This document shows positions 1-64,000 of a DNA stretch of 64,000 bases, one piece after another. Under the pieces are notes generated by a model, which worked only from the letters and a program-made list of their open reading frames with translations, did no database searches and had not been told where the DNA came from. Where the stretch lies: NCBI GenBank assembly GCA_905178155.1, contig CAJINV010000004.1:876629-940628 (forward strand), given 5' to 3'. The position numbers were made by a program, and so were the translations under genes. Numbering within the stretch: the stretch's first letter is position 1; each line of letters begins with the position of its first letter. This DNA is from Amoebophrya sp. A120. Taxonomy: Eukaryota; Protista; Dinoflagellata.

Positions 1-1806
1 CCCAGCAGCGGATTTCTTCGGCGTTTTCATCTTCGTCTGCATCATCTTCCGCTTGGCCGCGATCCTACGCACAAGCTGGTCAATGCTCGCCTTGGAAAAA
101 TTTTGCTTCATCTTCGACATCGTTGTTCGTTTTGTTGTCCCCATTTTCGCTTCACCCTTCATCTTCGCTGCAATTCTGCGCACGAGCAGGTCGATCGAAG
201 TGTTGCCGACACCGACCACCTTCTTGCCAGCCAGACTGCTTGATGTTCTCTTGCTGCTCAACCGGCCACGACTTTTCGTTTTCGCTGCTGCTGCCATTTT
301 CTTCATTTTGCTTGCCATTTTTGTGATTTTCATCTTCATATTTTTGCCACCTGGTCGTGCTCCTCCCGCAGTTCGCTTTTTCGTGGTGAACGTTTTGCTT
401 CGAGCAACTTTCCTCGGACCAACCTGATGGCCGCGTCCTCTGCTCCCACCACGACCACCACCAGCTCCCATCTTCTTCATTTTCGACTCAATCCGCTCGA
501 CCAGCTGGTCGATTGTCTTTTTATCGGCCCGGGTTTTCGCCTTTTCAGCGATTTTCCGCACCAATTCGTCCAATCGCTGCTGCTCATTCGTCTTCATGTT
601 GAGCCGGGTTTTATTCGCCTTTTCCGCGATTTTCCGCACCAATTCGTCCAATCTCTGCTGCTCATTCGTCTTCATGTTGAGGAAAACCGAGGAAGTGGTC
701 TGCTGTCCTGTCGTGTTGTTCGACAACGAGGAAATACTGCTCCGTGGTTCTGGTAAAGGTGGGTTGATCTGCGCCATTACCACGTTGAACTTCTTGTTCC
801 GCGCAGTTCCAGGAGAATTCTTAGATTTTGCCCGGCGCATGAGCACCGAATTCCTTTCCTTCTCCTTGTTCAGCCGTTTTATCTCTCGCACCAGCTCGTC
901 GATCTTTTTCTTCCCGGTTTGTCCACTTTTCGCCGCCTGTTTCTCAATTCGGTTCACCAAACTGTTCAACTTTCGCATAGACGCCCGCTCCTTCAACTTC
1001 TGCAGCTCCCGGGTGGTCACCGGCTTACCGATGGCAATTCTCTGCGGCGCCTTGCTCGCAATGTTCTCATTCTCCTTGATGGTCGACTTAATTCGCTGAA
1101 ATTCCTTGGAGTGTTTCTGCTGCTCCCTCACCGCTTGCTGGATCAACTGCACCGCTTGCCACTGCATGTGCCGGTTCTTAGTCGCGATCTGCCGCACCAT
1201 TGAATTCAGACGCTGGATCTGCGAGGTGGTTGGAGATTTTTGCTTTTTCAACTGCTGATTTGTTTTCATCTTCGTGGTGGTCATTCTCGTCAGCGCTTTG
1301 CTCATCTTCGGCACCGAAGATTTCGTTCGGCGGGGAACCTTCACCTTGAAGGTCTTGTTGCGCATCACCTTCATTTTGCTCGCGGTTCTTTTCGGCGAAG
1401 AAGATTTTTTCCTTGGAACAACATCGAACTTTACCGGATCGATGCGTAGGGACACTGATTTCATGTTCACATCCCCAAGGTTCATATTAACCGCGTTAGT
1501 ACTTCTGCTTGGTTTCTTCTCTGTTTTCTTCTTCATCGCTTGCATTTTAGGCTGGGTCGTTTTCTTCTTCATCTGGACCATCTTAGTAGAAGTGGTCTTA
1601 CTTGGCTTTGGCTTGCTCGTTTTCCCCAACCTCAGCGCGCCATGCGTCGGCAAGGTCGCGATGTTTTTCTTCAACAACGCAACGCGCATCTTCGCCTGGG
1701 CAATGCGTTTCTGGATTTGGTTTAGCTGCTGGGAGTGCTTGCGCGAGTTAAATTTGGCGGTCTTCATCTTCATCACAGTTCTCGAGGATGTTGAGGTTGC
1801 CGCCAT
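1..1806 (-). CDS. Lys/Met-rich basic repeat protein, runs off the left edge (>600 aa)
   Basis: ATG at 1806 (MAATSTSSRTVMKMKTAK...), in-frame upstream TAA, no stop before position 1, so it is absent from the ORF track. KMK/MKK-rich, with 7 copies of an [IL]DxLVxxI motif. Confidence 0.7.
   Translation of the reverse strand, partial: MAATSTSSRTVMKMKTAKFNSRKHSQQLNQIQKRIAQAKMRVALLKKNIATLPTHGALRLGKTSKPKPSKTTSTKMVQMKKKTTQPKMQAMKKKTEKKPSRSTNAVNMNLGDVNMKSVSLRIDPVKFDVVPRKKSSSPKRTASKMKVMRNKTFKVKVPRRTKSSVPKMSKALTRMTTTKMKTNQQLKKQKSPTTSQIQRLNSMVRQIATKNRHMQWQAVQLIQQAVREQQKHSKEFQRIKSTIKENENIASKAPQRIAIGKPVTTRELQKLKERASMRKLNSLVNRIEKQAAKSGQTGKKKIDELVREIKRLNKEKERNSVLMRRAKSKNSPGTARNKKFNVVMAQINPPLPEPRSSISSLSNNTTGQQTTSSVFLNMKTNEQQRLDELVRKIAEKANKTRLNMKTNEQQRLDELVRKIAEKAKTRADKKTIDQLVERIESKMKKMGAGGGRGGSRGRGHQVGPRKVARSKTFTTKKRTAGGARPGGKNMKMKITKMASKMKKMAAAAKTKSRGRLSSKRTSSSLAGKKVVGVGNTSIDLLVRRIAAKMKGEAKMGTTKRTTMSKMKQNFSKASIDQLVRRIAAKRKMMQTKMKTPKKSAAG
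528..680. repeat. Two tandem ~75-78 bp copies encoding LNMKTNEQQRLDELVRKIAEKA
   Basis: Direct repeat ccgggtttt...ctcattcgtcttcatgttgag occurs twice. Confidence 0.85.
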
Positions 1807-3535
1807 AGCCTTCGCATTCTCAACCACCGCAGCGCCGCGCCCGACGGTGGGGGCTGTTATAGTTGACACGTGTAGTTATTTGCATCTGCGAAAGGATAAA
1901 AACTAACATAATCCTGCTTAGTACCACAAACGGATATGATCATGTCTTGCTCCACATGAAAGTAGGGGAAACGACAGTTAGTGCACGCCGCAAAGACATG
2001 CAATTGAAAATGACTTTCAAAATACCAGCCGGAAGCGTCTGCCCCATGGATTTCTGCAGGGGTTGCGTCGGCAAAGGGTTCCCCACTTTCGGCGGAGCCT
2101 GGTTGATCAAGTCCAAGCTCGGCGGAGCGCTGCTGAAAACTCGGGCCGGTGATTGCTGGTGCGGGTTTTGGAAGCTGAGGTAGTACTTCTGCGTCGAGAA
2201 GTACAACAAACTGTGATTTGCAGAAGTACCGATAGCTCCTGCAAGGGCGCTCGCATTCGAATTTCCTGCTCGGTTTGCCGCTGACGTCAGGCTCGACGCG
2301 GCCCCCGGGCCCGCACGCCGGAACAACGGGCCGGAGAAACAAGGGCCTAACATGGCTCAGGGACAGGCTCCAAGAAGATTGATGTAGTTCTTGATCTTGG
2401 AGAGTTGCAAATACAATTACGATCAATCGAATGCAATAAAATTGGAAAACAAATTTCAGTGGGTAGGGTTTTTTCCTGAAGGTACAAAGAGAAAGAAGCA
2501 ATTCTCTGGGCCCGCTAGAGCAACAGCTGCCGCACGAAGATAGTCCTCAGTATTTTGCACGTTGAGCAACCATGCATGTCTCTTCCTTGTGAACGAAAGC
2601 GAAACTTCCTATCTGGTGGCGCTTTCGTTGCAACCGACACCGTTCTTGATGCGTAAGCAGGACGATAAGGACGATAAACGCTTTTGCTCTGTTGCGAACG
2701 AGGGTGAGTGTGAGGCACGACAAAAGGACCGATTTTAGATTTAGAACTTGTGGGACGAGATGTTCGCATCCACCAAATCCAAAACCGACGAGCAAACACT
2801 TTTTACTTCGAATTCAATCTATTGCATCTTCGTGTTGCAGACCGAATTCCTTTAGAACAACGTACTTAGACAGACACGACAGCTTCGATTACGAGTATGC
2901 TTATGTTAGTACTTCGCATATTTCCACGCCACCGATGAAACTAGTAGCACACAAGCTTCTAGTCGTGCTGGAAAACCGACTACTCAACATCAATAAGTGC
3001 TGCCTTTGGCGGCCGATACAATCGATAAGCTGGTGCAGTACACAGGATTCTGAGAATCGCGGACAACTTTTTGGCATCGCATACACATGCAGAAGCCGTC
3101 TTCTATCGTATCCAAAAACTTCAGCCTGTCTTCTAAGTACTGAAAGTGAAATGAGAATGAGCCGGTTGTGAAGAGTCAACTTCTTGCATCGATGTCAGGC
3201 TCAAGTTCCTCGTTGTTCAAAATTGCAGCTACCCCGTCGATGATTAGGCGCTGTTGACGTAAATGCATATCCAAAAATTGAAGATCATCGTATTGAGAAT
3301 AGCCATAGGCATAGAGATAGACACTCGCACATCCTTGCAAGTCATTAAATGCGTTGTGTGGCGCAGACATCTACATTTGATGTCGTGCTGTATTAATTTG
3401 TGAAATTTTCACACAAGTATAGAGTAAGAGTACCTGTATTCTCGACCTCCTTTTCCTTTTTGATCTTCGAGCAATCATCATATTTTGTCTTTCATCCCCT
3501 CCACTTTCGTCGTTGTTGTTTCGTCTTCCAACTAC

Positions 3536-6500
3536 CTAGTTCTCCCCCATTGACCAAAGCCTGTCGTTGGTTTTCAGGCAAACAAACAGCTCCGCCCAAT
3601 TTTCTTTCCACAACCCGCACTGCGCCTGCGTGTCCAGTCGCTGATTCAGTCCCATGTACTGCTCCCCGCGGGCGAGCGAAAACCCGAAAGGATCTTCTTT
3701 CGACTCAAACCGGGGCCAGTGGGGCAGCGGCGGCAGAAGTTCTGGGTGTAATATCAATGGTTCCTCATGCTTGCCGGTCTGCCCGTCCTTCGCGGTGGAC
3801 GTAAGAACGAGACCAGAAGTTCGTGTCTTCTTCCTTGTACTACTTTCATCCACTGATGAAAACCTCGTTGTGCTATCATCTTCGAGCCGCAACGCCGCAA
3901 AACCGAAGCTCCCGATAGAACTCCGCGAAGAGCCTTCAGCACACGAGTCCTCATCCGGAACAGCCGTGCTCGCGTTGCTAGCTATGGAAGCGTCAGGTTT
4001 GAAATCGTCAAAGTTGAAATGATTTGCCATGCATAAAATGCAAGGCATGAAGTGTCTGTCTTGCCGGGATGGCAAGTGAGGCCGAGCGTCAGCCAGTTTA
4101 GGGCTTGAAGTAGAGCTGCTAAAGGAGCATGACAAAAGCAGTCGTCTGTGCACAAACAGCATGACAAATTGAGTTCTGGTGCTCGGAAAATTTGTCATGC
4201 ACCGCTTGAAAATTGGGTATCCAACTGGTATCCGTTTTATGCATGGCAAATCATAGCAACTTTGTCGATTTCAAATAACCTGACGCTTCCATACTAGCGC
4301 GGGTGTTTGTCGTGGTGTAGTCGGCACCAGGGGACATCAGCAGTCCCGCTTTCTTTATTTTCCCAGTCGGTAAGCTCGTCGGAGGTGGAGCACCGCTACT
4401 GTTTTGCGCACAACGCCCTTGCTGCGCTAGTTCTGAAGGAGCAGCCAGCTTCTTCCCTTTGTTCGACGCTCTCGGCGAGATAGTTGTGGTTCCAGCAGGA
4501 GATGATTGGAATTGCACCTGATACCCGTGAAACGGGCTCGATGTTTCCGTTCCTGTTAACATCTTCCCCCCTGTCAGCTGCAAGGTTGGGGAGCAGGAAA
4601 TCTCACCTTCTTGTTCCAATCTGGCCACATCTTCCGGGGCTAGAAAGCGTTTCATCACCATCAGGCGATTCTTAACTTTCTGCTGCTCCACTACTTTCGA
4701 TACCGAGGACACGACCCGTGTTTTTTGCAGACGTCCCTGCACAGATTTTTCGACAGAAGCTGCTTCCTCCACTCCAGCACTCCGACTCATCCCCGATGGT
4801 GAAACCGCGCCGACAGTAAAAGAGGATTGGGATGGCTCTGTCGAGGTACTACTTTGTTCCGACATTGCCAATGTTTCTTTCAACCTGCGATATTCCTGCA
4901 AGAGCGCCGATTCCAGTTCTTTTTTTTTCATAAGAAACCCAAAATCTGTGAACAGCCCGTCGTTGTGGTTTACTGTTGTGGAAGAAGTTGTTGCAGCAGT
5001 TCCACCTCCCACCCTTCCTAGCTGTGCTGCGGCTTGTGGAATTGGTCTTTGCATTGGGCCTTCGTGTCGTGACTCGTCCAGTGGTCCACCAGCAGCAGTT
5101 CCGGCAGCTGCTGAAGTTCTTCCCAGTCCATTCGGATTCCCAAAAATCGCGAAGTTGGCCCAGTACCGCGCCATCTGACTCGCCAAGGTCGCCATCTCGT
5201 TTTTCTTCTTCATCGACACAGACACAGAGGTCTTACTGCCGATTCTAAGAACTCGGTCGTGGTCACCAGCACAGAATGTTGAACTAGAAGTTCTTTTCAC
5301 CTCTGTATGTTTCGCGAACAAAGGCCAACTTTCCCAGCCGTGCGGGACTAAAGGGAGATAATTTTCGTCGTCGTTATCGTCCACATACCCGTACTCGTAA
5401 ACTGGAATCCCCTTCTCCGCCAGAACGTCGCTCGCAAATTCCGTCGGACAGGTGTACTCCCAAGAGGTGAAGGCCCGCTCAGTGGCGAAAAACCACGACT
5501 TGTGCTTCTTGAAGGGGGACTTCTCGTCCGTAATCGGCAGCGTCGGCTTAGACTGCGATTTCGGGTGCGAGAGGTAATTGAAATAAGAAGTACTGGGTGA
5601 ACCAGCTTGTTCAATAACATCTTGGTCGTGGAGGTCATCGCCTTGTTCTGGTTCTCGATCATCCATCACAACATCCTGGTCTTGATGTAGTTCACCTCCA
5701 GCCGCGGCGGCCCCTGTTTGCTGTACTAAATCCAGATGGTCACTTGCTTCCCCAGCTGGTGCACCACGTCGACCAGCTGACGCAGCCACTCCATCCTCGC
5801 CTCCTCCTGCCTCCAACAGTTGAAAGGAGGAAGACCCTCGCCGCAGCAGCCGACCACTCGCCTGGCCGGCCCAGGAGTCTCGGATCCGGGACCACACCGC
5901 TTGGTAGGCACCCCGGCCGAACTCTCGCAGGTCGTTCAACAGATTCACAGCGCAACAGCCAGCACCTCCGTTCGGACCACTGGCGTTGAGGTTGTTGTAG
6001 AGAATTGAGAACGGCTGTACTAGCATTCCACCCTTGTTGGACGCAGCAGCAGCTGCGCGGTCCTGTTCCGCATCCCGAAGGGTATCACTTTCCGCGGGCG
6101 CGTACGCGTCCGCGAGCTGTTGACTGAAATCGAAGAACCAGGAATCTTGATCTTCGCGAGCATCAAGTTCCGGACGTTCTTCGTGTGTCCTCTTCGTAAA
6201 TCCGCCTTTGGCTGGAGGACTTGATGCCGATGTTGACCACGGTTCTAGGCTTTGAAAATTTCCTTGATTTCTTGCCACCTCGGTCCTCGCCGGTGAGGTC
6301 TTCCTTTTTTCAAGGACCTGATCCGCTTCCACCACACCTCCCGGCACGTAGAAGGCCCATTTCAGATACTTCAGGAACGCCTCGCGACTGGTCAAAAGCC
6401 TGCGCCAGCTCAGCGTTTTGCGTTTCGTTTTAGTTCCAGATTTGTTCTTGAAGCCATAATTTGGCTGCATGTTGGAAGAAACTACACCATCACGACCCAC

Positions 6501-9500
6501 GGTTGCGGTGGTCCCTTGTTCGACGTGTTCTTCATCTGGAGCTATCATCTGGACATCGCCGGACGAAGAAGAAGCTCGACTCGTGGTCGCAGTACCAGTC
6601 CCACTGCCCGTCCCATTGCTCGTTTCGTCTCCACCCGATCCGCCGCTCAAAGTACCACCTTCTGCGACGCTAGAAGACGCAGAGGAGGTCGACGTCGAGC
6701 GCTGCATCCCTGATGCTGTTCCATCGTGGCCTTGATGTTCCTCGCCGTCAATGTCCATGTTCAGAATACGATCGGCCTCGTGTTGCAGCAGCTGCTGCTG
6801 CTGTCCATATTCAGAATGCGCGGCTCCCGCGTCACTCCCACCTCCGGTTAGTGGTGGTGCAACCGTTACCGGCACCTCGACCTTTGCCTCTCCCATGAAG
6901 TCCAAGCCGTCATCCCGCGTGTAGCCGTGCAACACGGGTTTCTGTGCGAAGTGCACCCCGGCCGTGCCGTACTTCAAGATCTCGGGCATGGACGCGAGGA
7001 TCTGTTTTTTGTCCACAATCAAGCTCGAATCACAGCCGGAAAAGCAGGGCGACGGAACCGGGAAACCGGCCAGATCGTACTCGGACAGCGTTTTGTGTGT
7101 GTGCACCTGCTGTTTCAACCACGCAGCCATGCAAGTCTGCTTCTCGGAGTTCTTGCGAATATCATGGAACGACGAGGACGAGTTGTTTGTTCCAGCAGCT
7201 CGCGATGGCGGTCCACCTTTGCGGTCTTTGTCACTACTTTCACTTTCCTTTGCCAGTTGTAGATCCTGCCGGCTGTTCCCGAGTTTGCTTCTCTTCAGCG
7301 CAGGAACTTTTGGCGAGTTCGCGGCAGTGGGCGGTTTCGTCGTAATTCCACCACCTGGAGACAATGATCCAGAAAATTCTTGCTGGAGATGTTGCAAAGA
7401 TGGGTCTCGAAACAAGGGCAAACTGCCCGCAGCACGGCTCTGTGGCCACGCGGTGGCAGGTCCACCTCCCGCAGCAGTTCCGAGATGTCCAGCGCCAGCG
7501 CCCGCAGGAAGAACGCCGCTGCTACTAGTACCTCCAAGCTGCAAGCATTCCGGTTCCTGTTTCAAATATTTGGTCGCCTGCACATACAAACTTTCAAATT
7601 GGTCCTCTGCCACATCCAGCCCCGCCGTGCACCACCCGTTAAAGCCCCCACTACTCGCAATTACGTTGGAAAATAGGTCGAAGCTCTTCGGCGAGACAAA
7701 ATGCGCGGAGGCCATGCAAGCCCCCGAGGACTGCCCGAACAGCGTCACACGGGTCTTGTCCCCCCCGAAGTGGTGGATGTGTCGCTGAATCCACTGCAGG
7801 GCCAGGCGCGAATCCAGCAGAGACCAGTTGGCGTAGTCGGCGTCTTTCTCCTTCTGATGATACGGGTATGCTGTGCAAAAGTATCGTACTCGTATAAATG
7901 CTAATGCAAGTCTTGCATTACAAATCTTGTTCCTAAGGCAAATCTGCATTACAAATTTCTCATGCTGATGAAATTTGTAATGCATTTATACGAGTACGAT
8001 ACTTTTGCAGTTCATAACGGGTCGCCTGCTGCAACGGCACCAGTTGTAGTACCGCTGTACACAAGCCCAGTGCTGGCCGCGTGTCCTAGCGTTCCGGCGC
8101 GGATTTGCAACGAGACAAAGAGAAATTCCTCCCTCGAATACTGGAGGAGATTCTTCAAAAACTGCTTCCCGTCGGTTTGGCTCCCGTCCGCAAAACAAGA
8201 GCCCGCGAAGTACACGAAAACGGGCATTTTCTTCGTGTGCTGCGCTGAGGTAGAAGTACTCGTCGTGCTTGTCGCGGTTCCGCCAGCAGCAGGGGCTCCT
8301 TTGACGGGTGGCTGCAGAAGTTTTTGGTGCGGCGATGATGTCTGAGTCGCAGTAGTAGAAGACGTGCCCGCGGCGGAAGCTGTAGAAGATTGGACTGCAG
8401 TTCCAATCTTTGTTCCCTGCCCTTGTTGCTTCGCCTGCAGTTCCAACGCCCTCCTGACCGGCATAGTGATGTCGAGGCGCAGGCAATTTCGGCTCGAGGC
8501 CTGGTCCGGGTTCCGGTGCAACTCGCCGTTTTGGCACCCGGATCGAGACTCAATCGCGAAAAATCGAAAGTTGGAAGGGGAGGGTGGAGGTGGTTGTACG
8601 ACTGCCACAAATGACGATCCTTGCGCTGCAGGAGCTCCTGAGGACAGTGCGTGTTGGTCCTCCGGGCGGAAAGCGGACAATCTCATCGAAGTTGCGTCAT
8701 CTTTATCCTCTCCCTGCAGTTGCCCACTATTCGCGTTCTTCTTCATCGGCACTCGGCGCCGGGTGTTCTTCGGAAGCGAATTCGACGGCGGAGATGCAAC
8801 TTGTCGCTGCGTAGACACGACCGTGCTGGTTGCCGCTCCGGCACTCGCCGCCCCGGTACTAGCGGCTCCAGCAGGTGGCGCATCAGCTCCTGGGACCACA
8901 AAAGCTGCGGGCTGTGCCACAACTACCGGCTGTCCAAGCTGATCCGCCCTCGGCGGTTTCGGGGCCTCCCAGACCTCCGCCTGTCCGTACGCAATCCCCT
9001 TGAAAGTCATATGGGACTCTCAAACGTTACACTCTCAGCTGTTACATGAATTTGTCATGCTAAACCGACCGAAACCACTACACAACCTGTAAGGGCACCT
9101 CACCGCAGATGGTTCGGCCACCAGGTCGTGGAATCAGGCGGACCGAAGCCATCGCCATCACGCTCGGGCACATCATCCTACACGCCAACTTTACCTTACT
9201 TTCGCCACCAGTCCAACTTATCGCCAACATACGTTTAACGTTCGCCAACGATCCAACTTATAGCGCTCACAAACTGCGCAGGGACCGACCAGGCTAACTG
9301 CTATGAGGAAGCAGCAGCCTGCAGCTGGTCCCATGCGTACAAAGTAGATACTATTCGGAATCTTACGGACACCGCAGGCACGAAACCAGCCTGCGATGCG
9401 GTTTAGGAAATTCCGGTAAGCATATGGCAGAGCCTTTATCTTTTGAAAGCCAAGCACCTGAGAGCCAGGCAAAGGCTAGTGTAAAGGTTGCAGCTGAGAA

Positions 9501-11465
9501 TGAATCGACGGAGCTGCACATCTTGACCTCACGATCCAAACGAGGCGCGGACGTGACGGACGATGGAGCCGCTGCGCAGCTAACATAGAAGCGCAAAACG
9601 TCAATGCCAGGCCCATTGTCGATTCCACGGCGGGAAAGCTCCCGCGTCGTGGCCCACACCATCTCCCCCAGCGCTGCCAAGCCTTGAGCTCGCATCTATT
9701 GCGCGCCCCTTTCTCGCATCTATTGTGCTTGGGGAACAAGACTCGATTGAGCTTGTTGCTACTGGCTTGGGCGAGCTGGGGGATGAATTTGTCATGCAAA
9801 ACTACCTCAAGCCGCCAGATGATCAAGCGGCTACGCATGACAAATCTCCGAAGGGCTAAACAGGGCGTAAATCTGTGCCAGCTCTGTGATGCGAAAGCAG
9901 CAAGCTTGCCTCTTCGGCTATAGCTGTTCTTGCGTTACAAATTCATGCAACAGCTGAGAGCGTAACGTTTGAGAACGCCATAAGTCACCACCTGCGGGTC
10001 TGAGAACGGGTCGTCTACCACTACCTCGTCGCGTCGAGCGTGGCCCGCTACTTCTTCCCGCCCTTTTTGTTTCTCGAACTTCTTGTTGCTCGACGCCGGT
10101 AGTTCGGTCACGTAGGTCACTTTTCCGGACTTCTGCAGGGTGTTGCTGGATAAAAAATTCACCTTCGAAGATAAAGAAGAACTGCTCCCCGGTCGTCCAA
10201 CTCCCAAAGTAGGTGTACCAGCACTACCACTCGGCGAGTTGTAGAACAAAACCTTGTCGACTGAAATCGCGATTTGCTGCGGTATCGGAACCCTCTCTTT
10301 GTTACTTGTTTTCACCAGCGGAGCAAGTGCGTCGACGTGCAGAGTCACATGCGGTTGGTGATACTGCTCAGGACCTCCTGTAAACGAGTTCTGGTCTTGT
10401 ACTTGCAGCTCAGCTGTACCACTGATCATGTCTCCGCTGCTGGCGGGCGCGAGGGACCTGGCTCTTTCGTTTTCCATGCCCTTCCTCTCGTCCTCCCCAA
10501 CATTGCTGTCTTCTTGCAACTGGATGATTTTGAAATCGGCGCTATCCGCAAAGGAAATGTCGTCCTCGTCCACGACGGTTCCGTAGCGGCCGACAAGATT
10601 CGCGGGCGCGGATGGGACATCCCGCACCCGGACCAATTGGCCCGCGGTCCACGCTGTGAAAGTACAGATGTTCGATGAAATTTAAGTACACAAAAACAGG
10701 AGGCTTCGGCTTGCTTTTATTGCAAAGATCTCGTCCCAAGAAGTAACAAGCATCGCTGTGCTACAAGCTCGCAACTTAACAGGTCGCATCTATGTTCCTG
10801 CTTGTAGGTAGCTGGCGATTAGTGTCTCAACCGATCGCCACCGGAGCTTGACCGATCGCCAACGGAGCAGGCACAAAAGGGAAATCTAAAAAACAAAATC
10901 TACAAAACATCAAAAATAACATCAAGTACGGATGACACAGGTGTGAAACCCCGACCCTCCGATGCTTCCGTTGCAGCCGTTCCCTTCAAAGCCAATCCGG
11001 CAGCACATCCCCCCGGTGCCGCACGCGGCGCAGGGACCGTTTTCGTGGTCGCATATCCTGTGCAAAAGTATCGCACTCGTGCTAATTGCCTTTATGCATT
11101 ACAAATTCAATTTTTCATGCTGAGAAAATTTGCAATGCAGTTTGTACTAGTTCGATGCTTTTGCAATGCATATCACAGTGGTTCCAACAATCGTCCTCGC
11201 CGGGCTGGAGAACTATGGCTTCACCGCCCTCACCGCCGCCGCCCATGTTCCCGAAAATATTGCAGGCGTCGCCCCGACTGCTCCGGGTTCTGGTGAGGGC
11301 GGAAACAGATGAAGCACGATAGAGTATCGTCACCGTGAGGACCATGGCGCTCAGCATTTGTGCCATTTGTAGTCCTCTCTTGCATTTTTTTGCTCGCAAG
11401 ATCATCTTCGGTAGCTGCGATGACCAGGTGCGGAAAACGCCACCTGCACCAGGCAAAAATGACAT
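3536..11465 (-). CDS. Type-B carboxylesterase/cholinesterase-family protein with N-terminal hydrophobic segment and Cys-rich domain; 6 exons, ~2026 aa
   Basis: Exons approx 11465-11173, 11048-10930, 10653-9983, 9004-8017, 7861-4294, 3977-3536. Motifs: VTFKGIAY, NCLRLDITMP, PVFVYFAGSCF, NWSLLDSRLALQWIQRHIHHFGGDKTRVTLFGQSSG (nucleophile), GYTRDDG, PHGWE, YWANFAIFGNPN, HWPRF...QCGLW. One GT-AG intron (10929-10654) and four introners. Confidence 0.85.
3983..4293. mobile_element. Introner (family I, TATGGAAGCGTCAGG termini)
   Basis: ~55-60 bp imperfect terminal IR; flanking 5-bp DR ctagc. Removing 316 nt joins the two esterase ORF frames. Confidence 0.9.
7867..8016. mobile_element. Introner family A (TATnnnnTGCAAAAGTATCG)
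   Basis: IR termini; DR acggg. Removing 155 nt gives GDPYHQKEKDADYANWSLLD. Confidence 0.92.
9010..9982. mobile_element. Introner family D (TATGG..CTCAAACGTTAC) carrying a nested 722-bp insertion
   Basis: ~50-bp IR; DR agtca. Removing 978 nt gives DPQVVTFKGIAY. Ends align with the 216-bp copy at 24703-24918. Confidence 0.9.
9061..9782 (-). ncRNA. Putative retroposed structured RNA / SINE-like insertion with 15-bp TSD
   Basis: Flanked by atgaatttgtcatgc at 9046-9060 and 9783-9797. At least 6 stem-loop domains with G-U pairs favouring the minus strand; no convincing ORF. Confidence 0.6.
11054..11172. mobile_element. Introner family A
   Basis: TATCCTGTGCAAAAG / CTTTTGCAATGCATA; DR tcgca/tcaca. 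Removal joins CWNHCD-HENGPC. Confidence 0.88.
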
Positions 11466-11497
11466 GGATCTTGTGTGTTTGTTGTAACTCGGAAAGA

Positions 11498-14400
11498 GAG
11501 AGAGAGAGAGATAACCTATATAGCAGATCAGATCAGATCAGAGTGGCGACGCGCACGCAACCACCGGCGGCAGGGACGACCATAAGGGTCAGGCGACTCC
11601 CCTTTTTTCGAGGGGTAGAAGAGGGCCAAACCCGCACGCAAAACTTCGGCGGGCCTAGATCGATCAAAGAAAGCTCTTGTGCGTGAACGCTACAAAAAGC
11701 CAAAATTAATCGAAATAGGTCTTGTAATGAATAGCCTTCAAAGACCCGACGTCCTTATGTTCTCATGTTATTTAGCTCCCGACGGTGATCGCAGCACCAG
11801 GAGCCCACACGAACTTGAAGAGTAGCGCGCGGCTAGCAGAGCAGAGAAGGCGCGAATCGCCGACCTTCCACAAGCGGAGGCCAAACTGTAAAATGTTTTT
11901 TCCAAGCAGAGCTGTAGCGAGCGCAATAGCGCTGAGGAACAGGTAAGCTAGACAGGACAATAGCAAGCTAGACAGGACTAGTAAACAACGCACGCCACAC
12001 AGTAGAACGAAGGCCTTGTATCCGCTCTCCCGCTATCGTGATGTCGTTTCCACCTCGCAACGCCTTTCTGTGGTCCGTCTGATCTACCCGCGGATTATGC
12101 GGAGGCGTTACCCTCGTCGAAGGCTTTCGTGGGTGAATCCGGGACAGTTTTGGTAGTCAGTTCGTCAAGGTCAAACCGGAAGGCGTAGGGATGGTTTACC
12201 TGTGGCCTTGTAGCACCGCTGCTGTCTTGAGCGTACCGCTCTTGGCGCGCACGTAAAAATCAAGACTTAGGCTTAAAGCGGGCTATTGTTTGAATGAACC
12301 TGAAAAGCTGAACAAAAGACGACAGGTCCCCGCAGGTGCTCTTCCACGCTACCTGCTGGCGAACCGAACTAAGGAAAACCCCTCCTCAGACTAGCCATCG
12401 TAAGCCGAGCGGATCCCCTGCGACGGCTCGACGCGGCTATTTTAGCGCGTAAGCCTTATGGGCTTAGACGTCTTGAGCTTTTTGTATACTTTCGTGGCAC
12501 TTTTATCTAAGCACTTCTATCTAAGCTCGTTGCTCTAGGAAGGGCTTAGCGGGTGAGCGACAGCTGCGTTTTATGTATACTGTTCTCCCCTGATGCCCTC
12601 CGCGCTTTGCGCTCGCGATCGAGCTCAGTAGGGACAGTCTTCGCGTTCTTCGTCCTTCTTAACTATGCACTGCAGCTCGGTGCCTGTAGCTAAATTTCAG
12701 CCTCAACACACGCCTCAACATCATCTCACTTTTCCCCCGATCTTCCTGGTGCTGCTCCTTTATCCCCACCTCCCACTTGGCGCACCCACGGTGCCTGACT
12801 TCCGGCTCCGGAGAGCCCAGGGGACGCACTGTGTGTGGTTCCGCTCCTCCCGCACTAACGCCCCACACTTGCCCTGCCGCCTGAGGTATCTCTTGCCACC
12901 ATGGCCAGACTGTGGGGGGGAGGGTGGGGATTTCTGCAGCGCCTCGTGGTGCTGCCCTGCGGTTTGGCTCGGTGGCAAAATTGCGCATGAGAAGACAGGC
13001 TCTGGGGGTGGTCGGGGCTGTGGTTTTTTCGTCTGGTGTTTGGCGCCGCGCCAATCAACAGAAGGGAAGAAGCTGCACGGTGCCGCTTTTTCTGCTGTTT
13101 CTCATGCTGCTGACGCTGTCGAGCTACAGATCGCCGATCCACTTCGCAATTTTTTCTAGGTCTCGCTCGTGCACTTTCGTCTGTGCTTTTTCGGGTTGCC
13201 ACTCCAAGACCTCCTGGAACTCCGCCGCGTTGAACTTCTCCTGCCCCGCCCGTATCGCGTTCGCTAGCCCCGTGGGAAGAATTCCCGCGCACTGTCTCGA
13301 GGCGGCTTCGTAGTAGTTGAGAATGTTCTTCACGTTTTTCGGCTCTTTTAAATAACTTGTGCGAGATTCGCACGACTTTTGTCGTGGCCAGCCTAGATGT
13401 TCTTTTCGCAATTGCACTAAGTGCACATCTTCGCACTCATACAAAACGTGGTCAGTGCTTGGGGTCACTTTTTTCGCGCAGATCGGACAACTCATGTAAC
13501 TGCTTGAAGGGTTCCTGGCGTCGTGTACAGTCTTTCCCATGCCAAGCTGCCCCTGGTTTCCCACCCCTAACCATACTAGACACATTGCGTTATCTATGAA
13601 GCGAGGGCGTTTTTCGTGACTTTGGTACTGCCCTAGCTCTTCGGACCTGCGTAGTAAGGCGGGGTGGGTGCTGCTGTATCCCCTTGGGCAGCTGTACACT
13701 ATCTGACTGACTATCTTCCGCAGAAGCTTTTCGGTGATGACTTTTTCAAAGGTTTTGCGTCCCTGTGACGAGTCTCCTACGTGCTTCAGGCCTCTTGTTG
13801 CCATTGCGTCTGCAAAGTCGTTAAAATAGCACCCTAAGTGCGACGGGCACCAGTTAAGGATGATCTCAACCCCCGGAGCCGATGCTTGTTCAAGACGTTC
13901 CAGGGCCTTCACGATGTCAATCGCCATGACGTTGGATTTGTCGCGCAGTGCTTCTATCGCCATCACCAGTCCGTTGGAATCGATGTAGAAGACGTGTCTT
14001 CTTATTGATTTTAGTATTGCTGCTGGTATTTTTTCTAGTATTTCGTTGATCTGATGCATCAAACCGAAGCACTCGCCGTCGAAAGAATCCGGGTTTATCT
14101 CTAGTTCGAAGTGGATCTTCGACTCCACTCCGCAGAAGCTGGCCACTACTGGCGCGGGCCGTGGCGCCGTCGGGAGAACCTTGCGCCAGGTTGCTCCTCC
14201 ACCGCTTCCTCTGTCGCCTTTCGCCCCTCCGTCGGTGAAGGTGGCCATCGTGTCGGCTCTAGTCAGGTGTCGCCGGGCTTCCTTCTCTATCAAACGCGAG
14301 ATCATTCGCCGCGTGTTGTTTTTCAGTTTGTGCTTCTTGATTTCGGCAGGGTCACGAAGACGGAATCTACTTGCAATTTTACTCATTGGGAAGACGTGGA

Positions 14401-15171
14401 TCTTGTTCACCCCCTTCCAGAACTGCCTGCCTACCTGCAGGCTAGCCGCGCTTGCCGCTATTGGTTGAAATTCTTGATTTAGTGCTATTCTGTTCATTCG
14501 ATTCGTCCATGCTTCGTCGCAATGCGCCCATAGCGGATTGTCTTTTAGTACTGTTGCTGCTACGGGGTCGCGGAGCGAGGAGATTCGCTCTGCGCTCGGG
14601 ATGTCGTCGGGGGGGAAGTCGTCGCCATCTCCTGCTGCGTTCTGCGAAGCCGCACCGGACGACTGCGAGGCAGCTACCGGCGGGGCCTGAACCTGTGAAG
14701 GGGGGCGGGGCTGAGTGCCTGCTGCACTCTCTACTTCTTTGCTTGGCCTGAAATCGGGCACCTCTTCCTCCTCCTGGTGGAAGGGCCAGATTCCGAGCGC
14801 GGCCCCCTTGTAGAAAGTCATTAATGCCTCTACTAGCAGACTGTCCACCGGGTGCGGCAGCCCTGTGGCATTGTACATGACCGAATTGCTGCAGTGCTTT
14901 GGAATGCCTAGCTTCTGTTTTATTTTTGTTGCAAACTCTTTCGCGATTTCCTTCTTTGCTGTCTGTGTGAAATACGGAAATGTCACTACGGAAACCGATG
15001 TCACTGCTGGGAATGCAAAAGATTCGATGAGCATCTTGATTTGTTTCTTGCTCCAACCTTTTTCGGTTTGTAAAAATGCAAACTCCTTTCCGACTTTTTT
15101 CAAAACCTGCTCTGCCTGGGAGTTGAAAGAGTACGTCCCGTCGTACGTTACTCCGAGACTCTTCCCAACCC
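11498..15171 (-). mobile_element. 5'-truncated non-LTR retrotransposon (RNase H-containing clade)
   Basis: RT C-terminal remnant KSLGVTYDGTYSF, RNase H, CCHC-type knuckle, ~1.6-kb 3' UTR, (TC)n tail. Candidate TSD cggaaaga at 11490-11497 and 15172-15179. Confidence 0.75.
13124..15170 (-). pseudogene. Truncated LINE ORF2: RT thumb remnant + RNase H + Zn knuckle
   Basis: TFTDGGAKG...GECFGL...FYIDSN...LNWCPSHLGCYFNDFADAMA (RNase H D-E-D-D) and CPIC-x7-HVLYEC. No RT core or endonuclease in the window. Confidence 0.8.
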
Positions 15172-16754
15172 CGGAAAGAAGTAGTGGCCGCTCGAGCGGT
15201 GCAGATGCTGAAGATTCATGTAGTTACATTGCAATTTCTTACGATTTCTTCCAATTCAATTCGATTTACAAATTACGTGAAGCAGTAATTTCTTCGTAGA
15301 AGTACTTGGTTGCCATGCGAAGGATTCTTTCGTTACCAATTGTTTTCGTCCAACTAGAGCCCGGTGGTCGAGACATTAGATATCATCGACTAATCCGTTT
15401 ACATACATGCTACCACCTAGCACGCAGAGTATAGGATGAGGATGATCGTCGGGTAGATCGGCAGCTGACCATCAATCAACAGCCTGCTCTGCAAATGCAA
15501 CGATAAAATTGAAAGTAAGCTGCTCGCCCCACGTCAGAGCAAAGCTCATTAGAACTACTACGCTCGAAAAGTTCTTCTACATAGACCGTGATCGAGTCCA
15601 AGTGAACAATGGGAGGAGCTCCTTCCACAGATACTAGACAAAAAAGCGCGGCGGACCAAAAAGAAAAGCCTTGGATCACCTTCGCGGAGTGGTCTTCACT
15701 TACTGCATAACGCTTCGCAGGGGCAGGCAAAACGCTGCTGCAGCTGCACTTGCTACAGAAACATATACGAGCGCTGGCTATGATCGTGTTTGACTGACTT
15801 GCAGCCACGAGCTGCAGTGTGATGTAAAGCGACACAAGTGACCAATTGCGATGAGGGATCTTCAGCTTCACGCCGATGTGGAACTAAAAGACGAGGACAA
15901 TCACAATTCGATAAAAATACACATTATTCGATAGTAGATTGATAGTTGGAGGTGGACAATATCAACAACCACGACACCGTCAACGTCAAGAAACGGAATG
16001 ATCCTGCTTCTGAAAGCGCTGTTGCACTGCCGACGATGAAAAGAATACTCGTGTTGTGACTGCTCCTCGTCGTCAGAACTACCGCTCCATTGCTTCATGC
16101 ACCATCCTGATTTTCACCATTGATTCGTCAGAATTCAAAAGACTCTGCAATGTCGTGTGACGACAGAAATTAGCGAACGATGCTGGTGTCCAGTCGATAT
16201 ATTTGCAAAAAAGTAGTGCTGTAGTCCTTCACCACTCGTAAAGCATCAGGTGTAATATTAGCAGTGGATAAAGAAGTTGTGCCATCTTCATTGATTATTT
16301 GGTAAGCAGGCACTTTGCTCATGATTCCAAGCCGCCTGAAAATCGGTCAAAATTATCCACCTGGACGACGAAGAGGATGATGCTCGTTGTGATTTCGTAC
16401 TGAAAGCACGCACTATCTTCTGCCGCCATGTAGTAGGCCTAACACTTGGACTAAGTTGAAGATCAGGAGCACCATCGGGCCTACTTACTACTTGCATCGA
16501 TCGTCCACCATTAATCATTTGACTCGCTTGTTGCATCCTCAGGCGTGTTCGAAAAGGCCCTCAGAGAAGTAGGCAAATGCAGCAAATCATGCTGACGATT
16601 CTTCAAAAATTGTATTTCTGAAAATAAGCTTTCATTTTCTAGGGGTACCTGCAGATCATAGAGCAGATACAGAACTCATAATTCTTGTGATACATCTGAT
16701 AATATAAATATATCATGATGTAGTTGTTCTTCTTCTTATCACCGTCAACACCGT

Positions 16755-17388
16755 CTACTTCTCGTCCTCCTTGTTAAACATGAAGGTCAGCCCGGACTTC
16801 CCGCAATGGTAGCGGTTGTGATGCATCGCCATGAAGACGCCTGCTCCGCAGATCGGGCTCTCCTTACGCAACCGGGTCACTTTGTTGTTGGCGTCGACCT
16901 GTCGACGTGTTTCGTATTGGTCATTATTTTATAATTCGCAAGTGCGGACGAGATCATACGAGCTAGTTGTGACATTTCATCTTTATCGATATTTCTGAAA
17001 ATAAATAAGTTTTGGAGGACTGAGGAATCCGAATGCTGGTGTTCATCTTCACGTTGTACTTTACCTTGTAGTATTTCAACACTGCGAGCTTGACTTTCTT
17101 GTGCTTGTGCTTGATCTTCTTCGGCTTGGTGTACTGCTTCTTCTTGCGCTTCTTCCCCGCGCCGAGCAGGTCGACATTCACGTCGACCGTGCACTCCTCT
17201 TGCAGCACCTCCCCGACGAAAGCGTCTTCCGGGATGTCCTTGCCCCCATAGGACAAGTGGAAATTATTTTCCTGCTCTTTTTCCACGACGTCCAGAGTGG
17301 CCAGCAGTTCCCCAACCGTGGCCTTCTCATCGACGCAACGCACCTGCGAGGCGCCGTCGACGCCACGCACGAAGATCTGCATCGGCAT
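16755..17388 (-). CDS. RPS27A: Ubiquitin-like-ribosomal protein eS31 (S27a) fusion, 2 exons, 155 aa
   Basis: [30 protein letters not shown]|[13 protein letters not shown]...CGAGVFMA; GT-AG intron 17064-16899. Confidence 0.95.
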
Positions 17389-18351
17389 GGTGGATGCACT
17401 CCGAATGCAAGGCTACTTTTTCTTCTGTTCACCCGAAGTTGTGAAAATTCTACTAGTTCCAAAACAAGTAAACGCTAATTAAGTAAGGGTCGATGAAAGC
17501 AATGGTTTTGATTACGAATCGAGAAGAGGACACCACAATCTTGAACGTCAACCAAATTATTGGCTGACTGGCCTGCAAGACAAAGGAAGGAGGATTACTG
17601 TACGTAAACAACACACAACAACATCTACCGCCAGCCTCCGTGCATGCTGAAGAAAAAGAAAGAGCACTACAGGTACAGACAAGAAGATCTTCGTTGGAAG
17701 CACCAATACGTTGCGATCGGTTTTTGACCTTCTTGTTCTTAAGAATAAGGCTTTCCGTTTGTTGCCACTATGATGAGATCTACTCCTCCTTCAATAGAAC
17801 AAGGACGAGAAATACAACGCCGCTTAGTATTATCGTTTTCATCGTCCGATAATATCTTTATCTGCGTGCTCGACGCTCCTGCTGAAATCGGGAAGAGAAT
17901 GTTGAGGCAGGTGTTTGTTGACGTGTTCATCTTCCTAGCGGGCAAAAAATTAGTCTGTTGCTAGCAGCACGACGTTTTGATGAAGATCATGTTGTAGTGA
18001 TTGAGGTGACGAGAGCAGCAACACCAACAGATACGTTCCGCTATATGAGATCCTTTTTTTTCGACAAGTGAATGGGGGAATCGCAGCAATCGAAAATGAT
18101 GATGTGTAAAATGAACACCACTTGCCGTGTGTACCACCGCGACAAGACAACAGAGCAGCTCAGGTCGTCGCCAGATTCGGGCGCATGGGTTCATTATATT
18201 TTTATTTTTTTGTTTCCTTCTTGCAGAATAACTTCCAGGACGATATCATCACAGTGCAGTAGCGTTTGATGAAGACCAACACATGATAGCGTTAGTTTGA
18301 GTTTGGAGATGTGCAGCAGCAGCTTCAGCTCATCTTCATTTGAATAGCAGC

Positions 18352-19083
18352 CTACCAATTATCCGGATCCAGTAAATCGCAGACCCGCCAGTCCTCGTAA
18401 TCCCGCTCCTGTCCGCCCGACCCGGGTTTCACCGCCGGCAAATATCTCCTTATGATGAACGGAATTTTGCCCTGCTCCAATTCCAGTTCCGCGATGCGCT
18501 CCGGATCGCAGCCTTCCAACGACGACGCGTTCAACTGGTAAAGTTTCGGGTCGATCAAAATTTTCGAGTTCAAGGTAATCTGGTTGACCCGCGCCGCCAG
18601 CACCCGTGTCTTCTCGTATTTGGTCAAGTACGGACTGGTCAGATTCCGTCGCCGCCGCGGGTTTAGGTAGTCGCGGCTCTCGACAAAGTCCTTGCCGGGG
18701 TTGTTTTCCACAAAGACGTCGCATTTCTTGTTCCACTCCGCGGTCGTGATCCACTCGGACCGCTTGCTGCCCGGGTGCGCGGAAAGGGCAGAATCAATGT
18801 TCCGCTCGATGGCTCGGTCGGAGTCGGAATCCGTCGGGGCGTCGGAGTTATCGGCCTTGTGGTGCTTCTTCGTTTTTTTGATCTTCTTCGCTTTTTTAGC
18901 GGGGGCGGCACTTGAACTTGTGGTGTTTTGGTTGTTACTCGATGTTTGATTTTCCATGTCCACATCGCCGTCTACGTCGAGGTTCTTGTCTTCCTTTTTG
19001 CTCTTCTTTGCTTTTTTCTCCTTCTCCGGCTTTGGGCGGGAGGTATCTATTTCATCGCGGGGAGCGACGTCGGATTGTCCCAT
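18352..19083 (-). CDS. RPB6: RNA polymerase I/II/III shared subunit RPABC2
   Basis: TSPYLTKYEKTRVL...IAELELEQGKIPFIIRRYLP...YEDW; long Lys-rich/acidic N-terminus. Confidence 0.92.
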   Translation of the reverse strand: MGQSDVAPRDEIDTSRPKPEKEKKAKKSKKEDKNLDVDGDVDMENQTSSNNQNTTSSSAAPAKKAKKIKKTKKHHKADNSDAPTDSDSDRAIERNIDSALSAHPGSKRSEWITTAEWNKKCDVFVENNPGKDFVESRDYLNPRRRRNLTSPYLTKYEKTRVLAARVNQITLNSKILIDPKLYQLNASSLEGCDPERIAELELEQGKIPFIIRRYLPAVKPGSGGQERDYEDWRVCDLLDPDNW

Positions 19084-20315
19084 TTTTACTGCGGTATCAA
19101 AGGAACAAAAGGAGGGCGTGATTTCTGGAAGGTTCAATGATTGTAATTTACTTACTTCTTAATCTTATATCAGTGAACTAGCAAGCTCAAGATCCAGCAT
19201 GAAGACAAGCTTTTCAACCTTAAAGAAATGTGTCGATAAAATTCTTTGTCTCTCTCTGAATAACCTTCCTCTTGCAAAATCCTCGTCCTGGTGGTGGTGT
19301 GCGTTTAGGTCTTATGTCAACCACACAAAACACTAAGAACATTGTCGAGAGCAAGCTCCGTGCGATCAAATTTCTCGGATTTATTGGGAGGACCAAGATT
19401 TGGATCTATACGTACAAAATGGATGGAGTTTTTGGTGGGATCAGGTGGATCAGACTTTTGCACTTTTCTTTTGATTTCTTCCACACTTGCAATCACTGCT
19501 TTGAACTACATGCAGTTTCGAGTCTGTCACAAGGATCTCATGTGAACACGTTCGGATTGGGATCTCAGCCGTGGTTTTCTTCCGTGATGATCTAGTTGAA
19601 CTTTTTGTGGATCGAAACAAACCAGAGCCTAAGATTTAAACTCTCTCAAACTCAATCCTATCGAAAACTCATGAAGAGTGAACTGGAACATCAAACATAC
19701 ACATACATAGTGATCTTTATACGATTTCGCTGTCCATGCCGTCGCCAAACGACGTTGCGCGGCCTTAGCGGTAAAAGTAAGTAGTGACGAGCACAACAAG
19801 ACGAGACTTTACATAGCAACGTCATGGCCCTGCGGCCTACACGGGTACAACGTCTAGTAGCAAGTGAAAGTATTCAGCGCAGTTCCATTTTGTGGGCGGA
19901 GCTTTGTTCATGTTCGTTTCTGGTCTTGATCACTACCTGTAACTACAGACGTTGACACTCACAGTTTCAAATATTTCTCAAGATCTTCAAGAATTACTTC
20001 AGCCATCATGCACGATCTCCAGTTCATTGCAGAATCACAGAAACCCAAAATCGCAGAAGTACAGTCCCACCGCTTGATCCACAATTGGTGCACGTGCGTG
20101 TCCCACTCGAGGACGCCCTACTTGGTGTAGGAGCGGCGTCACGCCTCCTTTGTGCGAAAGGAAGAGGGCGAACAAGCTTGCAATTGTCGCCACGTCGCGG
20201 CCAGGAATTCGTCTACAAACCTCCATCCCGGGCGGTACCACCGCCTACGACGCCTATCCCTATCTGCTGGCTCTTTCCAAGCATGGCAGGGAGAGCTGCG
20301 CCAACATATCACATG

Positions 20316-21112
20316 AGAAACATCCTCAGCTGTATTTTTCCTCATAGGGAAAAAAAAAAAATCAAGCATATTTGTAGATCAGAACTCAAGGCGCGCAGCA
20401 CCGCCCAAGCGGAAAGCAATTCACGGCAAGTTCGGAAATCATGCGCCTGCTGTTTATTTGTGAGTGATGGGATTGCTTTGAAAAGGAGGACTCATCGCGA
20501 CGGTATGGCGCTGAAAAGCATGGCCAAGAAGTGCCTCAGTTGGCCAAAATTGTGACTCGGACCGTCGAGGCTGTAATGCGGAGAAGGCAAAAAAGATGCT
20601 TTTTTTGCAAAAGCAAGCTGCTTTTTTGATCAAAATCCTTGGGATTTTGACGTCCGAAACCTTGCTATGAGTACTCATTTTTTTTGCTATGAGTACAAAT
20701 AACTTCCACGACGGAGTTCTGGATCAGAACTCTCTGAAAAAGCAGCTCACTTTGATGCTATAAGACATAGCTTTTCCTAGGGTCAGGAAGAAGAGTGAGT
20801 ACAAATACGGTAGCAGAGGGAGAAGCTTTTTTTGCATTCAATTCCCGATGCTACGGTGGCCACACGGGGTCACTTTTTTGCTCAGGCGCGACGGTGTGCT
20901 GTTTTTCTTTTTGCACTGCCGCCGTGATTGGCTTCAATTGGTCTGCTTTTCGTACCCCAAACACCATCGCTATGCAGCCTGATAGATGGAGGCTGTACCC
21001 TGTTCCGGAGAACCTCCTGAAGGGTGGGCCTGCTTCTGATACATAAAAACCTGCGCAATTTTTATTTTTATTTTTTGGCCCTATGAGGAAAAATACAGCT
21101 GAGGACTTTTCT
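20316..21112. mobile_element. MITE-like element with 27-bp perfect terminal inverted repeat
   Basis: tcctcagctgtatttttcctcataggg (20323-20349) is the reverse complement of 21079-21105 and extends imperfectly outward. Internal ttgctatgagtac repeats; no clear TSD. Confidence 0.65.
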
Positions 21113-23638
21113 AATTTGATACAACACCACCTGCGTTTATTCTAGTTGACCCGCGGCCCTGCTTTTTCTCCCCGCCTGGTCCTGTGTCGTTCACATCTAT
21201 TCTCACTGCTTCCTTGTGGCCCCCCGCCCCAAACACCACAGTGCCGCCCGGTGCATCATGTCGTCCTCCGCCTGAAGATCCACCAAATGCGTCCATGTGT
21301 GCCAGCTCTAGATTCACTTTACTACCACTGTTTATTCCCGCGTCTTCTTCCTCGTCCAAAGCTGAATCAAGATTGTAATTCTCTTCGTCCTCGTCCTGTA
21401 ATCCGAACTCCTCGTCATCCAGCACTTCTCTGTTCGGCACCGACTCAAACCCGAATTTGGACAAGTACTTCTCCTGCAAGTTTAAGCTCCGTTTCGTCAC
21501 CGGCGACTTTATCTTGCGCGAGGACGACCCCGGCGAAGATAGTACCCGCCCGATCGCGTTGCTCGGAGTCGGTATCTTGCTGCTTTCCTCGCGGCCGTAT
21601 CGATCGTAGAAGAGAACGCCAAACGCGCCGACGAGAAAGCCGACGATCTGCTTCCAATGCACAGGATATCAAGTGTAAAAGTGTCTGGGTCTGGAAGAAT
21701 GCGCGATTTGTCATGCTGCTTTTCCATGACCCATGAGGTCTGGAATGCCGGAGCTAGCATGACAGATTGTGCGAGAGCTTTCTAATGCCTATCCTGCATG
21801 AGAAACTACCTCCCGCCTTGGTCAAAATTGGGCGACTTTTGGTAATCATGCAACACAGATTTTTGCATGCTGCAGATTTACTAGCATGACAAGTTGCAAT
21901 CTTCCAGACCCAGACACTTTTACATTTGATACAGGATTGTTAAATACGATCGCGGACACCAAGATCGTGGTCGGCGTTTTCATATGCTCTGCAAAAGTAT
22001 CGTGCTCGTACGAATTGCTTTTTATACATTTTTACAAATCTTTTTGATATAGGCAAATCCGCATTACAGATTTGATTTGTAATGCTGTGCCAAATTTGTA
22101 TTGCAATTTATACTTACTAGTACGATACTTTTGCAATGCATATTTCATGTTCCCCACCACCATGGCCACGACCGCGCCCAGGTAGCCGATGGTGAGAAAC
22201 CCGATCAAATTGAACATGGCCGCCATGAACGCGCCGAGGCAAACCCAAAATTTCCCCATCGAGGTCAATGCGAAGTAAAATTCGTAGTAGGGCTCGAGTT
22301 GGTTTTCCTGGAAAAAGCTCCAAATGAAGAAGAGCAGCATGTTGACCGGGCTGCTGTAGTACAGCAGGGAAATGGAATCCAGTTTCAAATCCGCGCCACG
22401 AAGCAGCTCCGCTTGCAGCACGGCTTTCACCGCCCGGAACAGCGCGGCAGACAGGGAAATCAGCAGCCCGAACACGGCGAATTGGCTGCCCTCGTTGAAC
22501 GCGCAAATCGCGCCGCCGCCGCAGACCGGGATCAGGGCGAGGTAGGCACTGCGGTTGAACCTGTAGAAATTTCAGAGTCATGCTGTAGCTCTTTGGTGTG
22601 CCAGGCGGGCTGAAGCGAAAAAGTTTAAATTGCAACAAAGGAGGTTAGAAAACAAACGCAAATCTAAATCAATGTTTCTTCGTAGATGATGATGATGATC
22701 TGGAAGTGGTAGTAGATCCGATTTGCTTCGCAACATTTTGGGAACATCAACATATGTAGATGTACCTTTTCCCCTGAAACACCATGGCAGACAGCACGGT
22801 CCAGAGCGGCGTTGAGTTTTGCAGCATCGCGTGAAATATGGACTGCAAAAATGTCTGGGTCTGGAGGAGTGCAAGATTTCTCATGCACATTTTGCATGAC
22901 CACCCATGATGTCTGTGATGCTGATGCCTGCCCTAGCATCACAAATTTTTTGAGGGCTTTCTGATGCGTATCCTGCATGAAAAATGCCCTCTCCACCGTG
23001 TAGCACAAACACAAAGTCGAATCTTCTACTTGCTAGTCATGCAACACAGATTTTTTTAGAACCCGAAGCCAGCATCAGAAGTTGCATCCTTCCACCAGAC
23101 CCAGACATTTTTGCAATCCATATGAAACGACGGGTAGAGGTAGACGAGCGCCATGTTCGCCGCACCCAGACTCAGCGCTCCGGCGCAGGAGAAGGGTGTT
23201 ATCAAAAAGAGTTGCTGCCTCATGGTCAATATCGGCCGGGTTTCCCTGGGGACGATTTCGAACACGAAGAGACCAACGCTCGCCGCCACGTAACTCATCA
23301 GCATGTGCGTCCCGGTCAGCCACACCGGGTAACGAAAATGGTGCTCGACGTACAGCTATGAACTGCAAAAGTATCGCACTCGTATAAACGCATTACAAAA
23401 AATTTCCTCAGCATGAGAAATCAAATTTGTAATGCTGATCGGACTTCAGAAAAAAATTTGTGATGCAAGACTTGCATTTATACGAATACGATGCTTTTGT
23501 ACAGGATAACAGCCATTTCGTCACGTTCACCAAACCGACAGAAATCGCAAACCCGGTTATCACGAGGATGAAAATGTAGCACCGACCGATTTTACTCGTG
23601 CTGCTGGTACCGCTGTCAGAAGCAGAAGTGGCGGCCAT
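21111..23638 (-). CDS. Triose-phosphate/nucleotide-sugar transporter family (SLC35E-like), 6 exons, ~479 aa
   Basis: Spliced: KWLYVEHHFRYPVWLTGTHM...LGAANMALVYLYPSFHAMLQNSTPLWTV...FRAVKAVLQ...LLYYSSP...VVGNMKTPTTILVSAIVFNNPVHWKQIVGF. Four introners plus GT-AG intron 22765-22561. Confidence 0.88.
21667..21931. mobile_element. Introner family B (TAT..TG[CT]AAAA[AG]TGTCTGGGTCTGG)
   Basis: IR termini; DR cagga. Removing 270 nt is in frame. Confidence 0.92.
21983..22142. mobile_element. Introner family A
   Basis: DR tttca. Removing 165 nt gives GNMKTPTT. Confidence 0.92.
22837..23122. mobile_element. Introner family B
   Basis: DR tgaaa. Removing 291 nt gives PSFHAMLQ. Confidence 0.92.
23357..23508. 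mobile_element. Introner family A
   Basis: DR acagc. Removing 157 nt gives KWLYVEHHF. Confidence 0.92.
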
Positions 23639-24112
23639 CCTTTTCCTTTTCACTCGAGAATCAGCAGTATATTTTTGCCTTGTTGTGATGTAAGTAGTGG
23701 TAGACAAGAAGCCCAATTGCCGTCGATTATCTACGTAATCTAGATCTATATTGCAGCTGCTTCCAGTGCAGTGCAAAGCTCGGCGTGTGAGCTCTGTTCG
23801 TCGGTCAAGGTGTCGGACCACCTGACTCTTCGCTCTAAAGAACTAGGCCTGCTCAACAGCAGTGAGCAGCAGCCTCTCAAAGAAAAGTAGCAAATCCGCA
23901 ACGATGAACATCAAACACGCGCGCACGACGACAATTGCATCTTGTTCAAGTAGAACATACCCAGCACCAACACAAGCCAGGTGCCCGAAGAGTAATCGGT
24001 TATTCGGTTCATTCCTTCGCATTCTGATACAACGAGTAGATGTCAGAGGACCACGACCTCCACGATGGATGAGAAATATAAGCTAAAGCTTTTTGTTTTT
24101 GGATTATATCAT

Positions 24113-26648
24113 TCAGTGAAACGCCCTCCGCGTTTTCTCCAGCAGAAACTCGTAGAACGCGAACATGAACGCCGCTTGACTGACCGTCTGCAGCAGCTTC
24201 GGGCCCAGCCCCTTGAAAAACCCCTTGAAGAAGCCCTCGAGCTCCAGGATTATGCAATACAAAATTTCCCGCACATGTACAGCATGCATCACAAATTTCG
24301 CCAATTTGTAGCGTAAAACTTGTCATGCTAAACTAGAATCGAAGCCAAGTTTTGTCATGCAGAGACCGGATCTGTACGTGTACGGGAAATTCACTGTGCA
24401 TAAGGATCTGCTGCATGCACGAGAAAAACGTGACGTCGTTCGAAACCAGGGTGTATCCTGTGCAAAAGTATCGTACTAGTATAAATCGCAATACAAATTA
24501 GCTCAGCATTAGCATTACAAATTTAAATTTGTAATGCTGATTTACCTTAACAACTAGATTTGTAATGCATAACTGCAATTAGTACGAGTACGATACTTTT
24601 GCAATGCATAGCGTGCGCATCCGGGTCTGCGTCACCTGCAGGGGGTAGGTGAGCACGGTGGCGATCGTTTTCGTGATGCTGCCAATGAGGAAGGCGGCGA
24701 AGTATGGGCGGGCTCTCAACTGTTACATTCTCAGCTGTTAAGTACATGATTTGTCATGCAAAAACGCATGACAAGTTCTTGACGCGCTAGATAGCATTAG
24801 AATCTCTCTGCGCCAAACCTGTAATGCAAAAGGCGCAATTTCCCCCCGTTCATTTTTCCCATTCCTGCATTACAAATTCATGTATACAGTTGCGAATGTA
24901 ACATTTGAGAACTCCATACGAAGGCGGAGATGGTTGCTGTAGATTTTATAATTTGCGGGGATGAAGAAGGACCCCCGCTGTTGAAGTAGTCGAGGTACCG
25001 TTTTTTCAACACGTCATACAACGCGTACTGCAACACCGGATTCGAAACCAGCCACAACGAAGTTGTCAACCCGTCCCAGAGGGACAGGAAACCGTTTTCC
25101 TCCCCCATACGGTACGCGACCCGAAACACGTTCTGCATTTTTGCCGTAGAAGGCATAATTAGCTGATGATGGTGTTGTGCATAATTGCTGGTTTGTTCCT
25201 GCTCCGCTGTTGAAACATTCTTGTCATTCTTTTTATTCGGACTCATGACGGGCGTTTTCGCGGTCACTAGGGGCGAAATCGGGCTGGTGCTCGCGACCGT
25301 TTGCTTCGACGTGGTGGCACTCGAAGCAGCGGAATCGTTCATCAACACCGAGGAATTCCTGGCTGCGAGCATGCAACGCATGTTTGCTTTCCAAAGCGGT
25401 TCGGTTAGGAGCATGTTCAAAACCCCGGCGACGAGCGAGGCGACGAAAGATTGGAACGCGGAAATTTCCTCTACTTTCTGTATTTCCGCTTTCGCAGCAG
25501 CGGCGGCGGCGGCAGCAGCGTCACCCGCAGCAAGTCCTAGGGCCACTTGTTGACTTTTGCCTGCTCTTCTACTCGCCTGATACGCCACGAGCAGCTTTGC
25601 CACCACCTTCTTGGTCCACTGGAACAGGTAGAAATACACGAACTGCGACGTCCCGATCGTGGTCAAGACGGGTACTAGACCACTGTAGAATCCCTTCACA
25701 CCGGCGAAAATCTGCTCGAGTTGCTTCTTGCGCTGTTCTCGCTTATTTTCATCAGCTTTTTGCTCCTTTCCACCGCTCATCTTGACAGCAGTGGTCCCCC
25801 CGGACGGGGAGCCAAACAGGAGCTGCATGCCGACGCCCGCTTTCTCCTGCTCGGCCTGCTTTGCTCTCCTCCCGAGCTCGTAAATGACCCGAATGCGCTT
25901 ATCAAATGTAAAAATGTCTGGGTCTGGAAGAGTGCATGTTTGTCATGCTTGTCTGGCATGACTCTTAAATCTGTCATGCACGTTGCCCAAGAGCCGCGCT
26001 TTTCTGTCATGCGGAGACGCAATTTGTCATGCAGAATAGGCAACACCTACAAGCTCAGAAATTTGTCATGCTGACCCAGCACTTGTGGCCTCCTCATGCT
26101 ACGCCACTCAGCATCACAACTTTCCAGACCCAGACATTTTTACATTTGATAGCGCTGGAAAACGGTCAACGTTTTCTCCTCCTTCCGCGACTTGTCCATC
26201 TGGCTGTGGGTTCGCAGCACGTCCAGCGGGTAGAGGAGCAAGCCCGTGCATCAAAAGGAAAAACGCCCCCTCCCCATACACATACTCAAAGGGCGACTTG
26301 TGTAGCATGATTTGTGATCACAAGTCAGACTGTCATGCTAGAAGGCAAGAGATGTAGACACTGCAGTGCTGGCTGGCGTGGGAAAGCATTGCGTCTTCAG
26401 CATGACAGGAAGCAACTGGAAGCGGAAAACAGCATGACAAATAATTGCCTGCAAACGAGGGGGCGGCGGCGTCTCTTGGCCTTCTAGCAATACAAGTCGA
26501 TTTGTGATCACAAATCAGCATCAGAAGTTTTCTTTTCGATATGGGGAGGGGGGATTTTTCCTTACGATACCGCGAGGACGGAGGACAGCGCGCCCACGCT
26601 CGCATGGTGGAGCAGAGAGGAACTTGGTTGCTGACTCGGGGAGGACAT
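24113..26648 (-). CDS. Mitochondrial carrier family protein, PMP34/SLC25A17-like (peroxisomal adenine-nucleotide/CoA carrier), 6 exons, ~470 aa
   Basis: Spliced: LAGLLLYPLDVLRT...GFYSGL...LLTEPLW...LWDGL..SLWLVSNPVLQYALY...TKTIATVLTYPLQVTQTRMR...GFFKGLGPKLLQTVSQAAFMFAFYE. All five introns are introners. Confidence 0.88.
24251..24402. mobile_element. Introner family E (TATGCA...AAATTTCC.GTACA.GTACA)
   Basis: DR aggat. Removing 157 nt gives QQILELEG. Confidence 0.9.
24454..24610. mobile_element. Introner family A
   Basis: DR gggtg/gcgtg. Removing 162 nt is in frame. Confidence 0.9.
24703..24918. mobile_element. Introner family D
   Basis: DR cgaag. Removing 221 nt gives SAFAAFLIG. Confidence 0.9.
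25900..26151. mobile_element. Introner family B
   Basis: Perfect ~30-bp IR; DR gcgct. Removing 257 nt gives VFQRIRV. Confidence 0.92.
26249..26569. mobile_element. Introner family C (.ATC..AAGGAAAAA..CCCCCTCCCCATA)
   Basis: DR ccgtg/ccgcg. Removing 326 nt gives VLAGLLLYP. Confidence 0.85.
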
Positions 26649-27215
26649 GGTTGCAACTTCTTTCGTTGAGCTGGAGATGTCTCGTAACAACTACCACGAC
26701 AATAAAGCGGTGCGGTGTTCGTGAAAAAAAAAGCTGCAAAAATGCGCTGGTGATCATGTAGTTTTCTGTTAGCTCTACGAGCTTCAACATCACCAAATTT
26801 CAATGTACATTTCCCGCACGAGATTGAGATTGTGACTGATCGTTATCGACAAAGTACGAGTACTAGTAAAAAACGACCAAACGAGGAACAGAACTGTTTT
26901 TCCAAACGTCACGAAGGCTGCTCTCACTATGACTTGCGGCAGAGAAATAACTTCCAAAGCTATCGAGTAAGCGAATGTTCTTGACAAGGCCCTCAGCTAC
27001 GACGCACGACGTTGAACAGGATTCAACTTTTTTGGACGAAAGCTTCCTGGCTGGCTTGCGCGCGTTCTGAAGAATGAGTCGAGATTTGGCAATCGTCGTC
27101 ATTTTGTGACTGTGTGGTGGACTTCTACTTGCAGACGCGAGTATTTCGGTACTTATCGGTTATCACAGTCAGAGCGCAAAAAAAAAGCTGTACAGGCTTT
27201 ATTTCACAACATGAT

Positions 27216-28715
27216 TCACAAAATATCCGCGTCATCCCACCGGGTCGCCACCGACACGTAGCTGGTGTGTCCCCGCATCGGCAACTGCATGGAGTTGTTG
27301 ACCCCGTTGTTTTTCGTGTTGCACACCCCCCACGGCTTGGCCAAACACTCAAAGGTCCGGACGTCCAGAAAGCCACCGGACCGCAGCGCTTCCGACATGC
27401 GGCTGACCTGCTCCACGCAGGGACAGAAAAAGCAGAGCTTCCCATTCAGTTTCAAAACCTGCTTCACGTTTTCAATCGCCTCCCACGGCTGCGGAAGGTC
27501 CAGAAACACCGCGTCGACAAAGTAGGGTGTTGCTGGTGAGGAAGTGGAGGATGAAGGCCGCGACGAGAGCGTGTTCGTGGAGGTGGAGGATGCTGCGTTG
27601 CTCATGCCAGCACTTTGTTCCTGCTTGCTTGTTTCTGCAAGATGGAGCTCTATTCCCTCGCGGAAAGACCGCACCATTTTTGGTTTTTTCTCACCGCTTT
27701 GCTCGCGTTCTTGTTCTACTTCCGCCTGTTCGTTTATTGCAGGAGCTCCTGCGTGGTTATTATGCAAAGCGCAAGCGTCCCCCCAAAAGGTGAACAAATT
27801 ATCGTAGCCGTTCACCTTTCGCATCTCAAATTCTTCCCTCGCCTTGCGAAACCTCTCGAAATGGTACTCGAACGTGAAAACTTTTCCGAACGGCGAGACA
27901 CTCGCTGCCAAGCTTGTGGACAGAGATCCCGAGCCGGTGCCGGTTTCTACGACGGAGTCGCCGGGTTTCAAATCGAGCAAAGATAGAATCAAAGAGATGT
28001 CCGCATGATAGATGATCTGCGTCCGGTGCGGCAGGGAGAGTGTCGCCAAGTCGGGGTTCGGCTTCATCAGACTCAGGAACTTCGGACGGCGGGCGGTTGT
28101 TGTTGCTTGTTGATGCTGTTGGGAAGGTGCTGTTGGCGAAGTTTTGCTTTTGTTCGTCGCCCTCATCTCGTCGCGGCCCTTGCAGCTCGCCTGATCTTCT
28201 GCACCGATGCTGTTCTTCTTTTCAAGCGAGTCGGCCTTGGTTCCTCGCCCTACTTCTATAATAGCGCCAGCTGCTTGCTTTTTCTTTTCCACCCCTTGCT
28301 CTGGTGGCTCCTGATCGATTTCTTCATCCAGGTTATCCGTTGTCGTCACGCTGCTGTCGGTTTTTCTCTTCTTGTTTGTCCCGCCAGTAGATAAATGACC
28401 CGCCCCATCTTTCGCATTCGCCTTGATCAGCAGTTTCTTTTCCAGTGCCGGCCAGGGGTTCCGCTCCCGGATGACTGTGCCGAACGGCTGGCCGATAATG
28501 TCGTCATGGGAAAAAGAACCCCACTCACAGTCGAAGATCCCGTTTTTTTGAAGCGTCAATCCGAAGACGGTTTCTGCGTTGCCGTACAGAATCACAAAGT
28601 CGTCGGGCTTCGCGGTCGTCGTGCTGTGACTCAGGATCTCGTTGTTGTTCTCGGGGCGCACAGCAGGCGAGAAAAGTAGATCTTTAGAGCTCATGTCGGT
28701 GGAGGTCGCTGTCAT
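27216..28715 (-). CDS. TRM61: tRNA (adenine-58-N1)-methyltransferase catalytic subunit
   Basis: LPHRTQIIYHADIS, VVETGTGSGSLS, VFTFEYH, DAVFLDLPQPW, FCPCVEQV, GHTSY; single exon. Confidence 0.95.
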   Translation of the reverse strand: MTATSTDMSSKDLLFSPAVRPENNNEILSHSTTTAKPDDFVILYGNAETVFGLTLQKNGIFDCEWGSFSHDDIIGQPFGTVIRERNPWPALEKKLLIKANAKDGAGHLSTGGTNKKRKTDSSVTTTDNLDEEIDQEPPEQGVEKKKQAAGAIIEVGRGTKADSLEKKNSIGAEDQASCKGRDEMRATNKSKTSPTAPSQQHQQATTTARRPKFLSLMKPNPDLATLSLPHRTQIIYHADISLILSLLDLKPGDSVVETGTGSGSLSTSLAASVSPFGKVFTFEYHFERFRKAREEFEMRKVNGYDNLFTFWGDACALHNNHAGAPAINEQAEVEQEREQSGEKKPKMVRSFREGIELHLAETSKQEQSAGMSNAASSTSTNTLSSRPSSSTSSPATPYFVDAVFLDLPQPWEAIENVKQVLKLNGKLCFFCPCVEQVSRMSEALRSGGFLDVRTFECLAKPWGVCNTKNNGVNNSMQLPMRGHTSYVSVATRWDDADIL

Positions 28716-29712
28716 TTTCAGAGCAGAATGCGAATAGTCGTTCTGTAGAAGTGCTAATGTTAAATGCGTCGTTGCTAGTGTGCCCTTTGCTAAAGTATCA
28801 AAGTGATACTGATGCTGTTTTCTTGCTGCTCCTGAACGTTGTACAGATAACTACGTCGAGGAAATTCAACCGCTTTCAACAAATACAGCACGACACCAGC
28901 AAAAAAATTGTTGCTCTGCCTGGGAAACTGAAATTGATCGGTATGTCGCCGTCAGAACAAGCGTGGTGAACACGACAGGAGCACTTAGAGTTGTATAGAC
29001 ATCAAAAAGACACAGCTAGACCACGACTACAGTAAAGGATGAGGATCATCAGGATCTTCATCTCGCTAACAAAATTGATAGCGTACGTACGATCTCCAAT
29101 GCTCAGATTTGATCAGGTGGAGCAGAGAAGCGGATCGCAAAAAAGCTGCAATGACCTTGTTAGATGAAGACCCACTCTTCTCTCTTGTTTTCGTCGTGAT
29201 CTTGATGCTGATCTTGTTCGTGGACCCGGTATAAGATTTGCAACTTAAACTCAAATAATAACTGAAGAGGACCTTTGTTGAGTCTCCTTGGTTGATGCGC
29301 CACAGACATGATCCAGGAGCTTTGTGATTGTGTTGAGTGATCCTGATAATTCTTTTCAATTTGAAGATCTTCCGTGCCTGACGCCAACTTCTCTGTAATT
29401 CTGAAAAGCGTGAACGTCTGGAAGCTTCAACGTAAATGGAGAGAAGCGTCCAGCGAACCGGAACTGCCAGAGTAGAAGCGACTCATCGACATCTCATTTT
29501 CTTGACTAGTACTCGCTTCTCATCATCAATATGAATGTCGTGTCAACAACACACTGCGGTTCGTTTGAGACAGAAAATCGTGGCCGTACCAAGTACATCA
29601 GCTTCATCTTTGATAAGCCCAATAGCACCGGAGCTACTCCTCCGGCCACTAGAGGGTGGACAAAGGCATGATTGACCTCGTCCAGATGCCCAGAAGAACG
29701 TCGTCGACCCTT

Positions 29713-30795
29713 CTACCTTGTGAACCCGCCGCCACCGTGGAACGCCAAATTTGTTTCCCGCACGTTCTGTGCGAGACCGGGAAGTTCTTTGAACTCCCGG
29801 TCTTTGAACCAGATCTGGAGCGTGTAAGTCTTTTTCGACTTGTCCCAAACCTCGTAAAATTTCCCGTCTTCCCCCCTGTCAATCTCCATGTTGGGGACTT
29901 TGAAGGCAATCGTCTCATACGGGTCCGCCGCAATCAGCAGGTACTGGAAATTCATGTCGGGACTCTCCTTCTTCTGCTCGTAACAGCTCATAAACCGGTG
30001 CCGCGGAATCACGTCCGGCTCGATGGAAGGGTACTCAATTTCAAAAAGGAGGGCCTGTGGTTGTAATATGTTTCCAGAAAAATAAATGATCATGGCGGTG
30101 TCGTTGACTTTGTCAAGCTCAGCATGCGCACATGTAGTTGATGCAAAACGATAGAAGAAATGATTCTTCGCGCACAATTACCTTCTGTTTCGTTGTTGGC
30201 TCCCTCTCCTTTGTGACCTTGTAACCTGGTCGCCCAATCTTTATCGTGCCGGTTTTTTTCACCATATCCTTTGGTACTGGCACGGAAAACGCGTTAGCCG
30301 CTGCGAGCTTCTTTTCCCTCTCTTGTCGTCGCGCCAGGTTGATTTGGTGCTTCTTCCCCTGCGTGTGCGCGAGGTAGGAACCTGGAGTGATTTGAGCTTT
30401 AAACTTTATAAAGTGCTTTACTTATCGTCCCCGTTTTCAAGGCCGCGGAGAAACAACGTACGCGAGCGTCAGGAAGGGAACGAAATGTGGTTGAGTTAGA
30501 ATTTCTTTACAGAAAATAAATTGGTTCCATTTTTTGTGGACCAGGACCTGCAGCAGTTGACACCAAGAGAGAAACTTCCTACCATACCTTCGTTCGTGTG
30601 CACGGTGAGGCAGAGCTTGCACTCGAACGTCCCGACGTGATTCATCATAAAGTAGGGATCTTTTGACAAGTCGATGCTCTCCATCGCCAATCTTCGCAGC
30701 CGATCCCGCCGGTCCATGGCCCGGTCCTGGGCGGTTGCCTGACCCGTCCCCTTGTACCCATGACGGGTGTTTCGATCCGTAGACATACCCGACAT
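29713..30795 (-). CDS. SF3A2: Splicing factor 3A subunit 2 (SAP62/Prp11), 3 exons, 249 aa
   Basis: DLSKDPYFMMNHVGTFECKLCLTVHTNEG|SYLAHTQGKKHQ...IGRPGYKVTK...PRHRFMSCYEQK...YLLIAADPYETIAFKVP; GT-AG introns 30587-30382 and 30181-30055. Confidence 0.95.
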
Positions 30796-31832
30796 TTTTT
30801 AGGGGGTGTGTTGCTGCTGGGTCGTCGTAGGGAAAATGAATAAGAGGGCGAAAAGTACTTCAAAAAACACGAGCTGTAAGTGTAAACTTCTTATTAGGCG
30901 GTCGTGAAAGTGACACTTACAAGAACATCGAAATCTAATATCTTTTCCTGCGTATATTTCTCGCCGCTTCCACAGGTCGCTTGTTGTATTTGTAAACTTC
31001 TACTTGGGAAATCTGCCAGCTACTTTTGTTGTTGAAACTACTTAACTCATTGCCTGTCAAAATACTTCATCCAGTTGGAAAATTTGCGCAATCTTTGATC
31101 ACCGTCTGGTAGCGAAGCCAGAATTTTTTTGACCCGGATTTCATAGCAACGCAAATATCGGAAAGGTACCTACACCAAAACCGGAGCAGAAAAGGTCATA
31201 GAAGCCGCATTGCTTGTTTTCTTGTCCATTCTATCTGATCGCAACTGAAGAAGTTGTGATCAAGGTTTTCTTGTATTTGGCACGCGATTGTAGGCTACTT
31301 GTAGCTAGCGCTACCTTTCTTTTGTCGAGTATTTGGCACTGCACTATGATTGAAGTGCTGCATCGGAAATCGGTTCTGATTATGCTATTTCGGAACGAGT
31401 TGAACCTCATCTTCGTCCGGATTTCAATTTATTTCCGGATCGGAAAATTCTATCTTCTCATGAGTGGAACAAGATGAACTTCATAAGCTTCTGCTTGTTT
31501 CGGCGAACTTTACCGCCAAAGAAACGCTCGAGCTGACTGCACGAGATCTGATGAAGCAGATATACGGATCATTCTGGCTAAGAATCTATTCGGATCGGGT
31601 AGCGGTTTTCGTGTTAGTGGTTCTTTAGGGGTACTGTGTAGAAGCGGGTCGAGCTTGGAATTATCTTGCTCGAGTGATGAGGATATCGGGTTCTGGGGAA
31701 AAGATTCTTATCTTACCGGAGTCAGATTAACGGGGTGTGGGTTCGAGCGAAAGGCACAGACCACAAGGACTGAGTTGTATTGTAAACGGGTTACGATGCT
31801 TGAAAGACTAGAGTTTGAATTTGATCAAGAAA

Positions 31833-32235
31833 CTTCATGTTAGCAAAATTCATGTTAGCAAAATATACCCAAATAAAAAATGTTTGCGTTGTTAGTGTTT
31901 GAAAAAACTTGGATTCTATCTTAGGTGGAAAGCAAAATGTTGTTAGTGTTTGAAAAAACTTGGATTGTATCTAGAGTGAGAACAAAGCAAAAGAAAACCC
32001 TTTTAGAAGTTTGTGTTTGAAAAGACTGGGATTGTATCTCAATTGGAAATAAAGCAGTGAGTTTCGCCGTGAAATTGATGTATCTAGAAAAAACAGTATA
32101 GCGGAATGCATTTACATTTGTAATAAGCATACACTTCGAGAAAAATTTGATTTTGAATTTACCTGAAAAACAGCTTGTCAAAAAATTGGATTCGGAAAAA
32201 AATAATGTATCACGTATCTAGAAAAAACAGCATAG
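31833..32235. repeat. AT-rich intergenic direct repeats
   Basis: ttcatgttagcaaaa x2; gttgttagtgtttgaaaaaacttggatt x2; gtatctagaaaaaacag x2. Confidence 0.7.
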
Positions 32236-32390
32236 CAAAAGCAACAGTACAGGTACAGCAATAAAACGAATAATTTTTTTTACAGGATGGACGCAAATAG
32301 GCTGTAGTGAATCAGTGCTCAACCAGAGGGATGCTCACAGCACAACATACACTTCAGCCTATTTCTCTCTTTGCGACAGCGATCCTCCTC

Positions 32391-35300
32391 TCAGATCTTC
32401 GGACTCCGGCCGCTGTTTCCGAACAGAAACTGTGCGTTCGGCTGCAACACCACCGGTAAATTGTAGCTACTTTTGTACCCGTGCTCCTGGTACCGGGACA
32501 CATTCCCCGGTCGGCCGTACAGTTTTTCCCGTTGCTTCTGCACGGAAGACCGCAGCTTCGTCGCCAGCGTGGGCTTCCAGATGGGTTTCACGGGGACGTC
32601 TTCCACGGAATTCAGCCGGTTCCAGCACACGTTCTCCGTCGAGTGCTTCAGGCTCGCGTAGGAGGGTTGAATGGACCCGATGCAGATCTTCTCGTCCTTC
32701 ATCTTCGTGAGAGACAAATTGTGCGACAGGTTCGCCTGGATGTCTCGTCTGCGCAGCGGTTCTTGATTTTGATTTGGATTTTGATTACTTCCAGGAGAAG
32801 ATGATCCACCAGGAACAACTACAGGACCAGCCTTTGCCTTTCTGTGTCTGGAGGGGAACAAGTCTTTCTTCTGCAGTTTCAAGTTGGGATCTGAGGTGGA
32901 GTACACCCCGGACAGGTACTGGCCGCCCAGGAACTGGTACGGCGGCGGACGTTCCGGAGTTCGGGAACGGGAAGGAGTTGCAGCTTCATCTTTGGACGAC
33001 TTTCTAGAAGAGGTTTTATTTTTCGTTTTGTTTTTCGCCGCATGTGAATTCGCTTCTTCCATCGTTTGATCAACGAGACCTGCTGTCGTGCCGTCGTTCA
33101 CACTTCCAACATTGTCATCAGGTAGCAGATCCAGCAAATCGAAATCCGGACTCCGAGATCGGCTCCTCCTGCGGTTTGTCCTCTTCTCTTTCGGATCCTC
33201 GTCCCCAAACAATTCCTTCCGTACCGCCTCGTACTCTGCATCCAACAACACTGACGTTTGCGGCGAGTCGAAACTGCTCTTTCGATGGAAAGTGTCGACG
33301 CCGCCATTTGAAGACGCAGCTCCCGGAGAGATGCTGCGATGTTGGATCCTAGAAGAAGTACCGAGAACCGCACCAGCCGCAGGGCCAGTCGCGGAGGCCG
33401 AAGCATAATAGTTTCCCGGCGAGGGGCTCGCGGGCAGGGACTGTGTGTCTGCTTGGGAGTTCGTCGCGGACCAGGACCTGATTTTTTGGTCCACAAACCC
33501 GTTAAACTCCTCGCCGAACAAGACTGAGCCGGGCGACCCAAAATCGATGAACGGGTCGAAGTTGATGGAAGAGCTGCCGGTCGTGTTTACCGTCGTGTTC
33601 GGCTGACCTTGTTGGCCAGACAAGTTTGAGGACCCACCGGGCGAAGTAGTTCCAGCGCCAGGATTGTTGTTGTAAAAACCTCTGGAGTTATTGCTGCTGT
33701 TGGTACTGTTTTCGTGACTCAAAGCTGCTGCTGGTACTTCTACTGCACCCGGGCCTGGCGATGTTGTTGCGCTGGCGTGGTCCGCGTCTTGGTTTTGGTT
33801 CACGTAGGGTAGTTCTTCTTGCAGCTCCTGTGCCTGCTGCTGCATTTGAAATTCCTCCTGTTCGAGCAGCATTTTGTGCACCCGGGAATGCCTTGATGTA
33901 CTGTGGTTGGTGTGCGGCCTGGAGTTCGAGTGGTTTGTGTGCGGCCTGGAATTGGAGTGGTTGGTCTGCGGCCTGGAATTGGAGTGGTTGGTCTGCGGCC
34001 GGCTGGACGACAATCCCGCAGAGGGGAGTGAAGCCGAGGTCGCGGAAGTTTGCGGCCGGCTGTTGCTGCCGATTGGTGCGACTGTGGAACCCGTCGGGGG
34101 CCGATCGTCTTGAAAGAAATCCGGAAGCTTTCGGTTCAGCTGGAGCTGGTGTAGTTGTTCGAGTTCCGGCTCCAAGTCAGCTGGCGCACCATTGTCGACA
34201 ACATCGTCTCCTCGTGTAGTTTGCGACGATAGTGCAACATTTTCTTCTTGTCGGTGTTCCTCCTGCTGGTCCTGATACTGTTCCTCATCCGCCACAAAGG
34301 AAATAATTCGTGGCGACAGGGAAGATTGCTTCGGATTCGATGATGCAGCAGGTCGCTGCTCTGCAGTCACTTCTGTCACATCTTCTCCGATATCATTGGC
34401 CCTCTGCAGCATATTAAAGGAAGCATATTCATCATCACCGACGCCTGTGATCATACCAGTCGCTGACATTCGTTCATGACCACTACTCACAGCCGCCTTG
34501 CTCGTAGCCTCCCGGCCCCGCCAGGGAATGGCGTCGTAGCTCGCCATTGAGACGAGGCTATGGGTGTAATTGCTAGTACTTCCCCGCCCCCTATCTCTCC
34601 GGTTTCGACTTCTACGCCCGCGACTGTCACCACGCTGATGACCCAGACCTCCGCCACTCGACGAGACTGTGGAAAACGTCGTTGATTCGTCGAACGCGAT
34701 GCTACTTGAGGTCGACATCATACTGCCCCGACTCAACAGGGAGTTGTCCCTGGTTGCCGCCAACCGGGTCGACTCTGACATTCCCCCGGTGTTGGTCCCG
34801 GTGCAGAAGTCCAAATGCGCATCGGGAAAAAGATTTGGGGAGGTTGGCGTCACGGGTTTTGGATTCTTCTTCCCCCCGTCCGACATCACCGGCGGCCTTC
34901 CGACCGGATCGGTTGCTTTCCGGACGTAAACCATCGCCCTCTCGCTTCTCTCCGGGTAGTCCGCGAATCTGTGCGATTTTCCGTACATTTTGCGGTTTTC
35001 TTTTAGTCTGTTTTTTCTTTTCTCCAACACAAAATCATACGCCGTTCTGTCGTCCAAAACCTTGTCGATGTACTTGACGCCGCCGATGTTGTTCCGATTT
35101 TCAAACTCTTGCTCGGCGAGTAGCCTCCGGTTTTCCTGGTCTTCCAGAGTCTGCATGGCCCAGTCCTGCTCGTCCGCGCACCGGTATTGCATCCGCTCCG
35201 TCCGGGTCAGTGACCGCTTTTTTTTCTTTTTCCGGACAATGGTTTTCATGGAATTCGAAACGCGGTCAAATACCTCCACCTCCTCCATTTCGGAGGATTC

Positions 35301-38300
35301 GGACGGGAGGTCGGACACGGTCAAATTTTCCAGGTCTTCGTGCAAGCCTTGCCCAGCGGCGAGGATTTTCCCGTTTTGCACCCTGCCGGCATCCACGAGG
35401 TGAAAATACCGGTCCGCCTGCTCCTGTGTGATGATCGAGGACTCGGAATCGCGTTTCGACGTGGCCGTCCCGACGGATTCTAACCGCCCGTGGGTCAAGA
35501 TCCCCTGAAGTTGCTTGTCCGTTTCCTTCTTAATGGCGGTGGGCGAGAGCGGCCGGTTCTGGTTGGTGCTCTTCTTGGTCGAGGACGCGTGGTCGCCTGC
35601 TGGTGCTGGGGTTTGCGGTTTTAGCCCTTTATTTTCCGACAAATCATCGGCTTGCTTTATTTTGTTGAAGTCATGCAACACAGGTGCGCGCTCAAACCGG
35701 GAGCAATCCTTCAAGGGCTTGATTTTATTCTGCTTGTTCGCGGCACCTCCACTTTCCCCGCTAGTTGTAGTTCCCGACATGAGAAAAGCCGGCGTGTCTA
35801 GCGTTTGCAGCCACTGGATTTCGCTTGGGTAGATGTGGCCTTCTTGTTTCTGGTCCAGCAGGTCAAACAAATTCATCACGTCCCCCGTCCACCCGGCCTT
35901 ACACATCACCTTCCGAAACGGCAAGCACCCAATCTGGCTGCTGTACCGATTCTGCAGGCTGGTCTTCTTCTTCTTGCTCTTGCTTTGGTCCTGCAGCTCC
36001 GCTGGGACGTTGCTGTCCGCGGAAGAGGAGCTTTTCTTGCTGCTGTTTCCCAAGATTTCAGTGGCGATCTTGGCTCCGTGGATCGAGGTGACGAGGTGCT
36101 GGAGGAAGGCCAGATACCCGCCGAAATTCAATGCGCAGAAAGAGAAGAACTTCTTCAAGATCGTCGCGGTCTCCGGTGCGTACTGGGTGATCGTGACGAA
36201 CCCATCGAGGTTTTTGTCCAAGTGCACCCACGCGCCCGGCAACTGCGATAGCCGGAATTTCTGCTGTTGAAACGCATTACCGAAGGCAGAAACGGCGTAT
36301 TTGTGGTGCGATTGTTCCGCTGAAGTGCCGTTATTTTCCAGCGCACTATCGGCATCATGCTTCCGCAAGTTCGACTTCAGCACGTTCCAAGCGACACTTG
36401 CCGCGGCCACCCCCGTGCTGTTCACGGACAACGTGGCCGCTTCTTCGAATTCGGAGTAAATCACCTTCTGGCTCAGGTCCGCGTCCACGTTGCGCCACAC
36501 GAACAGGTCGTTCCCCCCGTAGTACAACCGCAAAATCTTCTGCAGGGCCGCAAACCCCTCCGCGTCGGGCTTCGCATTCAGGAATAACGGCGGTTGCCAC
36601 CGTTGCAGAAACAAAAAGTCCTTCGGCTGCACGTAGACGCCGTCGTGGCAGAGACACCGAAAGAGGAACTGGAAATACTCCGACCGCTTTTTCTCGTACC
36701 TCCGCCGCAGGGAGGACTGTTTTCGCGCCTTCTGGACCCGCTGGAGCAAAGACCCGATGGAGCGGATGGTGGAGGACGCAAAAGTCTGGGATAATTCGTT
36801 CATGTTATTACCACTTTTCGTACTGTTGTTATCACCTCCTCCTCCTATCCCGGAAGTAGATAGCTGTTTGCTCGTGGCTGTAGCGAAAGAGCTTTTGCTT
36901 GCCTTGGACACCACGGACAATAGTGATTTTCCGGTTTGATTGAACGGCGACTGCCGTTGATGTAAGCCGTTGTTGCTCCCCTGTTGTTCGTCATCGGAGG
37001 ACAAGACCTTCGCGGCCGTCTGCAACCCCGCTTCGTCCTCGTCCGAGGAGTCGATTTCTTGCCACTCTTGCTGCTTGTTCAACGCGTGTACCAACATGGC
37101 TTCGTCCACCACGTCGCCAAAGTGCTGCAACTTCTTCCCCGTGCCGATTTTCGCGGCGCGATTGATGATTTGCAGTTGCCGCACGACCTTGCGAAACTTC
37201 TTCGAGGCTTTCCCCGCTTCGATCAGCGTCTCCCTGACTTGATTTTTCAAACCCTGAAACACCGCGTGGTTCTCCACGGTCGGCGCCCACGCCTTGAGCG
37301 ATTGCCGGTCCAGATTTCCCAAAGAGCGGAGAAAGCCCATTTCGGATCTGCCGCCCTCCACTTCGGCAAGAATCCAGTCGTGGAGTTGCGCAACGTGGTC
37401 AATTTCCTCTTGTTCTGGGGACATGAATTCTCCTTCCGAAGCTGCAATTCCAATCATACTCCCGTCATCGCCCAACATCCCTTCCTGTGCGAGCGTCTCT
37501 TGCAGGAGCTCTTTGCTGTAGTTGTGGTCCCGCTGTTGTTGAGTCGACCTCGAGCTCGACTCGTGATCCTCGTTGTGGTCATTATATTCGTCCAAATTGT
37601 CCGCGTTTTCTTCTTCGTCCACCTCGTTCTGCGTCTCTTCAATGACCGTTTCCAGCTGCTTCAGCTCCAGCTCCAGAGGGAAGTTAGTGGAATCCTCATG
37701 CTCATTTGTTCGACCACCCGCAGCGCCCCCGAATAGGTTGTCGTTGTCAACATCCTCTTCATTATCATTCTCGAAGTTCTGGTAGTTCATGCTTTCCTCA
37801 TCGAAAGCGGAAATACCCGGGGAACTGGGCGTCGTGCCGTAGCTAAGTTCGTTTGTGCCGTAGGACTTTTCGAGTAGGTACAGCCCGTAATCGAGATCAT
37901 CCAGACCCTGGTTCACGATTTTGGTCACAAAGGTCTCGGCGAAAGAATTGACAAAGGATAAGGAACTTTGTTGCTGATCATGTTCATGTTCCTTGTTTTG
38001 AGGTTCTTCTGCTGGAGATCTTCGTAAGGACGAGGACCGGCTAAAGTAGTTTGGTGTCGTGTCGATGACTCTCTCGACGGTGGTCGGAGTTGCCGTGGCG
38101 GAATTGTTGGTCATGCTAGTACTTGTGGTGCCGGTAGTGTCTTGTTCTCCTGGGAGGACGGTGACACTCTTGTTCATCCGAGTGCCGCTCGATGGAGAGT
38201 TACTGCTCCCTGTCTCGATCGTCAGCTGGTTATTTGCAGCCCTTTTTCCGCCGCTAGCTGAGAGCGGTAAAATCTCGTCCTGCTGGGAGGTGGCTATTGA

Positions 38301-40382
38301 CTCTTGATGTTCTCCTTCTCCTGCGACAACTCCAGAACCTCCATTCTCATCGTCGCGACTCTTTATAACTTCGCCTTGTCCTTGTCTCAACTTGTCCAGT
38401 TTCGCTTGCTTTTCCTTTTCAAGCAAAACCGCTTGTTTCGTTAGCAGCTTCAAGTACCGGTTCAAGTACCTGCAGACCGCGCCGAGCCGAAACGTCCAGA
38501 ACGCCGGGTCCGCGTGCACCAGCAGGGAGTCCTTGCACACCGCGGCGCTGGCCTTGATCAGCATGGAGTCGAAGGCGCTCTCCATGTTCAACTTCGGCAA
38601 AAAATCCAACTTCCGCATCCGGTGGATGAATTCCTTTTCGGTTAACCTCTTAAACAAGGACTGGTACTGGATCGGCTTCTTGTTGTTGAAGATCTGCACC
38701 ATCAGTTCCTCGAAGGACACAAATTTCTCGCGGTAAAAGGCTTGCAGTTTCGTCAACGCGACCGCGGCTTTCACGTCGAACTCCTCGATCGACACCGTTC
38801 CCTGCTCGTCCTTGTCCATGTTTTTCCAGGCCAAGTTCTTGTTCCCGTGGTACTGCACCCGGCCGCACCAGTGGAGAAAATCGGACTTCGTGATTTCGCT
38901 CGGGTCGAGTCTCTTCTCGTACTGCCGCCTCGCCAAGTCCTGCCACGCCCGCAACGGGTTTTTCTCCCCGTACACCGCGCGGATGAAGTTTTTGATGTGT
39001 GTGTTCGTGTCAACAAGCAGCTCTCCGCGGTTTTGCCGCGCTTTCATCAACTCCGCAAACTCCTCCTCTTTACTCGGAAGGGTCATCGCGGCTTTCGGAG
39101 ATTTTTTGGTCTTGGGCATGGAAGGAGAAAGTAAAACACCAGTAGAAACTTCCCCCGCGGTTGTGGCACTTGCACTATGGTCCGCAGTAGAAGTAGGTGT
39201 GGCTACACCAGCAGCTGCGCTCGGACTCCCCGGAACAACCGAGCTGTTCCCGCCCACCTTCACCACCAGGTCCGGCGCCAGCTGCCGCAATTCCCAGTAC
39301 TCCAGCTGGTCATTTTGACTCACATCCAACAGCTTAAACAACCTGCCTGCATCGTCTAAAAACGGGTAGTGAAAGGCGCGCATGCCGTCCTGGAAGATCT
39401 CGCGGTCCAAGCAGTACACGTTTCCGTAGTTGTCTTTCAGTTCCTGCTCGATCTCGGATGCGATTTTTTCTCCTATGTGGTAATTCGCGTACTTCCGCAT
39501 GTTTTGGTCCGCGAAGGAACCGGGTTTGACGAACTTGTTCAACGTTTCCAACGACGGAACCGCTTCCCTCAAAATGTTCCGGTCCAATCCCTTCGGGAAA
39601 ACAGAATCGAACATGTTGAAGAAGATCCGGGTCGTGATGTCGTTTTTATCCTCGGCCGGATGCTCCTTGTCCTTAAACAGTTCCAGCAGCCAGTCGATAA
39701 AGCTGCTGATCATCCGGAATCCCAACGGGTCCAGATCGGCCAACGAAATCGGGGTGTCGCGCAGGTAGCTCGCGGCGTGCTTGGCCTCCTTGATGTAGTA
39801 CTTTTTCTTCATGTCCTCATCGTAAAAGTACTCCAGTCGCACAATACTCTCGTCCTTCGGCGGCGGATTCCGTTCCAGCTCTTCCAGTTCCTTCCTCGCT
39901 TGGTGTTTTAAATCGAGATAGGTCGACACCCCGTGCAGCGAGTAGAACTTCTCCTGCAAACGGGCGGAATTTTGATTGTGGTCTACTTCGTCGTCAAAGT
40001 TCTGCTGGTGTGACGGTTTTGCGCCGCTGTTTTCATTCTCGGAATTCGAATCGCTGCCTTTCTGTCCCCCGCTCCCGCCGATTGAAGATTTGGGGCTGTT
40101 CGACAGACCCGCCGGCTGTAACACCGACCCGGCGCCGAGCTGATGCTGGATTTGCAGCAACTCCAACGCGTTTGACCCGATGTACCCGCCGAGCGGGGTG
40201 TTCCGCAGGTCCCGCTCATCGTCGTTCAACGCAACGCAGGCGTCGATGAGGTCTTCCGCGGAGAGCTGGGTGTCAACTTTGTAGTCGAGGTAGAACAGCC
40301 AGGCGGTGGCCACGTGCTCGACGGTGTATTTCTTCTTCAAGAAGGCACGCACGTCCTTTATCACAACGTCGCGGAAACGCAT
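32391..40382 (-). CDS. 2663-aa protein with several degenerate EF-hand-like motifs and long disordered regions
   Basis: Uninterrupted ORF; LFKLLDVSQNDQLEYWEL, WKNMDKDEQGTVSIEEFD, HLDKNLDGFVTITQY, LFDLLDQKQEGHIYPSEI. Confidence 0.8.
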   Translation of the reverse strand: MRFRDVVIKDVRAFLKKKYTVEHVATAWLFYLDYKVDTQLSAEDLIDACVALNDDERDLRNTPLGGYIGSNALELLQIQHQLGAGSVLQPAGLSNSPKSSIGGSGGQKGSDSNSENENSGAKPSHQQNFDDEVDHNQNSARLQEKFYSLHGVSTYLDLKHQARKELEELERNPPPKDESIVRLEYFYDEDMKKKYYIKEAKHAASYLRDTPISLADLDPLGFRMISSFIDWLLELFKDKEHPAEDKNDITTRIFFNMFDSVFPKGLDRNILREAVPSLETLNKFVKPGSFADQNMRKYANYHIGEKIASEIEQELKDNYGNVYCLDREIFQDGMRAFHYPFLDDAGRLFKLLDVSQNDQLEYWELRQLAPDLVVKVGGNSSVVPGSPSAAAGVATPTSTADHSASATTAGEVSTGVLLSPSMPKTKKSPKAAMTLPSKEEEFAELMKARQNRGELLVDTNTHIKNFIRAVYGEKNPLRAWQDLARRQYEKRLDPSEITKSDFLHWCGRVQYHGNKNLAWKNMDKDEQGTVSIEEFDVKAAVALTKLQAFYREKFVSFEELMVQIFNNKKPIQYQSLFKRLTEKEFIHRMRKLDFLPKLNMESAFDSMLIKASAAVCKDSLLVHADPAFWTFRLGAVCRYLNRYLKLLTKQAVLLEKEKQAKLDKLRQGQGEVIKSRDDENGGSGVVAGEGEHQESIATSQQDEILPLSASGGKRAANNQLTIETGSSNSPSSGTRMNKSVTVLPGEQDTTGTTSTSMTNNSATATPTTVERVIDTTPNYFSRSSSLRRSPAEEPQNKEHEHDQQQSSLSFVNSFAETFVTKIVNQGLDDLDYGLYLLEKSYGTNELSYGTTPSSPGISAFDEESMNYQNFENDNEEDVDNDNLFGGAAGGRTNEHEDSTNFPLELELKQLETVIEETQNEVDEEENADNLDEYNDHNEDHESSSRSTQQQRDHNYSKELLQETLAQEGMLGDDGSMIGIAASEGEFMSPEQEEIDHVAQLHDWILAEVEGGRSEMGFLRSLGNLDRQSLKAWAPTVENHAVFQGLKNQVRETLIEAGKASKKFRKVVRQLQIINRAAKIGTGKKLQHFGDVVDEAMLVHALNKQQEWQEIDSSDEDEAGLQTAAKVLSSDDEQQGSNNGLHQRQSPFNQTGKSLLSVVSKASKSSFATATSKQLSTSGIGGGGDNNSTKSGNNMNELSQTFASSTIRSIGSLLQRVQKARKQSSLRRRYEKKRSEYFQFLFRCLCHDGVYVQPKDFLFLQRWQPPLFLNAKPDAEGFAALQKILRLYYGGNDLFVWRNVDADLSQKVIYSEFEEAATLSVNSTGVAAASVAWNVLKSNLRKHDADSALENNGTSAEQSHHKYAVSAFGNAFQQQKFRLSQLPGAWVHLDKNLDGFVTITQYAPETATILKKFFSFCALNFGGYLAFLQHLVTSIHGAKIATEILGNSSKKSSSSADSNVPAELQDQSKSKKKKTSLQNRYSSQIGCLPFRKVMCKAGWTGDVMNLFDLLDQKQEGHIYPSEIQWLQTLDTPAFLMSGTTTSGESGGAANKQNKIKPLKDCSRFERAPVLHDFNKIKQADDLSENKGLKPQTPAPAGDHASSTKKSTNQNRPLSPTAIKKETDKQLQGILTHGRLESVGTATSKRDSESSIITQEQADRYFHLVDAGRVQNGKILAAGQGLHEDLENLTVSDLPSESSEMEEVEVFDRVSNSMKTIVRKKKKKRSLTRTERMQYRCADEQDWAMQTLEDQENRRLLAEQEFENRNNIGGVKYIDKVLDDRTAYDFVLEKRKNRLKENRKMYGKSHRFADYPERSERAMVYVRKATDPVGRPPVMSDGGKKNPKPVTPTSPNLFPDAHLDFCTGTNTGGMSESTRLAATRDNSLLSRGSMMSTSSSIAFDESTTFSTVSSSGGGLGHQRGDSRGRRSRNRRDRGRGSTSNYTHSLVSMASYDAIPWRGREATSKAAVSSGHERMSATGMITGVGDDEYASFNMLQRANDIGEDVTEVTAEQRPAASSNPKQSSLSPRIISFVADEEQYQDQQEEHRQEENVALSSQTTRGDDVVDNGAPADLEPELEQLHQLQLNRKLPDFFQDDRPPTGSTVAPIGSNSRPQTSATSASLPSAGLSSSRPQTNHSNSRPQTNHSNSRPHTNHSNSRPHTNHSTSRHSRVHKMLLEQEEFQMQQQAQELQEELPYVNQNQDADHASATTSPGPGAVEVPAAALSHENSTNSSNNSRGFYNNNPGAGTTSPGGSSNLSGQQGQPNTTVNTTGSSSINFDPFIDFGSPGSVLFGEEFNGFVDQKIRSWSATNSQADTQSLPASPSPGNYYASASATGPAAGAVLGTSSRIQHRSISPGAASSNGGVDTFHRKSSFDSPQTSVLLDAEYEAVRKELFGDEDPKEKRTNRRRSRSRSPDFDLLDLLPDDNVGSVNDGTTAGLVDQTMEEANSHAAKNKTKNKTSSRKSSKDEAATPSRSRTPERPPPYQFLGGQYLSGVYSTSDPNLKLQKKDLFPSRHRKAKAGPVVVPGGSSSPGSNQNPNQNQEPLRRRDIQANLSHNLSLTKMKDEKICIGSIQPSYASLKHSTENVCWNRLNSVEDVPVKPIWKPTLATKLRSSVQKQREKLYGRPGNVSRYQEHGYKSSYNLPVVLQPNAQFLFGNSGRSPKI
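33896..34003. repeat. 27-bp coding tandem repeat (SRP[QH]TNHSN x4)
   Basis: Visible in both the DNA and the translation of the 2663-aa ORF. Confidence 0.85.
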
Positions 40383-41369
40383 TTTGAGGCTATGTTGAGA
40401 GGGGTGTGCTTATGCTAGGAGCTGTTTGTTGTAGTGAAAACGAGGAAGACGAAGTAGAGCCCTCTTACAAATTGAATTTCGAGCACTGGTCAATAGGGTT
40501 CAAGCATGTAGTAGCTTTCCAATAAGGGTAAAAAATGGTCGTGGGAAAAATACAATCTGGCAAGCAAGAGAAACAACAGATAGTAGTAAAGAAAAAAGGT
40601 TTTCGTCTAGAAAAGAAGAGGGTGGGAACCTTTACAAAAGGCTTCAAAGGGGTGTCTACGTCTCTTTGGGTTACAACGGGGAAGGGAGGTAAAGATTTTA
40701 GGGATGCAAAAACCTGGTAAAATCTCAAATTGAAAATGAATTGACTTGAAAAGAAACCAAAAAATTGGCTACACGACCTCCAATGACAACACGACGAGAC
40801 GACGATCCAAGAGACCACAACGACCTTGATTCAAAAATATGCACGATGTATGAGGCGGGAAGAACGGTTTTTTGTCAGTCGCGACAAGATGAAGAACCGG
40901 ATGATTATTGAGCCACGAGTGCTTTTCGGATAGATCTAGCAGTACTTGCTGGTGTACGAACGATTCTACTTAATCTGTTGCACGAATAGAACCAGGGACA
41001 GCATGTCCAAAGACGAAACGAGCACCATCCACATTAAGACAACTGAAGCCGTGCAAATGCCAAAAAGAGAGAGACTTCCTTTTATTTTGTTTGTGTATCG
41101 GGCGCACCGAAACCAACTTAAACGTATACGACATGCACGATGCCACCGGGCCTAATATTTGATTTGACGTAGAGTGCGATACAACTTCAGCATGACGTAT
41201 AACGACGAATGTGAAAAGCTGAAAAAGGCGCGAGAGCTCCGGCTCAGTCCGATCTTCGGTGCAGCTGCGGTGACACCAGAAGAAGACCCTGCGCGCAGGT
41301 TATTTGCAATGTTGACATCTGCAGACTCTTGAGTTTTATACGCTTTGCCCAAGATAGTGCCTTCTCTGG

Positions 41370-42122
41370 TCACGCCACTACTTTTTTCAAATCTGCCCAG
41401 TCCACGCGGTTGTTCTCTATTGCACACGAATTTCGAATTTCTCGCGTAAATTCATCCATTTCCTCCTCGGTTAACTTGTCGCCCAGCCTTGTCAGGACGT
41501 GAGCAAGATTTGCCATCTTCACGTCCACTTTGCTCGAAAGCTTAGTTGCGGATGGAAATACCTGAAAGGTGGATCGCTTATATTTGCTGTTCGGGAAAGT
41601 AAAAGATGACACGTAGTTCGCGCCAGGCGTTCATGTTTGGGTTCAGGATGCGTAGATCTAGTTCTCATGCAGAAAAACCACAAACACCCGTGGTATTCAG
41701 TAGACCCAGGTACTACGTTTTTGCGGTTCACGTTCATCGAAAAAACATACTCATGCACATCGACAACGTATTCAGTTAGCAACCAAACGTCTTCGCAATA
41801 GAACATCTGAACGTACCTTGTCGTAAAAGTGCACTATCCCGTTTTTCAGCCCATCCAGGTCCGCGTTTAGCTTCCCCTTATCCGCCAGCTCCGAGGGTAG
41901 CCTCTTTGCTTGATCCACATACTTCATGAAAAGCTCGAAGCTGCACGTGTCCAACGAGTTTTGGTTTGCATCTTTCACGCATTCGGACACAAAGGTTGCC
42001 GGCGGGTTCAAGCCTGTTGCGCGGATCACCGTTCCAATGTCCTTTATCCGGATTCCCTCGCCGTCCGGGTCAAACACCTTGAACACCTCCGACACCTGCT
42101 CCGGGCTGTACTCGTCGGTCAT
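41370..42122 (-). CDS. Calmodulin/myosin light chain-like EF-hand protein, 2 exons, 165 aa
   Basis: EVFKVFDPDGEG...IGTVIRATGLNP...LAHVLTRLGDKLTEEEMDE; GT-AG intron 41816-41562. Confidence 0.85.
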
Positions 42123-43718
42123 GGTTTGGAATTTTGATTCTGCGTTACTGTCTTATTTGCAGGATTGTTTCCTCAACTTTTTGACTTGTAGGTTTGCGAT
42201 TTTTATTGCGTCGCTATTTTTCCAAGCGACTGGTCCCGCGTGCTTAATACACATGGCGCCATGATGGTGCATTTCGCATATTCCTCTGTATCTGTAGTAC
42301 TTGTACTTCGAAACTCACATGATGCTCTACTCTCGCTCAGTCCGCTACCAGGCTGTAGTAACAGCGACAGGAACGCGCTTTGATACCTTTACGGCAAGGA
42401 GCCATTTCAGAAAGAATGGATGAGCATGAGATCACTTGTGCTGCAGAAAATGAAACTGCAGACGGACGAACCTCGCAAACCAACGAAAAGCTGCCGCTAC
42501 TTACACTGTTGGTTCGGTGAACAATGCATAGGCATGCCGACGCTTAGCGCGCCGCAACCAAACGCGCCCATCTGGGCCGGAAAACAGTAAAGCGCAATTT
42601 TTTTTTCTGCAGAGATAGTTTTTTGGAGTGCTTTCTAGACAGAATTTCAGTGCGAGTCTGGTGGATCATGTTTTCAAATCGAAAGAAAGCCTTGCCATAA
42701 TTGTTCTTGATGCGGCAATCAATGCTTTGCCAGGTTATCATACGCGTAGTAATTAGCATGAGCATCACATGTGTAGGAAACGTAGTAATGCAAAAAATCT
42801 TTGCACGATATGCACAGCATTTGCTTTTGCTCTGTTCTCCCAATTAAAAATTAGGTTGCGTTTTCAAACTTTACTTTCGAAATGACGTTTCTGATCTGAT
42901 AAATGCATACAAGATTTCATTCATACTTTAACCGTTCTTTTTTTCCAGAAAACACGGCATCATCGCAGAAAACTAGCATTGCCGATGACGTGCCTCCTGA
43001 CATAATGCCCATTAGAATCGATTCAGCAATTGAGTTGTAAGTAGCTGCAGCAAGTATCGGCCTGGTCATCTAGACACAAGAAGGCGCCCCGCCCAATAAA
43101 TACAGCAACCCGCGCAAGCAGGAAGCCACTAGTACCGGGGGAAGAGTCTCTGTGTCTGCAAAATGTATCTTTCACAACGCCAATTGGCTTTTTCGATGAA
43201 TCGCAAATAACGGGAGAGATGTAAAGGATTAAAAACAACTACATTGGCTACTACCTACAGAAAACCAGGCTCTTCAAATTGTTACATTTAGAAGTGTCCC
43301 AAAATCCGATTATTTTCATATCGCATCTCGTTGCATTCTGTGTGCCACATTTGGTTCCCCTCGGTTCTTTCTGCGCGATGAGTGATGTAAAAGCAACGAA
43401 TCTAATTTCTGTTAAAGAGGAGTAACTGCGAAACGAGCCTCATTGGCGGCCACTGGACAGAAAGCAGCCATGATCCGCCCAGCACTCCCCCTGCTACAAT
43501 TTTCATATTGTGTTCTCGCAAAATCAAGTTGTGATAAACCCATTCTTGCACGACGTGTTCGTTTATTCCATAAGTTGACAATTCCGATGATGATGAGACA
43601 GAAGCTGCATTTAGATTTGTGCAGTTTCTCGCTTGTGAATACTAAATTCGTTTTGTTATCAGTTTCATGAGTCAGTTTTTTCTTCTACGAATCTAATCCC
43701 TTGTACAGCACGACATGC

Positions 43719-46700
43719 TTACGCGCCCATCTCGGTCTTCAACTCGGCGAGCTTATCCTGCAACTCCCACATCTCGGCGTCGGACAGGGTGTTCTTCTTC
43801 TTGTGCTCCTTCAGCTTCTTCTCGATCTCCTTGATCAGCTTCTTACGGTCCTTATCGGACATAGTCTTCACCTTGTTCACCTCAATCTTGTTGCCGCTCG
43901 CGTCGACGATCTCGTCCGGACCCGCGGCGTCCGCAGCGAAATCATCGTCGTCCACCTGGAGTTCACCCTCCTCACGGAGTCGACCGGCTTCCATGATCCA
44001 CTTCTGGGAGCAGACCTTCTCGGCGAACTCCATGTTGTGGGAAATGATCACCACACCGCCGCCGAAGTCGACCAGACCCAGGGAAAGGGCACCGAGACTG
44101 TGATGAAGATTTTGTTGTAGAATAGCAATAGTTTTGCAAGAGCTTCTGAATTCGCATGTTGCCATCCATGTCTGAAACGCGGACCTCATGCCAGCTTCGC
44201 AACACAATTGGATGATGCACGATGTGAATTTCGTCAACTTCTTGTCGACCCCTCTGTGAATATACAGAATTAAGTAGAACCAGAAGCATCAAAGGGACTT
44301 CTATCAAAAAATCATACCCATCGCGATCGAGGTAGTTGGTCGGTTCGTCCAGGATCAGGATGCTATGCAATGTAAATTTCCTGTACATGTACAAAATGCA
44401 TGACAAATTTCGCTAACTTGCAGTGCACAACTTGTCATGCTACACTAGGATTGAAGGCAAGTTTTGTCATGCAGAGACTGCATTTGTACGTGTACAGGAA
44501 ATTTACTGTGGATAGATATGCGGGTTCATCCACATCGCTGCTGCGAGCACGACCTTCACCTTCTGCCCACCGGAAAGGGACTGAATCGGACTGTAGGCCG
44601 CGGCTTCCTGGTCCAGACCAAAGTTCTTCAACTCCTTTTCCACGGACGGGGCCGTCAGCGGCTTGGCCATCAAACCCGCAGCGGCAGCCTGCTTCTCATC
44701 CTCACGGCAGACCTGTAATTGTACGTAGGGTGGAATTGATATTGATGTCAGAAGGAATCATAGTGCCAGATTCGTTTTGGAAACAACAAAAGCGGATGCG
44801 ACGAAATTTCAACACTACATGCACAAAAACCACATACATCTTTTCCTTTTGGGACATCGACATATAATCTGCAGAAAACAAACTCTGTGCCGCGATGACA
44901 TTTTTGTAAGGGAAATCATTATCATAAGCAACACATCGAAAAGGCCATCAACAATCTGAACATTACCATCTTCTCGTAACCCATGGACTTCATGGTGTCA
45001 CGCTCGACCCAGCAGGTAGCCTCGACCGGCTTGTACATCCACTTCACCTCGTACTCGTACTTCTTCTGCTTGTTCTTACGACGGTTGAAGATGCAGTCCG
45101 GGATGACCGGCACGTCCGCCTTCTCCCCGACGACGCACTTACGCACGACACCGGACTTGGAGTCCACGCACCACTTGACGGCGCGGAGGGCCTCCTCGTC
45201 GACGTTCACCTCGTTGGTCTGGTTCTCCAGGGACTCGCGATCGTCGTTCCCCGCGAAACGCCACAGAATGTACTGCACCGGGGTCTTGTCCAGATGCTTC
45301 TCCAAGTGGTGGAACGCATGCTGGGCGACGTAGGCGAGACGCATACCGGAGTGACGGAAAATGGTTCCGGTTTCGTTCTTCAGCTCACCGATCAAAAGCT
45401 TGATGGCGGTGGACTTACCAGCTCCGTTGGGGCCGATCACGGCGATACGGGAAGCCATGCAGACAGACAGGCAGATGTCCTGTGATTGTCGTCAGGTGAG
45501 GATTTAGTGGAAAAAATATGGGTTGTTTTTCGCGCACACGAAGACGAACGACCCTGCTACGGCGGGAACATCAATTCGAAACAAGATTATGCGCATTTAG
45601 ATTTCTACTCACGATGGTGCATGATCATGCGGTGCTAGTCCTAGTGCTACACATTCATGGAATCACGAATTGAATCAGGTTTGTTCCCACTAAGCGGTAG
45701 TACCTGCACGGTGTTCTTCTCGTGGGTGGGGTACTTGAAGGAAACCATGTTCATTTTCAGAATGGAACGCCCCTTGGACTTCACGCCCTCCAGCGGACCC
45801 GGCGGCGGGAACACGAACTTCTGGTTCTTGTTGGAGAGTTCGAAGTAGGCCTTCTTCGCCGGGTTGGCGGCGACGAAGTCGGTCAGCACACGGCCCTTCT
45901 CGGACTTGAACTGGATCAATTTGCGGTCCTCGAAATCGATCACGTGGGTGATCATCTCGTCGAGGAACAGGGAGTTGGAGGAAGAGGCAATGATGGAACC
46001 CGGGAACGCGTTCAACCTGATAGGTTTTTGGATTTGGATATTTCTCGTCATGCAATATAACAAAGAGTAAGAGCCGGAATGGTGATAATCAACTGACGCG
46101 CTCGGCAAGAATACAAGTTTCGGATAAATTTTGATTGTCCGCTGGAAAAGATAGAAAGCCGGACAAGGGCATCTTTCGAAGTCTGCCTGGATTCTCGTTA
46201 CACCAGCGTCCTCTGCTCTGCGTTCCGTGAAAGACGGAAAAGACATTTAGATTTTGACTTCCCCGGACAGTTGCAGAACGGGGCAAGAGCTTCTTCGCTC
46301 TAAATGCTACCGCCTTCATTCGGCCACGCCAGCTACACTATTAGCGAGTATGCGCCAGCTATTCCGATTTAAAAATCAATAAATGAGAAACTGTCCGCGA
46401 GGAAAAGGATAAGAGAATCCGCACAGGATTGCGAGATCTCCCCGTTACCCTCGCGTCCGCTGCTCTGCGTCACTTAGTAGCCGACTTGAAAGTACGATGA
46501 TGAAGGAGCATCGCATCGGATATGCAGTGACAAAATATTAGAAAGAGGCTTATCACATCTGCTCCGGAAAAAGCAGGGTAGAAGTGAGTCGCTCCTGCGA
46601 GAAGATAAAGATATCATCATCAAGCACTATAAAATTTTGTTTACCAGTCCTTCATCCACTGAATGTTCTTGACGTCCAAGTGGCCCGTCGGTTCGTCCAA

Positions 46701-49700
46701 CATCAAAATATCAGCGTTGATCAGCTTGGCGCAGGCCAGCTGCATCTTCACCTTCCAGCCACCGGAGTAGGTGGTGATCGGGTTGCACATGTCCGCTGCA
46801 GCCTTCAGGTTGACGCCCTTGGCCTTGTTCTTGAACCCGATCAGGCCGAGCTCCGCTTCCGCGTCGGCCAGGGTGATCGGCGGAGACTTCTTGTACACGT
46901 TGTTCACGGTGTCCACGCAGAACTCCATTCCGTTCAAATCGATGTTGAACTTACCCAGCGGCCACTCCTTGCTCTCTATGCAACACAAATTTCTTGCCCT
47001 CGCACAGAACAGCACGACCCAGAAAAGAGAATGATGCAACGTCATCAATGATTCCTCTCTTCACGCGATGAGAACGACAGGGGAGATCTCGAACTTGTTC
47101 CGCGAACCTCTTTTAACATGCCTCTTCAGTGTACTATGAATCTACTGTGCTTCGTGTTCTATCTCGGGAACAAAATTTTCACTGTGGATACTCGGTTCTT
47201 CGAGCATGCGCTCCTCGACCTCGTGCTCGACGAAGATGGTAACCAACTCGTCGCGCTTCGGGAAGCCCTCAACCTTTTCCTTGGAGATGGCGCGCATCAG
47301 GGTGGTCTTACCGCAGTTGTTCGGTCCGAGCAGGGCGTAGAACTTGTTGCGCTTCAGGTGCAACTTGGTGTCACGGAGGAGGGTAAGCGTTCCGTAGGCG
47401 AGGGAGAAGCTGCCCTTGTAGAGATCCGGGGCCGGATCCTCATCGATGAACTCGATCTCCGTGTTCTTACCAGCGTTGGCAAGCTCGTTCATGATACCCT
47501 CCACGGCCTTGGGGTCGGACACGTACGGTCCGAGGACCTCCTTCCAGGCAGCGAGATCGTAGCTGTGTTGGTGGTGGAGAGAATGGTGGTTTAGGATTTT
47601 AGGAGCAATTAGGCGGGAAGAGACGATTTTAAAGTCATTCGAAATCGATTTGTTACTGCTGAAAGGGAAAAGACGAAACAGTACTTCGCACTCAACCCGC
47701 CGCACAAAGCATAATCAACATCGAACGATTGAAAGACAGTAATCTCGCTCTTAGGTGCAACAGTCCTGATCAAGAACTGCTAGTGAACAACAGTATACAG
47801 CTCCCATTCCGACAATCTTCAACGAATGATAAAATTAAAAAACAACATGTTTACCAGTTCGCCTTGTTCATGGAGTAGGAGACCTTCTGCAGGTAGACGG
47901 CGACGGATTCGTTCAAGAAGCCCAAAGAAGTGTGCTTGTTCGCGACTTCCTTGAAGTCCACCTCCGGCTTCGGGCCGACGGCGTGCAGCTTCTGGATGGT
48001 GGCCAGGCACTTCTCCGCCATCTCACGGCAGTCCGGGTCGGAGATCTCGGCGGCGCGCTTCTCCACGAGGGGAAGAATCTCCGGGAACAGCGGCTGACCC
48101 TCACGCGGGTCATCGACCAACTTACACCTGAGAAAGAGGGTTTGCTTCGAAATTTGAAATCAAAGATTGCGTGCAAAGCATCAATTTGCACTTTGCTAAT
48201 TTGCGGAAAGACGAAAATACTATCCGAAGAGATTGGCAATCTTGACTGTCACTACGTTAAAGAACCTTCACCCCACAACAAAAGGGGAGAAGGGGTGAAC
48301 GCGCAGTTGGTGGTTTGGCAGAAAAATTAGGAGGAGTTCCACGGAAATTTCGAAATTCCGCGCTCCGCTGGAATTCTGCACAAAGTGAAAGTCCTTACCT
48401 ATCTGCATGACAAGGAATCGAAAAAAAGGTGATGAAACAAACATATCTTAGAGTGTATTACAAGGGGGGGCTGGCACAGATGACAAAACCACAGATGAAC
48501 AGATGACACAGATGACAATTTTTGAGTGTCATGCAAATTTTGAGACACAGATGACAGATGACGCCACCACTCTCCGCCATTTTCCGTGTCGCTCGGCTTC
48601 CGCATCAATCAGAATCCGGTCGTGGGAATCCGAATTTTATCGGAGTCCGCCTGTGCGTTGCAAAAATCTAGGAGCTAGCTCATGCCTGTGCGTTGCAAAA
48701 AATCTAGGGTCGGTTCGTGCGTGTGAAAATGAAAATAGTCCGTAACACGCGGACAATAAGCGGGACGCTGGCAGAAGTGTGACGCTTTTCTTGGAAATAT
48801 TACTATGATGGGCCACAGAATCACGCCTGCCCTTCTATGCCTATGCATGGGCTGGCTTGCCCTTCTAGTTCTAAAGTCCTCTACTCCGCGCGCTTTTCTG
48901 TTCGAAGGGTCTTCTGGTTCTGGATAAAACTCCCGGGCGTCCACTCTGGGCTGCTGCTCGCCTATGAAAATACTACTACGTCATCTGTGTCTAATCAGTA
49001 TCCTGCAACTAGTTCTGTATTAGGGGCCGCCTTCCGCTTTCGGTTGTGATGATTTCGGGGTGCCGGTTTTTGATGTTCCAATTTTGTCATCTGTGTCCAC
49101 AGATGACAAAAGTTCCGCATTCGCTCAAAATGTTGAAATTTGTCATCTGTGTCATCTGTTTCATCTGTGTCATCTGTCATCTGTGTAGTAAAACAGTCTA
49201 ATATCTTTCTCGCAATCACTGGTTCTACTTGGATCACCACGAGAGCGCACATAAAACTAAAACAAGAACCGTATCATATTTATCAATACATGTTATCGAC
49301 GATGACGCAGCACCGACGCTGAGTGGCCTCGGACTTGGTGTTCAACCCACGCCAGAGCACCGGGGTGATGACCGCCAAGTGCGGAGCCTCGACGTTCTGC
49401 ACGAAGACGCACCCGGCGAGCTTCTCGACGCACTCCTCGACGTTCTTCAAAGACTCGTTCGCCTTGATGATGGTCGGGATAAAAGATTCCGCAACCACGG
49501 TCGCGCCCTCCTCGGAACCGATCAAATCCTTGTTGCCGCAGGTGAAGCACACGGTGTTCAAGGTGTCCTTGGCCTTGGCCTTCACTTCCTTCTTGATATC
49601 GTTCATCAGGAGTACAATGGGCTGGATGATCCACTCAATCTCGCGGGCGAAAGCCTTCGGGTGCTTCTTCGCGAACTTCTCAACCAGGGTGAGCGCAAGC

Positions 49701-50100
49701 TCCTTGGACGGGGGCTTGGCCTTACCGTCGAGGGCCTTGTCCAGACCATGGAGGGAAACGGACGCGGACCAAGCCTCGGACTTCTCGAAGATCAGGGTTG
49801 CGACATCCTCGGCGGCCTGGGATGGGAATTGATTTTGTATTGCAGGATTCAATGCCGGAAATAAAAATTAATGCGAAACCTAAGACTACAATGTCGACAC
49901 GCGAAAATTGAAAGATTTGAATCTAATCATACCTTGCTGACTGGCTTTTCCTTGGAAGCGGCAGCCTCCAGCACGGCCGGGAGTGCCTCATAGGACTCGA
50001 TGAGCTTGGTTTTGTCTCCGCCCTCAACGTATGCCTTCAGCGCGGTCAAGCCGGCCTCAGCTTCCTTCTTGGAACCGATCTGAGAGATAATGGCGTCCAT
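43719..50100 (-). CDS. eEF3: Translation elongation factor 3 (ABC-F), 10 exons, ~1036 aa
   Basis: HEAT region (FVQNVEAPHL...IVDNMCKLVDDP), ABC1 (GPNNCGKTT, YSGGWKVK, LMLDEPTGHLD), ABC2 with chromodomain (GPNGAGKST, YEYEVKW, LSGGQKVK, ILDEPTNYLD). Seven GT-AG introns and two introner-derived introns; exon lengths sum to 3111 nt. Confidence 0.93.
44364..44514. mobile_element. Introner family E with diverged DR
   Basis: IR termini; flanks gatgc/gatat. Removing 156 nt gives NPHILILDEP. Confidence 0.88.
46977..47190. mobile_element. Eroded family-E introner, now GT-AG compatible
   Basis: Ends tatgcaacacaaattt / aattttcactgtggata; interior diverged; flanks ctctc/ctcgg. GT-AG intron 47191-46976 (216 nt) is in frame. 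Confidence 0.7.
48449..49200. mobile_element. MITE with inverted ACAGATGAC arrays nested in eEF3 canonical intron 2
   Basis: TIR tagagtgtattac / gtaaaacagtcta (11/13); 6-bp TSD atatct at 48443-48448 and 49201-49206; about six ACAGATGA copies left and about six inverted copies right. Confidence 0.75.
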
Positions 50101-51553
50101 CTTGTTGTGTGTTTTTGGTGTTTAAGTCGTAGGTCGTGCAGGGAATTATGCAAGAATAAATACTTGTGCAAAACGTTATGCAAGAAGTTGTCCGCTTGCG
50201 TCGAAACAGGGCAACTTAGAACCGTCTGTGAGAATTGCGAGTTTTGTGGTTATTCGTGGTGGAGAGAAATTTCCGTTTTAGATCTGCACTACAACAGATC
50301 TTTTCGCGATGATCCAGGGTTTTCAGATACGATACTTCTAAAAGTCAACTATTTAGATGTGGAAGATCTTCACTTCTTCACTGATCGTTTTCAATTCTAC
50401 CTGATATTGTAGTTTCGGTTCTGTTTGCGGGGCTCTATTTCGGTGTAGAACTTTTCAAAAAACTGCCTAAGGATCGGTCTAAAATTAAAGTGGGATTCAG
50501 TTTTTCGCTTGATAGGATCTGTTGGTTGGTGATGAACATTTAGATTTTGAAATCTGAGCTTGGCGCGCAAACAAAGTATCAGATCTCTTTCTTTGAACTT
50601 TTTTAGCGGTGCGTGTCGCGCCGCGAACCAGACACATACCTTTCGGAACCGAGCCACGTTGTTCTCTCTCTTTGATCGTGATTTTGTGCTCATGTCGTCG
50701 CTCAGCTGCAACAAGGTCAGAGTAACTATGACTAAATGAAAAAGTCGTCTTTTCGCTCCGGGGAGAGTAGCGGAATCCCAAGATAACCTTGAGACTCCAA
50801 GACCCAAGTCCCACTAAGTGGTGCGTCAGACTAGATGGTAACTGTCATCATGGATGTTGAAGGATCCGACAATCTTCTTTTGATTTTTGGCTGATGTGCC
50901 AAGCCGTGCACAACAATTTTGGCCAGAAAGAGCCGCATCTTTTTTTCTTTTACTCAACGTTAACCCTAAGGGGTGAGAGCTGTTTTACTTCACGGCTTGT
51001 ACTTCTAGGAAAAATGAAAGAACGGCAAGCTGTAGATTCATTTAAACAGCTCGCGATCTAAAACACCGATTGTCTTCCAAAGCTTTATATTAAAAACAAC
51101 AAGAGGAGGCGTCTGATGTATTGGAGTTTCGGTTGGTCCGATCACAAAGATCAGGATACAACCGCTGCCTTGGGACAACACGCTGTTCCCATGAGACACA
51201 CACACACACAACAGCAGCATCGCCTACTGCCGCATCGCAGATAGACACTCAAGCGTGCTGACAGCTGGTTGTCATGGTTGTTGTTCACTGTCCGTTCTTT
51301 TCTCTTTCTTGTTATAAACCAAAACCACATTACTGACTTTTTTTCATCCAGCCACTCTCTATCGAAAGATTAACGTTTGACTTTGCTTTAACTGCTCTGC
51401 ACAAGTACCTACAGCAGCGGCGTTAGAGTGCTGGTCATCTGTCGCGCACAATAATTCACCTTTCGATGTTGACCTAACCACATTTAAAAAACTGTTCGTC
51501 ACAGGGGGCACGGTTTCATTTCTGTACATCCTCGATCCGAGCGCTCGCGTCCG

Positions 51554-54500
51554 CTAGGACAGTCCATTGTGTCTCAACAGCGCATCCACGGTTGGTTCCC
51601 GACCGCGAAATTCCTTGAACACCTCCAACGGCGCGACGCCTCCGCCGAGCCCCAGCACCGTATCTGCAAATTTTCGTCCAGTTTTTTCGATCTCCTTCTC
51701 GTTCTGCAGCCCAACTTCCTCGAACGCGGCGAAGCAGTCCGCGGACAAGACTTCCGCCCACTTGTAGCTGAAGTAGCCCGCTGCGTAGCCGCCCGCGAAG
51801 ATGTGCGCGAAGGAGCAGAGAAAGCGGTCGTAGGGGAGTAGTGGTAGGACGTCAAATTTGTCCGAGACCTTCTTGTCCACTTCCCACATGGTGTATGAGA
51901 GTGCACAAAAAGTTCATCTTCGCCTCCCCTTCTTCATTTGGCGTGCGAAACGCGATGTCTTTTCCTACGTTTCAAAAATTTTGCATGAGAGAAGTGAGAC
52001 CCACAAACAACGCCACGCTATGTTCGTTGTAGACTAAGATTTCTCACGCAGAGCATACACATTTCTATCCTAGCTCTCTCTGGTGTTGCTAGTTTTCCAT
52101 TCCAAAGGAGGGAGGCAAGGGGGTGTGGTTGTGCACTCTCATATGGTCTGTTCTGCCTTCTTCACCGGGTCGGACTTTTCTGCAGAGGAACCATCTCCAG
52201 CAGCAGTGTAGTACCTGGAGTGCAACTCTAAATCGACGAAGGAAAAGTGGAGCTGTCGCAGCATCATGCTTGCCGCCCGGTAGTTCTTGGCCTTCACCAG
52301 CTTCTGAAACAGCGCGTCCGGCAGTTTTTCCCCCGTTTCGTAGTGAATCGCCATGGAGTCCACGGTTGGCTTGTCGTAGCACCTATGGGGTCGCCAAAGT
52401 TGTATTTGCCTCAAGCTGTAAAAAAATTTCCGCGCGCCTTTTTTTGTATTTAATGCCCATCATGCTGCACGCGTATAGCCTCCCGCTATGTTGCGCACCT
52501 AATGAACTCGCTAGCTTATTCGCAGCGCTTCTCAGTGGCTAAAGACGGAGCTATCCGGCGCTGCTGCTCCACAGACTTGCCTTGGAGCGCCCGTGCAACC
52601 TGGAGGTGCTGCAGCAGGTTCTCTTGCAGTCCAGCCGCTAGACAATGGGTCTCAATCTGTGCAAGTCGGTCGGAGCCGCTGGCGCAAATGGAACCGGCCG
52701 CGGCTGCGCTCCCCCTTGTTTCTAATGTCGCGCAGCTGTGCGCGCGTGCACCGGCAGGCGCGCGCGCTTTTTGCCTTTGCGGCTTTTTCTTGAAAATGCG
52801 AAAAGCCCGAGAGCCTTTCGGGAGGGGTTCCGAGAGGGGTTCCGGGACCCCTTTTGGGGAGGGGTAGCACCATCGTGATTCGAAGAAAAAGCGGTAGGGT
52901 TTTTTTTTAGGGTTCCGGGCACCCCTGCGGCCCCCCCTTTTTGGAAGGGCTCCGGATAGGCCTTCGCGGCCAATATATGTGCGCGGCACCCGCTAGAGAC
53001 GACGACGCCAGGGCCTGAGTAGACATATCGGGGGGCGCTTGCAGCCTCACACCCTGACCCAGGCCATAGCGGCAACTAGCTTCACGGAGAGAGCAATCCG
53101 GAAAACAAAGCAAAACATTGCGGGCGCCCGGCGTTTTCTATGTGAAAACATCAGCCAACAAAGAACCCTCAACGCCCCGCCCTCCTCCACGTCAGTACTC
53201 ACCTACCTACTAGAGCTCTGCTGCTGACAAGCTAGCTAAAACAAACCGCGTTCAGGTCAGCCCTTCACTTGCGTGCACAGGTTTACTAGCTTTGCGACGC
53301 GAAAAAATGCGCGCAGAATTTTTTTGACGGTCTGAGGCAAATCGCCATGGAGTCCACGGTTGGTTTGTCGTAGCACCAATTTTCCATGAACTGCGACGGC
53401 TGCTCTACCGCGTCCCATTCAACGTTCCGGATTCCCGCCGCCATCCCCTCGGATTCCTTGGTCAGCATGTGCTGTAGCGCGTGGCCGAATTCGTGGAACA
53501 AGGTTTCGACCTCCCGGAAGTTCATCAACGACGGGATTTTTTTCTCGCCGCTCGTCACCGGCGGCGTTTATGGATTGCAAAAGTTGTACTATCCTCGCAT
53601 ACAGCGGCAACTGCGTTGCGAATTTTTCCAAGGACGACAATGAAGCTTTTTCAACATTTTGAAAATGCGCATTCAGGTCGAGTAAAAGCAGATCTGTCAA
53701 CACGCGGCGTGGCAGTTACTAGTACCAGTATGAGCACGAAACTTTTGCAATTATGCATACTGTCTGGTTGCACACCATGTGCGCGACGGGCAGTCGGATC
53801 TTCTTCTCTCCTTGCACCAGCTCCGGGTTCGCGGTCCTCCCGCACACCTCGTCCATCCACGCGCCGCCCTTTTTCGTTTCAGGCCGGGAAAACGGGTCGA
53901 GGTAGAAGTAGGAAACCACTTCATTGTCCTTGACTATCTCAAACACCATCACGTCCTCGTTCCAGAGGGAGACTCCGAGCTTTGTTTTTTCCTCGGCCGA
54001 CGCGATTTCCCGGATGGAAATCCCGAATAACTTGTTCGCCAGGTTCCACAGCCCCGATAGGACCTTTGGTAAGGGGATATCAACGGCAAAAGTTCTTGTA
54101 TCGCACGAGGGCGCAGTAGTAGCAATACTGTATCTAATAGATATGACTACAAACCTGCACCTGGTGATGTCTACTACAGGAAAAAATAAACAACTCAGCA
54201 ATTATGACAAGTTATTCCGCTTGTCGACATCATGCTAAAGAGCAAATGCAAATTTGTATATGCCACCAGTACTACCGCGAGGACACTTTCGCTTTTGCAA
54301 CGCGTAGGAAAAGTAGGGCTTCAGCTCCTCTTCGTTGAACTCGTATTTCATCTCTTTCATTCGTTCCGCGTAGTAGGGCACGTCCCACTGCATCAGCTTC
54401 TCGTCCTTCGGGAACGGCAGTTTTTCGTACTCCGTCTTCGCGAATTTCTCCAAGTCTTCCAGTTCCTTCACCGTATGCAATGCAAAAGCATCGTACTAGT

Positions 54501-57231
54501 ATAAATTGCATTACAGATTAGCCCAGCGTTACAAATTAAATTTGTAATGCTGATTTACCTTGAGAAAGAGATTTGTAATGCATAAATGCAATTACTTACT
54601 ACGGGTACGATACTTTTGCACAGGATACACCGCCGTCGCGTACGATTTGGACCGCAAATCCTCGATCAACTTGTTCGCGGACTCAAAGGTCGCCATCTTT
54701 TTTGCCATGGACACCTCGGCGTAATTCTTGTACCCAAGCAGCTCCGCGTTCTCCTGGCGCAGTTTCAGGATTTCCTCCATCAGCGGCGTGTTGTCCTTGA
54801 TTTTCCCCTCCTCGTCCTTGTCACATTGCACAACTCCCCCTCGTTCTCATTTCTCATGCAAAATACCAAATCCACGCTTTGCCTCCTGTCACTATTACTT
54901 ATGCATGACAAGTTCTGGTAGCCCGAATAGCACTACAATCCAGTGGAAATCTGTCATGCAAAACCGGCACCCTTGCTGATGCTTGTATTGCCGTTCATGC
55001 TATACAAATGAGGGGGAGGGGGAGTTGTGCACTGTCATAGTCCTTCAGATCCGTGCTGAACTCGCTCGCCCGCTTCAGATGCGCCTGGTACATCTTCTTC
55101 CGCAGCTCGCGGTCGGTGGAGTGCTGCATCACCGGCAAATACGACGGCATGTCCAGGGTGAACAGCCAGGGACCGTCTTCAGCGGTGGCAGACTCTTCCT
55201 TGCCTGGAGTTCGTTGTTGGGGATTTTTCTTTTCCGGTGTTTATTCTTGTTGATGCTGATCTTGAGTTGTTAACATGATCTTCGTCTCAAGTGATGAGGA
55301 TGCGGGAAAGAGTACATCAAAGGAGGTCTAGGTAGACGACATGATCAGCACCAACTTTTGCAGGTGCTGGCGCAACACAAGTTTGGATTTTTTTAATCTT
55401 TTTTTGCTACGACGAAAAACCAAAAAGCTCCTCTACAATTGATTACCTTTCGTTTTTGCTTGCTGAGCTCCGAGTTGCAGCGCTGAGGTTGGTAAGCCCG
55501 CGACTTCTTCCTGATATTCGTATTTTCATTTTGAAGAGAGCATTATTTAAGGTTTTACAGTATCCTTTCTGTCCCGTGCGGCGTGTCACCAGGAGCCGCA
55601 CGTCATCGTATTCATATTATTATTATTTTTAGAGCGTAAGAAATGATTCTCATTCTTCGCCAGATTGATGCATGAAAACACATGACAAGAGACGTAGAAA
55701 AATCGACATGCACATCCGCATGCTCATCCAAATTACATTTTATCGCATACAACTCAACGAAGTGGATATCAACATACCCTTTTCGTGAGTTTGACCGAGA
55801 ATGCCTTGGTTGCATCCTGCAAGTTGTTCGTGAATTTCGTTTTCAGTTCGCCCATCCTCTTTGTGTTCGCGTTATACTTGACTTTTTTCTCCCCGGTCAG
55901 CCCAACGCCCGACAATTTCGCCGCCAGCAGCTCGTGCTCCACGATCCGGGCCTGGCTTTTTGAGAAGGTTATCCTGAGTAAAAGCGTCCCCATAACAGAG
56001 TTAAGCTGGGAAATCTGCTAGACAAATCAACCAGATATGGTTGCTTCGCATGACAAGTTTGTCCTGGTAGTGTGATCCTGTTTAGCTAGTTCCGAAGCAT
56101 CACAGATCTAGCATATCATGCCGATAGTAGCATCACAAATTCCACAACACGACTAGAAAATGGCTCTCATGAGGCTCCGCATGAGAAACTTTTTTGGCAT
56201 GCAAATTTGCATGACAACTCTGGGGTGGGGACGTTTTTACTTAGGATAAAGGTTTTCTCCTTCTTATCCTGTTCCGACAGAAACTGCCAGGCCTTGTACA
56301 GTTCCTCGCTCTGCCCCATCCGGAGCCCGAATTCGATTACTTTCGGCTGCATCTTCTCCACGACCGCGCGCAGCGCGTCGGAGTCCTTCACCGATTTCAA
56401 GTGTTTCACCACGCCCCACGCCCGGGAGAGCTTGTCATCGAACTGCTCCACTTCTAGCGCAACCTCGGCGTAGGTGAGGTTGGGCGTGGGCTTCGCAAGC
56501 TCGTCCTTGATTTTCGTTTCCAGCTGCTCCAACGACTTCAAAGCGTGCTGCAGGTGCTCTTCGATGCCGGGTTCCACATGGTCCGGCGTCACCTCGCCAA
56601 ACGGCGGGAAGAGCTGGGACCCCGGGAAAAGCAGCGGGTTTTTGTGTGTCGCCCCGTCGCCCGCGGGTGGTAAAACCGGCGACATGGTCGTGCTCAGACT
56701 GCGGGAGGAGGAGGAGCTAGTACGGGTGGACTGAAGGTTGTTCTTCGCGCTAGTGGAAGCTGAGGAAGAACTACTGGATGTAGTAGCTCCGCTGCTTGCG
56801 CTTTGTCTATTCCCCGTTAGAATCCCCGTAGGACTAGTTGTACTGGAGTTACTAGTACCACAACCTGCGAAGAGAAAACAGATGCCGAGTAGAAAAGCGG
56901 AGAGACAGAAATAGCGCTTGACCGCACTGTAGTTTAAGCACTGCGCGGTTATGGATTTCAGAAAACTACCAAAGCTAGATGGATTGTTATTAAAAGAAGT
57001 GCTATCGCTGTTAAAGAGCAATTGGTGGAGCCTCGCGACCCTGGCCGCGCTACTTCTATGGCCGCCGAAGTCCGAGGTGGAACTTCGGTCGTCCGGGTCG
57101 TCGACCGGGGTGCCGAGGTCGATGTCCTCTAAAATAGTAGCTTGCTGGTCGTCTACAACTTCCGCTCGGTTTTTGCCCAGGATTCTCTGGTGGTAGTTAC
57201 TACTGCTTGATGACCCTAAAAAAGACGCCAT
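51554..57231 (-). CDS. prlC: Oligopeptidase A (peptidase M3A), 10 exons, ~939 aa, with N-terminal hydrophobic/Ser-rich extension
   Basis: [47 protein letters not shown] (HEXXH), [42 protein letters not shown]. Six introners and three GT-AG introns; exon lengths sum to 2820 nt. Confidence 0.93.
51894..52143. mobile_element. Introner family G (TATGA.AGTGCACAA)
   Basis: 15-bp perfect IR; DR tggtg/tggtc. Removing 255 nt gives EQTMWEVD. Confidence 0.88.
52346..53377. repeat. 38-bp exon duplication (52346-52383 / 53340-53377) bracketing a 994-nt intron
   Basis: aatcgccatggagtccacggttgg[c/t]ttgtcgtagcacc occurs twice, each copy encoding [12 protein letters not shown]. Confidence 0.92.
52404..53342. 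mobile_element. TIR element (ATTTGCCTCA... termini) inside the duplication-bounded intron
   Basis: ~40-bp imperfect TIR; GC-rich interior with ggggttccg repeats; no TSD seen. Confidence 0.7.
53569..53759. mobile_element. Eroded family-A introner
   Basis: tatggattgcaaaagt / acttttgcaattatgcata; DR decayed. Removing 196 nt gives CNQTPPV. Confidence 0.8.
54078..54306. mobile_element. Eroded family-A-like introner
   Basis: tatcaacggcaaaagt / cttttgcaacgcgta; flanks gggga/ggaaa. Removing 234 nt gives PYF[S/P]LPKVL. Confidence 0.78.
54474..54627. mobile_element. Introner family A
   Basis: DR caccg. Removing 159 nt gives TAVKELEDL. Confidence 0.92.
54819..55039. mobile_element. Introner family G (TGT left end)
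   Basis: tgcacaactccccctc IR; DR gtcct. Removing 226 nt gives [14 protein letters not shown]. Confidence 0.88.
55970..56248. mobile_element. Introner family F (TATCCT.AGTAAAA.CGTCCCC)
   Basis: DR aaggt. Removing 284 nt gives [12 protein letters not shown]. Confidence 0.9.
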
Positions 57232-57625
57232 TTTGCGGATGAAACGGGGGTATTAGAGGGACTACGGAGCCGCTTTGACGGTTTATTTGTGGAAGCGCGA
57301 CACACTGGTGACACGACAAGTAGCACGACCATGGTCCTTTTTTCTTTTGAACATCTAACTATTTGCTACGTCTCTTTGTTCGCTTGCTTTTTGAAAAACC
57401 CATCCACTCATCGTCTACGCGTTACGTACGGAAGCTCCACTGTACTTACCTTGGCGTGAGGGTGAGCGTGGCCACAAATGCACGCATTCCATTATTTACG
57501 TCTTAGTTTGCTGCGTGCGTTAGCACTTCTTCTGAATATAGTACGTGTTGACGAAAAGGCACTGCAACGGGAGCGATCAAATGGGCGAGGACCAGCAGGG
57601 GACTTACTTCAGAATCGAACTAAGC

Positions 57626-57870
57626 AATCCGCGAAATTTCAAAATTTTATTTTTTATCATGTTCCGAAATCCGCGAAAATTAAAAATTTTATTTCTACAG
57701 CCCACCAAAAACAACCCAACTTCTATCATGCCCGAGCTCCTACAACCTATGTGCATTCTCCAGGTCGTCAATCCTATGCTCACTTCCCAAATTTTTGTCC
57801 GCGAAATTTTGAAAACTTTATTTTTATCAATTTGCGAAATCCGCGAAATTTTAAATTTTTATTTTTATGA
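57626..57870. repeat. Four dispersed direct copies of tccgcgaaa-ttt..aaa.tttattt
   Basis: Copies near 57626, 57667, 57798 and 57838, upstream of the prlC-like gene. Confidence 0.75.
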
Positions 57871-59184
57871 CGAGTAAGTTTTTTTCTGGATTTCGTCTAC
57901 CCTAAACCAATGTAGCACCGGTTGGCGTAAGCTTTTTCAGTCCCAAGTCATCCCCTCCCCTGAAATCGCGTCGCCATGATGAGGCTCCGAAGGTAAAGCT
58001 GCTAGCTTATCTGAATCAAACCCTGAATCAGAAAAATTCGCCTGAAGCTACGGGGGTGTCGAGCTGATGTAGCTCGCAGATCAGTGCTGTTTTCGTGAAC
58101 GAGAGGACACATCCTCAAAAAAAACGTTGATATCGTATGCGCAACACGGCAGACTGATCTATGTATACCTTGTTGCAGCAAACCAGATCCTGGTGTAGTT
58201 CCGACACGGATAAACGGGGTTCTTGAGAAGCCCGAAAATGGTCTTCTTGCTTGCGTTTGGTCTTGTCCAACTGTTCCAAATTGTTGATCTGTTGATCTCG
58301 ATGATGCTTGTTGCGGATGATGATGCTGAAACCACGAGGGCAGAATAGGAACACGACGCGCCACTGCTTTTTTGGTCCTCGCGCAAGCCGTAGAGTAGAG
58401 CTGATTTCTTACTACCGAAGATGCCGTTTTTAACCGCGAGGTGGACATGTATTGTTTTTGTTCATCGACAAACAAGGAGTCTGCGGCTCGAATGTTCGGT
58501 CGCGTCGTTGTGACAACAAGGATTTAATATTATCACGGTCAATCGTTCAAATTTGTCGACGTGTATGTGGAAAAACGGCCGGAATGGCAACGGGTACAAA
58601 TTTAGTGTGTTGAAGAGTCGTGGGGGATAGCCATGATAACTAAAGGAGTTCGAAGTACCACCTGTGATGTAAGCATTCGGGAAAAGAAAAGCGGTTCTGA
58701 GTATGTACTATGTGCGATGCGTTAAGTAACGTACTAACGTATGTATCGTCAACAACATGACGAGCAATTTTAAATTTCGGTCGTGCCGTTGCTTAATACC
58801 CGCTCATCTTGTTTTGCTGTCGTCTACAACTGCATTTCTTTCTACCTAAGTGCCATTCGTTTATGCTGATGCCACGGCGATGAAAACAAACTGCGATCCA
58901 GGACTACTTTGCTGATGATCTTGATCATCCGTTGAAGTGAGCAGGAAGAAGGTACTTATTGCGGTGGTTTCGTGCTGTCAACGCGATCCAGGTCTCTTAA
59001 AGCACATCAGCTGCAACATCCTCCAATGAACACAAGCCTTCGAGACAGTACGCGTGTCGAATGATTTTTTCTGCCTGGTGCAATGAGCGACTGCTTTCCT
59101 TTTTACTGTGCTCTTGCTGTTTCCTTGGTGCGGTGTACTAGCAGTTCATCCTCTGCATGGTTTTCAAAGCCTTGACTCTCGTCT

Positions 59185-62051
59185 TCATCTTCGCATCTCT
59201 GCCATTTCCCGCTGTTCTCGCATTGTTCGTGCGTGCAAAACCTTCGCGTCGGAGAGCAAGGAACAAGACCCAGCACCAGCTGCCGTAGTTGTACGAGGGC
59301 CACTGCCTCTATTTTTACTGTTCCCCGACAGAAGCGACGTCGAAGTAGAGGAGGTGGGTGCCAGTTGTGATTCATGACTATGCAGCAGCGTGTACAAGTT
59401 GCCTGAGGTAACCGCGAAGCTGTGTAAAACCTCGGCATCCTTCGCTTCCTGCCGCTGTTTCCGCTTCTGCTTCTCCTCTTCCTCTTTTTGCCTCCGCAAC
59501 CCGATGCGTGCTTTAATCGCGGCGAGATCGACGGTGGTGCCGAAATTGTTGATCATCTGGATAAAGTTGTAGCCCGGGATGCTCGGGGACAGAAGGGCTT
59601 TTGAGGCAGTAGTTCCATTTGTTGCGCCTGTTTCGGCGTCGACGTGGTCCTTGATCTGATTTATCAGCTCCTCTGAGGTGGAGCTCCTGTGAAGATCTCC
59701 AACAACTTCTACCGTCTCACAGCACGATGCAGCCGAAAAGTCTATTCTGCGCGCAGTCGTGAAGGCTCCTGCTTCATCTTCCGCAGGTGCTGTGTTGTGC
59801 CGGCTGGTGACGAGAAATGAGGAGTTCGTCTCTGATTGTTCTGGGACGAGAACTTGAGCTTCATCTTTCATCTGCCCACCCGACGTCGTGAAGGATTCGG
59901 AAGACGAATCAGAACGAGACTCTTCGTTTTTCGTCATTTTGATTTTCCACTTTCGGTAACTTCGTCGAATTTCCACGAGGTTGTACTGGTCTGCGAAATC
60001 GTCATTTGGTTCGCGGCGAAGTAAATGACGCTCGTGCATTTCCTCGGGCGCTCGCTTCGTTCCAACAAAACAAGAAGAAGAAGAAGAGGAACCACTCCTC
60101 ATCTGGCGCTTTATTTCTGCAGCTGCGTGGTCATCCACTTGTCGCGAAACCAGCTCGCTCCGTGGGTTGTACGCAGAAAGAACTACAGGCGTGCGCGACG
60201 AGGACAACATCATCCCATTCCCACCGCCACCATTCACAACTTCGTACACGCTGAGTTCGTGTTTCCTATGCTCGCTGGCCCGCGTGTTGTCCAAAACGCT
60301 CCTATGCATTGCAAGAAAGTATCGCACTCGTATAAATGCATTACAAATTTCCTCAGCATGAAAAACAAAATTTGTAATGCTGATTTGCCTTAGCAAGATG
60401 ATTTGTAATGCATAACTGCAATTATACGAGTACGATACTTTTGCACAGGATAGCTCCATGCGTAGTACAAAACGAAGAAGCAGTATCACGAGAAAGAAGT
60501 GTTACAGTTACACATTTGTTGGAGTTTCTGCATCACAAATTTTCTCTGTGTGGCAGAGAAAACTTGTAATGCGAAAATCATAAGGGAAAACAGCAAGGAA
60601 ACGAGGCTCCGAAGCATTTCCTGCATGAGGAAGGTTGTCTCAGTTGCCAGTTTTGCATGACAATGTGTAACTGTAACACTTTTTTCTTGTGATAAGCAGC
60701 CCGCGAGGGAGACCAGCACCCCGCGCATCTCCGACTTCGCCTCCGCGTCTTCCGTATCAAATGCAAAAATGTCTGGGTCTGGAAGATTGCAACTTGTCAT
60801 GCTGTCTTTAGATTCCACAAAAGTCTGTATTGCCTGACCGGCAAAAGGAGTCCAGTTTGTGCTACTCGGAGAGGGCATTTCTCATGCGGAATACGCACCA
60901 GAAAGCCCTCTCAAAATCTGTGATGCTAGGCCATGCATTACAGCCATAATGCGTCATGCAAATTATGCATGACAAACCTGGCACTCTTCCAGACCCAGAC
61001 ACTTTTGCAATTCATATTCCGCTGCGATAGCCGCTTCGCACGCTCGTCTCTGCTTCTCCTCAATGTTCTGGCTGCGGAGCAGGTCCTCCACGGACATGGT
61101 GGATCTGGCACCACTACTAGCATTTTTCCTCTCGGCCTGCTGTGCTGTGTTCGATGAATCATGATCCTGGTCCTGAAATGAACTAGTCCCACTTGTTCTT
61201 CCCCAAGAACTTCTACGCGACCTCGTGGCTCTTTGCTCGTTCTCCGAGCTCAGCATCTGCTTCTGGAATCTCTCTTCCTCGTCGAGCAGCTTCAACGCTT
61301 CCTGGTACTGTTTTTTCATCTCCACAAATGCTGCGGTCGTGCTTTGCTCGCTTCCGTTTTTGGTAGGATTTTTTGCGTGGTATTGTACCAGATCCGGATG
61401 CAGCTTTTTTGACTTCGCGAAGTACGCCTTTTTCAGCAGCCTGCGGTCGACTTTGTCCACGCCGAAACCCGTTTTCAGTAAAAACGCCAGTCGCTTCCGA
61501 CGCACCATAGCGGGCATGCTGTCGGTGCTGCCGGGCGAATTGTGGTGCTGCTGGTCATGCCGTGCTGCTGAAGCTGTAGTGAAGAAAACCCGCCGGAGGT
61601 CTGGTGCTCCTCGGTGTACTAGTCCTGTCCTTCCCCTGCTAGTTGTATCAGGTTCGTGCCGAAACACCTGGTGCTGAAGACCCGTACTGCTACTAGAGGA
61701 GGACGACGAGCATGTGCTTCTTGGAATTGCCCGCGGTAGAGAGGACGAGAGGCAACTGTAGCCCTGGAGGTGCTGTGCTGGAGCTGCCAAGAGCCCTGGT
61801 CGGAGCTGCACTACCTTCAGGCGGGTGGCAAAGGGGTTTCGGTGAATGTGCTGGGCAGTCGAGGTGCTGGGCGCGCTACGAAATAGTACACCAACCGCGA
61901 GGTGCTCGGACATGTGTGACTGGCAGTTGCTGGGTGTCCGTTTGCTCTGGAATACTTCCGATTCAGAGCAATTGCGATAATGTTGCCCTTTGACAGAGCT
62001 GTCAACCAGAGAGGTTGAGCTGCTCCGTCTGCGGCGCAAGATCGCCATCAT
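59185..62051 (-). CDS. J-domain (DnaJ-type) membrane protein, 4 exons, ~742 aa
   Basis: LKKAYFAKSKKLHPD...AFVEMKKQYQEAL. Spliced TM segment GVLVSLAGCFFVLYYAWSVL; Arg/Ser-rich N-terminus; three introners. Confidence 0.78.
60303..60452. mobile_element. Introner family A
   Basis: DR gctcc. Removing 155 nt is in frame. Confidence 0.92.
60484..60694. mobile_element. Introner family H (TATCAC.AGAAA.AAGTGTTACAGTTACACATT)
   Basis: 33-bp IR; DR agcag. Removing 216 nt is in frame. Confidence 0.92.
60755..61016. mobile_element. Introner family B
   Basis: DR ttccg. Removing 267 nt gives AAEDAEAKS. Confidence 0.92.
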
Positions 62052-63453
62052 TCACGGTAGAAAAACCTCGCAGTTTAGACGGAAGAACCACAGGTCACTT
62101 TGTAAAAAGAAGTAGGCAGGCGAAGGATTTAAGTACTTATTTTCGTGAAGGACCGAAGGACGACGCAAGAAGATGCTACTCGTGCTTAGTCCAAAACCGA
62201 CACTTCCGCCTGGCAAAAGTACAAGCGCCACCCGTACTACTTTTATTTCAACCGATCTCCAACTATCATGAACGTTTTACGCACGACACATCCACGTGAC
62301 CACGACTCATTCAGCGCATAACAGCATTTAGATGATTCTTGGCCGAAGAACATCATGATCATGCAACATAGGTCAAGAAGATGCTGCGACGGTGACTGTA
62401 ACCGCGACAGCACTCTTAGTCCGCATGGTGTCAATCAACGACACGAATGTGGTTTAAACTTTTTTTTTCTTTCCAACCAAAATCAAACATGTGCGTGCGA
62501 TATTTTTTGTCTCGTAGTTCTATGAGAGGAGCAAGAGATGTTTTTCGCAGTACTAACCCATAGATATTATTATCACCCTTCTTTCCCGATTTTCCCAAAT
62601 TTGTTAGCTGCTAAAAAATGACAACTGATTTTTCCGATTATTTGTGTAAAAATCTGATGACCTTATTTCAGTGGGGTATAGTGTATTCTAATTTTTTATT
62701 TTAGGGTATCTATAAAATTTTCAACCAAAGTCGTCCGTCCTGCTTTCTAGTCCTCCTGAGTAGAATTTTAACCACGTTTTGCACGTGACACTACTGCGCT
62801 ACAATCTTCTTACACCGGCAGGCGGACTCTACTTCCACACATAGTTGTGATTTGTTTTATGCATTGAAACCGAAACGTCCTATGTCGTATGTATATGATC
62901 TTCATCCCATACCCCGTAATTTTATCAGCATGCTTGCTTCTTTCCTCTGATAGTATGTTTTCATCCCATGAAGTAGACGATTATCCGCTATGCAAATGCC
63001 GTGATTTTAACAAGTTGGATAAACGAGAAACTGAATATTGTATTTATTCAAACAAAACATGGGCAATTCAAGGTGAGTCTATCCTTCTAGAGGCTGTTGT
63101 GATGTTACAGAGAGCTGCTCACCAAAAATGGCGAACAGCTGATCTTCGCACCACCGGCTCTTGCAGAGATTCATCTCGACGGCCGCCAGCATGATCATAA
63201 CCTCCAAAAACGAAAGTAGACAACTACACCAATGCCGATTTATTTTGACGTACTGTCTTAACCACCCTATTGAATTGCCTCGATTGAGTTCTGACGGTCG
63301 CGTAGTATGGTGTGTTGGTTTCTTTTTGAAGTTAAAGTTTTCTGAAACATCATGACGAGATGATGATTGTTTGCTGCGCATGTACAACATCTTTGAACTT
63401 CTCTCGAATATCTAGAGAGCCTAATTTCGTACATCTGTCCAACTAACCGTGAT

Positions 63454-63984
63454 TTATTGGGTCCCAAAGGGCCGCATCTGCGCAGCGAAATCCACAAATC
63501 CGAGTCGGCGGGACTGGCTGCCGGCGAACCGCTGCCAGAGCAACTCGATCTCCTTGGTCCGCACGTTCCGCTGCTCCAGGATGGCTTTTTGGAAGTCCAG
63601 GAAGGAGATGTATCCCTTGTCGTCCGACATCAGGAGGAAGGCGTCCAGCAGCGCGGTATATCCTGTGCAAAAGTATCGTACTAGTAGTAATCCTAATCGC
63701 AGTCATGCATTACAAATTCTCTTCTTAAGGTAAACCCGCATCACAAATTTTATTTCCCATGCTGAGAAAATTTGTCATGCGATTCATACTAGAACGATAT
63801 TTTTGCAGTTCATACGGTAGACAGCGCGTCCACGTCCATCATGAGCATTTTCCGGAACCGCTCCGTGTCCTCGGCCGCGTCGATTGCGAACTTCAAGTAC
63901 TGCTTGATTTTGTGCTTCTGGGTCAAGGTCAACCGGAACTCCGTGTCACGGTCGTCGCCGATCAGGTTGCAGCGGAAGGGCGTG
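63454..63984 (-). CDS. 3' end of an EF-hand-like protein gene (starts beyond the window)
   Basis: Spliced ...MDVDALSTALLDAFLLMSDDKGYISFLDFQKAI...EIELLWQRF...LGFVDFAAQMRPFGTQ*. Confidence 0.72.
63659..63814. mobile_element. Introner family A
   Basis: DR cggta. Removing 161 nt is in frame. Confidence 0.92.
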
Positions 63985-64000
63985 TGTCAACTGTAAAAGT
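63985..64000. mobile_element. Start of a further introner (family B-like), cut by the window edge
   Basis: tgtcaactgtaaaagt resembles tatcaagtgtaaaagt and places an in-frame stop immediately upstream of the exon. Confidence 0.55.

Follow-up and report, generated by a model that had tools for sequence, protein, structure and literature searches.

Transposon-like introners in coding exons of Amoebophrya sp. A120, two of which are precisely missing from the mRNA of an elongation factor 3 gene

Introners and their host genes in a 64-kb window

The window analyzed here, a contiguous stretch of 64 kb of Amoebophrya sp. A120 DNA, holds 25 delimited TAT…ATA elements of 119-973 bp flanked by 5-bp repeats, plus one damaged copy, and all 25 elements sit in minus-strand open reading frames. 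Two of the host genes, for elongation factor 3 (EF3) and M3 oligopeptidase A, contain exons identical (100%) to proteins named Amoebophrya sp. A120, over 123 aa (P0073) and 82 aa (P0001), respectively. The features are as follows, with both copies of the repeat where two are given.

43720..50100 (outer limits approximate), minus: EF3 gene, seven GT-AG introns and two introners
51557..57231, minus: M3 oligopeptidase A gene, five introners and the damaged copy
3983..4293, minus: introner, 311 bp, CTAGC/CTAGC, carboxylesterase-like gene; in-frame G/TAT…ATA/G pair 3 nt off register; no RNA read
7867..8016, minus: introner, 150 bp, 150-bp family, ACGGG; located between positions 150 and 157 of the COesterase profile
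9010..9982, minus: introner, 973 bp, AGTCA
11054..11172, minus: introner, 119 bp, TCGCA/TCACA, mismatch at sense position 3; no RNA read
20307..21121, minus: introner, 815 bp, CAACA; close to the C-terminal end of an ORF for a TPT-like transporter
21667..21931, minus: introner, 265 bp, 250-290-bp family, CAGGA
21983..22142, minus: introner, 160 bp, 150-bp family, TTTCA
22837..23122, minus: introner, 286 bp, 250-290-bp family, TGAAA
23357..23508, minus: introner, 152 bp, 150-bp family, ACAGC
24251..24402, minus: introner, 152 bp, same family as 44364, AGGAT; mitochondrial-carrier-family gene
24454..24610, minus: introner, 157 bp, 150-bp family, GGGTG/GCGTG, mismatch at sense position 4; no RNA read
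24703..24918, minus: introner, 216 bp, CGAAG
25900..26151, minus: introner, 252 bp, 250-290-bp family, GCGCT
26249..26569, minus: introner, 321 bp, CAT…ATA, CCGTG/CCGCG, mismatch at sense position 2
44364..44514, minus: introner in EF3, 151 bp, GATGC/GATAT; RNA skips 156 nt
46977..47190, minus: decayed introner in EF3, 214 bp, CTCTC/CTCGG; RNA skips 219 nt; ends no longer pair
51894..52143, minus: introner in M3 oligopeptidase A, 250 bp, TGGTG/TGGTC; contig piece ends at 51887
52385..53340, minus: damaged nested copy in M3 oligopeptidase A, lacking one outer end, with 37 bp of duplicated exon in place of the 5-bp repeat
53569..53759, minus: decayed introner in M3 oligopeptidase A, 191 bp, GCGTT/CTGTC, three mismatches
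54474..54627, minus: introner, 154 bp, 150-bp family, CACCG; orientation opposite to 24454 and 63659
54819..55039, minus: introner, 221 bp, TGT…ATA, GTCCT
55970..56248, minus: introner, 279 bp, AAGGT; contig piece starts at 56249
60303..60452, minus: introner, 150 bp, 150-bp family, GCTCC; DnaJ-domain gene, outside the coverage of the RNA runs
60484..60694, minus: introner, 211 bp, AGCAG; DnaJ-domain gene
60755..61016, minus: introner, 262 bp, 250-290-bp family, TTCCG; DnaJ-domain gene
63659..63814, minus: introner, 156 bp, 150-bp family, CGGTA; EF-hand gene; a contig piece stops at 63653

A search for TAT…ATA pairs that have both an exact 5-bp repeat and an end-complementarity score of at least 12 gave 17 in the window, whereas none of 20 block shuffles yielded any; the 25th element (46977-47190) was found through its RNA joint. 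TAT is present at 48/50 element ends, the exceptions being the CAT of 26249 and the TGT of 54819, and A occupies end positions 12, 13, and 14 at 43, 42, and 43 of the 50 ends. The ends pair better than those of 294 or more among 300 shuffled versions in every element except 46977 (24/25; a separate shuffle test left out the two copies longer than 330 bp). The repeats are perfect in 18/25 elements and carry one to three mismatches in the other seven (11054, 24454, 26249, 51894, 44364, 46977, and 53569), and they share no consensus. The initial annotation had described 25 elements with terminal inverted repeats and 5-bp repeats of this kind, and its description was reproduced in both respects, all 16 of the repeats it quoted being recovered, even if the two sets of 25 may differ by one or two members.

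Three families (eight, four, and two copies, with 68-85% identity) account for 14 of the 25 elements, and one family is found at 119 loci in another assembly, where 85/108 unique copies carry the 5-bp repeat without mismatch, with 79 different sequences among the 85, and where 87/112 copies are perfect at 5 bp, whereas no other length from 2 to 9 has more than 11 perfect copies. This is the fixed-length duplication of free target sequence that characterizes MITEs, and, judged by length alone, the elements are also short and without a transposase gene, the longest stop-free stretch in the two long copies being 152 aa. One family is inserted in both orientations, as expected of a two-fold symmetric signal, and the internal repeat TTGT[C/A/G]ATGC, common to unrelated families, is probably a transposase DNA signal. 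Copia-type integrases produce 5-bp target duplications. Farhat (2021, PMC7789003) found no A120 transposase, and family 38 of the A120 introners, which has terminal inverted repeats and a Copia-related putative transposase, is a candidate source of the 5-bp duplications in the same genome, the window elements, unlike it, being non-coding (Gozashti 2025, PMC12130899).

Some features of the repeats are recorded here as observations uncorrected for multiple tests. The middle position is less often mismatched (2/18 single mismatches elsewhere and 1/11 in the window), and G stands at sense position 1 in 21/44 loci elsewhere vs. 5/25 window copies. Among mismatched copies of the other assembly, no homologue was found that would tell exon from intron for L094 and L032 (33 aa), and five flanks gave no Pfam match; L100, considered as an exception because its upstream repeat gives TAA, was set aside, since on inspection by eye it looks like an element lying within a GT…AG intron.

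Reading frames, mRNA joints, and the position of the cut

If kept, the elements would bring in-frame stops into their host genes (24/24 tested, and likewise 46977). Under a codon model, removal of the element plus 5 nt is preferred to removal with 3 or 4 nt in 25/25 cases; a longest-ORF test favored 5 nt in 14/25, being weaker than the codon model, and a plain open-frame test in the other assembly had no power (52/102 loci stayed open with 5 nt, and 49-55 did so with other lengths). The restoration of frame upon deletion that had been claimed agrees with the codon model. That conserved motifs return in every case was, however, an overstatement, since the homologue check was limited to EF3 and the M3 peptidase, and junctions in stretches without a Pfam match or homologue test include 3983, 9010, 11054, 20307, and the three in the DnaJ-domain gene.

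Ordinary GT-AG introns lie in the same genes, as previously stated, seven joints of this type being listed for EF3. None of the elements, in contrast, offers a GT or GC…AG pair in any register that removes exactly the element and one repeat (0/25), i.e., U2-type ends are absent there, and GA-AG ends are possible in such a register in two. The initial annotation had counted two elements with GT..AG at their ends; in 3983 and 46977, G/TAT…ATA/G at the very ends is in frame and 3 nt short, hence off register, and a third GT..AG pair occurs within 6 nt of the ends at 23357.

The two copies whose joints were read are missing precisely from mRNA without the usual intron end signals. At 44364, the joint 44358>44515 is supported by 300 RNA reads with 93 starts, with 0 reads inside the element at 44426, and an available ATA/G acceptor is not used. 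The joint of 46977 (46971>47191) has 179 RNA reads with 80 starts, vs. 214 and 198 for the neighboring canonical joints, and appears in the contigs of two further runs; 219 nt are skipped, and the in-frame GT…AG of 216 nt is not the junction used among the joints listed. Bin depth was 1238.8 vs. 1237.9 expected for full skipping, and the joined form predicts the junction peptides …NPHILILDEPTN… and …LEEPSKEWP…. The mapping of RNA across junctions proposed in the initial annotation thus gave exact removal for both EF3 copies, and its central statement, that MITE-like introners leave mRNA without GT-AG beside ordinary introns, agrees with both. For the 11 copies in the stretch examined, evidence of removal is direct in these two and indirect in six, the remaining three having no coverage; the other 14 lie outside it. 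The end pairing of 46977 does not exceed that of shuffled sequence (127 of 300), yet nearly all of its transcripts lack it. A hairpin alone is thus an insufficient explanation, and the suggested structure-guided excision is weakened by this copy.

Copies with mismatched repeats allow the cut site to be placed from existing data. The mRNA of 44364 keeps upstream repeat positions 1-2, which belong to the His of PHILILDEPT, a residue kept in 71/72 homologues, and at 51894, upstream repeat position 1 is retained as a Gln in the annotated protein. At 53569, repeat position 5 derives from the downstream copy, giving NQTPP rather than NQTAP, and the Pro is found in the annotated protein and in 64/67 homologues, with depth arithmetic as further evidence at this copy. 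Since positions 1-2 are upstream-derived by RNA and position 5 is downstream-derived by protein in another element, the cuts likely fall inside the 5-base repeat. If one register serves all copies, the cut would lie between 1 and 3 nt ahead of TAT and, correspondingly, 4 to 2 nt past ATA, its upper bound coming from RNA and its lower bound from annotation and conservation, not reads, at one old copy (53569, with three mismatches). Codon use in the host gene of 53569 (ACG 10, ACA 2) weakly favors a cut 2-3 nt before TAT; at 11054 (TGC 11, TGT 7) it is uninformative. The earlier proposal to fix the cut from mismatched repeats hence yielded an interval, through 44364, 51894, and 53569, but not an exact register, and splice sites are called variable in the Fig. 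3 legend of Farhat (2021, PMC7789003). The damaged copy at 52385..53340, for which a GT…AG register exists, is partly retained in RNA contigs, at a depth of 34 vs. about 300 (about 11%).

Possible routes of removal

We envisage that a transposase supplied in trans would make cuts staggered by 5 bp at any target site and insert the element there, as its anatomy suggests, and that it would then be transcribed in either orientation, removal of both orientations being indicated by annotation and contig edges. The element and 5 nt would be taken out of the RNA, as at 44364 and 46977, possibly by endonuclease cuts and ligation or, by analogy, through a Euglena-like route that releases a full-length circle, the end-to-end stem perhaps helping in young copies without being strictly required. 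No lariat, circle, or other intermediate was observed, and none of the joints listed is a circle joint, although libraries of the poly(A) type would miss circles. For the published A120 introners, we consider the chances about even that a dedicated machinery recognizes the terminal motifs, cuts within the 5-nt repeats at a set distance from those motifs, and rejoins the exons without GT-AG chemistry. In its favor, U1 snRNA was undetected in A120 (PMC7789003, section 10) but is present in an Amoebophrya with canonical introns, according to the available text of PMC12005148. The broader proposal, to which we give slightly less than an even chance, is that spliceosome-independent splicing of nuclear mRNA reads transposon termini and cuts at a fixed point in the target duplication, so that insertions are harmless and the terminal motifs, maintained for splicing, outlive the stem and the internal signals.

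It is also conceivable, and we regard it as a serious though not the probable explanation, that a U2-type spliceosome altered to work without U1 takes N/TAT[G/C] as a 5' site with a free first base and measures the 3' site 4 nt from ATA instead of at an AG. TAT[G/C] matches positions +2 to +5 of the canonical donor, as EF3 donors start with GTA in 7/7 cases and with GTAT in 3/7, and the decayed copies that have lost the internal motif (46977 and 53569) both have G before TAT. A120 keeps 83/89 spliceosomal proteins together with U2, U4, U5, and U6 (PMC7789003, section 10); non-canonical ends are processed by tunicate spliceosomes, as described in the accessible part of PMC11282704. On the other hand, G precedes TAT in only 9/25 window copies and 12/44 copies elsewhere, the 1-nt register at 46977 ends between three adjacent AGs, none of which is used, and the codon use at 53569 leans weakly away from that register. 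The two main models differ in the register they require: a cut 1 nt ahead of TAT would point to the altered spliceosome and one at 2-3 nt to a separate cut-and-ligate route, and present data are compatible with both.

Excision from DNA in the expressing stage, as for the internal eliminated sequences of ciliates, whereby RNA would never hold the elements, had been offered in the initial annotation as an option and is very improbable. Terminal inverted repeats and TA-rich ends are indeed DNA-type signals, and contigs drop rare variants, the DNA-like run X1 being of unspecified life stage; nevertheless, its contigs, whose depth is even at about 27-30 in genic and spacer DNA alike, read through intact copies of 46977, 51894, and 53569, and its depth is 0 for both EF3 introner joints. 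Repeat mismatches have also accumulated, which fits a repeat copy that remains intronic over long periods, and we know of no separate somatic nucleus in Amoebophrya.

Every RNA datum passed through reverse transcriptase, and run X11 carries what we take to be a template-switch adapter. Yet template switching at a hairpin and direct repeat, a known artefact signature (available text of PMC4176328) that would leave the elements in cellular RNA, is scarcely credible, given that only 3 nt of homology exist at both joints, that skipping is essentially complete in two runs and, for the stem-less 46977, in a third, and that every element holds in-frame stops while skipping brings back the conserved His and a length equal to that of the closest homologue.

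Known systems and significance

The window elements are published A120 introners, and the class is already known. They show the inverted repeat, of 8-20 nt in that class, joining the ends, the boundary direct repeat, the TAT and A-run ends, the families, and the non-canonical removal by which those introners are recognized; the class has been in print since 2021, as have its TAT motif, its 5-bp repeats, and the proposal of an alternative splicing mechanism (Farhat 2021, PMC7789003, available text). The link to non-canonical introns of Amoebophrya bounded by inverted and direct repeats, which the initial annotation had made, was correct and applies to the A120 genome itself. That text likewise describes inverted repeats of TAT, about 7 variable nt, and AAA, boundary repeats of 3-5 nt, families, and RNA-seq support, with a 5-bp example in the Fig. 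S19 legend (PMC7789003). In its available portion, however, the intron border is unfixed, and bounds from mismatched repeats, an ignored GT-AG pair, a stem-less copy, and the internal 9-mer are absent. What is added here is the likely placement of the cut within the repeat, the unused in-frame GT…AG at 46977, and excision without pairing ends. No later paper on how A120 introners are removed, or on Amoebophrya introns and RtcB, was found in the literature outside subscription papers.

Splicing of the tRNA type and by IRE1/XBP1 is also a cut-and-ligate process guided by RNA shape and short motifs without GT-AG, but it acts on few fixed substrates and, unlike the window elements, involves no target duplication. 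According to the accessible parts of PMC12501133 and PMC11282704, the nonconventional introns of Euglena are likewise MITE-like, with paired ends, direct repeats at the junctions, a constant spacing between stem and junction, GT-AG introns beside them in one gene, and an unknown machinery. Their code, N3-CDG…CHG-N5-6/R, nevertheless differs from TAT…ATA with spacers summing to 5 nt, so the window elements lack euglenid ends; intron circles are reported for Euglena, whose lineage is unrelated to Amoebophrya (PMC12501133; PMC11282704).

GT-AG is absent from about two thirds of A120 introns (PMC7789003, Table 1). If true, a spliceosome-independent pathway would be convergent with that of Euglena, and the majority of the introns in the A120 genome would pass through it. 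Either model would extend the known scope of nuclear splicing and explain how transposons could flood exons at little cost.

The introners of the window and their relatives

Scanning the window for TAT…ATA pairs flanked by repeats yielded 17 whose 5-bp direct repeat is exact and whose ends are strongly complementary, against 0 in 20 shuffles, and with relaxed cases included 25 introners of 119-973 bp were delimited, bearing out the number, sizes and coding-exon placement of the initial annotation. All are located in minus-strand ORFs of seven genes, several of them named from Pfam matches under the curated cut-off:

Host genes (minus strand, Pfam): carboxylesterase-like, TPT-like, mitochondrial carrier, EF3 (elongation factor 3), M3 peptidase, DnaJ-domain, EF-hand

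All gene models built across the window (1-64000) were minus-strand, resembling the co-oriented gene blocks reported for Amoebophrya. The flanking repeats are perfect in 18/25 introners and carry 1-3 mismatches in 7/25, with no consensus at any position among these 25 copies, while the element ends show TAT in 48/50, G or C at position 4 in 50/50 and A at positions 12-14 in 42-43/50. Three families account for 14 copies, and the 150-bp family is present in both orientations relative to transcription. Retention would introduce in-frame stops in 24/24 introners in one test and in 46977 (copies are named by window start), which was checked separately. A codon model trained on exons without elements preferred excision of the element plus 5 nt over plus 3 or 4 nt in 25/25, in agreement with the earlier claim that removing the element and one repeat restores the frame; simpler tests of the frame gave weak support or had no power.

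This introner class is real and already known for the A120 genome. Two window exons are 100% identical to proteins named Amoebophrya sp. A120, and the available portion of Farhat et al. (2021, PMC7789003) describes in A120 itself, as stated initially for Amoebophrya, RNA-seq-supported non-canonical introns whose inverted repeats, 8-20 nt long, start with TAT and which have direct repeats of 3-5 nt, reports U1 snRNA as not detected, and proposes a distinct splicing mechanism; the window introners match this description in TAT ends, A at 12-14 and families. U1 is retained in an Amoebophrya with canonical introns, according to the accessible text of PMC12005148. Among 21 of the 58 A120 supplement rows of Gozashti 2025 (PMC12130899), TIR DNA elements make up most families; the study also reports one A120 family with a Copia-related putative transposase.

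The 9-mer TTGT[C/A/G]ATGC occurs 53 times in the window, 51 of them within elements, which occupy 10% of it, and a relaxed form is present in 23/25 introners. Repeats are most diverged in the two introners lacking it, 46977 and 53569, whose interiors show no similarity to the other copies compared; from sequence we read both as old copies. A 28-base pattern from the 150-bp family found 119 loci (L001-L119), every one on JACKZZ01 contigs, whose strain may or may not be A120; window flanks gave 0 matches to these loci. Candidate ends numbered 117, of which 112 exceeded the score threshold and 108 were unique; the 5-bp repeat was perfect in 85/108, no alternative length fits, and the codon model preferred plus 5 nt in 74/106. 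Mismatches were fewer at the middle repeat position of the 108 unique copies (2/18), and, should this scarcity prove genuine, both sides of the middle base could serve as cut points. One copy (L100:294-442) lies 5 nt past a GT donor and 12 nt ahead of an AG, so tight a fit that a tiny ordinary intron may be almost all element; at L004:300-700, a pair of copies stands about 75 nt apart within one flank, one starting CAT.

Removal from RNA

Four of 13 listed runs (X1, X3, X9 and X11) were compared over 44001-64000, a region of 11 introners, the other 14 lying left of 44001. Among the joints listed, beyond which there are 686 more, seven GT-AG introns and two introners of EF3 are skipped, so that the RNA check proposed initially yields direct joints for 44364 and 46977. 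Joint 44358>44515 (44364) is carried by 300 reads with 93 starts in X11, a run covering EF3 only whose resemblance to a low-input library means that its reads are not all independent; zero reads lie inside at 44426, and an X3 contig at depth 1843 contains the joint as well. For 46977, joint 46971>47191 is carried by 179 reads with 80 starts and by contigs in X3 and X9, and X3 bin depth there is 1238.8 against 1237.9 expected under full skipping, X3 being classed as RNA by the tool's guess only, though it does skip canonical introns. Contig edges are consistent with removal of 51894, 55970 and 63659. Removal of 53569 agrees with depth, which is 313 there and 302 nearby, where retention would give 221; the annotated protein lacks 54474 and 54819, and the DnaJ-domain gene, with three introners, had no coverage in the runs compared.

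In EF3 coding sequence, 53/494 X11 reads carry an additional A at 44083, seen in neither X3 nor X1 and probably an amplified library error. In an observation recorded for 50445 and 45146, X11 reads enter an adapter-like tail directly at 50445, where no spliced-leader letters were seen, while the X3 contig extends to 50507. One damaged copy was also recorded:

52385-53340 (with flanks 52348-53377), minus strand: damaged nested introner (sequence and RNA contigs)

Of its two elements, the outer retains one end and the inner carries separate 41-nt arms; the whole is bracketed by an exon stretch duplicated over 37 bp, whose two copies differ by one synonymous change. It is apparently retained in RNA contigs (depth 34 vs ~300, ~11%) and could be spliceable as a GT…AG intron. 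Within the canonical EF3 intron 48128-49289 (1162 nt) lie inverted arrays of a CACAGATGA unit together with the introner internal motif in two copies, which may represent a further element within an ordinary intron. A stop-free frame of 699 aa at 13127-15223 (minus strand), which has a Cys/His knuckle and matches RNase H weakly, under the cut-off (E 0.04), looks like an intergenic retrotransposon remnant.

Position of the cut and mechanism of excision

The mRNA at 44364 and 46977 retains positions 1-2 of the upstream repeat copy, which yield a His present in 71/72 EF3 homologues at 44364 and, at 46977, the spacer length of the closest homologue, in a spacer whose pattern matched only 15/73; the cut therefore lies at most 3 nt before TAT. 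At 53569, a Pro found in the annotated protein and 64/67 homologues requires position 5 of the downstream copy, placing the cut 1 nt or more ahead of TAT. If a single register serves all copies, both junctions fall within the repeat; codon use weakly favours a cut 2-3 nt before TAT. No introner (0/25) offers GT-AG in the register removing the element plus one repeat. The two GT..AG elements counted initially are probably 3983 and 46977, where G/TAT…ATA/G does occur, in frame but out of register, leaving 3 extra bases. The junction used at 46977 spans 219 nt, not the 216-nt GT…AG, and the AG of ATA/G at 44364 is unused.

The proposal of structure-guided excision is weakened: ends are paired in most copies (z <= -2.3 in 21/23 folded), and end duplexes are better than at least 294/300 shuffles in 24/25, but 46977, with 0.1 expected end pairs and 127/300 shuffles equally good, is nearly fully removed. 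A hairpin alone is thus insufficient to explain excision, and short terminal motifs are, from this one copy, better candidates for the signal.

We give about even odds to a dedicated route that reads the introner ends, cuts and ligates. An altered spliceosome using N/TAT[G/C] as donor appears somewhat less probable; canonical EF3 donors all begin GTA and G precedes TAT in both old copies (46977, 53569), but in just 21/69 copies overall. Excision from DNA, also raised initially, is very unlikely, as X1, a run with the behaviour of DNA, covers 46977, 51894 and 53569 as intact copies and has neither EF3 introner joint, and a reverse-transcriptase artefact of the kind treated in the part of PMC4176328 consulted is more improbable still. 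Euglena nonconventional introns work similarly but with a different code, as far as the available text indicates (PMC12501133; PMC11282704). Our literature search returned no paper fixing the cut site or machinery; figures S19-S25 of Farhat et al., outside that search, may bear on the register. It is the cut register that discriminates a dedicated cut-and-ligate route from an altered spliceosome, and what is added here to the known A120 introners is three new constraints.

What the first reader, a model, noticed from the sequence alone, without database searches (positions are those of the whole stretch)
4100..63790. Unrelated introner terminal families share one internal motif, GCAT(G/T/C)ACAA
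Seen: about nine families with different IR sequences carry multiple copies of GCAT[GTC]ACAA(A) or its complement TT(T)GT[CAG]ATGC, for example in 3983-4293, 7867-8016, 21667-21931, 24251-24402, 24703-24918, 26249-26569, 54819-55039, 55970-56248 and 60484-60694. The copies are often arranged as inverted pairs. The motif is reduced or absent in eroded copies (46977, 54078). Inference: a single trans-acting factor, either a transposase binding subterminal sites (as in Mu/Tn7) or an RNA-excision factor, serves all families. 5-bp TSDs with T(A/G)T ends would fit an integrase-like DDE enzyme. No autonomous element is present in this window.
Basis: partly seen in the sequence, partly recalled or inferred. 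Interest (0 to 1): 0.75.

Follow-up and report, generated by a model that had tools for sequence, protein, structure and literature searches.

The report
Shared docking word in jumping introns
Many different intron-forming mobile elements in this marine parasite's genes carry the same short DNA word at regularly spaced positions, and copies without it are still spliced out, so it is likely a docking site for the still-unknown enzyme that moves them.

Summary
The motif is real. GCAT(G/T/C)ACAA occurs 48 times in 6.0 kb of elements found without using it, against 5 times in the other 58 kb. A second assembly gives a similar contrast. Within all ten families it is conserved far more than the spacers (0.083 vs 0.278 substitutions). 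Its geometry is also constrained. Same-strand sites lie 31-33 bp apart in 8 of 10 families, and the first outward site lies about 40, 50 or 61 bp from the end. Both fit DNA helical turns (post hoc). Four motif-free elements are still excised from RNA, and facing copies do not covary, so an RNA-excision role is unlikely. Best reading: subterminal transposase-binding sites of a MITE superfamily, with splicing likely read from the ends. Corrections: the families are not unrelated (shared terminus, some spacer homology); one factor does not cover all (one family lacks the motif, one uses a variant); the ends are TAT, and TGT is a rare mutation. No transposase was found. The introners are published (Amoebophrya); I found no report of the motif.

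The parts
3983..4293 (.). Family F element, 311 bp, 5-bp duplication; outward sites 50 and 53 bp from the ends, same-strand pair 32 bp apart
7867..8016 (.). Family A element, 150 bp, 4 sites, pair 31 bp apart
9010..9982 (.). Family D element enlarged to 973 bp by internal sequence; outward sites 51 bp from both ends
11054..11172 (.). Family A element with internal deletion, 119 bp
20307..21121 (.). Family G element, 815 bp, perfect duplication, no motif; excised from RNA as element plus 5 nt (820)
   Evidence: (one X6 contig)
21667..21931 (.). Family B element, 265 bp, 5 sites
21983..22142 (.). Family A element, 160 bp
22837..23122 (.). Family B element, 286 bp; spliced as 291 nt
23357..23508 (.). 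Family A element, 152 bp; spliced as 157 nt
24251..24402 (.). Family C element, 152 bp; spliced as 157 nt
24454..24610 (.). Family A element, 157 bp; spliced as 162 nt
24703..24918 (.). Family D element, 216 bp; spliced as 221 nt
25900..26151 (.). Family B element, 252 bp; spliced as 257 nt
26249..26569 (.). Family H element, 321 bp; spliced as 326 nt
44364..44514 (.). Family C element with 3 intact sites, duplication 3 of 5; spliced as 156 nt (301 raw reads)
46977..47190 (.). Eroded element: ends kept, no interior site; spliced as 219 nt, not GT-AG in any register (179 raw reads)
51894..52143 (.). Partly eroded family E element, two weak sites
53569..53759 (.). Eroded family A copy, all four sites decayed, ends kept; excision inferred from exact contig length
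54078..54306 (.). Eroded element, TAT/TAC ends, no site; excision inferred from exact contig length
54474..54627 (.). Family A element, 154 bp
54819..55039 (.). Family E element, 221 bp; its one TGT end is a copy-specific change (family consensus TAT)
55970..56248 (.). Family I element, 279 bp, 6-7 sites, pairs 30-33 bp apart
60303..60452 (.). Family A element, 150 bp
60484..60694 (.). Family J element, 211 bp; outward site 40 bp from the right end
60755..61016 (.). Family B element, 262 bp
63659..63814 (.). Family A element, 156 bp

Best explanation
These are non-autonomous TAT...ATA DNA elements with 5-bp target duplications that sit in exons and are spliced out with one duplicate copy, and their repeated GCAT(G/T/C)ACAAAT word is likely the subterminal binding site of the transposase that moves them. 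Shown: the word's enrichment, its conservation against spacers, its fixed spacing, insertion in both orientations, and excision of copies that lack it. Inferred: several protomers of one transposase (likely an integrase-type DDE enzyme, from the TA ends and 5-bp duplication) bind sites on one face of the helix, 3 turns apart and about 4, 5 or 6 turns from the cut end. Only copies that keep this array would spawn new insertions, which would preserve it in otherwise diverged families. After insertion the array would be dispensable and decay, while the terminal ~15 nt and end-to-end hairpin would be kept for splicing. Families with a variant word or none would use sister enzymes.
For: Enrichment of about 90-110-fold in two data sets. 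Motif columns vary less than spacers in 10 of 10 families; 0.083 vs 0.278 in 219 perfect-duplication copies of the seven families that never match the fetch pattern. A 31-33 bp same-strand pair in 6 of 9 window families (null mean 0.95; 0 of 5,000; look-elsewhere 0 of 600) and in 8 of 10 consensuses, covering all five provisional lineages. First outward site clusters at 40-42, 47-53 and 60-61 bp (23 ends, R=0.62 at 10.5 bp, p=5e-5; 18 hand-collapsed values p=0.005). Motif-free elements excised: 46977 (179 reads vs 157-417 at seven canonical junctions of the same gene), G, 53569 and 54078 (predicted 2,754 nt equals an X6 contig of 2,754 nt). No covariation excess in 15 of 17 facing-site tests. 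Family A lies 4:4 and B 2:2 in the two orientations in minus-strand genes. A family with the same ends has switched all ten sites to CGATAACA. Precedent: transposase binding to subterminal repeats of a MITE (PMC1636448, abstract) and helical-pitch dependence of site spacing in a Tn7-like element (PMC10201428, passages).
Against: No transposase or autonomous element was found in the window or, by a crude recalled-motif regex, in about 585 kb of related loci. Farhat et al. report no transposase in the TAT-type genome and argue against general transposase mobilisation (PMC7789003, section 16). Families A and C have inward-pointing outer sites, unlike the others, and D and E lack the 31-33 bp pair. 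The nearest site is 34-60 bp from the end, not close to it as in Tn7; my test of the terminus as a degenerate site failed (p=0.4). The age test was inconclusive: motif changes rose only from 0.043 to 0.057 between copies with intact and mutated duplications, and C2 is as conserved (0.019) as the terminal bases. Both spacing tests were post hoc, and the families are partly related.
Confidence: 0.62

Rival explanations
1. The word is bound on DNA by a host protein (an architectural or transcription factor, or a domesticated transposase) that helps assemble the transposition complex, as IHF does for some Tn7-like elements.
For: Same DNA-level evidence. No transposase seen here or in the published search (PMC7789003). 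Sites lie 34-60 bp inside the ends. Host-factor precedent in PMC10201428.
Against: The word is nearly absent from spacers and canonical introns (1 hit in 14.9 kb), unlike a general host factor site. Related words switch as a block in other element families (CGATAACA in L069; AGATGACA in the 6-bp-duplication element), which fits co-evolving element-encoded binding domains.
Confidence: 0.17
2. The word acts after insertion, as an optional DNA or RNA enhancer of excision efficiency or as a chromatin mark, and old copies have compensated for its loss.
For: Motif columns stay well conserved even in copies with mutated duplications. Elements carry both strands of the word, so it is present in the transcript in either orientation.
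Against: The motif-free junction at 46977 has read support in the range of canonical neighbours. Family G never had the word and is excised precisely. Phasing to the DNA helix has no clear role in RNA.
Confidence: 0.1
3. The word is the recognition signal of an RNA-excision factor required for these non-canonical introns.
For: Present in 312 of 334 elements that do not match the fetch pattern; these introns lack GT-AG and U1 is reported missing (PMC7789003).
Against: Four elements with no interior site are excised as element plus 5 nt. No covariation between facing copies. Eroded copies keep the ends and a terminal stem, not the word.
Confidence: 0.05
4. The word is a functionless relic of common ancestry and fold-back duplication.
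For: All families share a terminal signature; A-C, F-H, I-E and I-H show spacer homology.
Against: About three-fold lower substitution than spacers in every family. Same spacing in B, J and K, which show no masked homology to the others.
Confidence: 0.04

Closest known systems
Amoebophrya introner elements (Farhat et al. 2021, PMC7789003; Gozashti et al. 2025, PMC12130899)
   Same: Non-canonical introns with terminal inverted repeats and short direct repeats. Ends of the type described for one strain (TAT, seven variable bases, a run of A). Family lengths near 107, 149, 209, 252-262, 278, 305, 321 and 810 bp appear in the 2025 table, most with superfamily 'Unknown'. That table files one 808-810 bp family as Ginger with '5-bp TSD, TA/TA termini'.
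   Different: In the text and supplements I could search, neither paper reports an internal shared word, its spacing, or that splicing does not need it. The 2021 paper treats families as separate and argues against transposase mobilisation. The published Ginger-like family resembles, by size only, the motif-free family G rather than the motif-bearing ones.
MITEs with subterminal transposase-binding repeats (Emigrant/Lemi1, PMC1636448)
   Same: Short non-coding elements with inverted ends, duplications and repeated interior motifs.
   Different: There binding was shown and the partner is known (pogo-like). Here binding is inferred, and one word spans many end types.
Tn7-like and Mu ends (PMC10201428 for Tn7-like; Mu recalled)
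   Same: Arrays of repeated sites whose spacing follows the helical pitch; 5-bp duplication (recalled).
   Different: Ends are TA rather than TG; first site is 34-60 bp inside rather than about 8 bp; sites point both ways; the elements are eukaryotic and spliced.
IS3EU/GingerRoot, Ginger2/TDD, IS481EU (PMC10045372, PMC6839031, PMC2836005)
   Same: TA...TA ends as in IS3EU/GingerRoot; 5-bp duplication as in TDD-4/5; TNT...AYA ends as in IS481EU.
   Different: No group combines both features: IS3EU/GingerRoot make 6 bp, Ginger2 ends TGTNR and prefers RTATAY targets, IS481EU makes about 4, 15 or 25 bp.

Membership tests
Amoebophrya introner elements | Non-GT-AG intron bounded by inverted repeats and a short direct repeat, removed from RNA | tested here: met
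   Element-plus-5-nt joints for 8 of 12 elements in 8500-27000 and 2 in 44000-50500
Amoebophrya introner elements | Ends start TAT, seven variable bases, then three or more A | tested here: met
   52 window ends: T 51, A 51, T 51, G/C 52; A at positions 11-14 in 37-45
MITE | Inverted ends, fixed duplication, no coding capacity, many copies | tested here: met
   350 of 460 elements with exact 5-bp duplication; 635 full-length copies of 10 families; no Pfam domain in G
MITE | Mobilised in trans by a cognate transposase | not testable with these tools
   No whole genome held; no transposase in the sequence held
IS3EU/GingerRoot | TA...TA termini | tested here: met
   TAT at 909 of 920 ends; definition from PMC10045372 and PMC6839031
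IS3EU/GingerRoot | 6-bp duplication | tested here: not met
   5 bp in a scan open to 3-8 bp and in RNA skips of element plus 5
IS3EU/GingerRoot | Integrase-related DDE transposase | not testable with these tools
   No autonomous element in hand
Ginger2/TDD | TGTNR termini | tested here: not met
   TGT at 10 of 920 ends
Ginger2/TDD | 4-5 bp duplication | tested here: met
Ginger2/TDD | AT-rich RTATAY target preference | tested here: not met
   350 target sites show no preference; duplication GC 0.56
IS481EU | Duplications of about 4, 15 or 25 bp | tested here: not met
   5 bp; longer duplications were not searched systematically
Tn7/Mu-type ends | Repeated internal sites with helically phased spacing | tested here: met
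   (post hoc)
Tn7/Mu-type ends | TG...CA ends with the first site next to the end | tested here: not met
   TAT ends; first site 34-60 bp inside; terminus not a significant match to the word
Tn7/Mu-type ends | Transposase binds the repeats | not testable with these tools
   Needs the protein and a binding assay

The most novel reading that the evidence does not exclude
Tens of thousands of non-canonical introns in this parasite carry a two-part code: a helically phased array of DNA sites for jumping and an end-only signal for splicing. The array is read by one host-kept (domesticated) integrase-like protein with no autonomous element left, so the host genome itself runs an intron-making machine that has served at least five diverged element lineages.
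Probability: 0.15. Interest if true: 0.88.

Novelty: new variant of a known kind. Interest (0 to 1): 0.64.

Why it matters
How these introns spread and how they are spliced without GT-AG are both stated as open in PMC7789003, which argues against transposase mobilisation. The motif gives a concrete bait for finding the mobilising protein and a sequence signature for finding the autonomous element. It merges many 'unknown' families into one superfamily. It also narrows the splicing signal to the terminal ~15 nt and hairpin, because copies stripped of the interior word still splice. Both questions become directly testable.

Tried and rejected
Terminus as a degenerate copy of the word: best match inward at position 4, but 2,003 of 5,000 column shuffles did as well; rejected. 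Eroded copies rescued by becoming GT-AG introns: the 46977 junction is not GT-AG in any allowed register; rejected for that copy. RNA stem between facing copies: 15 of 17 tests without excess, 2 nominal (p 0.012 and 0.015, both family A). Age test using duplication mismatches: inconclusive. Open-frame test after in-silico excision: weak, since other offsets often leave a frame open too. Search for the transposase: no whole genome; record handles not held; Pfam negative in the window; long elements are enlarged by unrelated inserts, with no long frame; regex negative in the loci. The RNase H-like frame at 13127-15223 reads as a retrotransposon remnant, not a DDE enzyme (PDB search blank; atlas gave no answer). 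Viral and prokaryotic collections: 0 hits for the inverted pair; 26, 120 and 2 hits for other patterns, mostly spaced 30 or 33 bp as in coding repeats, none inside a TAT...ATA element. Estuary run X9 held only short element fragments and X12 laid no reads; not used. Earlier findings of this scan: three look-ups, nothing.

Full report
Setting. The window is eukaryotic, with genes on the minus strand (Pfam: carboxylesterase, Rpb6, mitochondrial carrier, GCD14, SF3A2, eEF3-like, M3 peptidase). Its inserts match the introner elements described for the parasitic dinoflagellate Amoebophrya: non-canonical introns with inverted and direct repeats, in one strain starting TAT, seven variable bases and a run of A (PMC7789003, passages and section 16). 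No whole genome was held. Family letters A-K are my own labels.

Observation. A search using only ends, a 5-bp duplication (one mismatch allowed) and an inverted-repeat score gave 25 rows scoring 34 or more; three were alternative ends of the same elements, leaving 22 (best null score 26, two shuffles). They include all nine named examples at the stated coordinates. An earlier scan open to duplications of 3-8 bp gave 5 bp for these elements. Exact GCAT[GTC]ACAA occurs 48 times in their 6,012 bp and 5 times in the other 57,988 bp; shuffles give 0.40 on average, 3 at most. Ten canonical introns (3,611 bp) hold one hit and nine non-coding spacers (11,239 bp) none. The matrix is (T/A)GCAT(G/T/C)ACAAAT(T), with GCATGAGAAA and GCAA- variants.

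Replication. One metagenome scan with a three-site pattern returned 150 loci, about 585 kb unique, all from one assembly of the same or a very close organism. With the window they yield 460 elements, 350 with an exact 5-bp duplication, in 38 clusters. The word occurs 1,573 times in 171 kb of elements and 34 times in 416 kb outside. That figure is inflated by how the loci were fetched and masked. After dropping elements that match the fetch pattern and two false calls, 312 of 334 still carry an exact copy, 319 carry two or more matrix sites and 5 carry none.

Conservation. Among 635 full-length copies of ten families, motif columns vary less than spacers in all ten. In the seven families with no copy matching the fetch pattern, 219 copies with intact duplications show 0.083 substitutions per motif site against 0.278 per spacer site.

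Are the families unrelated? Not fully. All share a terminus: of 52 window ends, 51 have T, 51 A, 51 T and all 52 G or C at position 4, followed by A-rich positions 11-14; position 5 was T in 0 of 623 ends of the unselected families. With motif sites and ends masked, 4 of 45 consensus pairs beat all 300 shuffles (A-C, F-H, I-E, I-H) and two more were borderline (F-E, E-D). That suggests about five lineages: A/C, D/E/F/H/I, B, J and K. The grouping is provisional.

Geometry. Same-strand sites 31-33 bp apart occur in 6 of 9 window families (null mean 0.95; 0 of 5,000 random placements; 0 of 600 for the best bin anywhere). They occur in 8 of 10 consensuses, in all five lineages, but not in D or E. 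Three helical turns are 31.5 bp. The first outward-pointing site within 70 bp of an end lies at 40-42 (8 ends), 47-53 (10), 60-61 (3), 66 and 68 bp. This is periodic at about 10-10.5 bp (R=0.62, p=5e-5; p=0.005 on 18 values that I collapsed by hand). A and C are outside this set because their outer sites point inward. Both tests were devised after seeing the maps. In a Tn7-like system, site spacing affects transposition with a period of about 10 bp (PMC10201428, passages).

DNA or RNA? Raw RNA reads (X11) skip the motif-bearing copy 44364-44514 as 156 nt (301 reads) and the motif-free copy 46977-47190 as 219 nt (179 reads); seven canonical junctions of the same gene have 157-417 reads. Both skips equal the element plus one duplicate copy, and neither is GT-AG. 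For the peptidase gene, removing nine inserts, including motif-free 53569-53759 and 54078-54306, predicts 2,754 nt with an 817-codon frame; an X6 contig spanning the gene is 2,754 nt. Those two junctions were not listed individually, so this is inferred from length. A second lay showed element-plus-5 joints for 8 of the 12 elements in 8500-27000, including motif-free G (820 nt, one contig); two elements had no coverage and two were not listed. X3 and X6 are only guessed to be RNA, but they also skip GT-AG introns. Eroded copies keep their first 15 nt and a predicted terminal stem. The variable fifth base does not covary between facing copies in 15 of 17 tests. Families A and B lie in both orientations in their genes. 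The word is therefore not required for excision.

One factor? Not for all. G (20307-21121) has the same ends and duplication but no word. An element in L069 (8103-8623) has the same ends and duplication and ten copies of CGATAACA instead. A separate element with a 6-bp duplication at 48449-49199 has ten copies of AGATGACA. The shared AT-N-ACA core with block-wise changes upstream suggests related binding domains that co-evolve with their elements; this is inference.

Mechanism. Shown: enrichment, conservation, spacing, both orientations, excision without the word. Inferred: a transposase binds the array on one face of the DNA, and only copies with intact arrays found new insertions. The staggered cut gives the 5-bp duplication, without target preference. 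Once inserted, an element is tolerated because element plus one duplicate is spliced out using the ends, and the array then decays. The enzyme is likely integrase-type, but no known group has both TA ends and 5 bp: IS3EU and GingerRoot have TA ends and 6 bp, TDD has 5 bp but TGT ends (PMC10045372, PMC6839031, PMC2836005, passages). Against this reading: no transposase was found, the 2021 paper found none in the TAT-type genome, the sites lie well inside the ends, and my age test could not show that the word is unprotected after insertion.

Novelty. The elements are published. The 2025 table lists most families of the TAT-type strain without a superfamily and one 808-810 bp family as Ginger with a 5-bp duplication and TA ends (56 of 58 rows read). 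G matches that size class, and its weak Rrp40_N hit is also listed for the table's 811-bp family, so the only published integrase link may concern the motif-free type. The motif string was not in the supplement text of either paper (files 13 and 14 of the 2025 paper not searched; figures, including the 2021 logos, cannot be seen). Searches for introner + dinoflagellate + subterminal (0 papers), Amoebophrya + introner (12 of 14 listed) and two related queries showed no report of it. Roy et al. 2023 (Curr Biol) was seen only as a reference and may bear on this. PMC9860276 and PMC11282704 were read as passages and PMC1636448 as abstract.

Verdict. A real and apparently unreported cis-element. It is best read as a phased array of transposase-binding sites shared by a diversified MITE superfamily that doubles as introns. 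It is a new variant of a known kind, and it makes the missing mobiliser and the minimal splice signal testable.

Noticed in passing
window 48449-49199; L062:1741-2493: A separate 751-bp non-coding element with TAG...CTA ends and a 6-bp duplication in both copies (97.7% identical), the IS3EU/GingerRoot signature. It has ten subterminal AGATGACA repeats sharing the core of the introner word. It lies in a canonical intron in the window and inside an introner in L062.
   Followed up: partly
L069:8103-8623: A 521-bp TAT...ATA element with a 5-bp duplication whose ten internal sites read CGATAACA; its ends resemble family J by eye.
   Followed up: partly
window 52347-53378: A 957-bp repeat with only one TAT end and a duplication of about 38 nt of exon; total transcript length implies that it is removed as 994 nt. 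Possibly a one-ended insertion.
   Followed up: partly
window 13127-15223 (minus): A 699-codon frame with an RNase H-like region (Pfam E=0.04) and a CCHC-like finger, read by eye as a 5'-truncated non-LTR retrotransposon; no RNA coverage in the runs laid.
   Followed up: partly
L004:2204-2726: A TAT...ATA element with an 8-bp duplication and no motif, nested in a family B introner; likely another superfamily.
   Followed up: no
all element ends: Positions 4-7 often differ between the two ends of one element (position 7 matches in 6 of 23) while flanking positions match, giving an internal loop next to the terminal TAT pair; position 5 is almost never T. This may be part of the splice signal.
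   Followed up: partly
window 24454-24610: This family A copy has its terminal seven bases swapped relative to copies 54474 and 60303 with the same interior orientation, as an inversion between the repeats would give.
   Followed up: no
window 45146 and 50445 (run X11): The same 22-base loose end follows both places in 80-84 reads; probably a library adapter, not checked.
   Followed up: no
window 44083-44097 (run X11): 53 of 497 reads carry one extra A next to the first canonical junction of the eEF3-like gene; alignment artefact or variant, not checked.
   Followed up: no

Follow-up and report, generated by a model that had tools for sequence, protein, structure and literature searches.

A candidate non-LTR retroposon family at a target motif of Amoebophrya introners, probably inserted by target-primed reverse transcription

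Site-specific retroelements and introners

The available text of PMC4494074 describes non-LTR elements that use other mobile elements as targets: Tx1L inserts into Tx1D and, in crocodilians, Tx1-Mar and SINEU-3 insert into Mariner-N4_AMi. A second group of site-specific units, the R2/R1 SIDEs, is short and non-coding, with a 14-bp duplication at R1 sites and 5′ extensions ascribed to template jumps (PMC3414825, in its accessible portion). Introners of Amoebophrya start with TAT and are characterized by inverted repeats, a direct repeat of 3–5 nt and non-canonical boundaries (available text of PMC7789003), and some have been attributed to non-LTR elements (available text of PMC12130899). Retroelements targeted into introners are not described in the accessible text of either report. 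A text search of the supplement of PMC7789003, which does not reach its figures, gave no hit, and two 13-letter words are absent from supplement 3 of PMC12130899, a file of homology hits and not of sequences. The literature consulted holds no report of introner-targeted retroelements, though Repbase, subscription papers or supplements could include the family.

The locus described here lies in a 64,000-nt stretch of contig CAJINV010000004.1 of Amoebophrya sp. A120, the window. It recalls the Tx1 and SINEU-3 case, in which a non-LTR element and its non-autonomous partner target a non-autonomous DNA transposon; further likenesses are the 16-bp duplication given for SINEU-3, independence demonstrated by truncated copies and possible flank-driven transcription (PMC4494074, available text). 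Insertion at a preferred site in a non-autonomous DNA transposon, a trait of the Tx1 clade and SINEU, is found at all five junctions among those listed. Unlike the Tx1 and SINEU-3 examples in that text, the target here is an intron-forming element of a protist and the motif is common to several introner families; unlike SINEU-3, the element has no snRNA head. Like the R2/R1 SIDEs of the accessible part of PMC3414825, it is non-coding and site-specific, with a structured 5′ domain and a conserved 3′ end, but no HDV-like ribozyme, a trait of the R2 SIDE, was found in it, and its target is not rDNA. The anatomy of the host element is that given for Amoebophrya introners in the available text of PMC7789003. 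DNA-transposon targeting (Tx1, SINEU-3) and non-coding site-specific units (R2/R1 SIDEs) are already known, and the novelty would be the targeting of introners.

The insertion and its host introner

A retroposon copy of 722 nt without a recognisable ORF, delimited by direct repeats and by its relatives, occupies 9061–9782 on the minus strand. It is enclosed by an exact 15-bp direct repeat, one unit of which adjoins the element's 3′ end (9046–9060, whose first letters on the minus strand are the target motif GCATGACAAAT) and the other its 5′ end (9783–9797). A repeat of this length alone is not rare here: 18 other direct repeats of at least 15 nt, spaced by 100–8000 nt, are among those listed. 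The pair at 9046 and 9783 is read as a target-site duplication because the empty site can be recovered from the host element. Subtraction of 737 nt from that element (9010–9982, 973 nt) leaves 236 bp, and its arms match the copy at 24703–24918 at 81–84% in a self-BLAST of the window. The preliminary description had proposed both the perfect duplication and a 236-bp introner resembling 24703–24918, and both are borne out. Over 200 nt, the host body is also similar to two introners of L009 (76% and 72%). LTRs and terminal inverted repeats are absent from the insert.

The host element, located on the minus strand by inverted-repeat search and Pfam, carries 51-nt terminal inverted repeats (arms 86% complementary) and a 5-bp direct repeat, and is probably an intron of a carboxylesterase gene. 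Removing it with one 5-bp repeat, a predicted 978-nt intron, fuses two open frames of that minus-strand gene, whose downstream exons were assigned to Pfam COesterase. It thus shows the inverted repeats, direct repeat, membership of a repeated family and restored frame of an introner. The GCATGACAAAT site borders the terminal inverted repeat on its inner side. The window contains 28 occurrences of the motif GCATKACAAAT, compared with an expectation of 0.08; 21 of these are inside detected inverted-repeat elements and six of the remaining seven in introners found by self-BLAST, which places 27 of the 28 within introners.

Relatives and a common 3′ junction

An 18-nt insert-only pattern gave 23 matches in a metagenome scan, one of them a true relative and 22 chance matches of 18–22 nt. 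This relative, at L009 6697–8018, is 1322 nt long, has the same 3′ sequence, adjoins the identical motif and is flanked by an 18-bp duplication. It sits in another gene, whose frame is restored on its removal. Its host introner body is 74% identical to that of the window copy, while the element ends are 96–97.5% alike. Within the 64-kb window no second copy was found by BLAST or by two covariance models (best other E 0.04–0.83). Phage and plasmid BLAST gave no relative, and of two viral scans one gave two matches, neither true, and the other none.

Four of the 20 sequencing runs listed as matching were examined (X1, X4, X6 and X18). A single X6 contig holds a 74-nt piece of the 3′ end, with motif repeats of 12–13 bp on either side. 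Compared by eye, its flanks agree with a second introner family at 3992–4044 (28/30 and 11/12 identical), an empty copy of which, with a one-letter variant of the motif, lies at 3983–4293 in the window, the equivalent site being 4032/4033 by contig comparison; the X6 copy is inserted 50 nt inward of the introner end and the window copy 51 nt. A joint in X1 from 9078 to 9043 over 12 other letters, its orientation not given, can be interpreted as a copy some 30 nt long whose duplication is 18 bp. In X4, a contig belonging to a diverged subfamily spans 9041–9159, from the introner arm across the same junction. L009 and X6 were recovered with insert-only queries, and the X1 and X4 junctions via a reference containing the introner. 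The same 3′ junction at GCATGACAAAT is present in all five junctions among those listed; off-target insertions could lie outside that list. Copies of 722, 1322, 74 and about 30 nt thus end at a common 3′ junction and vary at the 5′ end, with duplications of 15, 18, 12–13 and about 18 bp; these copies, junctions and duplications are direct observations. Further copies with duplications of their own, the check proposed in the preliminary description, are provided by L009 and X6.

Run X1, likely from the source genome, covers the unique flanks at a depth of 23–26, with no differences in the left-flank piece listed. Summed contig depth relative to these single-copy flanks, which is not a copy number and is used only for the shape of its gradient, is about 50 and 35 at 9102–9185, 7–17 at 9186–9437, 3–5 at 9438–9647 and 10–17 at 9648–9773. 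The X18 raw RNA run yielded two reads, both on the introner arm, so element transcription is not evident from it; the X4 and X6 sequences are contigs, possibly of DNA, and the host exons have no coverage in the RNA runs examined.

Anatomy and folding of the element

In minus-strand order the element begins with domain A (9661–9782), a multibranch fold of 122 nt in which the loop CAAUAGA occurs twice, defined by folding and alignment. It is 97.5% conserved in L009 (119/122 identical), where it sits 410 nt inside the insertion. A middle at 9425–9660, delimited by local alignment with L009, is variable and at best distantly similar to its 359-nt counterpart there (local score 48 versus 35±6, reached by 3% of 300 shuffles). 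Two long 3′ stems follow (9262–9424), 82% identical to L009 and carrying four compensatory pairs by alignment and joint fold, and then a tract of GTTGGCG repeats with a period of about 20/43 (9176–9261). The preliminary description had placed such a tract at about 9183–9260; repeat analysis retains it and adds that its length varies, from 86 nt in the window copy to 156 nt in L009. The 3′ terminus (9061–9175), recognized by alignment and depth, spans 115 nt of which 110 are identical in L009. It is the most abundant portion of the family, lacks a poly(A) tail and may be the tail bound by the reverse transcriptase (RT).

The whole insert folds with z-scores of −3.30 on the minus and −3.62 on the plus strand, and on either strand none of 20 shuffles was as good, so the proposed comparison with shuffled controls favours real structure. 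All six stems named in the preliminary description fold as stated there, with the correction that structure is patchy in 120-nt windows along the insert. These give z −4.05 at 9661–9780 and −2.0 to −2.7 at 9221–9460, and values that are not significant at 9061–9180 and 9381–9620. The signal is concentrated in 9661–9782 (z −5.0) and 9266–9425 (z −4.55). The z-scores of individual stems apply to stems preselected in the preliminary description and were obtained with base shuffles. The extra 410 nt of L009 are unstructured (z +1.1).

A joint fold of the 3′ stems of the window copy and L009 comprises 44 pairs, with four changed on both sides, four changed on a single side and none broken; the opposite-strand joint fold has 36 pairs and three double changes. 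When each copy is folded singly, these stems keep four compensatory pairs where 0.6 would be expected (P 0.002 and 0.0014), with breaks in 7 of 13 and in 5 of 10 of the affected pairs, and the antisense fold of L009 also yields three compensatory pairs (P 0.007). This covariation, likewise observed directly, compares two sequences only, the window copy and L009, and domain A and the tail hold too few changes to test. The 18 listed variants are uninformative, six keeping the pairing, six breaking it and six being unpaired. The minus-strand sense is fixed by the invariant junction at 9061 and by the covariation. The same sense had been proposed from G-U pairs, an argument insufficient on its own, as the 9665–9782 domain is more stable on the plus strand (−58.9 versus −52.4 kcal/mol).

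Coding capacity, RNA class and a candidate partner LINE

None of the four ORFs overlapping the insert matched Pfam and no coding match was found, in agreement with the earlier statement that no credible ORF is present; no ORF for an RT or endonuclease was found in the 722 or the 1322 nt. Protein searches with L009 frames returned nothing at E≤10 among 88 and 353 candidates, which is weak evidence. At the 5′ end of L009 an RT-like ‘GDPLGP’ was set aside, as no RT motif follows downstream.

The preliminary description had also proposed an Rfam search for a known structured RNA, and this gave no match at E≤5 for the insert and six sub-threshold matches for L009 (E≥0.52). The head of a classical SINE is missing, since neither sequence matches a tRNA, 7SL, 5S or snRNA head, U1 and U2 included, and an identity with U1 or SRP was rejected. 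Patterns for Pol III A and B boxes found none. A ribozyme function, suggested earlier, finds no backing: there is no Rfam ribozyme match, an HDV-like pattern, used without a positive control, had no match on four strands, and hammerhead motifs and terminal repeats, traits of Penelope-like elements and retrozymes, were not found.

The only LINE in the window, at 13124–15223, has no tail match to the element. It is truncated and belongs to an endonuclease-RT-RNase H family, relatives of which hold endonuclease and RT domains (26 matches), and it seems to carry a long non-coding tail; no longer relatives of it were found. As a candidate partner it was rejected, having only E=10 words in common with the element and no covariance-model match, and no autonomous partner was found elsewhere in the material examined.

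Explanations for the family

The combination of one fixed end, ragged opposite ends and duplications of unequal length is an established signature of target-primed reverse transcription (TPRT). Target-specific TPRT at an introner motif is very probable, and it is common to the two leading explanations. The one preferred, tentatively and at a strength just short of even, is that the insert is a copy of a multi-copy and likely non-autonomous non-LTR retroposon family using one introner motif, mobilised by the enzymes of a LINE. Much of this had been anticipated: TPRT, a minus sense and a SINE-like unit or LINE 3′ UTR gain support from the independent copies, and what had been missed is the specificity for the introner motif. 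Second, and nearly as likely, comes the same targeting and TPRT acting on an autonomous introner-targeting LINE, the 722 nt being its long, 5′-truncated 3′ UTR and domain A an internal element of that UTR which falls at the 5′ junction by chance. Such a LINE would fit the 410 nt by which L009 continues upstream of domain A, the commonness of truncated copies, an 85-codon L009 frame that stops inside domain A and the apparently long non-coding tail of the neighbouring LINE. However, such a UTR would be longer than 1.3 kb and have had its middle exchanged, and several stops block all three sense frames within the initial 220 nt of L009, even though it appears to be a young copy; the empty L009 protein searches add a weak argument against it.

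The remaining explanations carry far less weight. A retrocopy of a cellular structured RNA mobilised in trans, such as an unrecognised snRNA or SRP-like RNA, would suit the strong and conserved fold of domain A, and U1 is undetected in two Amoebophrya genomes (PMC7789003, available text); it is nonetheless improbable in view of the absent Rfam and tRNA matches, the mosaic middle, the repeat tract, the truncated copies, the missing poly(A) and the strict target motif. Site specificity and the lack of a poly(A) tail could also point to insertion at the DNA level, by a recombinase acting at an attachment core or by a DNA transposon that makes long duplications. This is highly improbable, as is a single old insertion spread by hitchhiking on its introner, because one end is fixed, the others are ragged and the duplications are unequal. 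The 5′-truncated copies with their own duplications largely refute the former, and the lack of terminal inverted repeats also speaks against it. In favour of hitchhiking, three of the five junctions, those besides X6 and the window copy, are in or possibly in the introner family of the window copy, but the copies differ in length, their hosts are only 74% alike and the X6 copy has hit a second introner family, which largely refutes it.

A proposed route of insertion

For the preferred non-autonomous family, the enzyme, splicing, transcription and 5′ processing are inferred. A putative LINE partner would supply endonuclease and RT. The enzyme would nick beside GCATGACAAAT, about 50 nt inward of the introner end, bind the stems and the conserved tail, and copy the RNA from its fixed 3′ end; a second nick 12–18 nt away would create the duplication, and early stops would leave copies of 30–74 nt. 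Element RNA would likely be drawn from the host intron and have domain A as its likely start. In the window copy the 5′ junction falls at the foot of the domain A closing stem, with the whole fold copied, and an enzyme stalling on structure should halt at the entry to a stem and not past it, which favours domain A as a real RNA 5′ end; the 1322 nt of L009 without a long ORF were counted for the same reading. L009, which extends beyond domain A, shows that the 5′ end can lie elsewhere, and by analogy with R2 (PMC3414825, available text) its extra 410 nt could represent a template jump or an uncut precursor. A bolder version is unlikely: a lineage reading a motif of many introner families would use thousands of self-removing introns as safe sites and a source of transcription, and domain A would be a new class of RNA, self-cleaving or able to block nucleases, by which the element is released from the intron after excision.

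If the targeting of introners holds, the retroelement would be a site-specific parasite of them, sheltered in a dispersed, mobile element that splicing removes and not in rDNA, snRNA genes or microsatellites. Nested retroposon copies of this kind could underlie some introners labelled as non-LTR. The motif GCAT(G/T)ACAAAT, common across introner families, would offer a handle on the movement or splicing of non-canonical introns; the element supplies RNA folds without an Rfam match, and its partner, once known, an endonuclease with a new target.

Because the insertion point borders the inverted repeat on its inner side and the arm would be rebuilt by the duplication, the introner hairpin should survive insertion; it is still predicted with the insert in place, with a mean pairing of 0.89 and 0.88 at the two loci. 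Lying within an introner, the insert would therefore leave the mRNA with the intron. Both long copies are in the sense orientation of their host genes (2/2; chance 1 in 4, not significant), which is compatible with co-transcription with the host gene.

Variants of the retroposon family

The sequencing reads contain a diverged 3′-end subfamily of the retroposon, represented by a contig from run X4 over 9041–9159 that is characterized by 17 changes and 7 gaps in 119 nt. Its depth of 125 far exceeds that of the other X4 pieces of the insert. In run X1, a contig (9663–9760) harbours a joint spanning domain A, the multibranch fold at the 5′ end of the window copy, with 26 other letters: this joint hints at family variants whose inner part differs.

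The relative in metagenome locus L009 has an extra 5′ part, in which a candidate spliced-leader-like relic is observed at 6918–6934. Two DinoSL blocks, of 6 nt and 7 nt, are both exact here. The block pattern, defined after the relic had been noticed, occurs in one of 25 loci (L009) and is absent from the window. The DinoSL sequence used for comparison is that of PMC5585692, and the match falls short of the 9-mer rule described there. The putative relic is a lead only.

The target motif and other repeats

The retroposon's target motif, GCAT(G/T)ACAAAT, is present at 28 sites in the window, across introner families that are otherwise unrelated, often as multiple copies and in both orientations. 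It is a candidate transposase-binding or splicing signal.

A 5′-truncated LINE occupies 13124–15223 (minus strand) as a 699-aa frame, which we take to start in the RT thumb and end in a zinc-finger-like segment, with RNase H between; its 3′ end was not located. Among its 26 relatives, the full-length ones contain endonuclease and RT domains. Two inverted-repeat elements, of ∼760 nt (20333–21095) and ∼710 nt (48475–49185), are larger than and unlike the short introners. Finally, at 52346–53380, 41-nt direct repeats, 95% identical and 994 nt apart, flank GC-rich non-coding sequence, possibly a small terminal-repeat element.

What the first reader, a model, noticed from the sequence alone, without database searches (positions are those of the whole stretch)
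7867..63814. Family-A introners occur in both orientations relative to transcription (4:4)
Seen: judged by internal sequence, copies at 7867, 11054, 21983 and 63659 are the reverse complement of copies at 23357, 24454, 54474 and 60303, yet all host genes are on the minus strand. Established: spliceosomal introns need strand-specific donor, branch-point and acceptor signals. Inference: removal depends on the symmetric hairpin/termini or happens at the DNA level.
Basis: partly seen in the sequence, partly recalled or inferred. Interest (0 to 1): 0.72.

Follow-up and report, generated by a model that had tools for sequence, protein, structure and literature searches.

The report
Two-way hairpin introns without splice signals
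In a marine single-celled parasite, small hairpin-shaped jumping elements sit inside genes facing either way and are missing, cleanly, from the RNA although they lack the usual splice signals, likely because the cell reads their mirror-image ends instead of a one-way code.

Summary
Observation confirmed. The eight 119-160-nt elements (TAT...ATA inverted ends, 5-bp target duplication) fall 4:4 by internal sequence, all in minus-strand reading frames. In a second assembly, 144 further copies split 47:51 (98 with confident host strand). The elements are the published Amoebophrya A120-type introners (PMC7789003); the nearest named protein is from that organism. RNA contigs (one sample) lack element plus one duplication copy at 5 of 5 copies tested, three of one orientation and two of the other; one contig has both orientations removed. 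DNA contigs keep the elements, so the DNA-level idea is not supported. None of the 8 copies has a GT/GC-AG register. Where the duplicated copies differ, the transcript-upstream copy is kept (4 of 4), placing the donor at, or one base before, the terminal TAT and leaving the acceptor without a sequence signal. Best reading: RNA splicing set by the symmetric ends, probably by an altered spliceosome. Either-way introners are known elsewhere, but with normal splice sites; I found no report of this for Amoebophrya. The scan noted similar signal-free hairpin introns in two other genomes (unchecked). Efficiency per orientation and the enzyme are untested.

The parts
7862..8021 (-). Family-A copy 7867-8016 (7867-type orientation) with 5-bp duplication ACGGG on both sides; intron of 155 nt in a carboxylesterase-family gene
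   Evidence: RNA joint 7861-8017 in X3 and X6
11049..11177 (-). Family-A copy 11054-11172 (7867-type, internally deleted); duplication copies differ at position 3; RNA keeps the transcript-upstream copy
   Evidence: RNA joint 11048-11173, 2 shared letters, X3 only, depth 4.5
21978..22147 (-). Family-A copy 21983-22142 (7867-type) in a triose-phosphate-transporter-family gene
   Evidence: RNA joint skips 165 in 4 of 4 runs; Pfam TPT below cut-off
23352..23513 (-). Family-A copy 23357-23508 (opposite, 23357-type) in the same transcript as 21983
   Evidence: RNA joint skips 157 in 4 of 4 runs, same contig as 21983; DNA contig bridges 23508/23509 with 39 letters in the element
24449..24615 (-). 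Family-A copy 24454-24610 (23357-type) in a mitochondrial-carrier-family gene; duplication copies differ at transcript position 4; RNA keeps the upstream copy
   Evidence: RNA joint 24447-24610, 2 shared letters, 4 of 4 runs
54469..54632 (-). Family-A copy 54474-54627 (23357-type) in a peptidase M3 gene
   Evidence: flanks match Peptidase_M3 positions 28-81 and 87-136; no RNA laid
60298..60457 (-). Family-A copy 60303-60452 (23357-type) in a long open frame of no Pfam family
   Evidence: no RNA laid
63654..63819 (-). Family-A copy 63659-63814 (7867-type) in a probable EF-hand gene
   Evidence: E 2.3e-4, below cut-off; no RNA laid
21662..21936 (-). Family-B element 21667-21931; B copies at 22837-23122, 25900-26151 and 60755-61016; 2:2 in the window, 12:11 overall
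   Evidence: RNA joints for 21667 and 22837
44359..44519 (-). Family-C element 44364-44514 in the elongation factor 3 gene (second C copy at 24251-24402); upstream duplication letter gives the conserved His
   Evidence: His in 109 of 109 motif-matching proteins, the query's own P0001 included; RNA joint for 24251
46972..47195 (-). Further TAT...ATA element 46977-47190 in the elongation factor 3 gene; upstream copy gives the conserved Pro, downstream copy would give Glu
9005..9987 (-). 973-nt TAT...ATA element; other single elements at 3983-4293, 20307-21121, 24703-24918, 51894-52143, 55970-56248, 60484-60694
   Evidence: RNA joints for 9010 and 20307
10654..10929 (-). Canonical GT-AG intron (donor GTA), internal control; a second at 22561-22765

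Best explanation
These are small non-coding, transposon-like elements that sit in exons in either orientation and are absent, together with one copy of their 5-bp target duplication, from the RNA, likely cut out of the pre-mRNA by an altered spliceosome that reads the element's symmetric ends. Shown: two orientations without bias; exact loss from RNA contigs in both orientations; presence in DNA contigs; no GT/AG at the junctions; the transcript-upstream duplication copy is the one kept. Inferred: because both ends read TAT-(G/C)-N6-AAAA inward, whichever end is transcribed first serves as donor, with the cut at the terminal TAT or one base before it (then n-U-A matches positions +2/+3 of this organism's normal GTA donors, with +1 free); the terminal stem brings the ends together and the acceptor falls 4-5 nt past the closing ATA whatever its letters. 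Insertion (inferred) is by a transposase or integrase that makes a 5-bp staggered cut, so removal restores the original exon without a scar.
For: Orientation 4:4 here, 47:51 of 98 outside, 7 of 17 neighbouring pairs opposite without any strand call, family B 12:11. RNA joints at 10 of 10 elements lying wholly in 7400-24800, each skipping element plus 5; the same contigs drop two GT-AG introns and have no cover over 12629-14952, so they behave as RNA. DNA contigs cross borders at depth 23-30, like unique DNA at 26-37. 0 of 8 family-A copies have a GT/GC-AG register, 1 has GA-AG; 13 of 170 elements have any GY-AG register, no G or AG excess in the duplication. Hairpins of similar energy on both strands, z -3.2 to -13.0; arms 90-98% matched at positions 8-15. 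Upstream copy kept in 2 of 2 RNA cases, one per orientation, and 2 of 2 homology cases; RNA limits the donor to offsets {-2,-1,0} and {-1,0,+1}. 9 of 9 canonical donors seen begin GTA. In PMC7789003 Table S4 all nine top A25 motifs start TT and all nine top A120 motifs have T second; U1 was not detected but 83 of 89 spliceosomal proteins and U2, U4, U6 were (section 10).
Against: No test of the enzyme: nothing here shows a lariat, a branch point or spliceosome binding. The register rests on two RNA junctions from one sample (11054 from one contig of depth 4.5) and assumes one fixed register; DNA reads over those two mismatches were not displayed, so an assembly error is not excluded, though 32 of 144 outside copies also carry a mismatch. 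Offset -1 versus 0 is unresolved, and +5 is G or C about equally (49:49), which does not match a strong donor consensus. Table S4 motifs may reflect aligner choice. Contigs drop rare forms and cannot measure efficiency. Outside host strands are model calls (1 discordant of 14 confident pairs).
Confidence: 0.55

Rival explanations
1. RNA-level but not spliceosomal: a structure-guided endonuclease cuts on both sides of the terminal stem and a ligase joins the exons, as proposed for euglenid nonconventional introns.
For: Junction letters are free at both ends; stem conserved in both strands; U1 not found in these genomes; euglenid introns have variable borders, a stem offset from the ends and leave as circles (PMC3935182 passages; PMC11282704 passages). 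All my RNA and DNA results fit this equally.
Against: The terminal TAT is kept as a sequence across unrelated families (partly imposed by my search, but also reported in PMC7789003) and lines up with +2/+3 of the GTA donors; the spliceosome is nearly complete. TAT could, however, be kept for transposition alone.
Confidence: 0.33
2. The elements are removed at the DNA level, like ciliate internal eliminated sequences, or excise before transcription.
For: TA-starting inverted ends and strand symmetry. The DNA run's joint table showed only 15 of 841 rows and contigs drop rare forms, so a small excised fraction is not excluded.
Against: DNA contigs of X1 cross borders at single-copy depth, five borders with 31 or more letters on both sides, one of them family A (23508); two other A borders are crossed with 25 and 27 letters only. 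The kept duplication copy follows transcription direction in opposite-facing copies.
Confidence: 0.03
3. The joins are library artefacts: reverse transcriptase or PCR skipping a hairpin between short direct repeats, the elements being plain gene-breaking insertions.
For: Hairpin plus direct repeat is the textbook setting for template switching (recalled, not from a call); the RNA is one sample.
Against: 21 of 21 elements lie in minus-strand frames that open on removal, five in one transporter gene; conserved genes such as elongation factor 3 need it. Reverse transcriptase would copy the downstream duplication first and keep it, whereas the upstream copy is kept (inference); conserved His and Pro point the same way without any library. 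DNA contigs show no such skipping.
Confidence: 0.03
4. Ordinary spliceosomal introns with hidden canonical sites made by the duplication, as in Aureococcus or Polarella.
For: Known route to two-way introners; 13 of 170 elements do offer a GY-AG register.
Against: 157 of 170 do not; 0 of 8 window copies offer GT/GC-AG, and 5 of them are still removed exactly.
Confidence: 0.04

Closest known systems
Introner elements among the non-canonical introns of Amoebophrya sp. A120 (Farhat et al. 2021, PMC7789003; I read sections 10, 11, 12, 16, passages, and searched the one text supplement; figures not visible)
   Same: Inverted-repeat ends starting TAT, seven looser bases, then three or more A; 3-5-nt direct repeats; no splice signature; co-oriented gene blocks; elongation factor 3 exon 100% identical over 93% of the query to a protein named Amoebophrya sp. 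A120.
   Different: The paper's text and supplement text never mention element strand ('strand' 0 hits; 'orientation' only for genes), leave the border undetermined inside the repeat, and do not use repeat mismatches to place the cut. I could not match family A to one of its 1,954 families.
Either-orientation introners of Polarella glacialis and Aureococcus anophagefferens (bioRxiv 10.1101/2020.10.14.339549, passages; the Aureococcus paper itself was not available)
   Same: Inverted-repeat transposons with a target duplication that create introns in both orientations.
   Different: They draw GT/GC/GA and AG sites from element or duplication, and classes 6, 8 and 10 are said to favour one orientation; here there is no such site and no measurable bias in families A and B.
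Euglenid nonconventional introns (PMC3935182 and PMC11282704, passages)
   Same: Variable borders, terminal stem set asymmetrically to the cut sites, direct repeats at junctions, proposed MITE origin, unknown enzyme.
   Different: Different lineage and motif (CA/TG at +4,+5 and -7,-6; pyrimidine|purine junctions); here TAT...ATA and no junction preference. Circular products not tested here.
Fritillaria borealis transposon-derived non-canonical introns (PMC11282704 passages; PMC13326754 search listing only)
   Same: MITE-derived introns removed despite non-GT-AG ends, there by an adapted spliceosome.
   Different: Those have preferred ends (AG-AC, AG-AT); these have none at the acceptor.

Membership tests
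Amoebophrya A120-type introner elements | Terminal inverted repeat beginning TAT, ~7 loose bases, >=3 A | tested here: met
   TAT-(G/C)-N6-AAAA on both arms of 170 elements (TAT and, for family A, one arm were imposed by the search); paper motif
Amoebophrya A120-type introner elements | 3-5-nt direct repeat at the borders | tested here: met
   5-bp duplication, 6 of 8 perfect, 2 with 4/5
Amoebophrya A120-type introner elements | Repeated family removed from transcripts at non-canonical borders | tested here: met
Amoebophrya A120-type introner elements | Host is Amoebophrya | tested here: met
   best hit of a window exon is 100% identical to a protein named Amoebophrya sp. A120
Amoebophrya A120-type introner elements | Assignment to one of the published families | not testable with these tools
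   the supplement held as text gives family counts only
Canonical U2/U12 spliceosomal intron | GT/GC-AG or AT-AC ends | tested here: not met
   0 of 8 family-A copies in any register that fits the product; one GA-AG option at 60303
Canonical U2/U12 spliceosomal intron | Lariat and branch point | not testable with these tools
   only assembled RNA contigs were available for this strain
MITE (non-autonomous TIR DNA transposon) | Short, non-coding, inverted ends, target duplication, many dispersed copies | tested here: met
   144 distinct copies in 127 loci, median pair identity 75%
MITE (non-autonomous TIR DNA transposon) | Partner transposase with matching ends | tested here: inconclusive
   11 open frames of the two longest window elements had no Pfam hit; no whole genome held
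Ciliate-type internal eliminated sequence | Absent from the expressed DNA genome | tested here: not met
   DNA contigs keep the elements at single-copy depth; rare excision not excluded
Euglenid nonconventional intron | CA/TG at +4,+5/-7,-6 and pyrimidine|purine junctions | tested here: not met
   junction letters match exon background
Euglenid nonconventional intron | Release as full-length circle | not testable with these tools
   no raw reads of this strain (X9, X10 hardly laid)

The most novel reading that the evidence does not exclude
Amoebophrya has a splicing mode in which the donor is just n-U-A at the foot of a hairpin and the acceptor is measured off the hairpin with no sequence at all. 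Any TAT...ATA element with a 5-bp duplication then becomes a scarless intron at any exon position and in either direction, a fully orientation-free and target-free introner, and the GTA donors and the A25 TTA and A120 nTAT ends are one signal with +1 relaxed.
Probability: 0.35. Interest if true: 0.8.

Novelty: new variant of a known kind. Interest (0 to 1): 0.52.

Why it matters
How Amoebophrya removes tens of thousands of introns without GT-AG ends or a detectable U1 is an open question in the papers read. Two-way removal rules out any needed signal in the element's asymmetric middle and confines it to the ~30-nt symmetric ends. Mismatched duplications (32 of 144 copies) are built-in markers that would fix the exact cut genome-wide from existing RNA reads, which turns a vague 'hairpin' model into a testable register. 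It would also explain why these elements spread so freely: no target sequence and no direction is needed.

Tried and rejected
No whole genome held and the outside records could not be opened further, so no genome-wide tally; the 161 loci are a capped scan. Viral contigs: 0 matches. No run was on record as an RNA holder; X3-X6 were judged RNA from their joins and gaps. Stop-codon support for upstream retention at L089:301 and L063:192 was rejected: wrong element bounds or discordant strand call. A hint that duplication mismatches at positions 4-5 are mostly silent (1 of 9 changing the residue, against 15 of 24 at 1-3; p 0.017) fell to 1 of 8 against 11 of 20 (p 0.09) with stricter strand calls; post hoc, not used. 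The frame control shows only that element plus 5 (or plus 2) keeps frame. Pfam check of outside strand calls: 7 of 115 predicted-strand flanks hit, 0 of 116 opposite; these 7 split 3:4. Rfam: 0 matches. No asymmetry found between 5' and 3' arms (TATC-first 38, TATG-first 32 among mixed copies). Literature searches for a prior report: (last: 0 papers); subscription journals and the figures of PMC7789003 were not visible, and supplements of PMC12130899 and PMC9860276 were not opened.

Full report
Observation. The eight copies exist at the stated places. Each is 119-160 nt, AT-rich (31-35% GC), begins TAT and ends ATA with about 30-nt imperfect inverted repeats, and is flanked by a 5-bp duplication, perfect in 6 and 4/5 in 2. 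With the ends trimmed, 12 of 12 within-group pairs align better same-strand and 15 of 16 between-group pairs better as reverse complements, with 1 tie. The two ends differ at positions 4-7 (TATCCTG at one end in 76 of 144 outside copies; TATGCAT or TATGAAC at the other in 82 of 144), so orientation is well defined.

Hosts. A scan found 21 elements of this build in the window and a 22nd turned up in the elongation factor 3 gene. Taking out element plus one duplication copy opens a minus-strand frame across 21 of 21. Pfam places carboxylesterase, triose-phosphate transporter, mitochondrial carrier, peptidase M3 and EF-hand matches on the minus strand; 7 of 16 window flanks hit, none next to 11054 or 60303. 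A window exon is 100% identical over 93% of its length to a protein named Amoebophrya sp. A120, and the end motif is the one published for that organism's introners (PMC7789003 section 11).

Is 4:4 chance? No genome was held. They hold 219 distinct elements, 144 of family A. Host strand was called with a codon-phase Markov model trained on window genes; on held-out window coding pieces it was right in 101 of 101 (200 nt) and 68 of 68 (300 nt) calls at margin 3 or more, 95% overall. Orientation against host strand was 77:67 for all, 65:57, 47:51, 39:41 and 28:31 at margins 3, 5, 8 and 12. Wrong strand calls would hide a bias, so I checked: 7 of 115 predicted-strand flanks hit Pfam against 0 of 116 opposite; 13 of 14 confident neighbour pairs agree on strand; and, with no strand call at all, 7 of 17 neighbouring copies 38-587 nt apart face opposite ways. 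Family B is 12:11; smaller families (6:1, 4:1, 3:0, 3:0, 2:1 three times) are too small to judge.

RNA or DNA? Four contig sets from one sample (X3-X6) behave as RNA: they drop two GT-AG introns, have no cover over 12629-14952 and vary widely in depth. They join exons across 10 of 10 elements lying wholly in 7400-24800, each time skipping element plus 5 nt: family A at 7867 (2 of 4 runs), 11054 (1 of 4), 21983, 23357 and 24454 (4 of 4 each). One contig of about 2 kb in each run lacks both 21983 and the opposite-facing 23357. DNA-like contigs (X1) cover the whole stretch and cross exon-element borders at depth 23-30, as unique DNA does (26-37); five borders are crossed with 31 or more letters, one of family A. 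Only 15 of 841 joints were shown in that call, X1 may be the window's own source, and contigs drop rare forms, so slight DNA excision is not excluded; bulk excision is.

No splice signal. Across all cut positions that give the same product, 0 of 8 family-A copies offer GT/GC-AG; 60303 offers GA-AG. Among 170 elements put in transcript direction (149 outside, 21 window), duplication letters match exon background, and 13 have any GY-AG register. Both strands fold into long hairpins of like energy (for 7867, -68.0 and -67.4 kcal/mol; z -3.2 to -13.0 over 8 folds of 4 copies).

Where is the cut? Where the two duplication copies differ, the mRNA shows which is kept. At 11054 (position 3) and 24454 (position 4), which face opposite ways, the RNA has the transcript-upstream letter; the donor can then lie at offsets {-2,-1,0} and {-1,0,+1} from the terminal T, so -1 or 0 if the register is fixed. 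At 44364 and 46977 the upstream letters give the conserved His (109 of 109 motif matches) and Pro, which constrains positions 1 and 1-2 only. Two further cases were dropped. So the element is symmetric but the cut has polarity: donor at the element's edge, acceptor 4-5 arbitrary bases past ATA. At offset -1 the intron begins n-U-A, and 9 of 9 canonical donors seen here begin GTA; the published top motifs are all TT-NN in A25, whose repeats start TTA, and all NT-NN in A120, though aligners may cause the latter. This is the basis for preferring an altered spliceosome (0.55) over a nuclease-ligase route (0.33); it is inference, not a test.

Comparison with print. The elements are known (PMC7789003). 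Two-way introners are known in Polarella and Aureococcus but use normal sites. In the text of PMC7789003 and its supplement 'strand' does not occur and 'orientation' refers to genes; passages of PMC12130899, PMC9860276, PMC11282704 and PMC11453091 say nothing on orientation of Amoebophrya introners; a search for Amoebophrya, introns and 'both orientations' gave 0 papers. Figures and subscription papers were not visible. Two earlier AI notes of this scan describe signal-free hairpin introns in other genomes; I did not check them; no note matched this sequence or genome.

Verdict. Real feature, known element class, with an apparently unreported property: unbiased two-way insertion with exact RNA removal, no splice dinucleotides, and a transcription-polar cut that existing reads could fix exactly. 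Interest 0.52.

Noticed in passing
window 46977-47190: A 22nd TAT...ATA element with a 3/5 duplication, missed by the scan, inside the elongation factor 3 gene; more aged copies probably remain.
   Followed up: yes
window 9010-9982 and 20307-21121: Long (973 and 815 nt) elements spliced out like the short ones; their open frames have no Pfam match; candidates for remains of an autonomous partner.
   Followed up: partly
L001-L161 and window: Duplication mismatches fall from position 1 to 5 in transcript direction (11, 10, 8, 6, 5) and those at 4-5 are mostly silent; weak (p about 0.09-0.11), could mean a sliding cut.
   Followed up: partly
family-A ends, all copies: The two arms pair at positions 1-3 and 8-15 but mostly not at 4-7 (17-52% match), giving an internal loop at the foot of the hairpin; family B arms often pair there.
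   Followed up: partly
window 21882-21931: Raw RNA run X9, which does not otherwise match this window, has reads matching the family-B end with other flanks; a related strain may share the family.
   Followed up: no
window 11400-15100 and 20400-20900: DNA contigs differ from the window at many single letters, often at about twice single-copy depth; repeated or misassembled sequence, including a 699-codon minus-strand frame at 13127-15223 with no RNA cover and no Pfam match.
   Followed up: no
window 32394-40409: A 2672-codon minus-strand frame with weak EF-hand matches and no introner over 8 kb, in a genome with about one per 3 kb.
   Followed up: partly
window 16966-17412, 18355-19158, 27219-28850: Ubiquitin-like fusion gene (highest RNA contig depth), RNA polymerase Rpb6 and tRNA methyltransferase GCD14 genes, all on the minus strand and free of introners.
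   Followed up: partly
L005:701-1072: Three end matches in 372 nt suggest a composite or nested family-A copy.
   Followed up: no

What the first reader, a model, noticed from the sequence alone, without database searches (positions are those of the whole stretch)
52346..53377. Intron bounded by a 38-bp exon duplication around a TIR element and an orphan introner end
Seen: [12 protein letters not shown] is encoded twice, 994 nt apart, with one synonymous difference. The upstream copy begins with a GT (TG|GTGCTA) and the downstream copy is preceded by CCATAG, so a GT-AG intron 53376-52383 restores the protein exactly. Between the copies lie a ~940-bp element with ~40-bp TIRs and, at 52384-52404, tatggggtcgccaaagttgta, which resembles an introner terminus (compare 53569). 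Inference: recent intron gain through insertion-associated duplication or aberrant transposition.
Basis: partly seen in the sequence, partly recalled or inferred. Interest (0 to 1): 0.72.

Follow-up and report, generated by a model that had tools for sequence, protein, structure and literature searches.

The report
Introner end overwritten by exon copy
In a marine parasite, one intron-making transposon copy has lost the outer tip of one end, which now carries a short copy of the next exon, likely pasted in by a DNA-repair slip after insertion, and the gene is still spliced correctly.

Summary
The host gene is an Amoebophrya sp. A120 M3 oligopeptidase. There is one element, not two. The 'orphan end' is the outer 20 bp of the element's own ~61-bp terminal repeat: another copy starts with it and runs on collinearly, and other copies carry its mirror beyond 53342. 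Local introners make 5-bp target duplications. Here that duplication (GGTGC) alone supplies GT and AG, so the extra 33 bp did not create the intron. Relative to a normal insertion, 18 bp of the upstream repeat are replaced by 28 bp matching the downstream exon, between 7-bp and 3-bp microhomologies. RNA-type contigs skip 994 nt and keep AAG; DNA-type contigs bridge both junctions and lack the skip. Most likely a template switch after insertion (0.6); one-ended faulty integration is the rival (0.3). The true cut is ambiguous over 14 positions. A one-off variant of a published introner class; the scan's index held no look-alike.

The parts
52384..53342 (.). Non-autonomous introner (TIR element) copy, 959 bp present of about 979; multicopy family
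   Evidence: depth 155-1530 inside vs 28-45 in flanks; loose ends at 52384 and 53342; L001, 91% over 577 nt
52384..52444 (.).
53302..53342 (.). Truncated terminal inverted repeat: inner 41 bp only
   Evidence: 83% complementary; other copies run 20 nt further
53343..53370 (-). 28-bp patch matching the downstream exon (27 of 28), in place of 18 bp of the terminal repeat; intronic at least from 53364 on
   Evidence: local score 55 against the exon, 9 against the repeat; RNA joint
53371..53377 (-). Upstream 5-bp target duplication GGTGC (53377-53373) plus TA: 7-bp microhomology; holds the GT at 53376
53340..53342 (-). 3-bp microhomology ATT shared by the exon copy and the element
52346..52383 (-). 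Downstream 38-bp copy, starting with target duplication GGTGC (52383-52379); exonic at least from 52370 on, carries AAG
52383..53376 (-). 994-nt intron, GT-AG placement; one of 14 equivalent placements (start 53377..53364); 53373-52380 is the placement that matches the gene's other introners
53377..53564 (-). Upstream exon of the M3 oligopeptidase A gene (HEFGH motif)
52143..52382 (-). Downstream exon of the same gene

Best explanation
A single multicopy introner sits in an exon of the oligopeptidase gene and is spliced out as a 994-nt intron; the outer 18 bp of its upstream end are replaced by 28 bp matching the next exon, likely through a repair or replication template switch after a normal insertion. 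Shown: element ends, 5-bp duplication, patch, microhomologies, splicing, AAG retention. Inferred: (1) a normal insertion gave GGTGC-TAT...ATA-GGTGC, already removable as a 984-nt intron; (2) a break or stalled fork at the upstream end freed a 3' end reading ...GGTGCTA; (3) it annealed to the same 7 bp at the downstream junction (same molecule, sister chromatid, empty allele or cDNA) and copied about 30 nt of exon; (4) it let go and rejoined the element at ATT; (5) the lesion was tolerated because the patch lies inside the intron; (6) the intronic copy later drifted AAG to AAA.
For: Normal 5-bp duplications: exact in 11 of 12 repeat-flanked TAT..ATA elements of the window, 4 of 5 letters in the twelfth (the 12 were picked from 23 candidates). 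The 38 bp resolve as 7 + 28 + 3, and both ends of the patch lie at sequence shared with the element. The TA beyond the 5-bp duplication is not a target preference (0 of 24 such flanks; about 1 in 16 by chance), and a switch needs it while the rival does not. The residual repeats are predicted to pair and bring the two junctions together. Deletions with insertions templated from flanking sequence are described after P-element excision (PMC2895639, passages); template switches at microhomology and hairpins are described in PMC2621351 (passages). Splicing: joint 52370-53365 in X6 (depth 68) and X9 (one contig, depth 3.2), absent from X1 and X2.
Against: One locus, and no allele with the undamaged insertion or the empty site was seen. 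The TA argument is a single 1-in-16 coincidence. Divergence cannot order the events: 1 mismatch in 33 nt fits a simultaneous origin too (P 0.19-0.56). The template lies 1 kb away in linear DNA, farther than the flanking templates in the cited fly work. No repair enzyme was looked for. No genome was available, so the frequency of such patches is unknown.
Confidence: 0.6

Rival explanations
1. One-ended faulty integration: the downstream end was joined normally, while the other end was trimmed by about 20 bp and joined by repair at ATT 38 bp along the target, so that fill-in made a 38-bp target duplication in one event.
For: It gives the same final sequence. One end is perfect, the damaged joint has a 3-bp microhomology, and timing is compatible. 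It needs only one event. Such one-ended integrations are known for retroviral integrases (recalled; searches gave no passage that shows it).
Against: The TA after the duplication must be chance (0 of 24 comparable flanks). No other long duplication among the 12 window elements.
Confidence: 0.3
2. Unequal recombination or gene conversion between an element-bearing allele and an empty allele (or cDNA) that carried AAA, so that the mismatch is an allele difference rather than later drift.
For: It explains the AAA/AAG difference without a new mutation. Recycling of processed cDNAs is cited for dinoflagellates (PMC7789003, passage).
Against: No AAA-bearing spliced or empty form is listed in the 8 runs laid (2 of them with no reads, 1 with 2 reads; tables partly cut). 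One mismatch is what neutral drift predicts. It is largely a sub-case of the best explanation.
Confidence: 0.07
3. One reading: a TIR element beside the leftover end of an unrelated introner, with the 38-bp duplication creating the intron.
For: The 20-bp end looks like other introner ends.
Against: The end is continuous with the element in L001 and mirrored at the far end of other copies. GT and AG come from the 5-bp duplication.
Confidence: 0.02
4. Assembly or haplotype artefact.
For: The element is multicopy, and no listed DNA-type contig spans the whole stretch.
Against: Single-copy-depth contigs cross both junctions in X1 and X2 (one sample, possibly the window's source). A 1041-nt contig of another sample (X3) covers 52354-53394 with no difference.
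Confidence: 0.01

Closest known systems
Introner elements of Amoebophrya sp. A120 (PMC7789003; read abstract, sections 11, 12, 16, 23, passages, supplement legends)
   Same: TAT-starting inverted repeats, short direct repeat, repeated family, no transposase, removed from mRNA. The paper reports this layout in 15% of A120 canonical introns too.
   Different: The upstream repeat lacks its outer part and starts 34 nt inside the GT-AG intron instead of 1-5 nt from the cut. The duplication is 38 bp; the paper gives 3-5 nt and surveyed 3-8 nt (figures not visible to me).
Intron gain by transposon insertion into a proto-splice site (PMC3443670, passages)
   Same: The target duplication supplies donor and acceptor, here G|GT from GGTGC with the A of AG from the element.
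   Different: The target is not AGGT, and there is a secondary patch.
Intron gain by tandem genomic duplication (PMC3443670 passages; PMC4974935 listing only)
   Same: Duplicated exon sequence lies inside the intron.
   Different: Only 37 of 994 intron nt match the exon; the rest is a mobile element, and the splice sites need only 5 bp of the duplication.
Templated insertions of alternative end joining and microhomology-mediated template switching (PMC2895639, PMC2621351, passages)
   Same: A deletion at a transposon end filled with a short copy of nearby sequence, with microhomology at the joints.
   Different: Natural allele in an alveolate; template is the far flank of the element; enzymes untested.
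Microhomology-mediated intron loss (PMC3698931, abstract)
   Same: A switch between the two GGTGCTA copies is the step that would delete the intron precisely.
   Different: Here the intron was kept; that paper rests on statistics of completed losses in worms and flies.

Membership tests
Amoebophrya A120 introner element | Host is an Amoebophrya A120-type genome | tested here: met
   Exon product 100% identical to a protein named Amoebophrya sp. A120; A25 orthologue 86%
Amoebophrya A120 introner element | Repeated family | tested here: met
   raised depth, divergent contigs, other flanks; L001
Amoebophrya A120 introner element | Family has TAT-starting inverted repeats at both ends | tested here: met
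   loose ends at 53342
Amoebophrya A120 introner element | This copy has inverted repeats within 1-5 nt of both splice sites | tested here: not met
   Upstream outer part replaced; the residual arm begins at 53342, 22-35 nt from any allowed 5' cut. Filed as a damaged derivative of the family, not an intact member
Amoebophrya A120 introner element | Repeat motif TAT, 7 nt, then AAA | tested here: inconclusive
   Here 9 nt lie between TAT and AAA; L001 has AAC there
Amoebophrya A120 introner element | 3-5 nt direct repeat at the borders | tested here: met
   5-bp GGTGC abuts the intact end and opens the 38-bp duplication; 5 bp is the window's norm
Amoebophrya A120 introner element | Removed from mRNA | tested here: met
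   joint in X6, X9; X3 and X11 by depth arithmetic
Amoebophrya A120 introner element | No internal transposase | tested here: met
   4 internal frames scanned; one hit below cut-off (PF02371, E 0.058)
Canonical GT-AG intron | A GT..AG placement exists | tested here: met
   1 of 14 placements
Canonical GT-AG intron | The cut is made at GT and AG | not testable with these tools
   All 14 placements give one mRNA; needs lariats or splicing intermediates
Intron gain by tandem genomic duplication | Intron body is duplicated exon sequence | tested here: not met
   37 of 994 nt match the exon
Templated-insertion repair scar | Deletion plus insert copied from nearby DNA, microhomology at the joints | tested here: met
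   18 bp out, 28 bp in, 7 and 3 bp shared
Templated-insertion repair scar | Arose after the insertion, from an intact allele | tested here: inconclusive
   No intact allele seen; divergence uninformative
Templated-insertion repair scar | Polymerase theta or another microhomology pathway present and responsible | not tested
   No genome held

The most novel reading that the evidence does not exclude
The locus is a frozen, aborted precise intron loss: a switch between the two target-site copies began to delete the introner and reversed after 28 nt. It also doubles as a natural mutant showing that Amoebophrya, in which no U1 snRNA was found, can cut at the original site without the outer stem of the introner hairpin, either because a GT-AG route rescues damaged introners or because the intact 3' end fixes the cut.
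Probability: 0.3. Interest if true: 0.62.

Novelty: new variant of a known kind. Interest (0 to 1): 0.38.

Why it matters
The element class is published and abundant, so the intron gain itself is ordinary for this organism. The damaged end is the useful part. How A120 picks splice sites without a detected U1 is open, and the hairpin is the proposed guide (PMC7789003). The gene's four other RNA-supported introns all fit one geometry: a cut 1 nt before TAT and 4 nt after ATA. This copy has lost the upstream half of that geometry and is still spliced in frame. Collecting such scars genome-wide would test hairpin guidance against GT-AG recognition, and could show directly how introners decay or are lost through their own target duplications.

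Tried and rejected
No whole genome was held, so there is no copy count or genome-wide survey. Raw RNA runs X10 and X12 gave 0 reads and X11 gave 2, so no splice rates. Raised intron retention was considered and not accepted. X3 shows an unspliced contig at 11% of exon depth while three other introns show none. In X6, however, the target intron's piece is at 5% and a control intron's at 8%; contig depth is a poor measure, and assemblers may prune short low-depth paths (recalled). A cut at the residual hairpin base (53343-52400) would shift the frame and is not among the listed joints (19 joints not shown; decay could hide it). A cut at the ATT joint (53342-52349) would keep AAA and is excluded by the joint. 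The patch is not a mutated repeat. The viral contig scan found 0 matches. The metagenome scan found 1, and L001 ends inside the element, so its far end is unseen. Rfam gave 0 matches. The weak PF02371 hit was taken as chance. Paper searches listed nothing on an introner with an exon-patched end; most hits were seen as listings only, subscription papers are not covered, and supplement figures S19-S25 of PMC7789003 were seen as legends only and may bear on long repeats.

Full report
Setting. The window holds a minus-strand peptidase M3 gene: 4 of 4 exon pieces scanned hit PF01432. The exon upstream of the finding is 100% identical to a 939-aa protein named Amoebophrya sp. A120 and 86% to the A25 orthologue. 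That protein has one copy of [12 protein letters not shown], in register with five homologues. The window is rich in elements bounded by TAT..ATA inverted repeats, the introner type described for A120 (PMC7789003, section 11).

The observation. The repeat is 38 bp, 994 nt apart, with one mismatch. Removing 53376-52383 gives GT..AG and an open frame. Inverted arms of 41 bp lie at 52404-52444 and 53302-53342.

Is it real and spliced? Runs X1 and X2 (one sample; kind not on record, DNA-like because introns are covered evenly; possibly the window's own source) have single-copy-depth contigs across both junctions and no 994-nt joint. X3, another sample, has one contig over 52354-53394 with no difference. 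X6 (guessed RNA; it skips all five introns of the stretch) and X9 (seawater metatranscriptome, another study; one contig, depth 3.2) join 52370 to 53365. The mRNA therefore keeps AAG, and the upstream copy is intronic at least from the Lys codon on. By arithmetic on the depth tables, X3 holds an unlisted spliced contig at about 265 against 34 unspliced, and the single read pair in X11 splits at the same place. These two are my inferences, not listed joints. X10 and X12 gave no reads.

One element, not two. Depth inside 52384-53342 is several to tens of times that of the flanks; the tool warns this is no copy number. Other copies diverge from the window before 52384, and behind 53342 they continue for 20 nt with the mirror of 52384-52403 (three contigs in X2, one in X6). 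L001 starts at the same TAT in a different flank and aligns for 577 nt at 91%. The 'orphan' is thus the element's intact end, and what is missing is the tip of the other end.

What a normal insertion would look like. Of 23 candidate elements I took the 12 with a repeat one base off the register or abutting it; 11 have an exact 5-bp duplication abutting TAT and ATA, and one matches at 4 of 5. Ten candidates without a repeat (several are mis-paired or inner ends) and one with a repeat at another spacing were left out. Here GGTGC abuts the intact end and also opens the upstream copy. A normal insertion would read G|GTGC TAT...ATA G|GTGC, already a GT-AG intron of 984 nt. The long duplication therefore did not create the splice sites. 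Against that expected state, 18 bp of the upstream repeat are gone and 28 bp matching the downstream exon stand in their place, between GGTGCTA and ATT, both shared by exon and element.

Mechanism. A template switch after insertion uses both microhomologies. The paired repeats are predicted to bring the two junctions together. Similar scars are described after P-element excision (PMC2895639) and for microhomology switching (PMC2621351). A one-ended faulty integration gives the same sequence in one step but treats the TA as chance; none of 24 comparable flanks has it. Divergence does not decide. I put 0.6 on the switch, 0.3 on faulty integration and 0.07 on conversion from an AAA allele. The copy does not look very young: 9% from L001, 45 differences in about 800 letters from six majority contigs (8 of 45 pieces were listed), and single-copy depth over a 384-nt interior stretch.

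Where is the cut? Fourteen placements give the same mRNA. The other four RNA-supported introns of the gene share one offset, 1 nt before TAT (TAC in one decayed element) and 4 nt after ATA; it is the only possible cut for 53760-53565 (GT..CG), and none of the four has a GT-AG placement. For the present intron that offset gives 53373-52380 (CT..TG), while GT-AG gives 53376-52383. Either way the cut is at the original insertion site, not at the base of the remaining hairpin, where it would shift the frame. Evidence for poorer splicing is mixed (11% unspliced in X3; 5% against 8% for a control in X6) and is not claimed.

Known and new. The class is published. The paper's direct repeats are 3-5 nt, surveyed to 8 nt by the supplement legends. 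My eight paper searches listed no exon-patched introner end, within the limits given under Tried and rejected. The scan's own index held nothing on this genome or sequence, and one note on a non-canonical hairpin intron in another dinoflagellate.

Verdict. Real, spliced and not an artefact. It is a single damaged introner with an exon-templated patch, a new variant of a known kind. Interest 0.38; higher only if such scars prove common enough to test splice-site choice or microhomology-mediated intron loss (PMC3698931, abstract).

Noticed in passing
window 51888-52142, 53565-53760, 54072-54305, 54469-54627: All four other RNA-supported introns of the gene fit one offset (cut 1 nt before TAT, 4 nt after ATA); none has a GT-AG placement, and 53760-53565 is uniquely GT..CG. 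This may be a general splice rule for A120 introners.
   Followed up: partly
window 54474-54627 (also 7867, 11054, 21983, 23357, 24454, 60303, 63659): A 150-160 bp introner family with eight copies in the window and summed depth near 100,000 in run X1, so very abundant in the genome.
   Followed up: no
window 21667-21931, 22837-23122, 25900-26151, 60755-61016: A second introner family of 250-290 bp, all four with exact 5-bp duplications.
   Followed up: partly
window 51894-52143 and about 54820-55039: Two introns of the same gene share terminal sequence (25-nt repeat at 80%), suggesting two insertions of one family into one gene.
   Followed up: no
window 13124-15223 (-): A 699-aa open frame with a weak RNase H match below cut-off (E 0.04); possibly the 3' part of a retroelement.
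   Followed up: partly
window 9010-9982: Another introner of about 970 bp with TATGGG.. ends and an intact 5-bp duplication; a size-matched control for splicing efficiency.
   Followed up: no
L001 1301-1876: A family copy in a metagenome contig, 91% identical, in a different and apparently non-coding flank; the contig ends inside the element.
   Followed up: partly
window 52354-53394 in run X3: A complete unspliced contig at about 11% of exon depth; may be retention or transcription of the element.
   Followed up: partly
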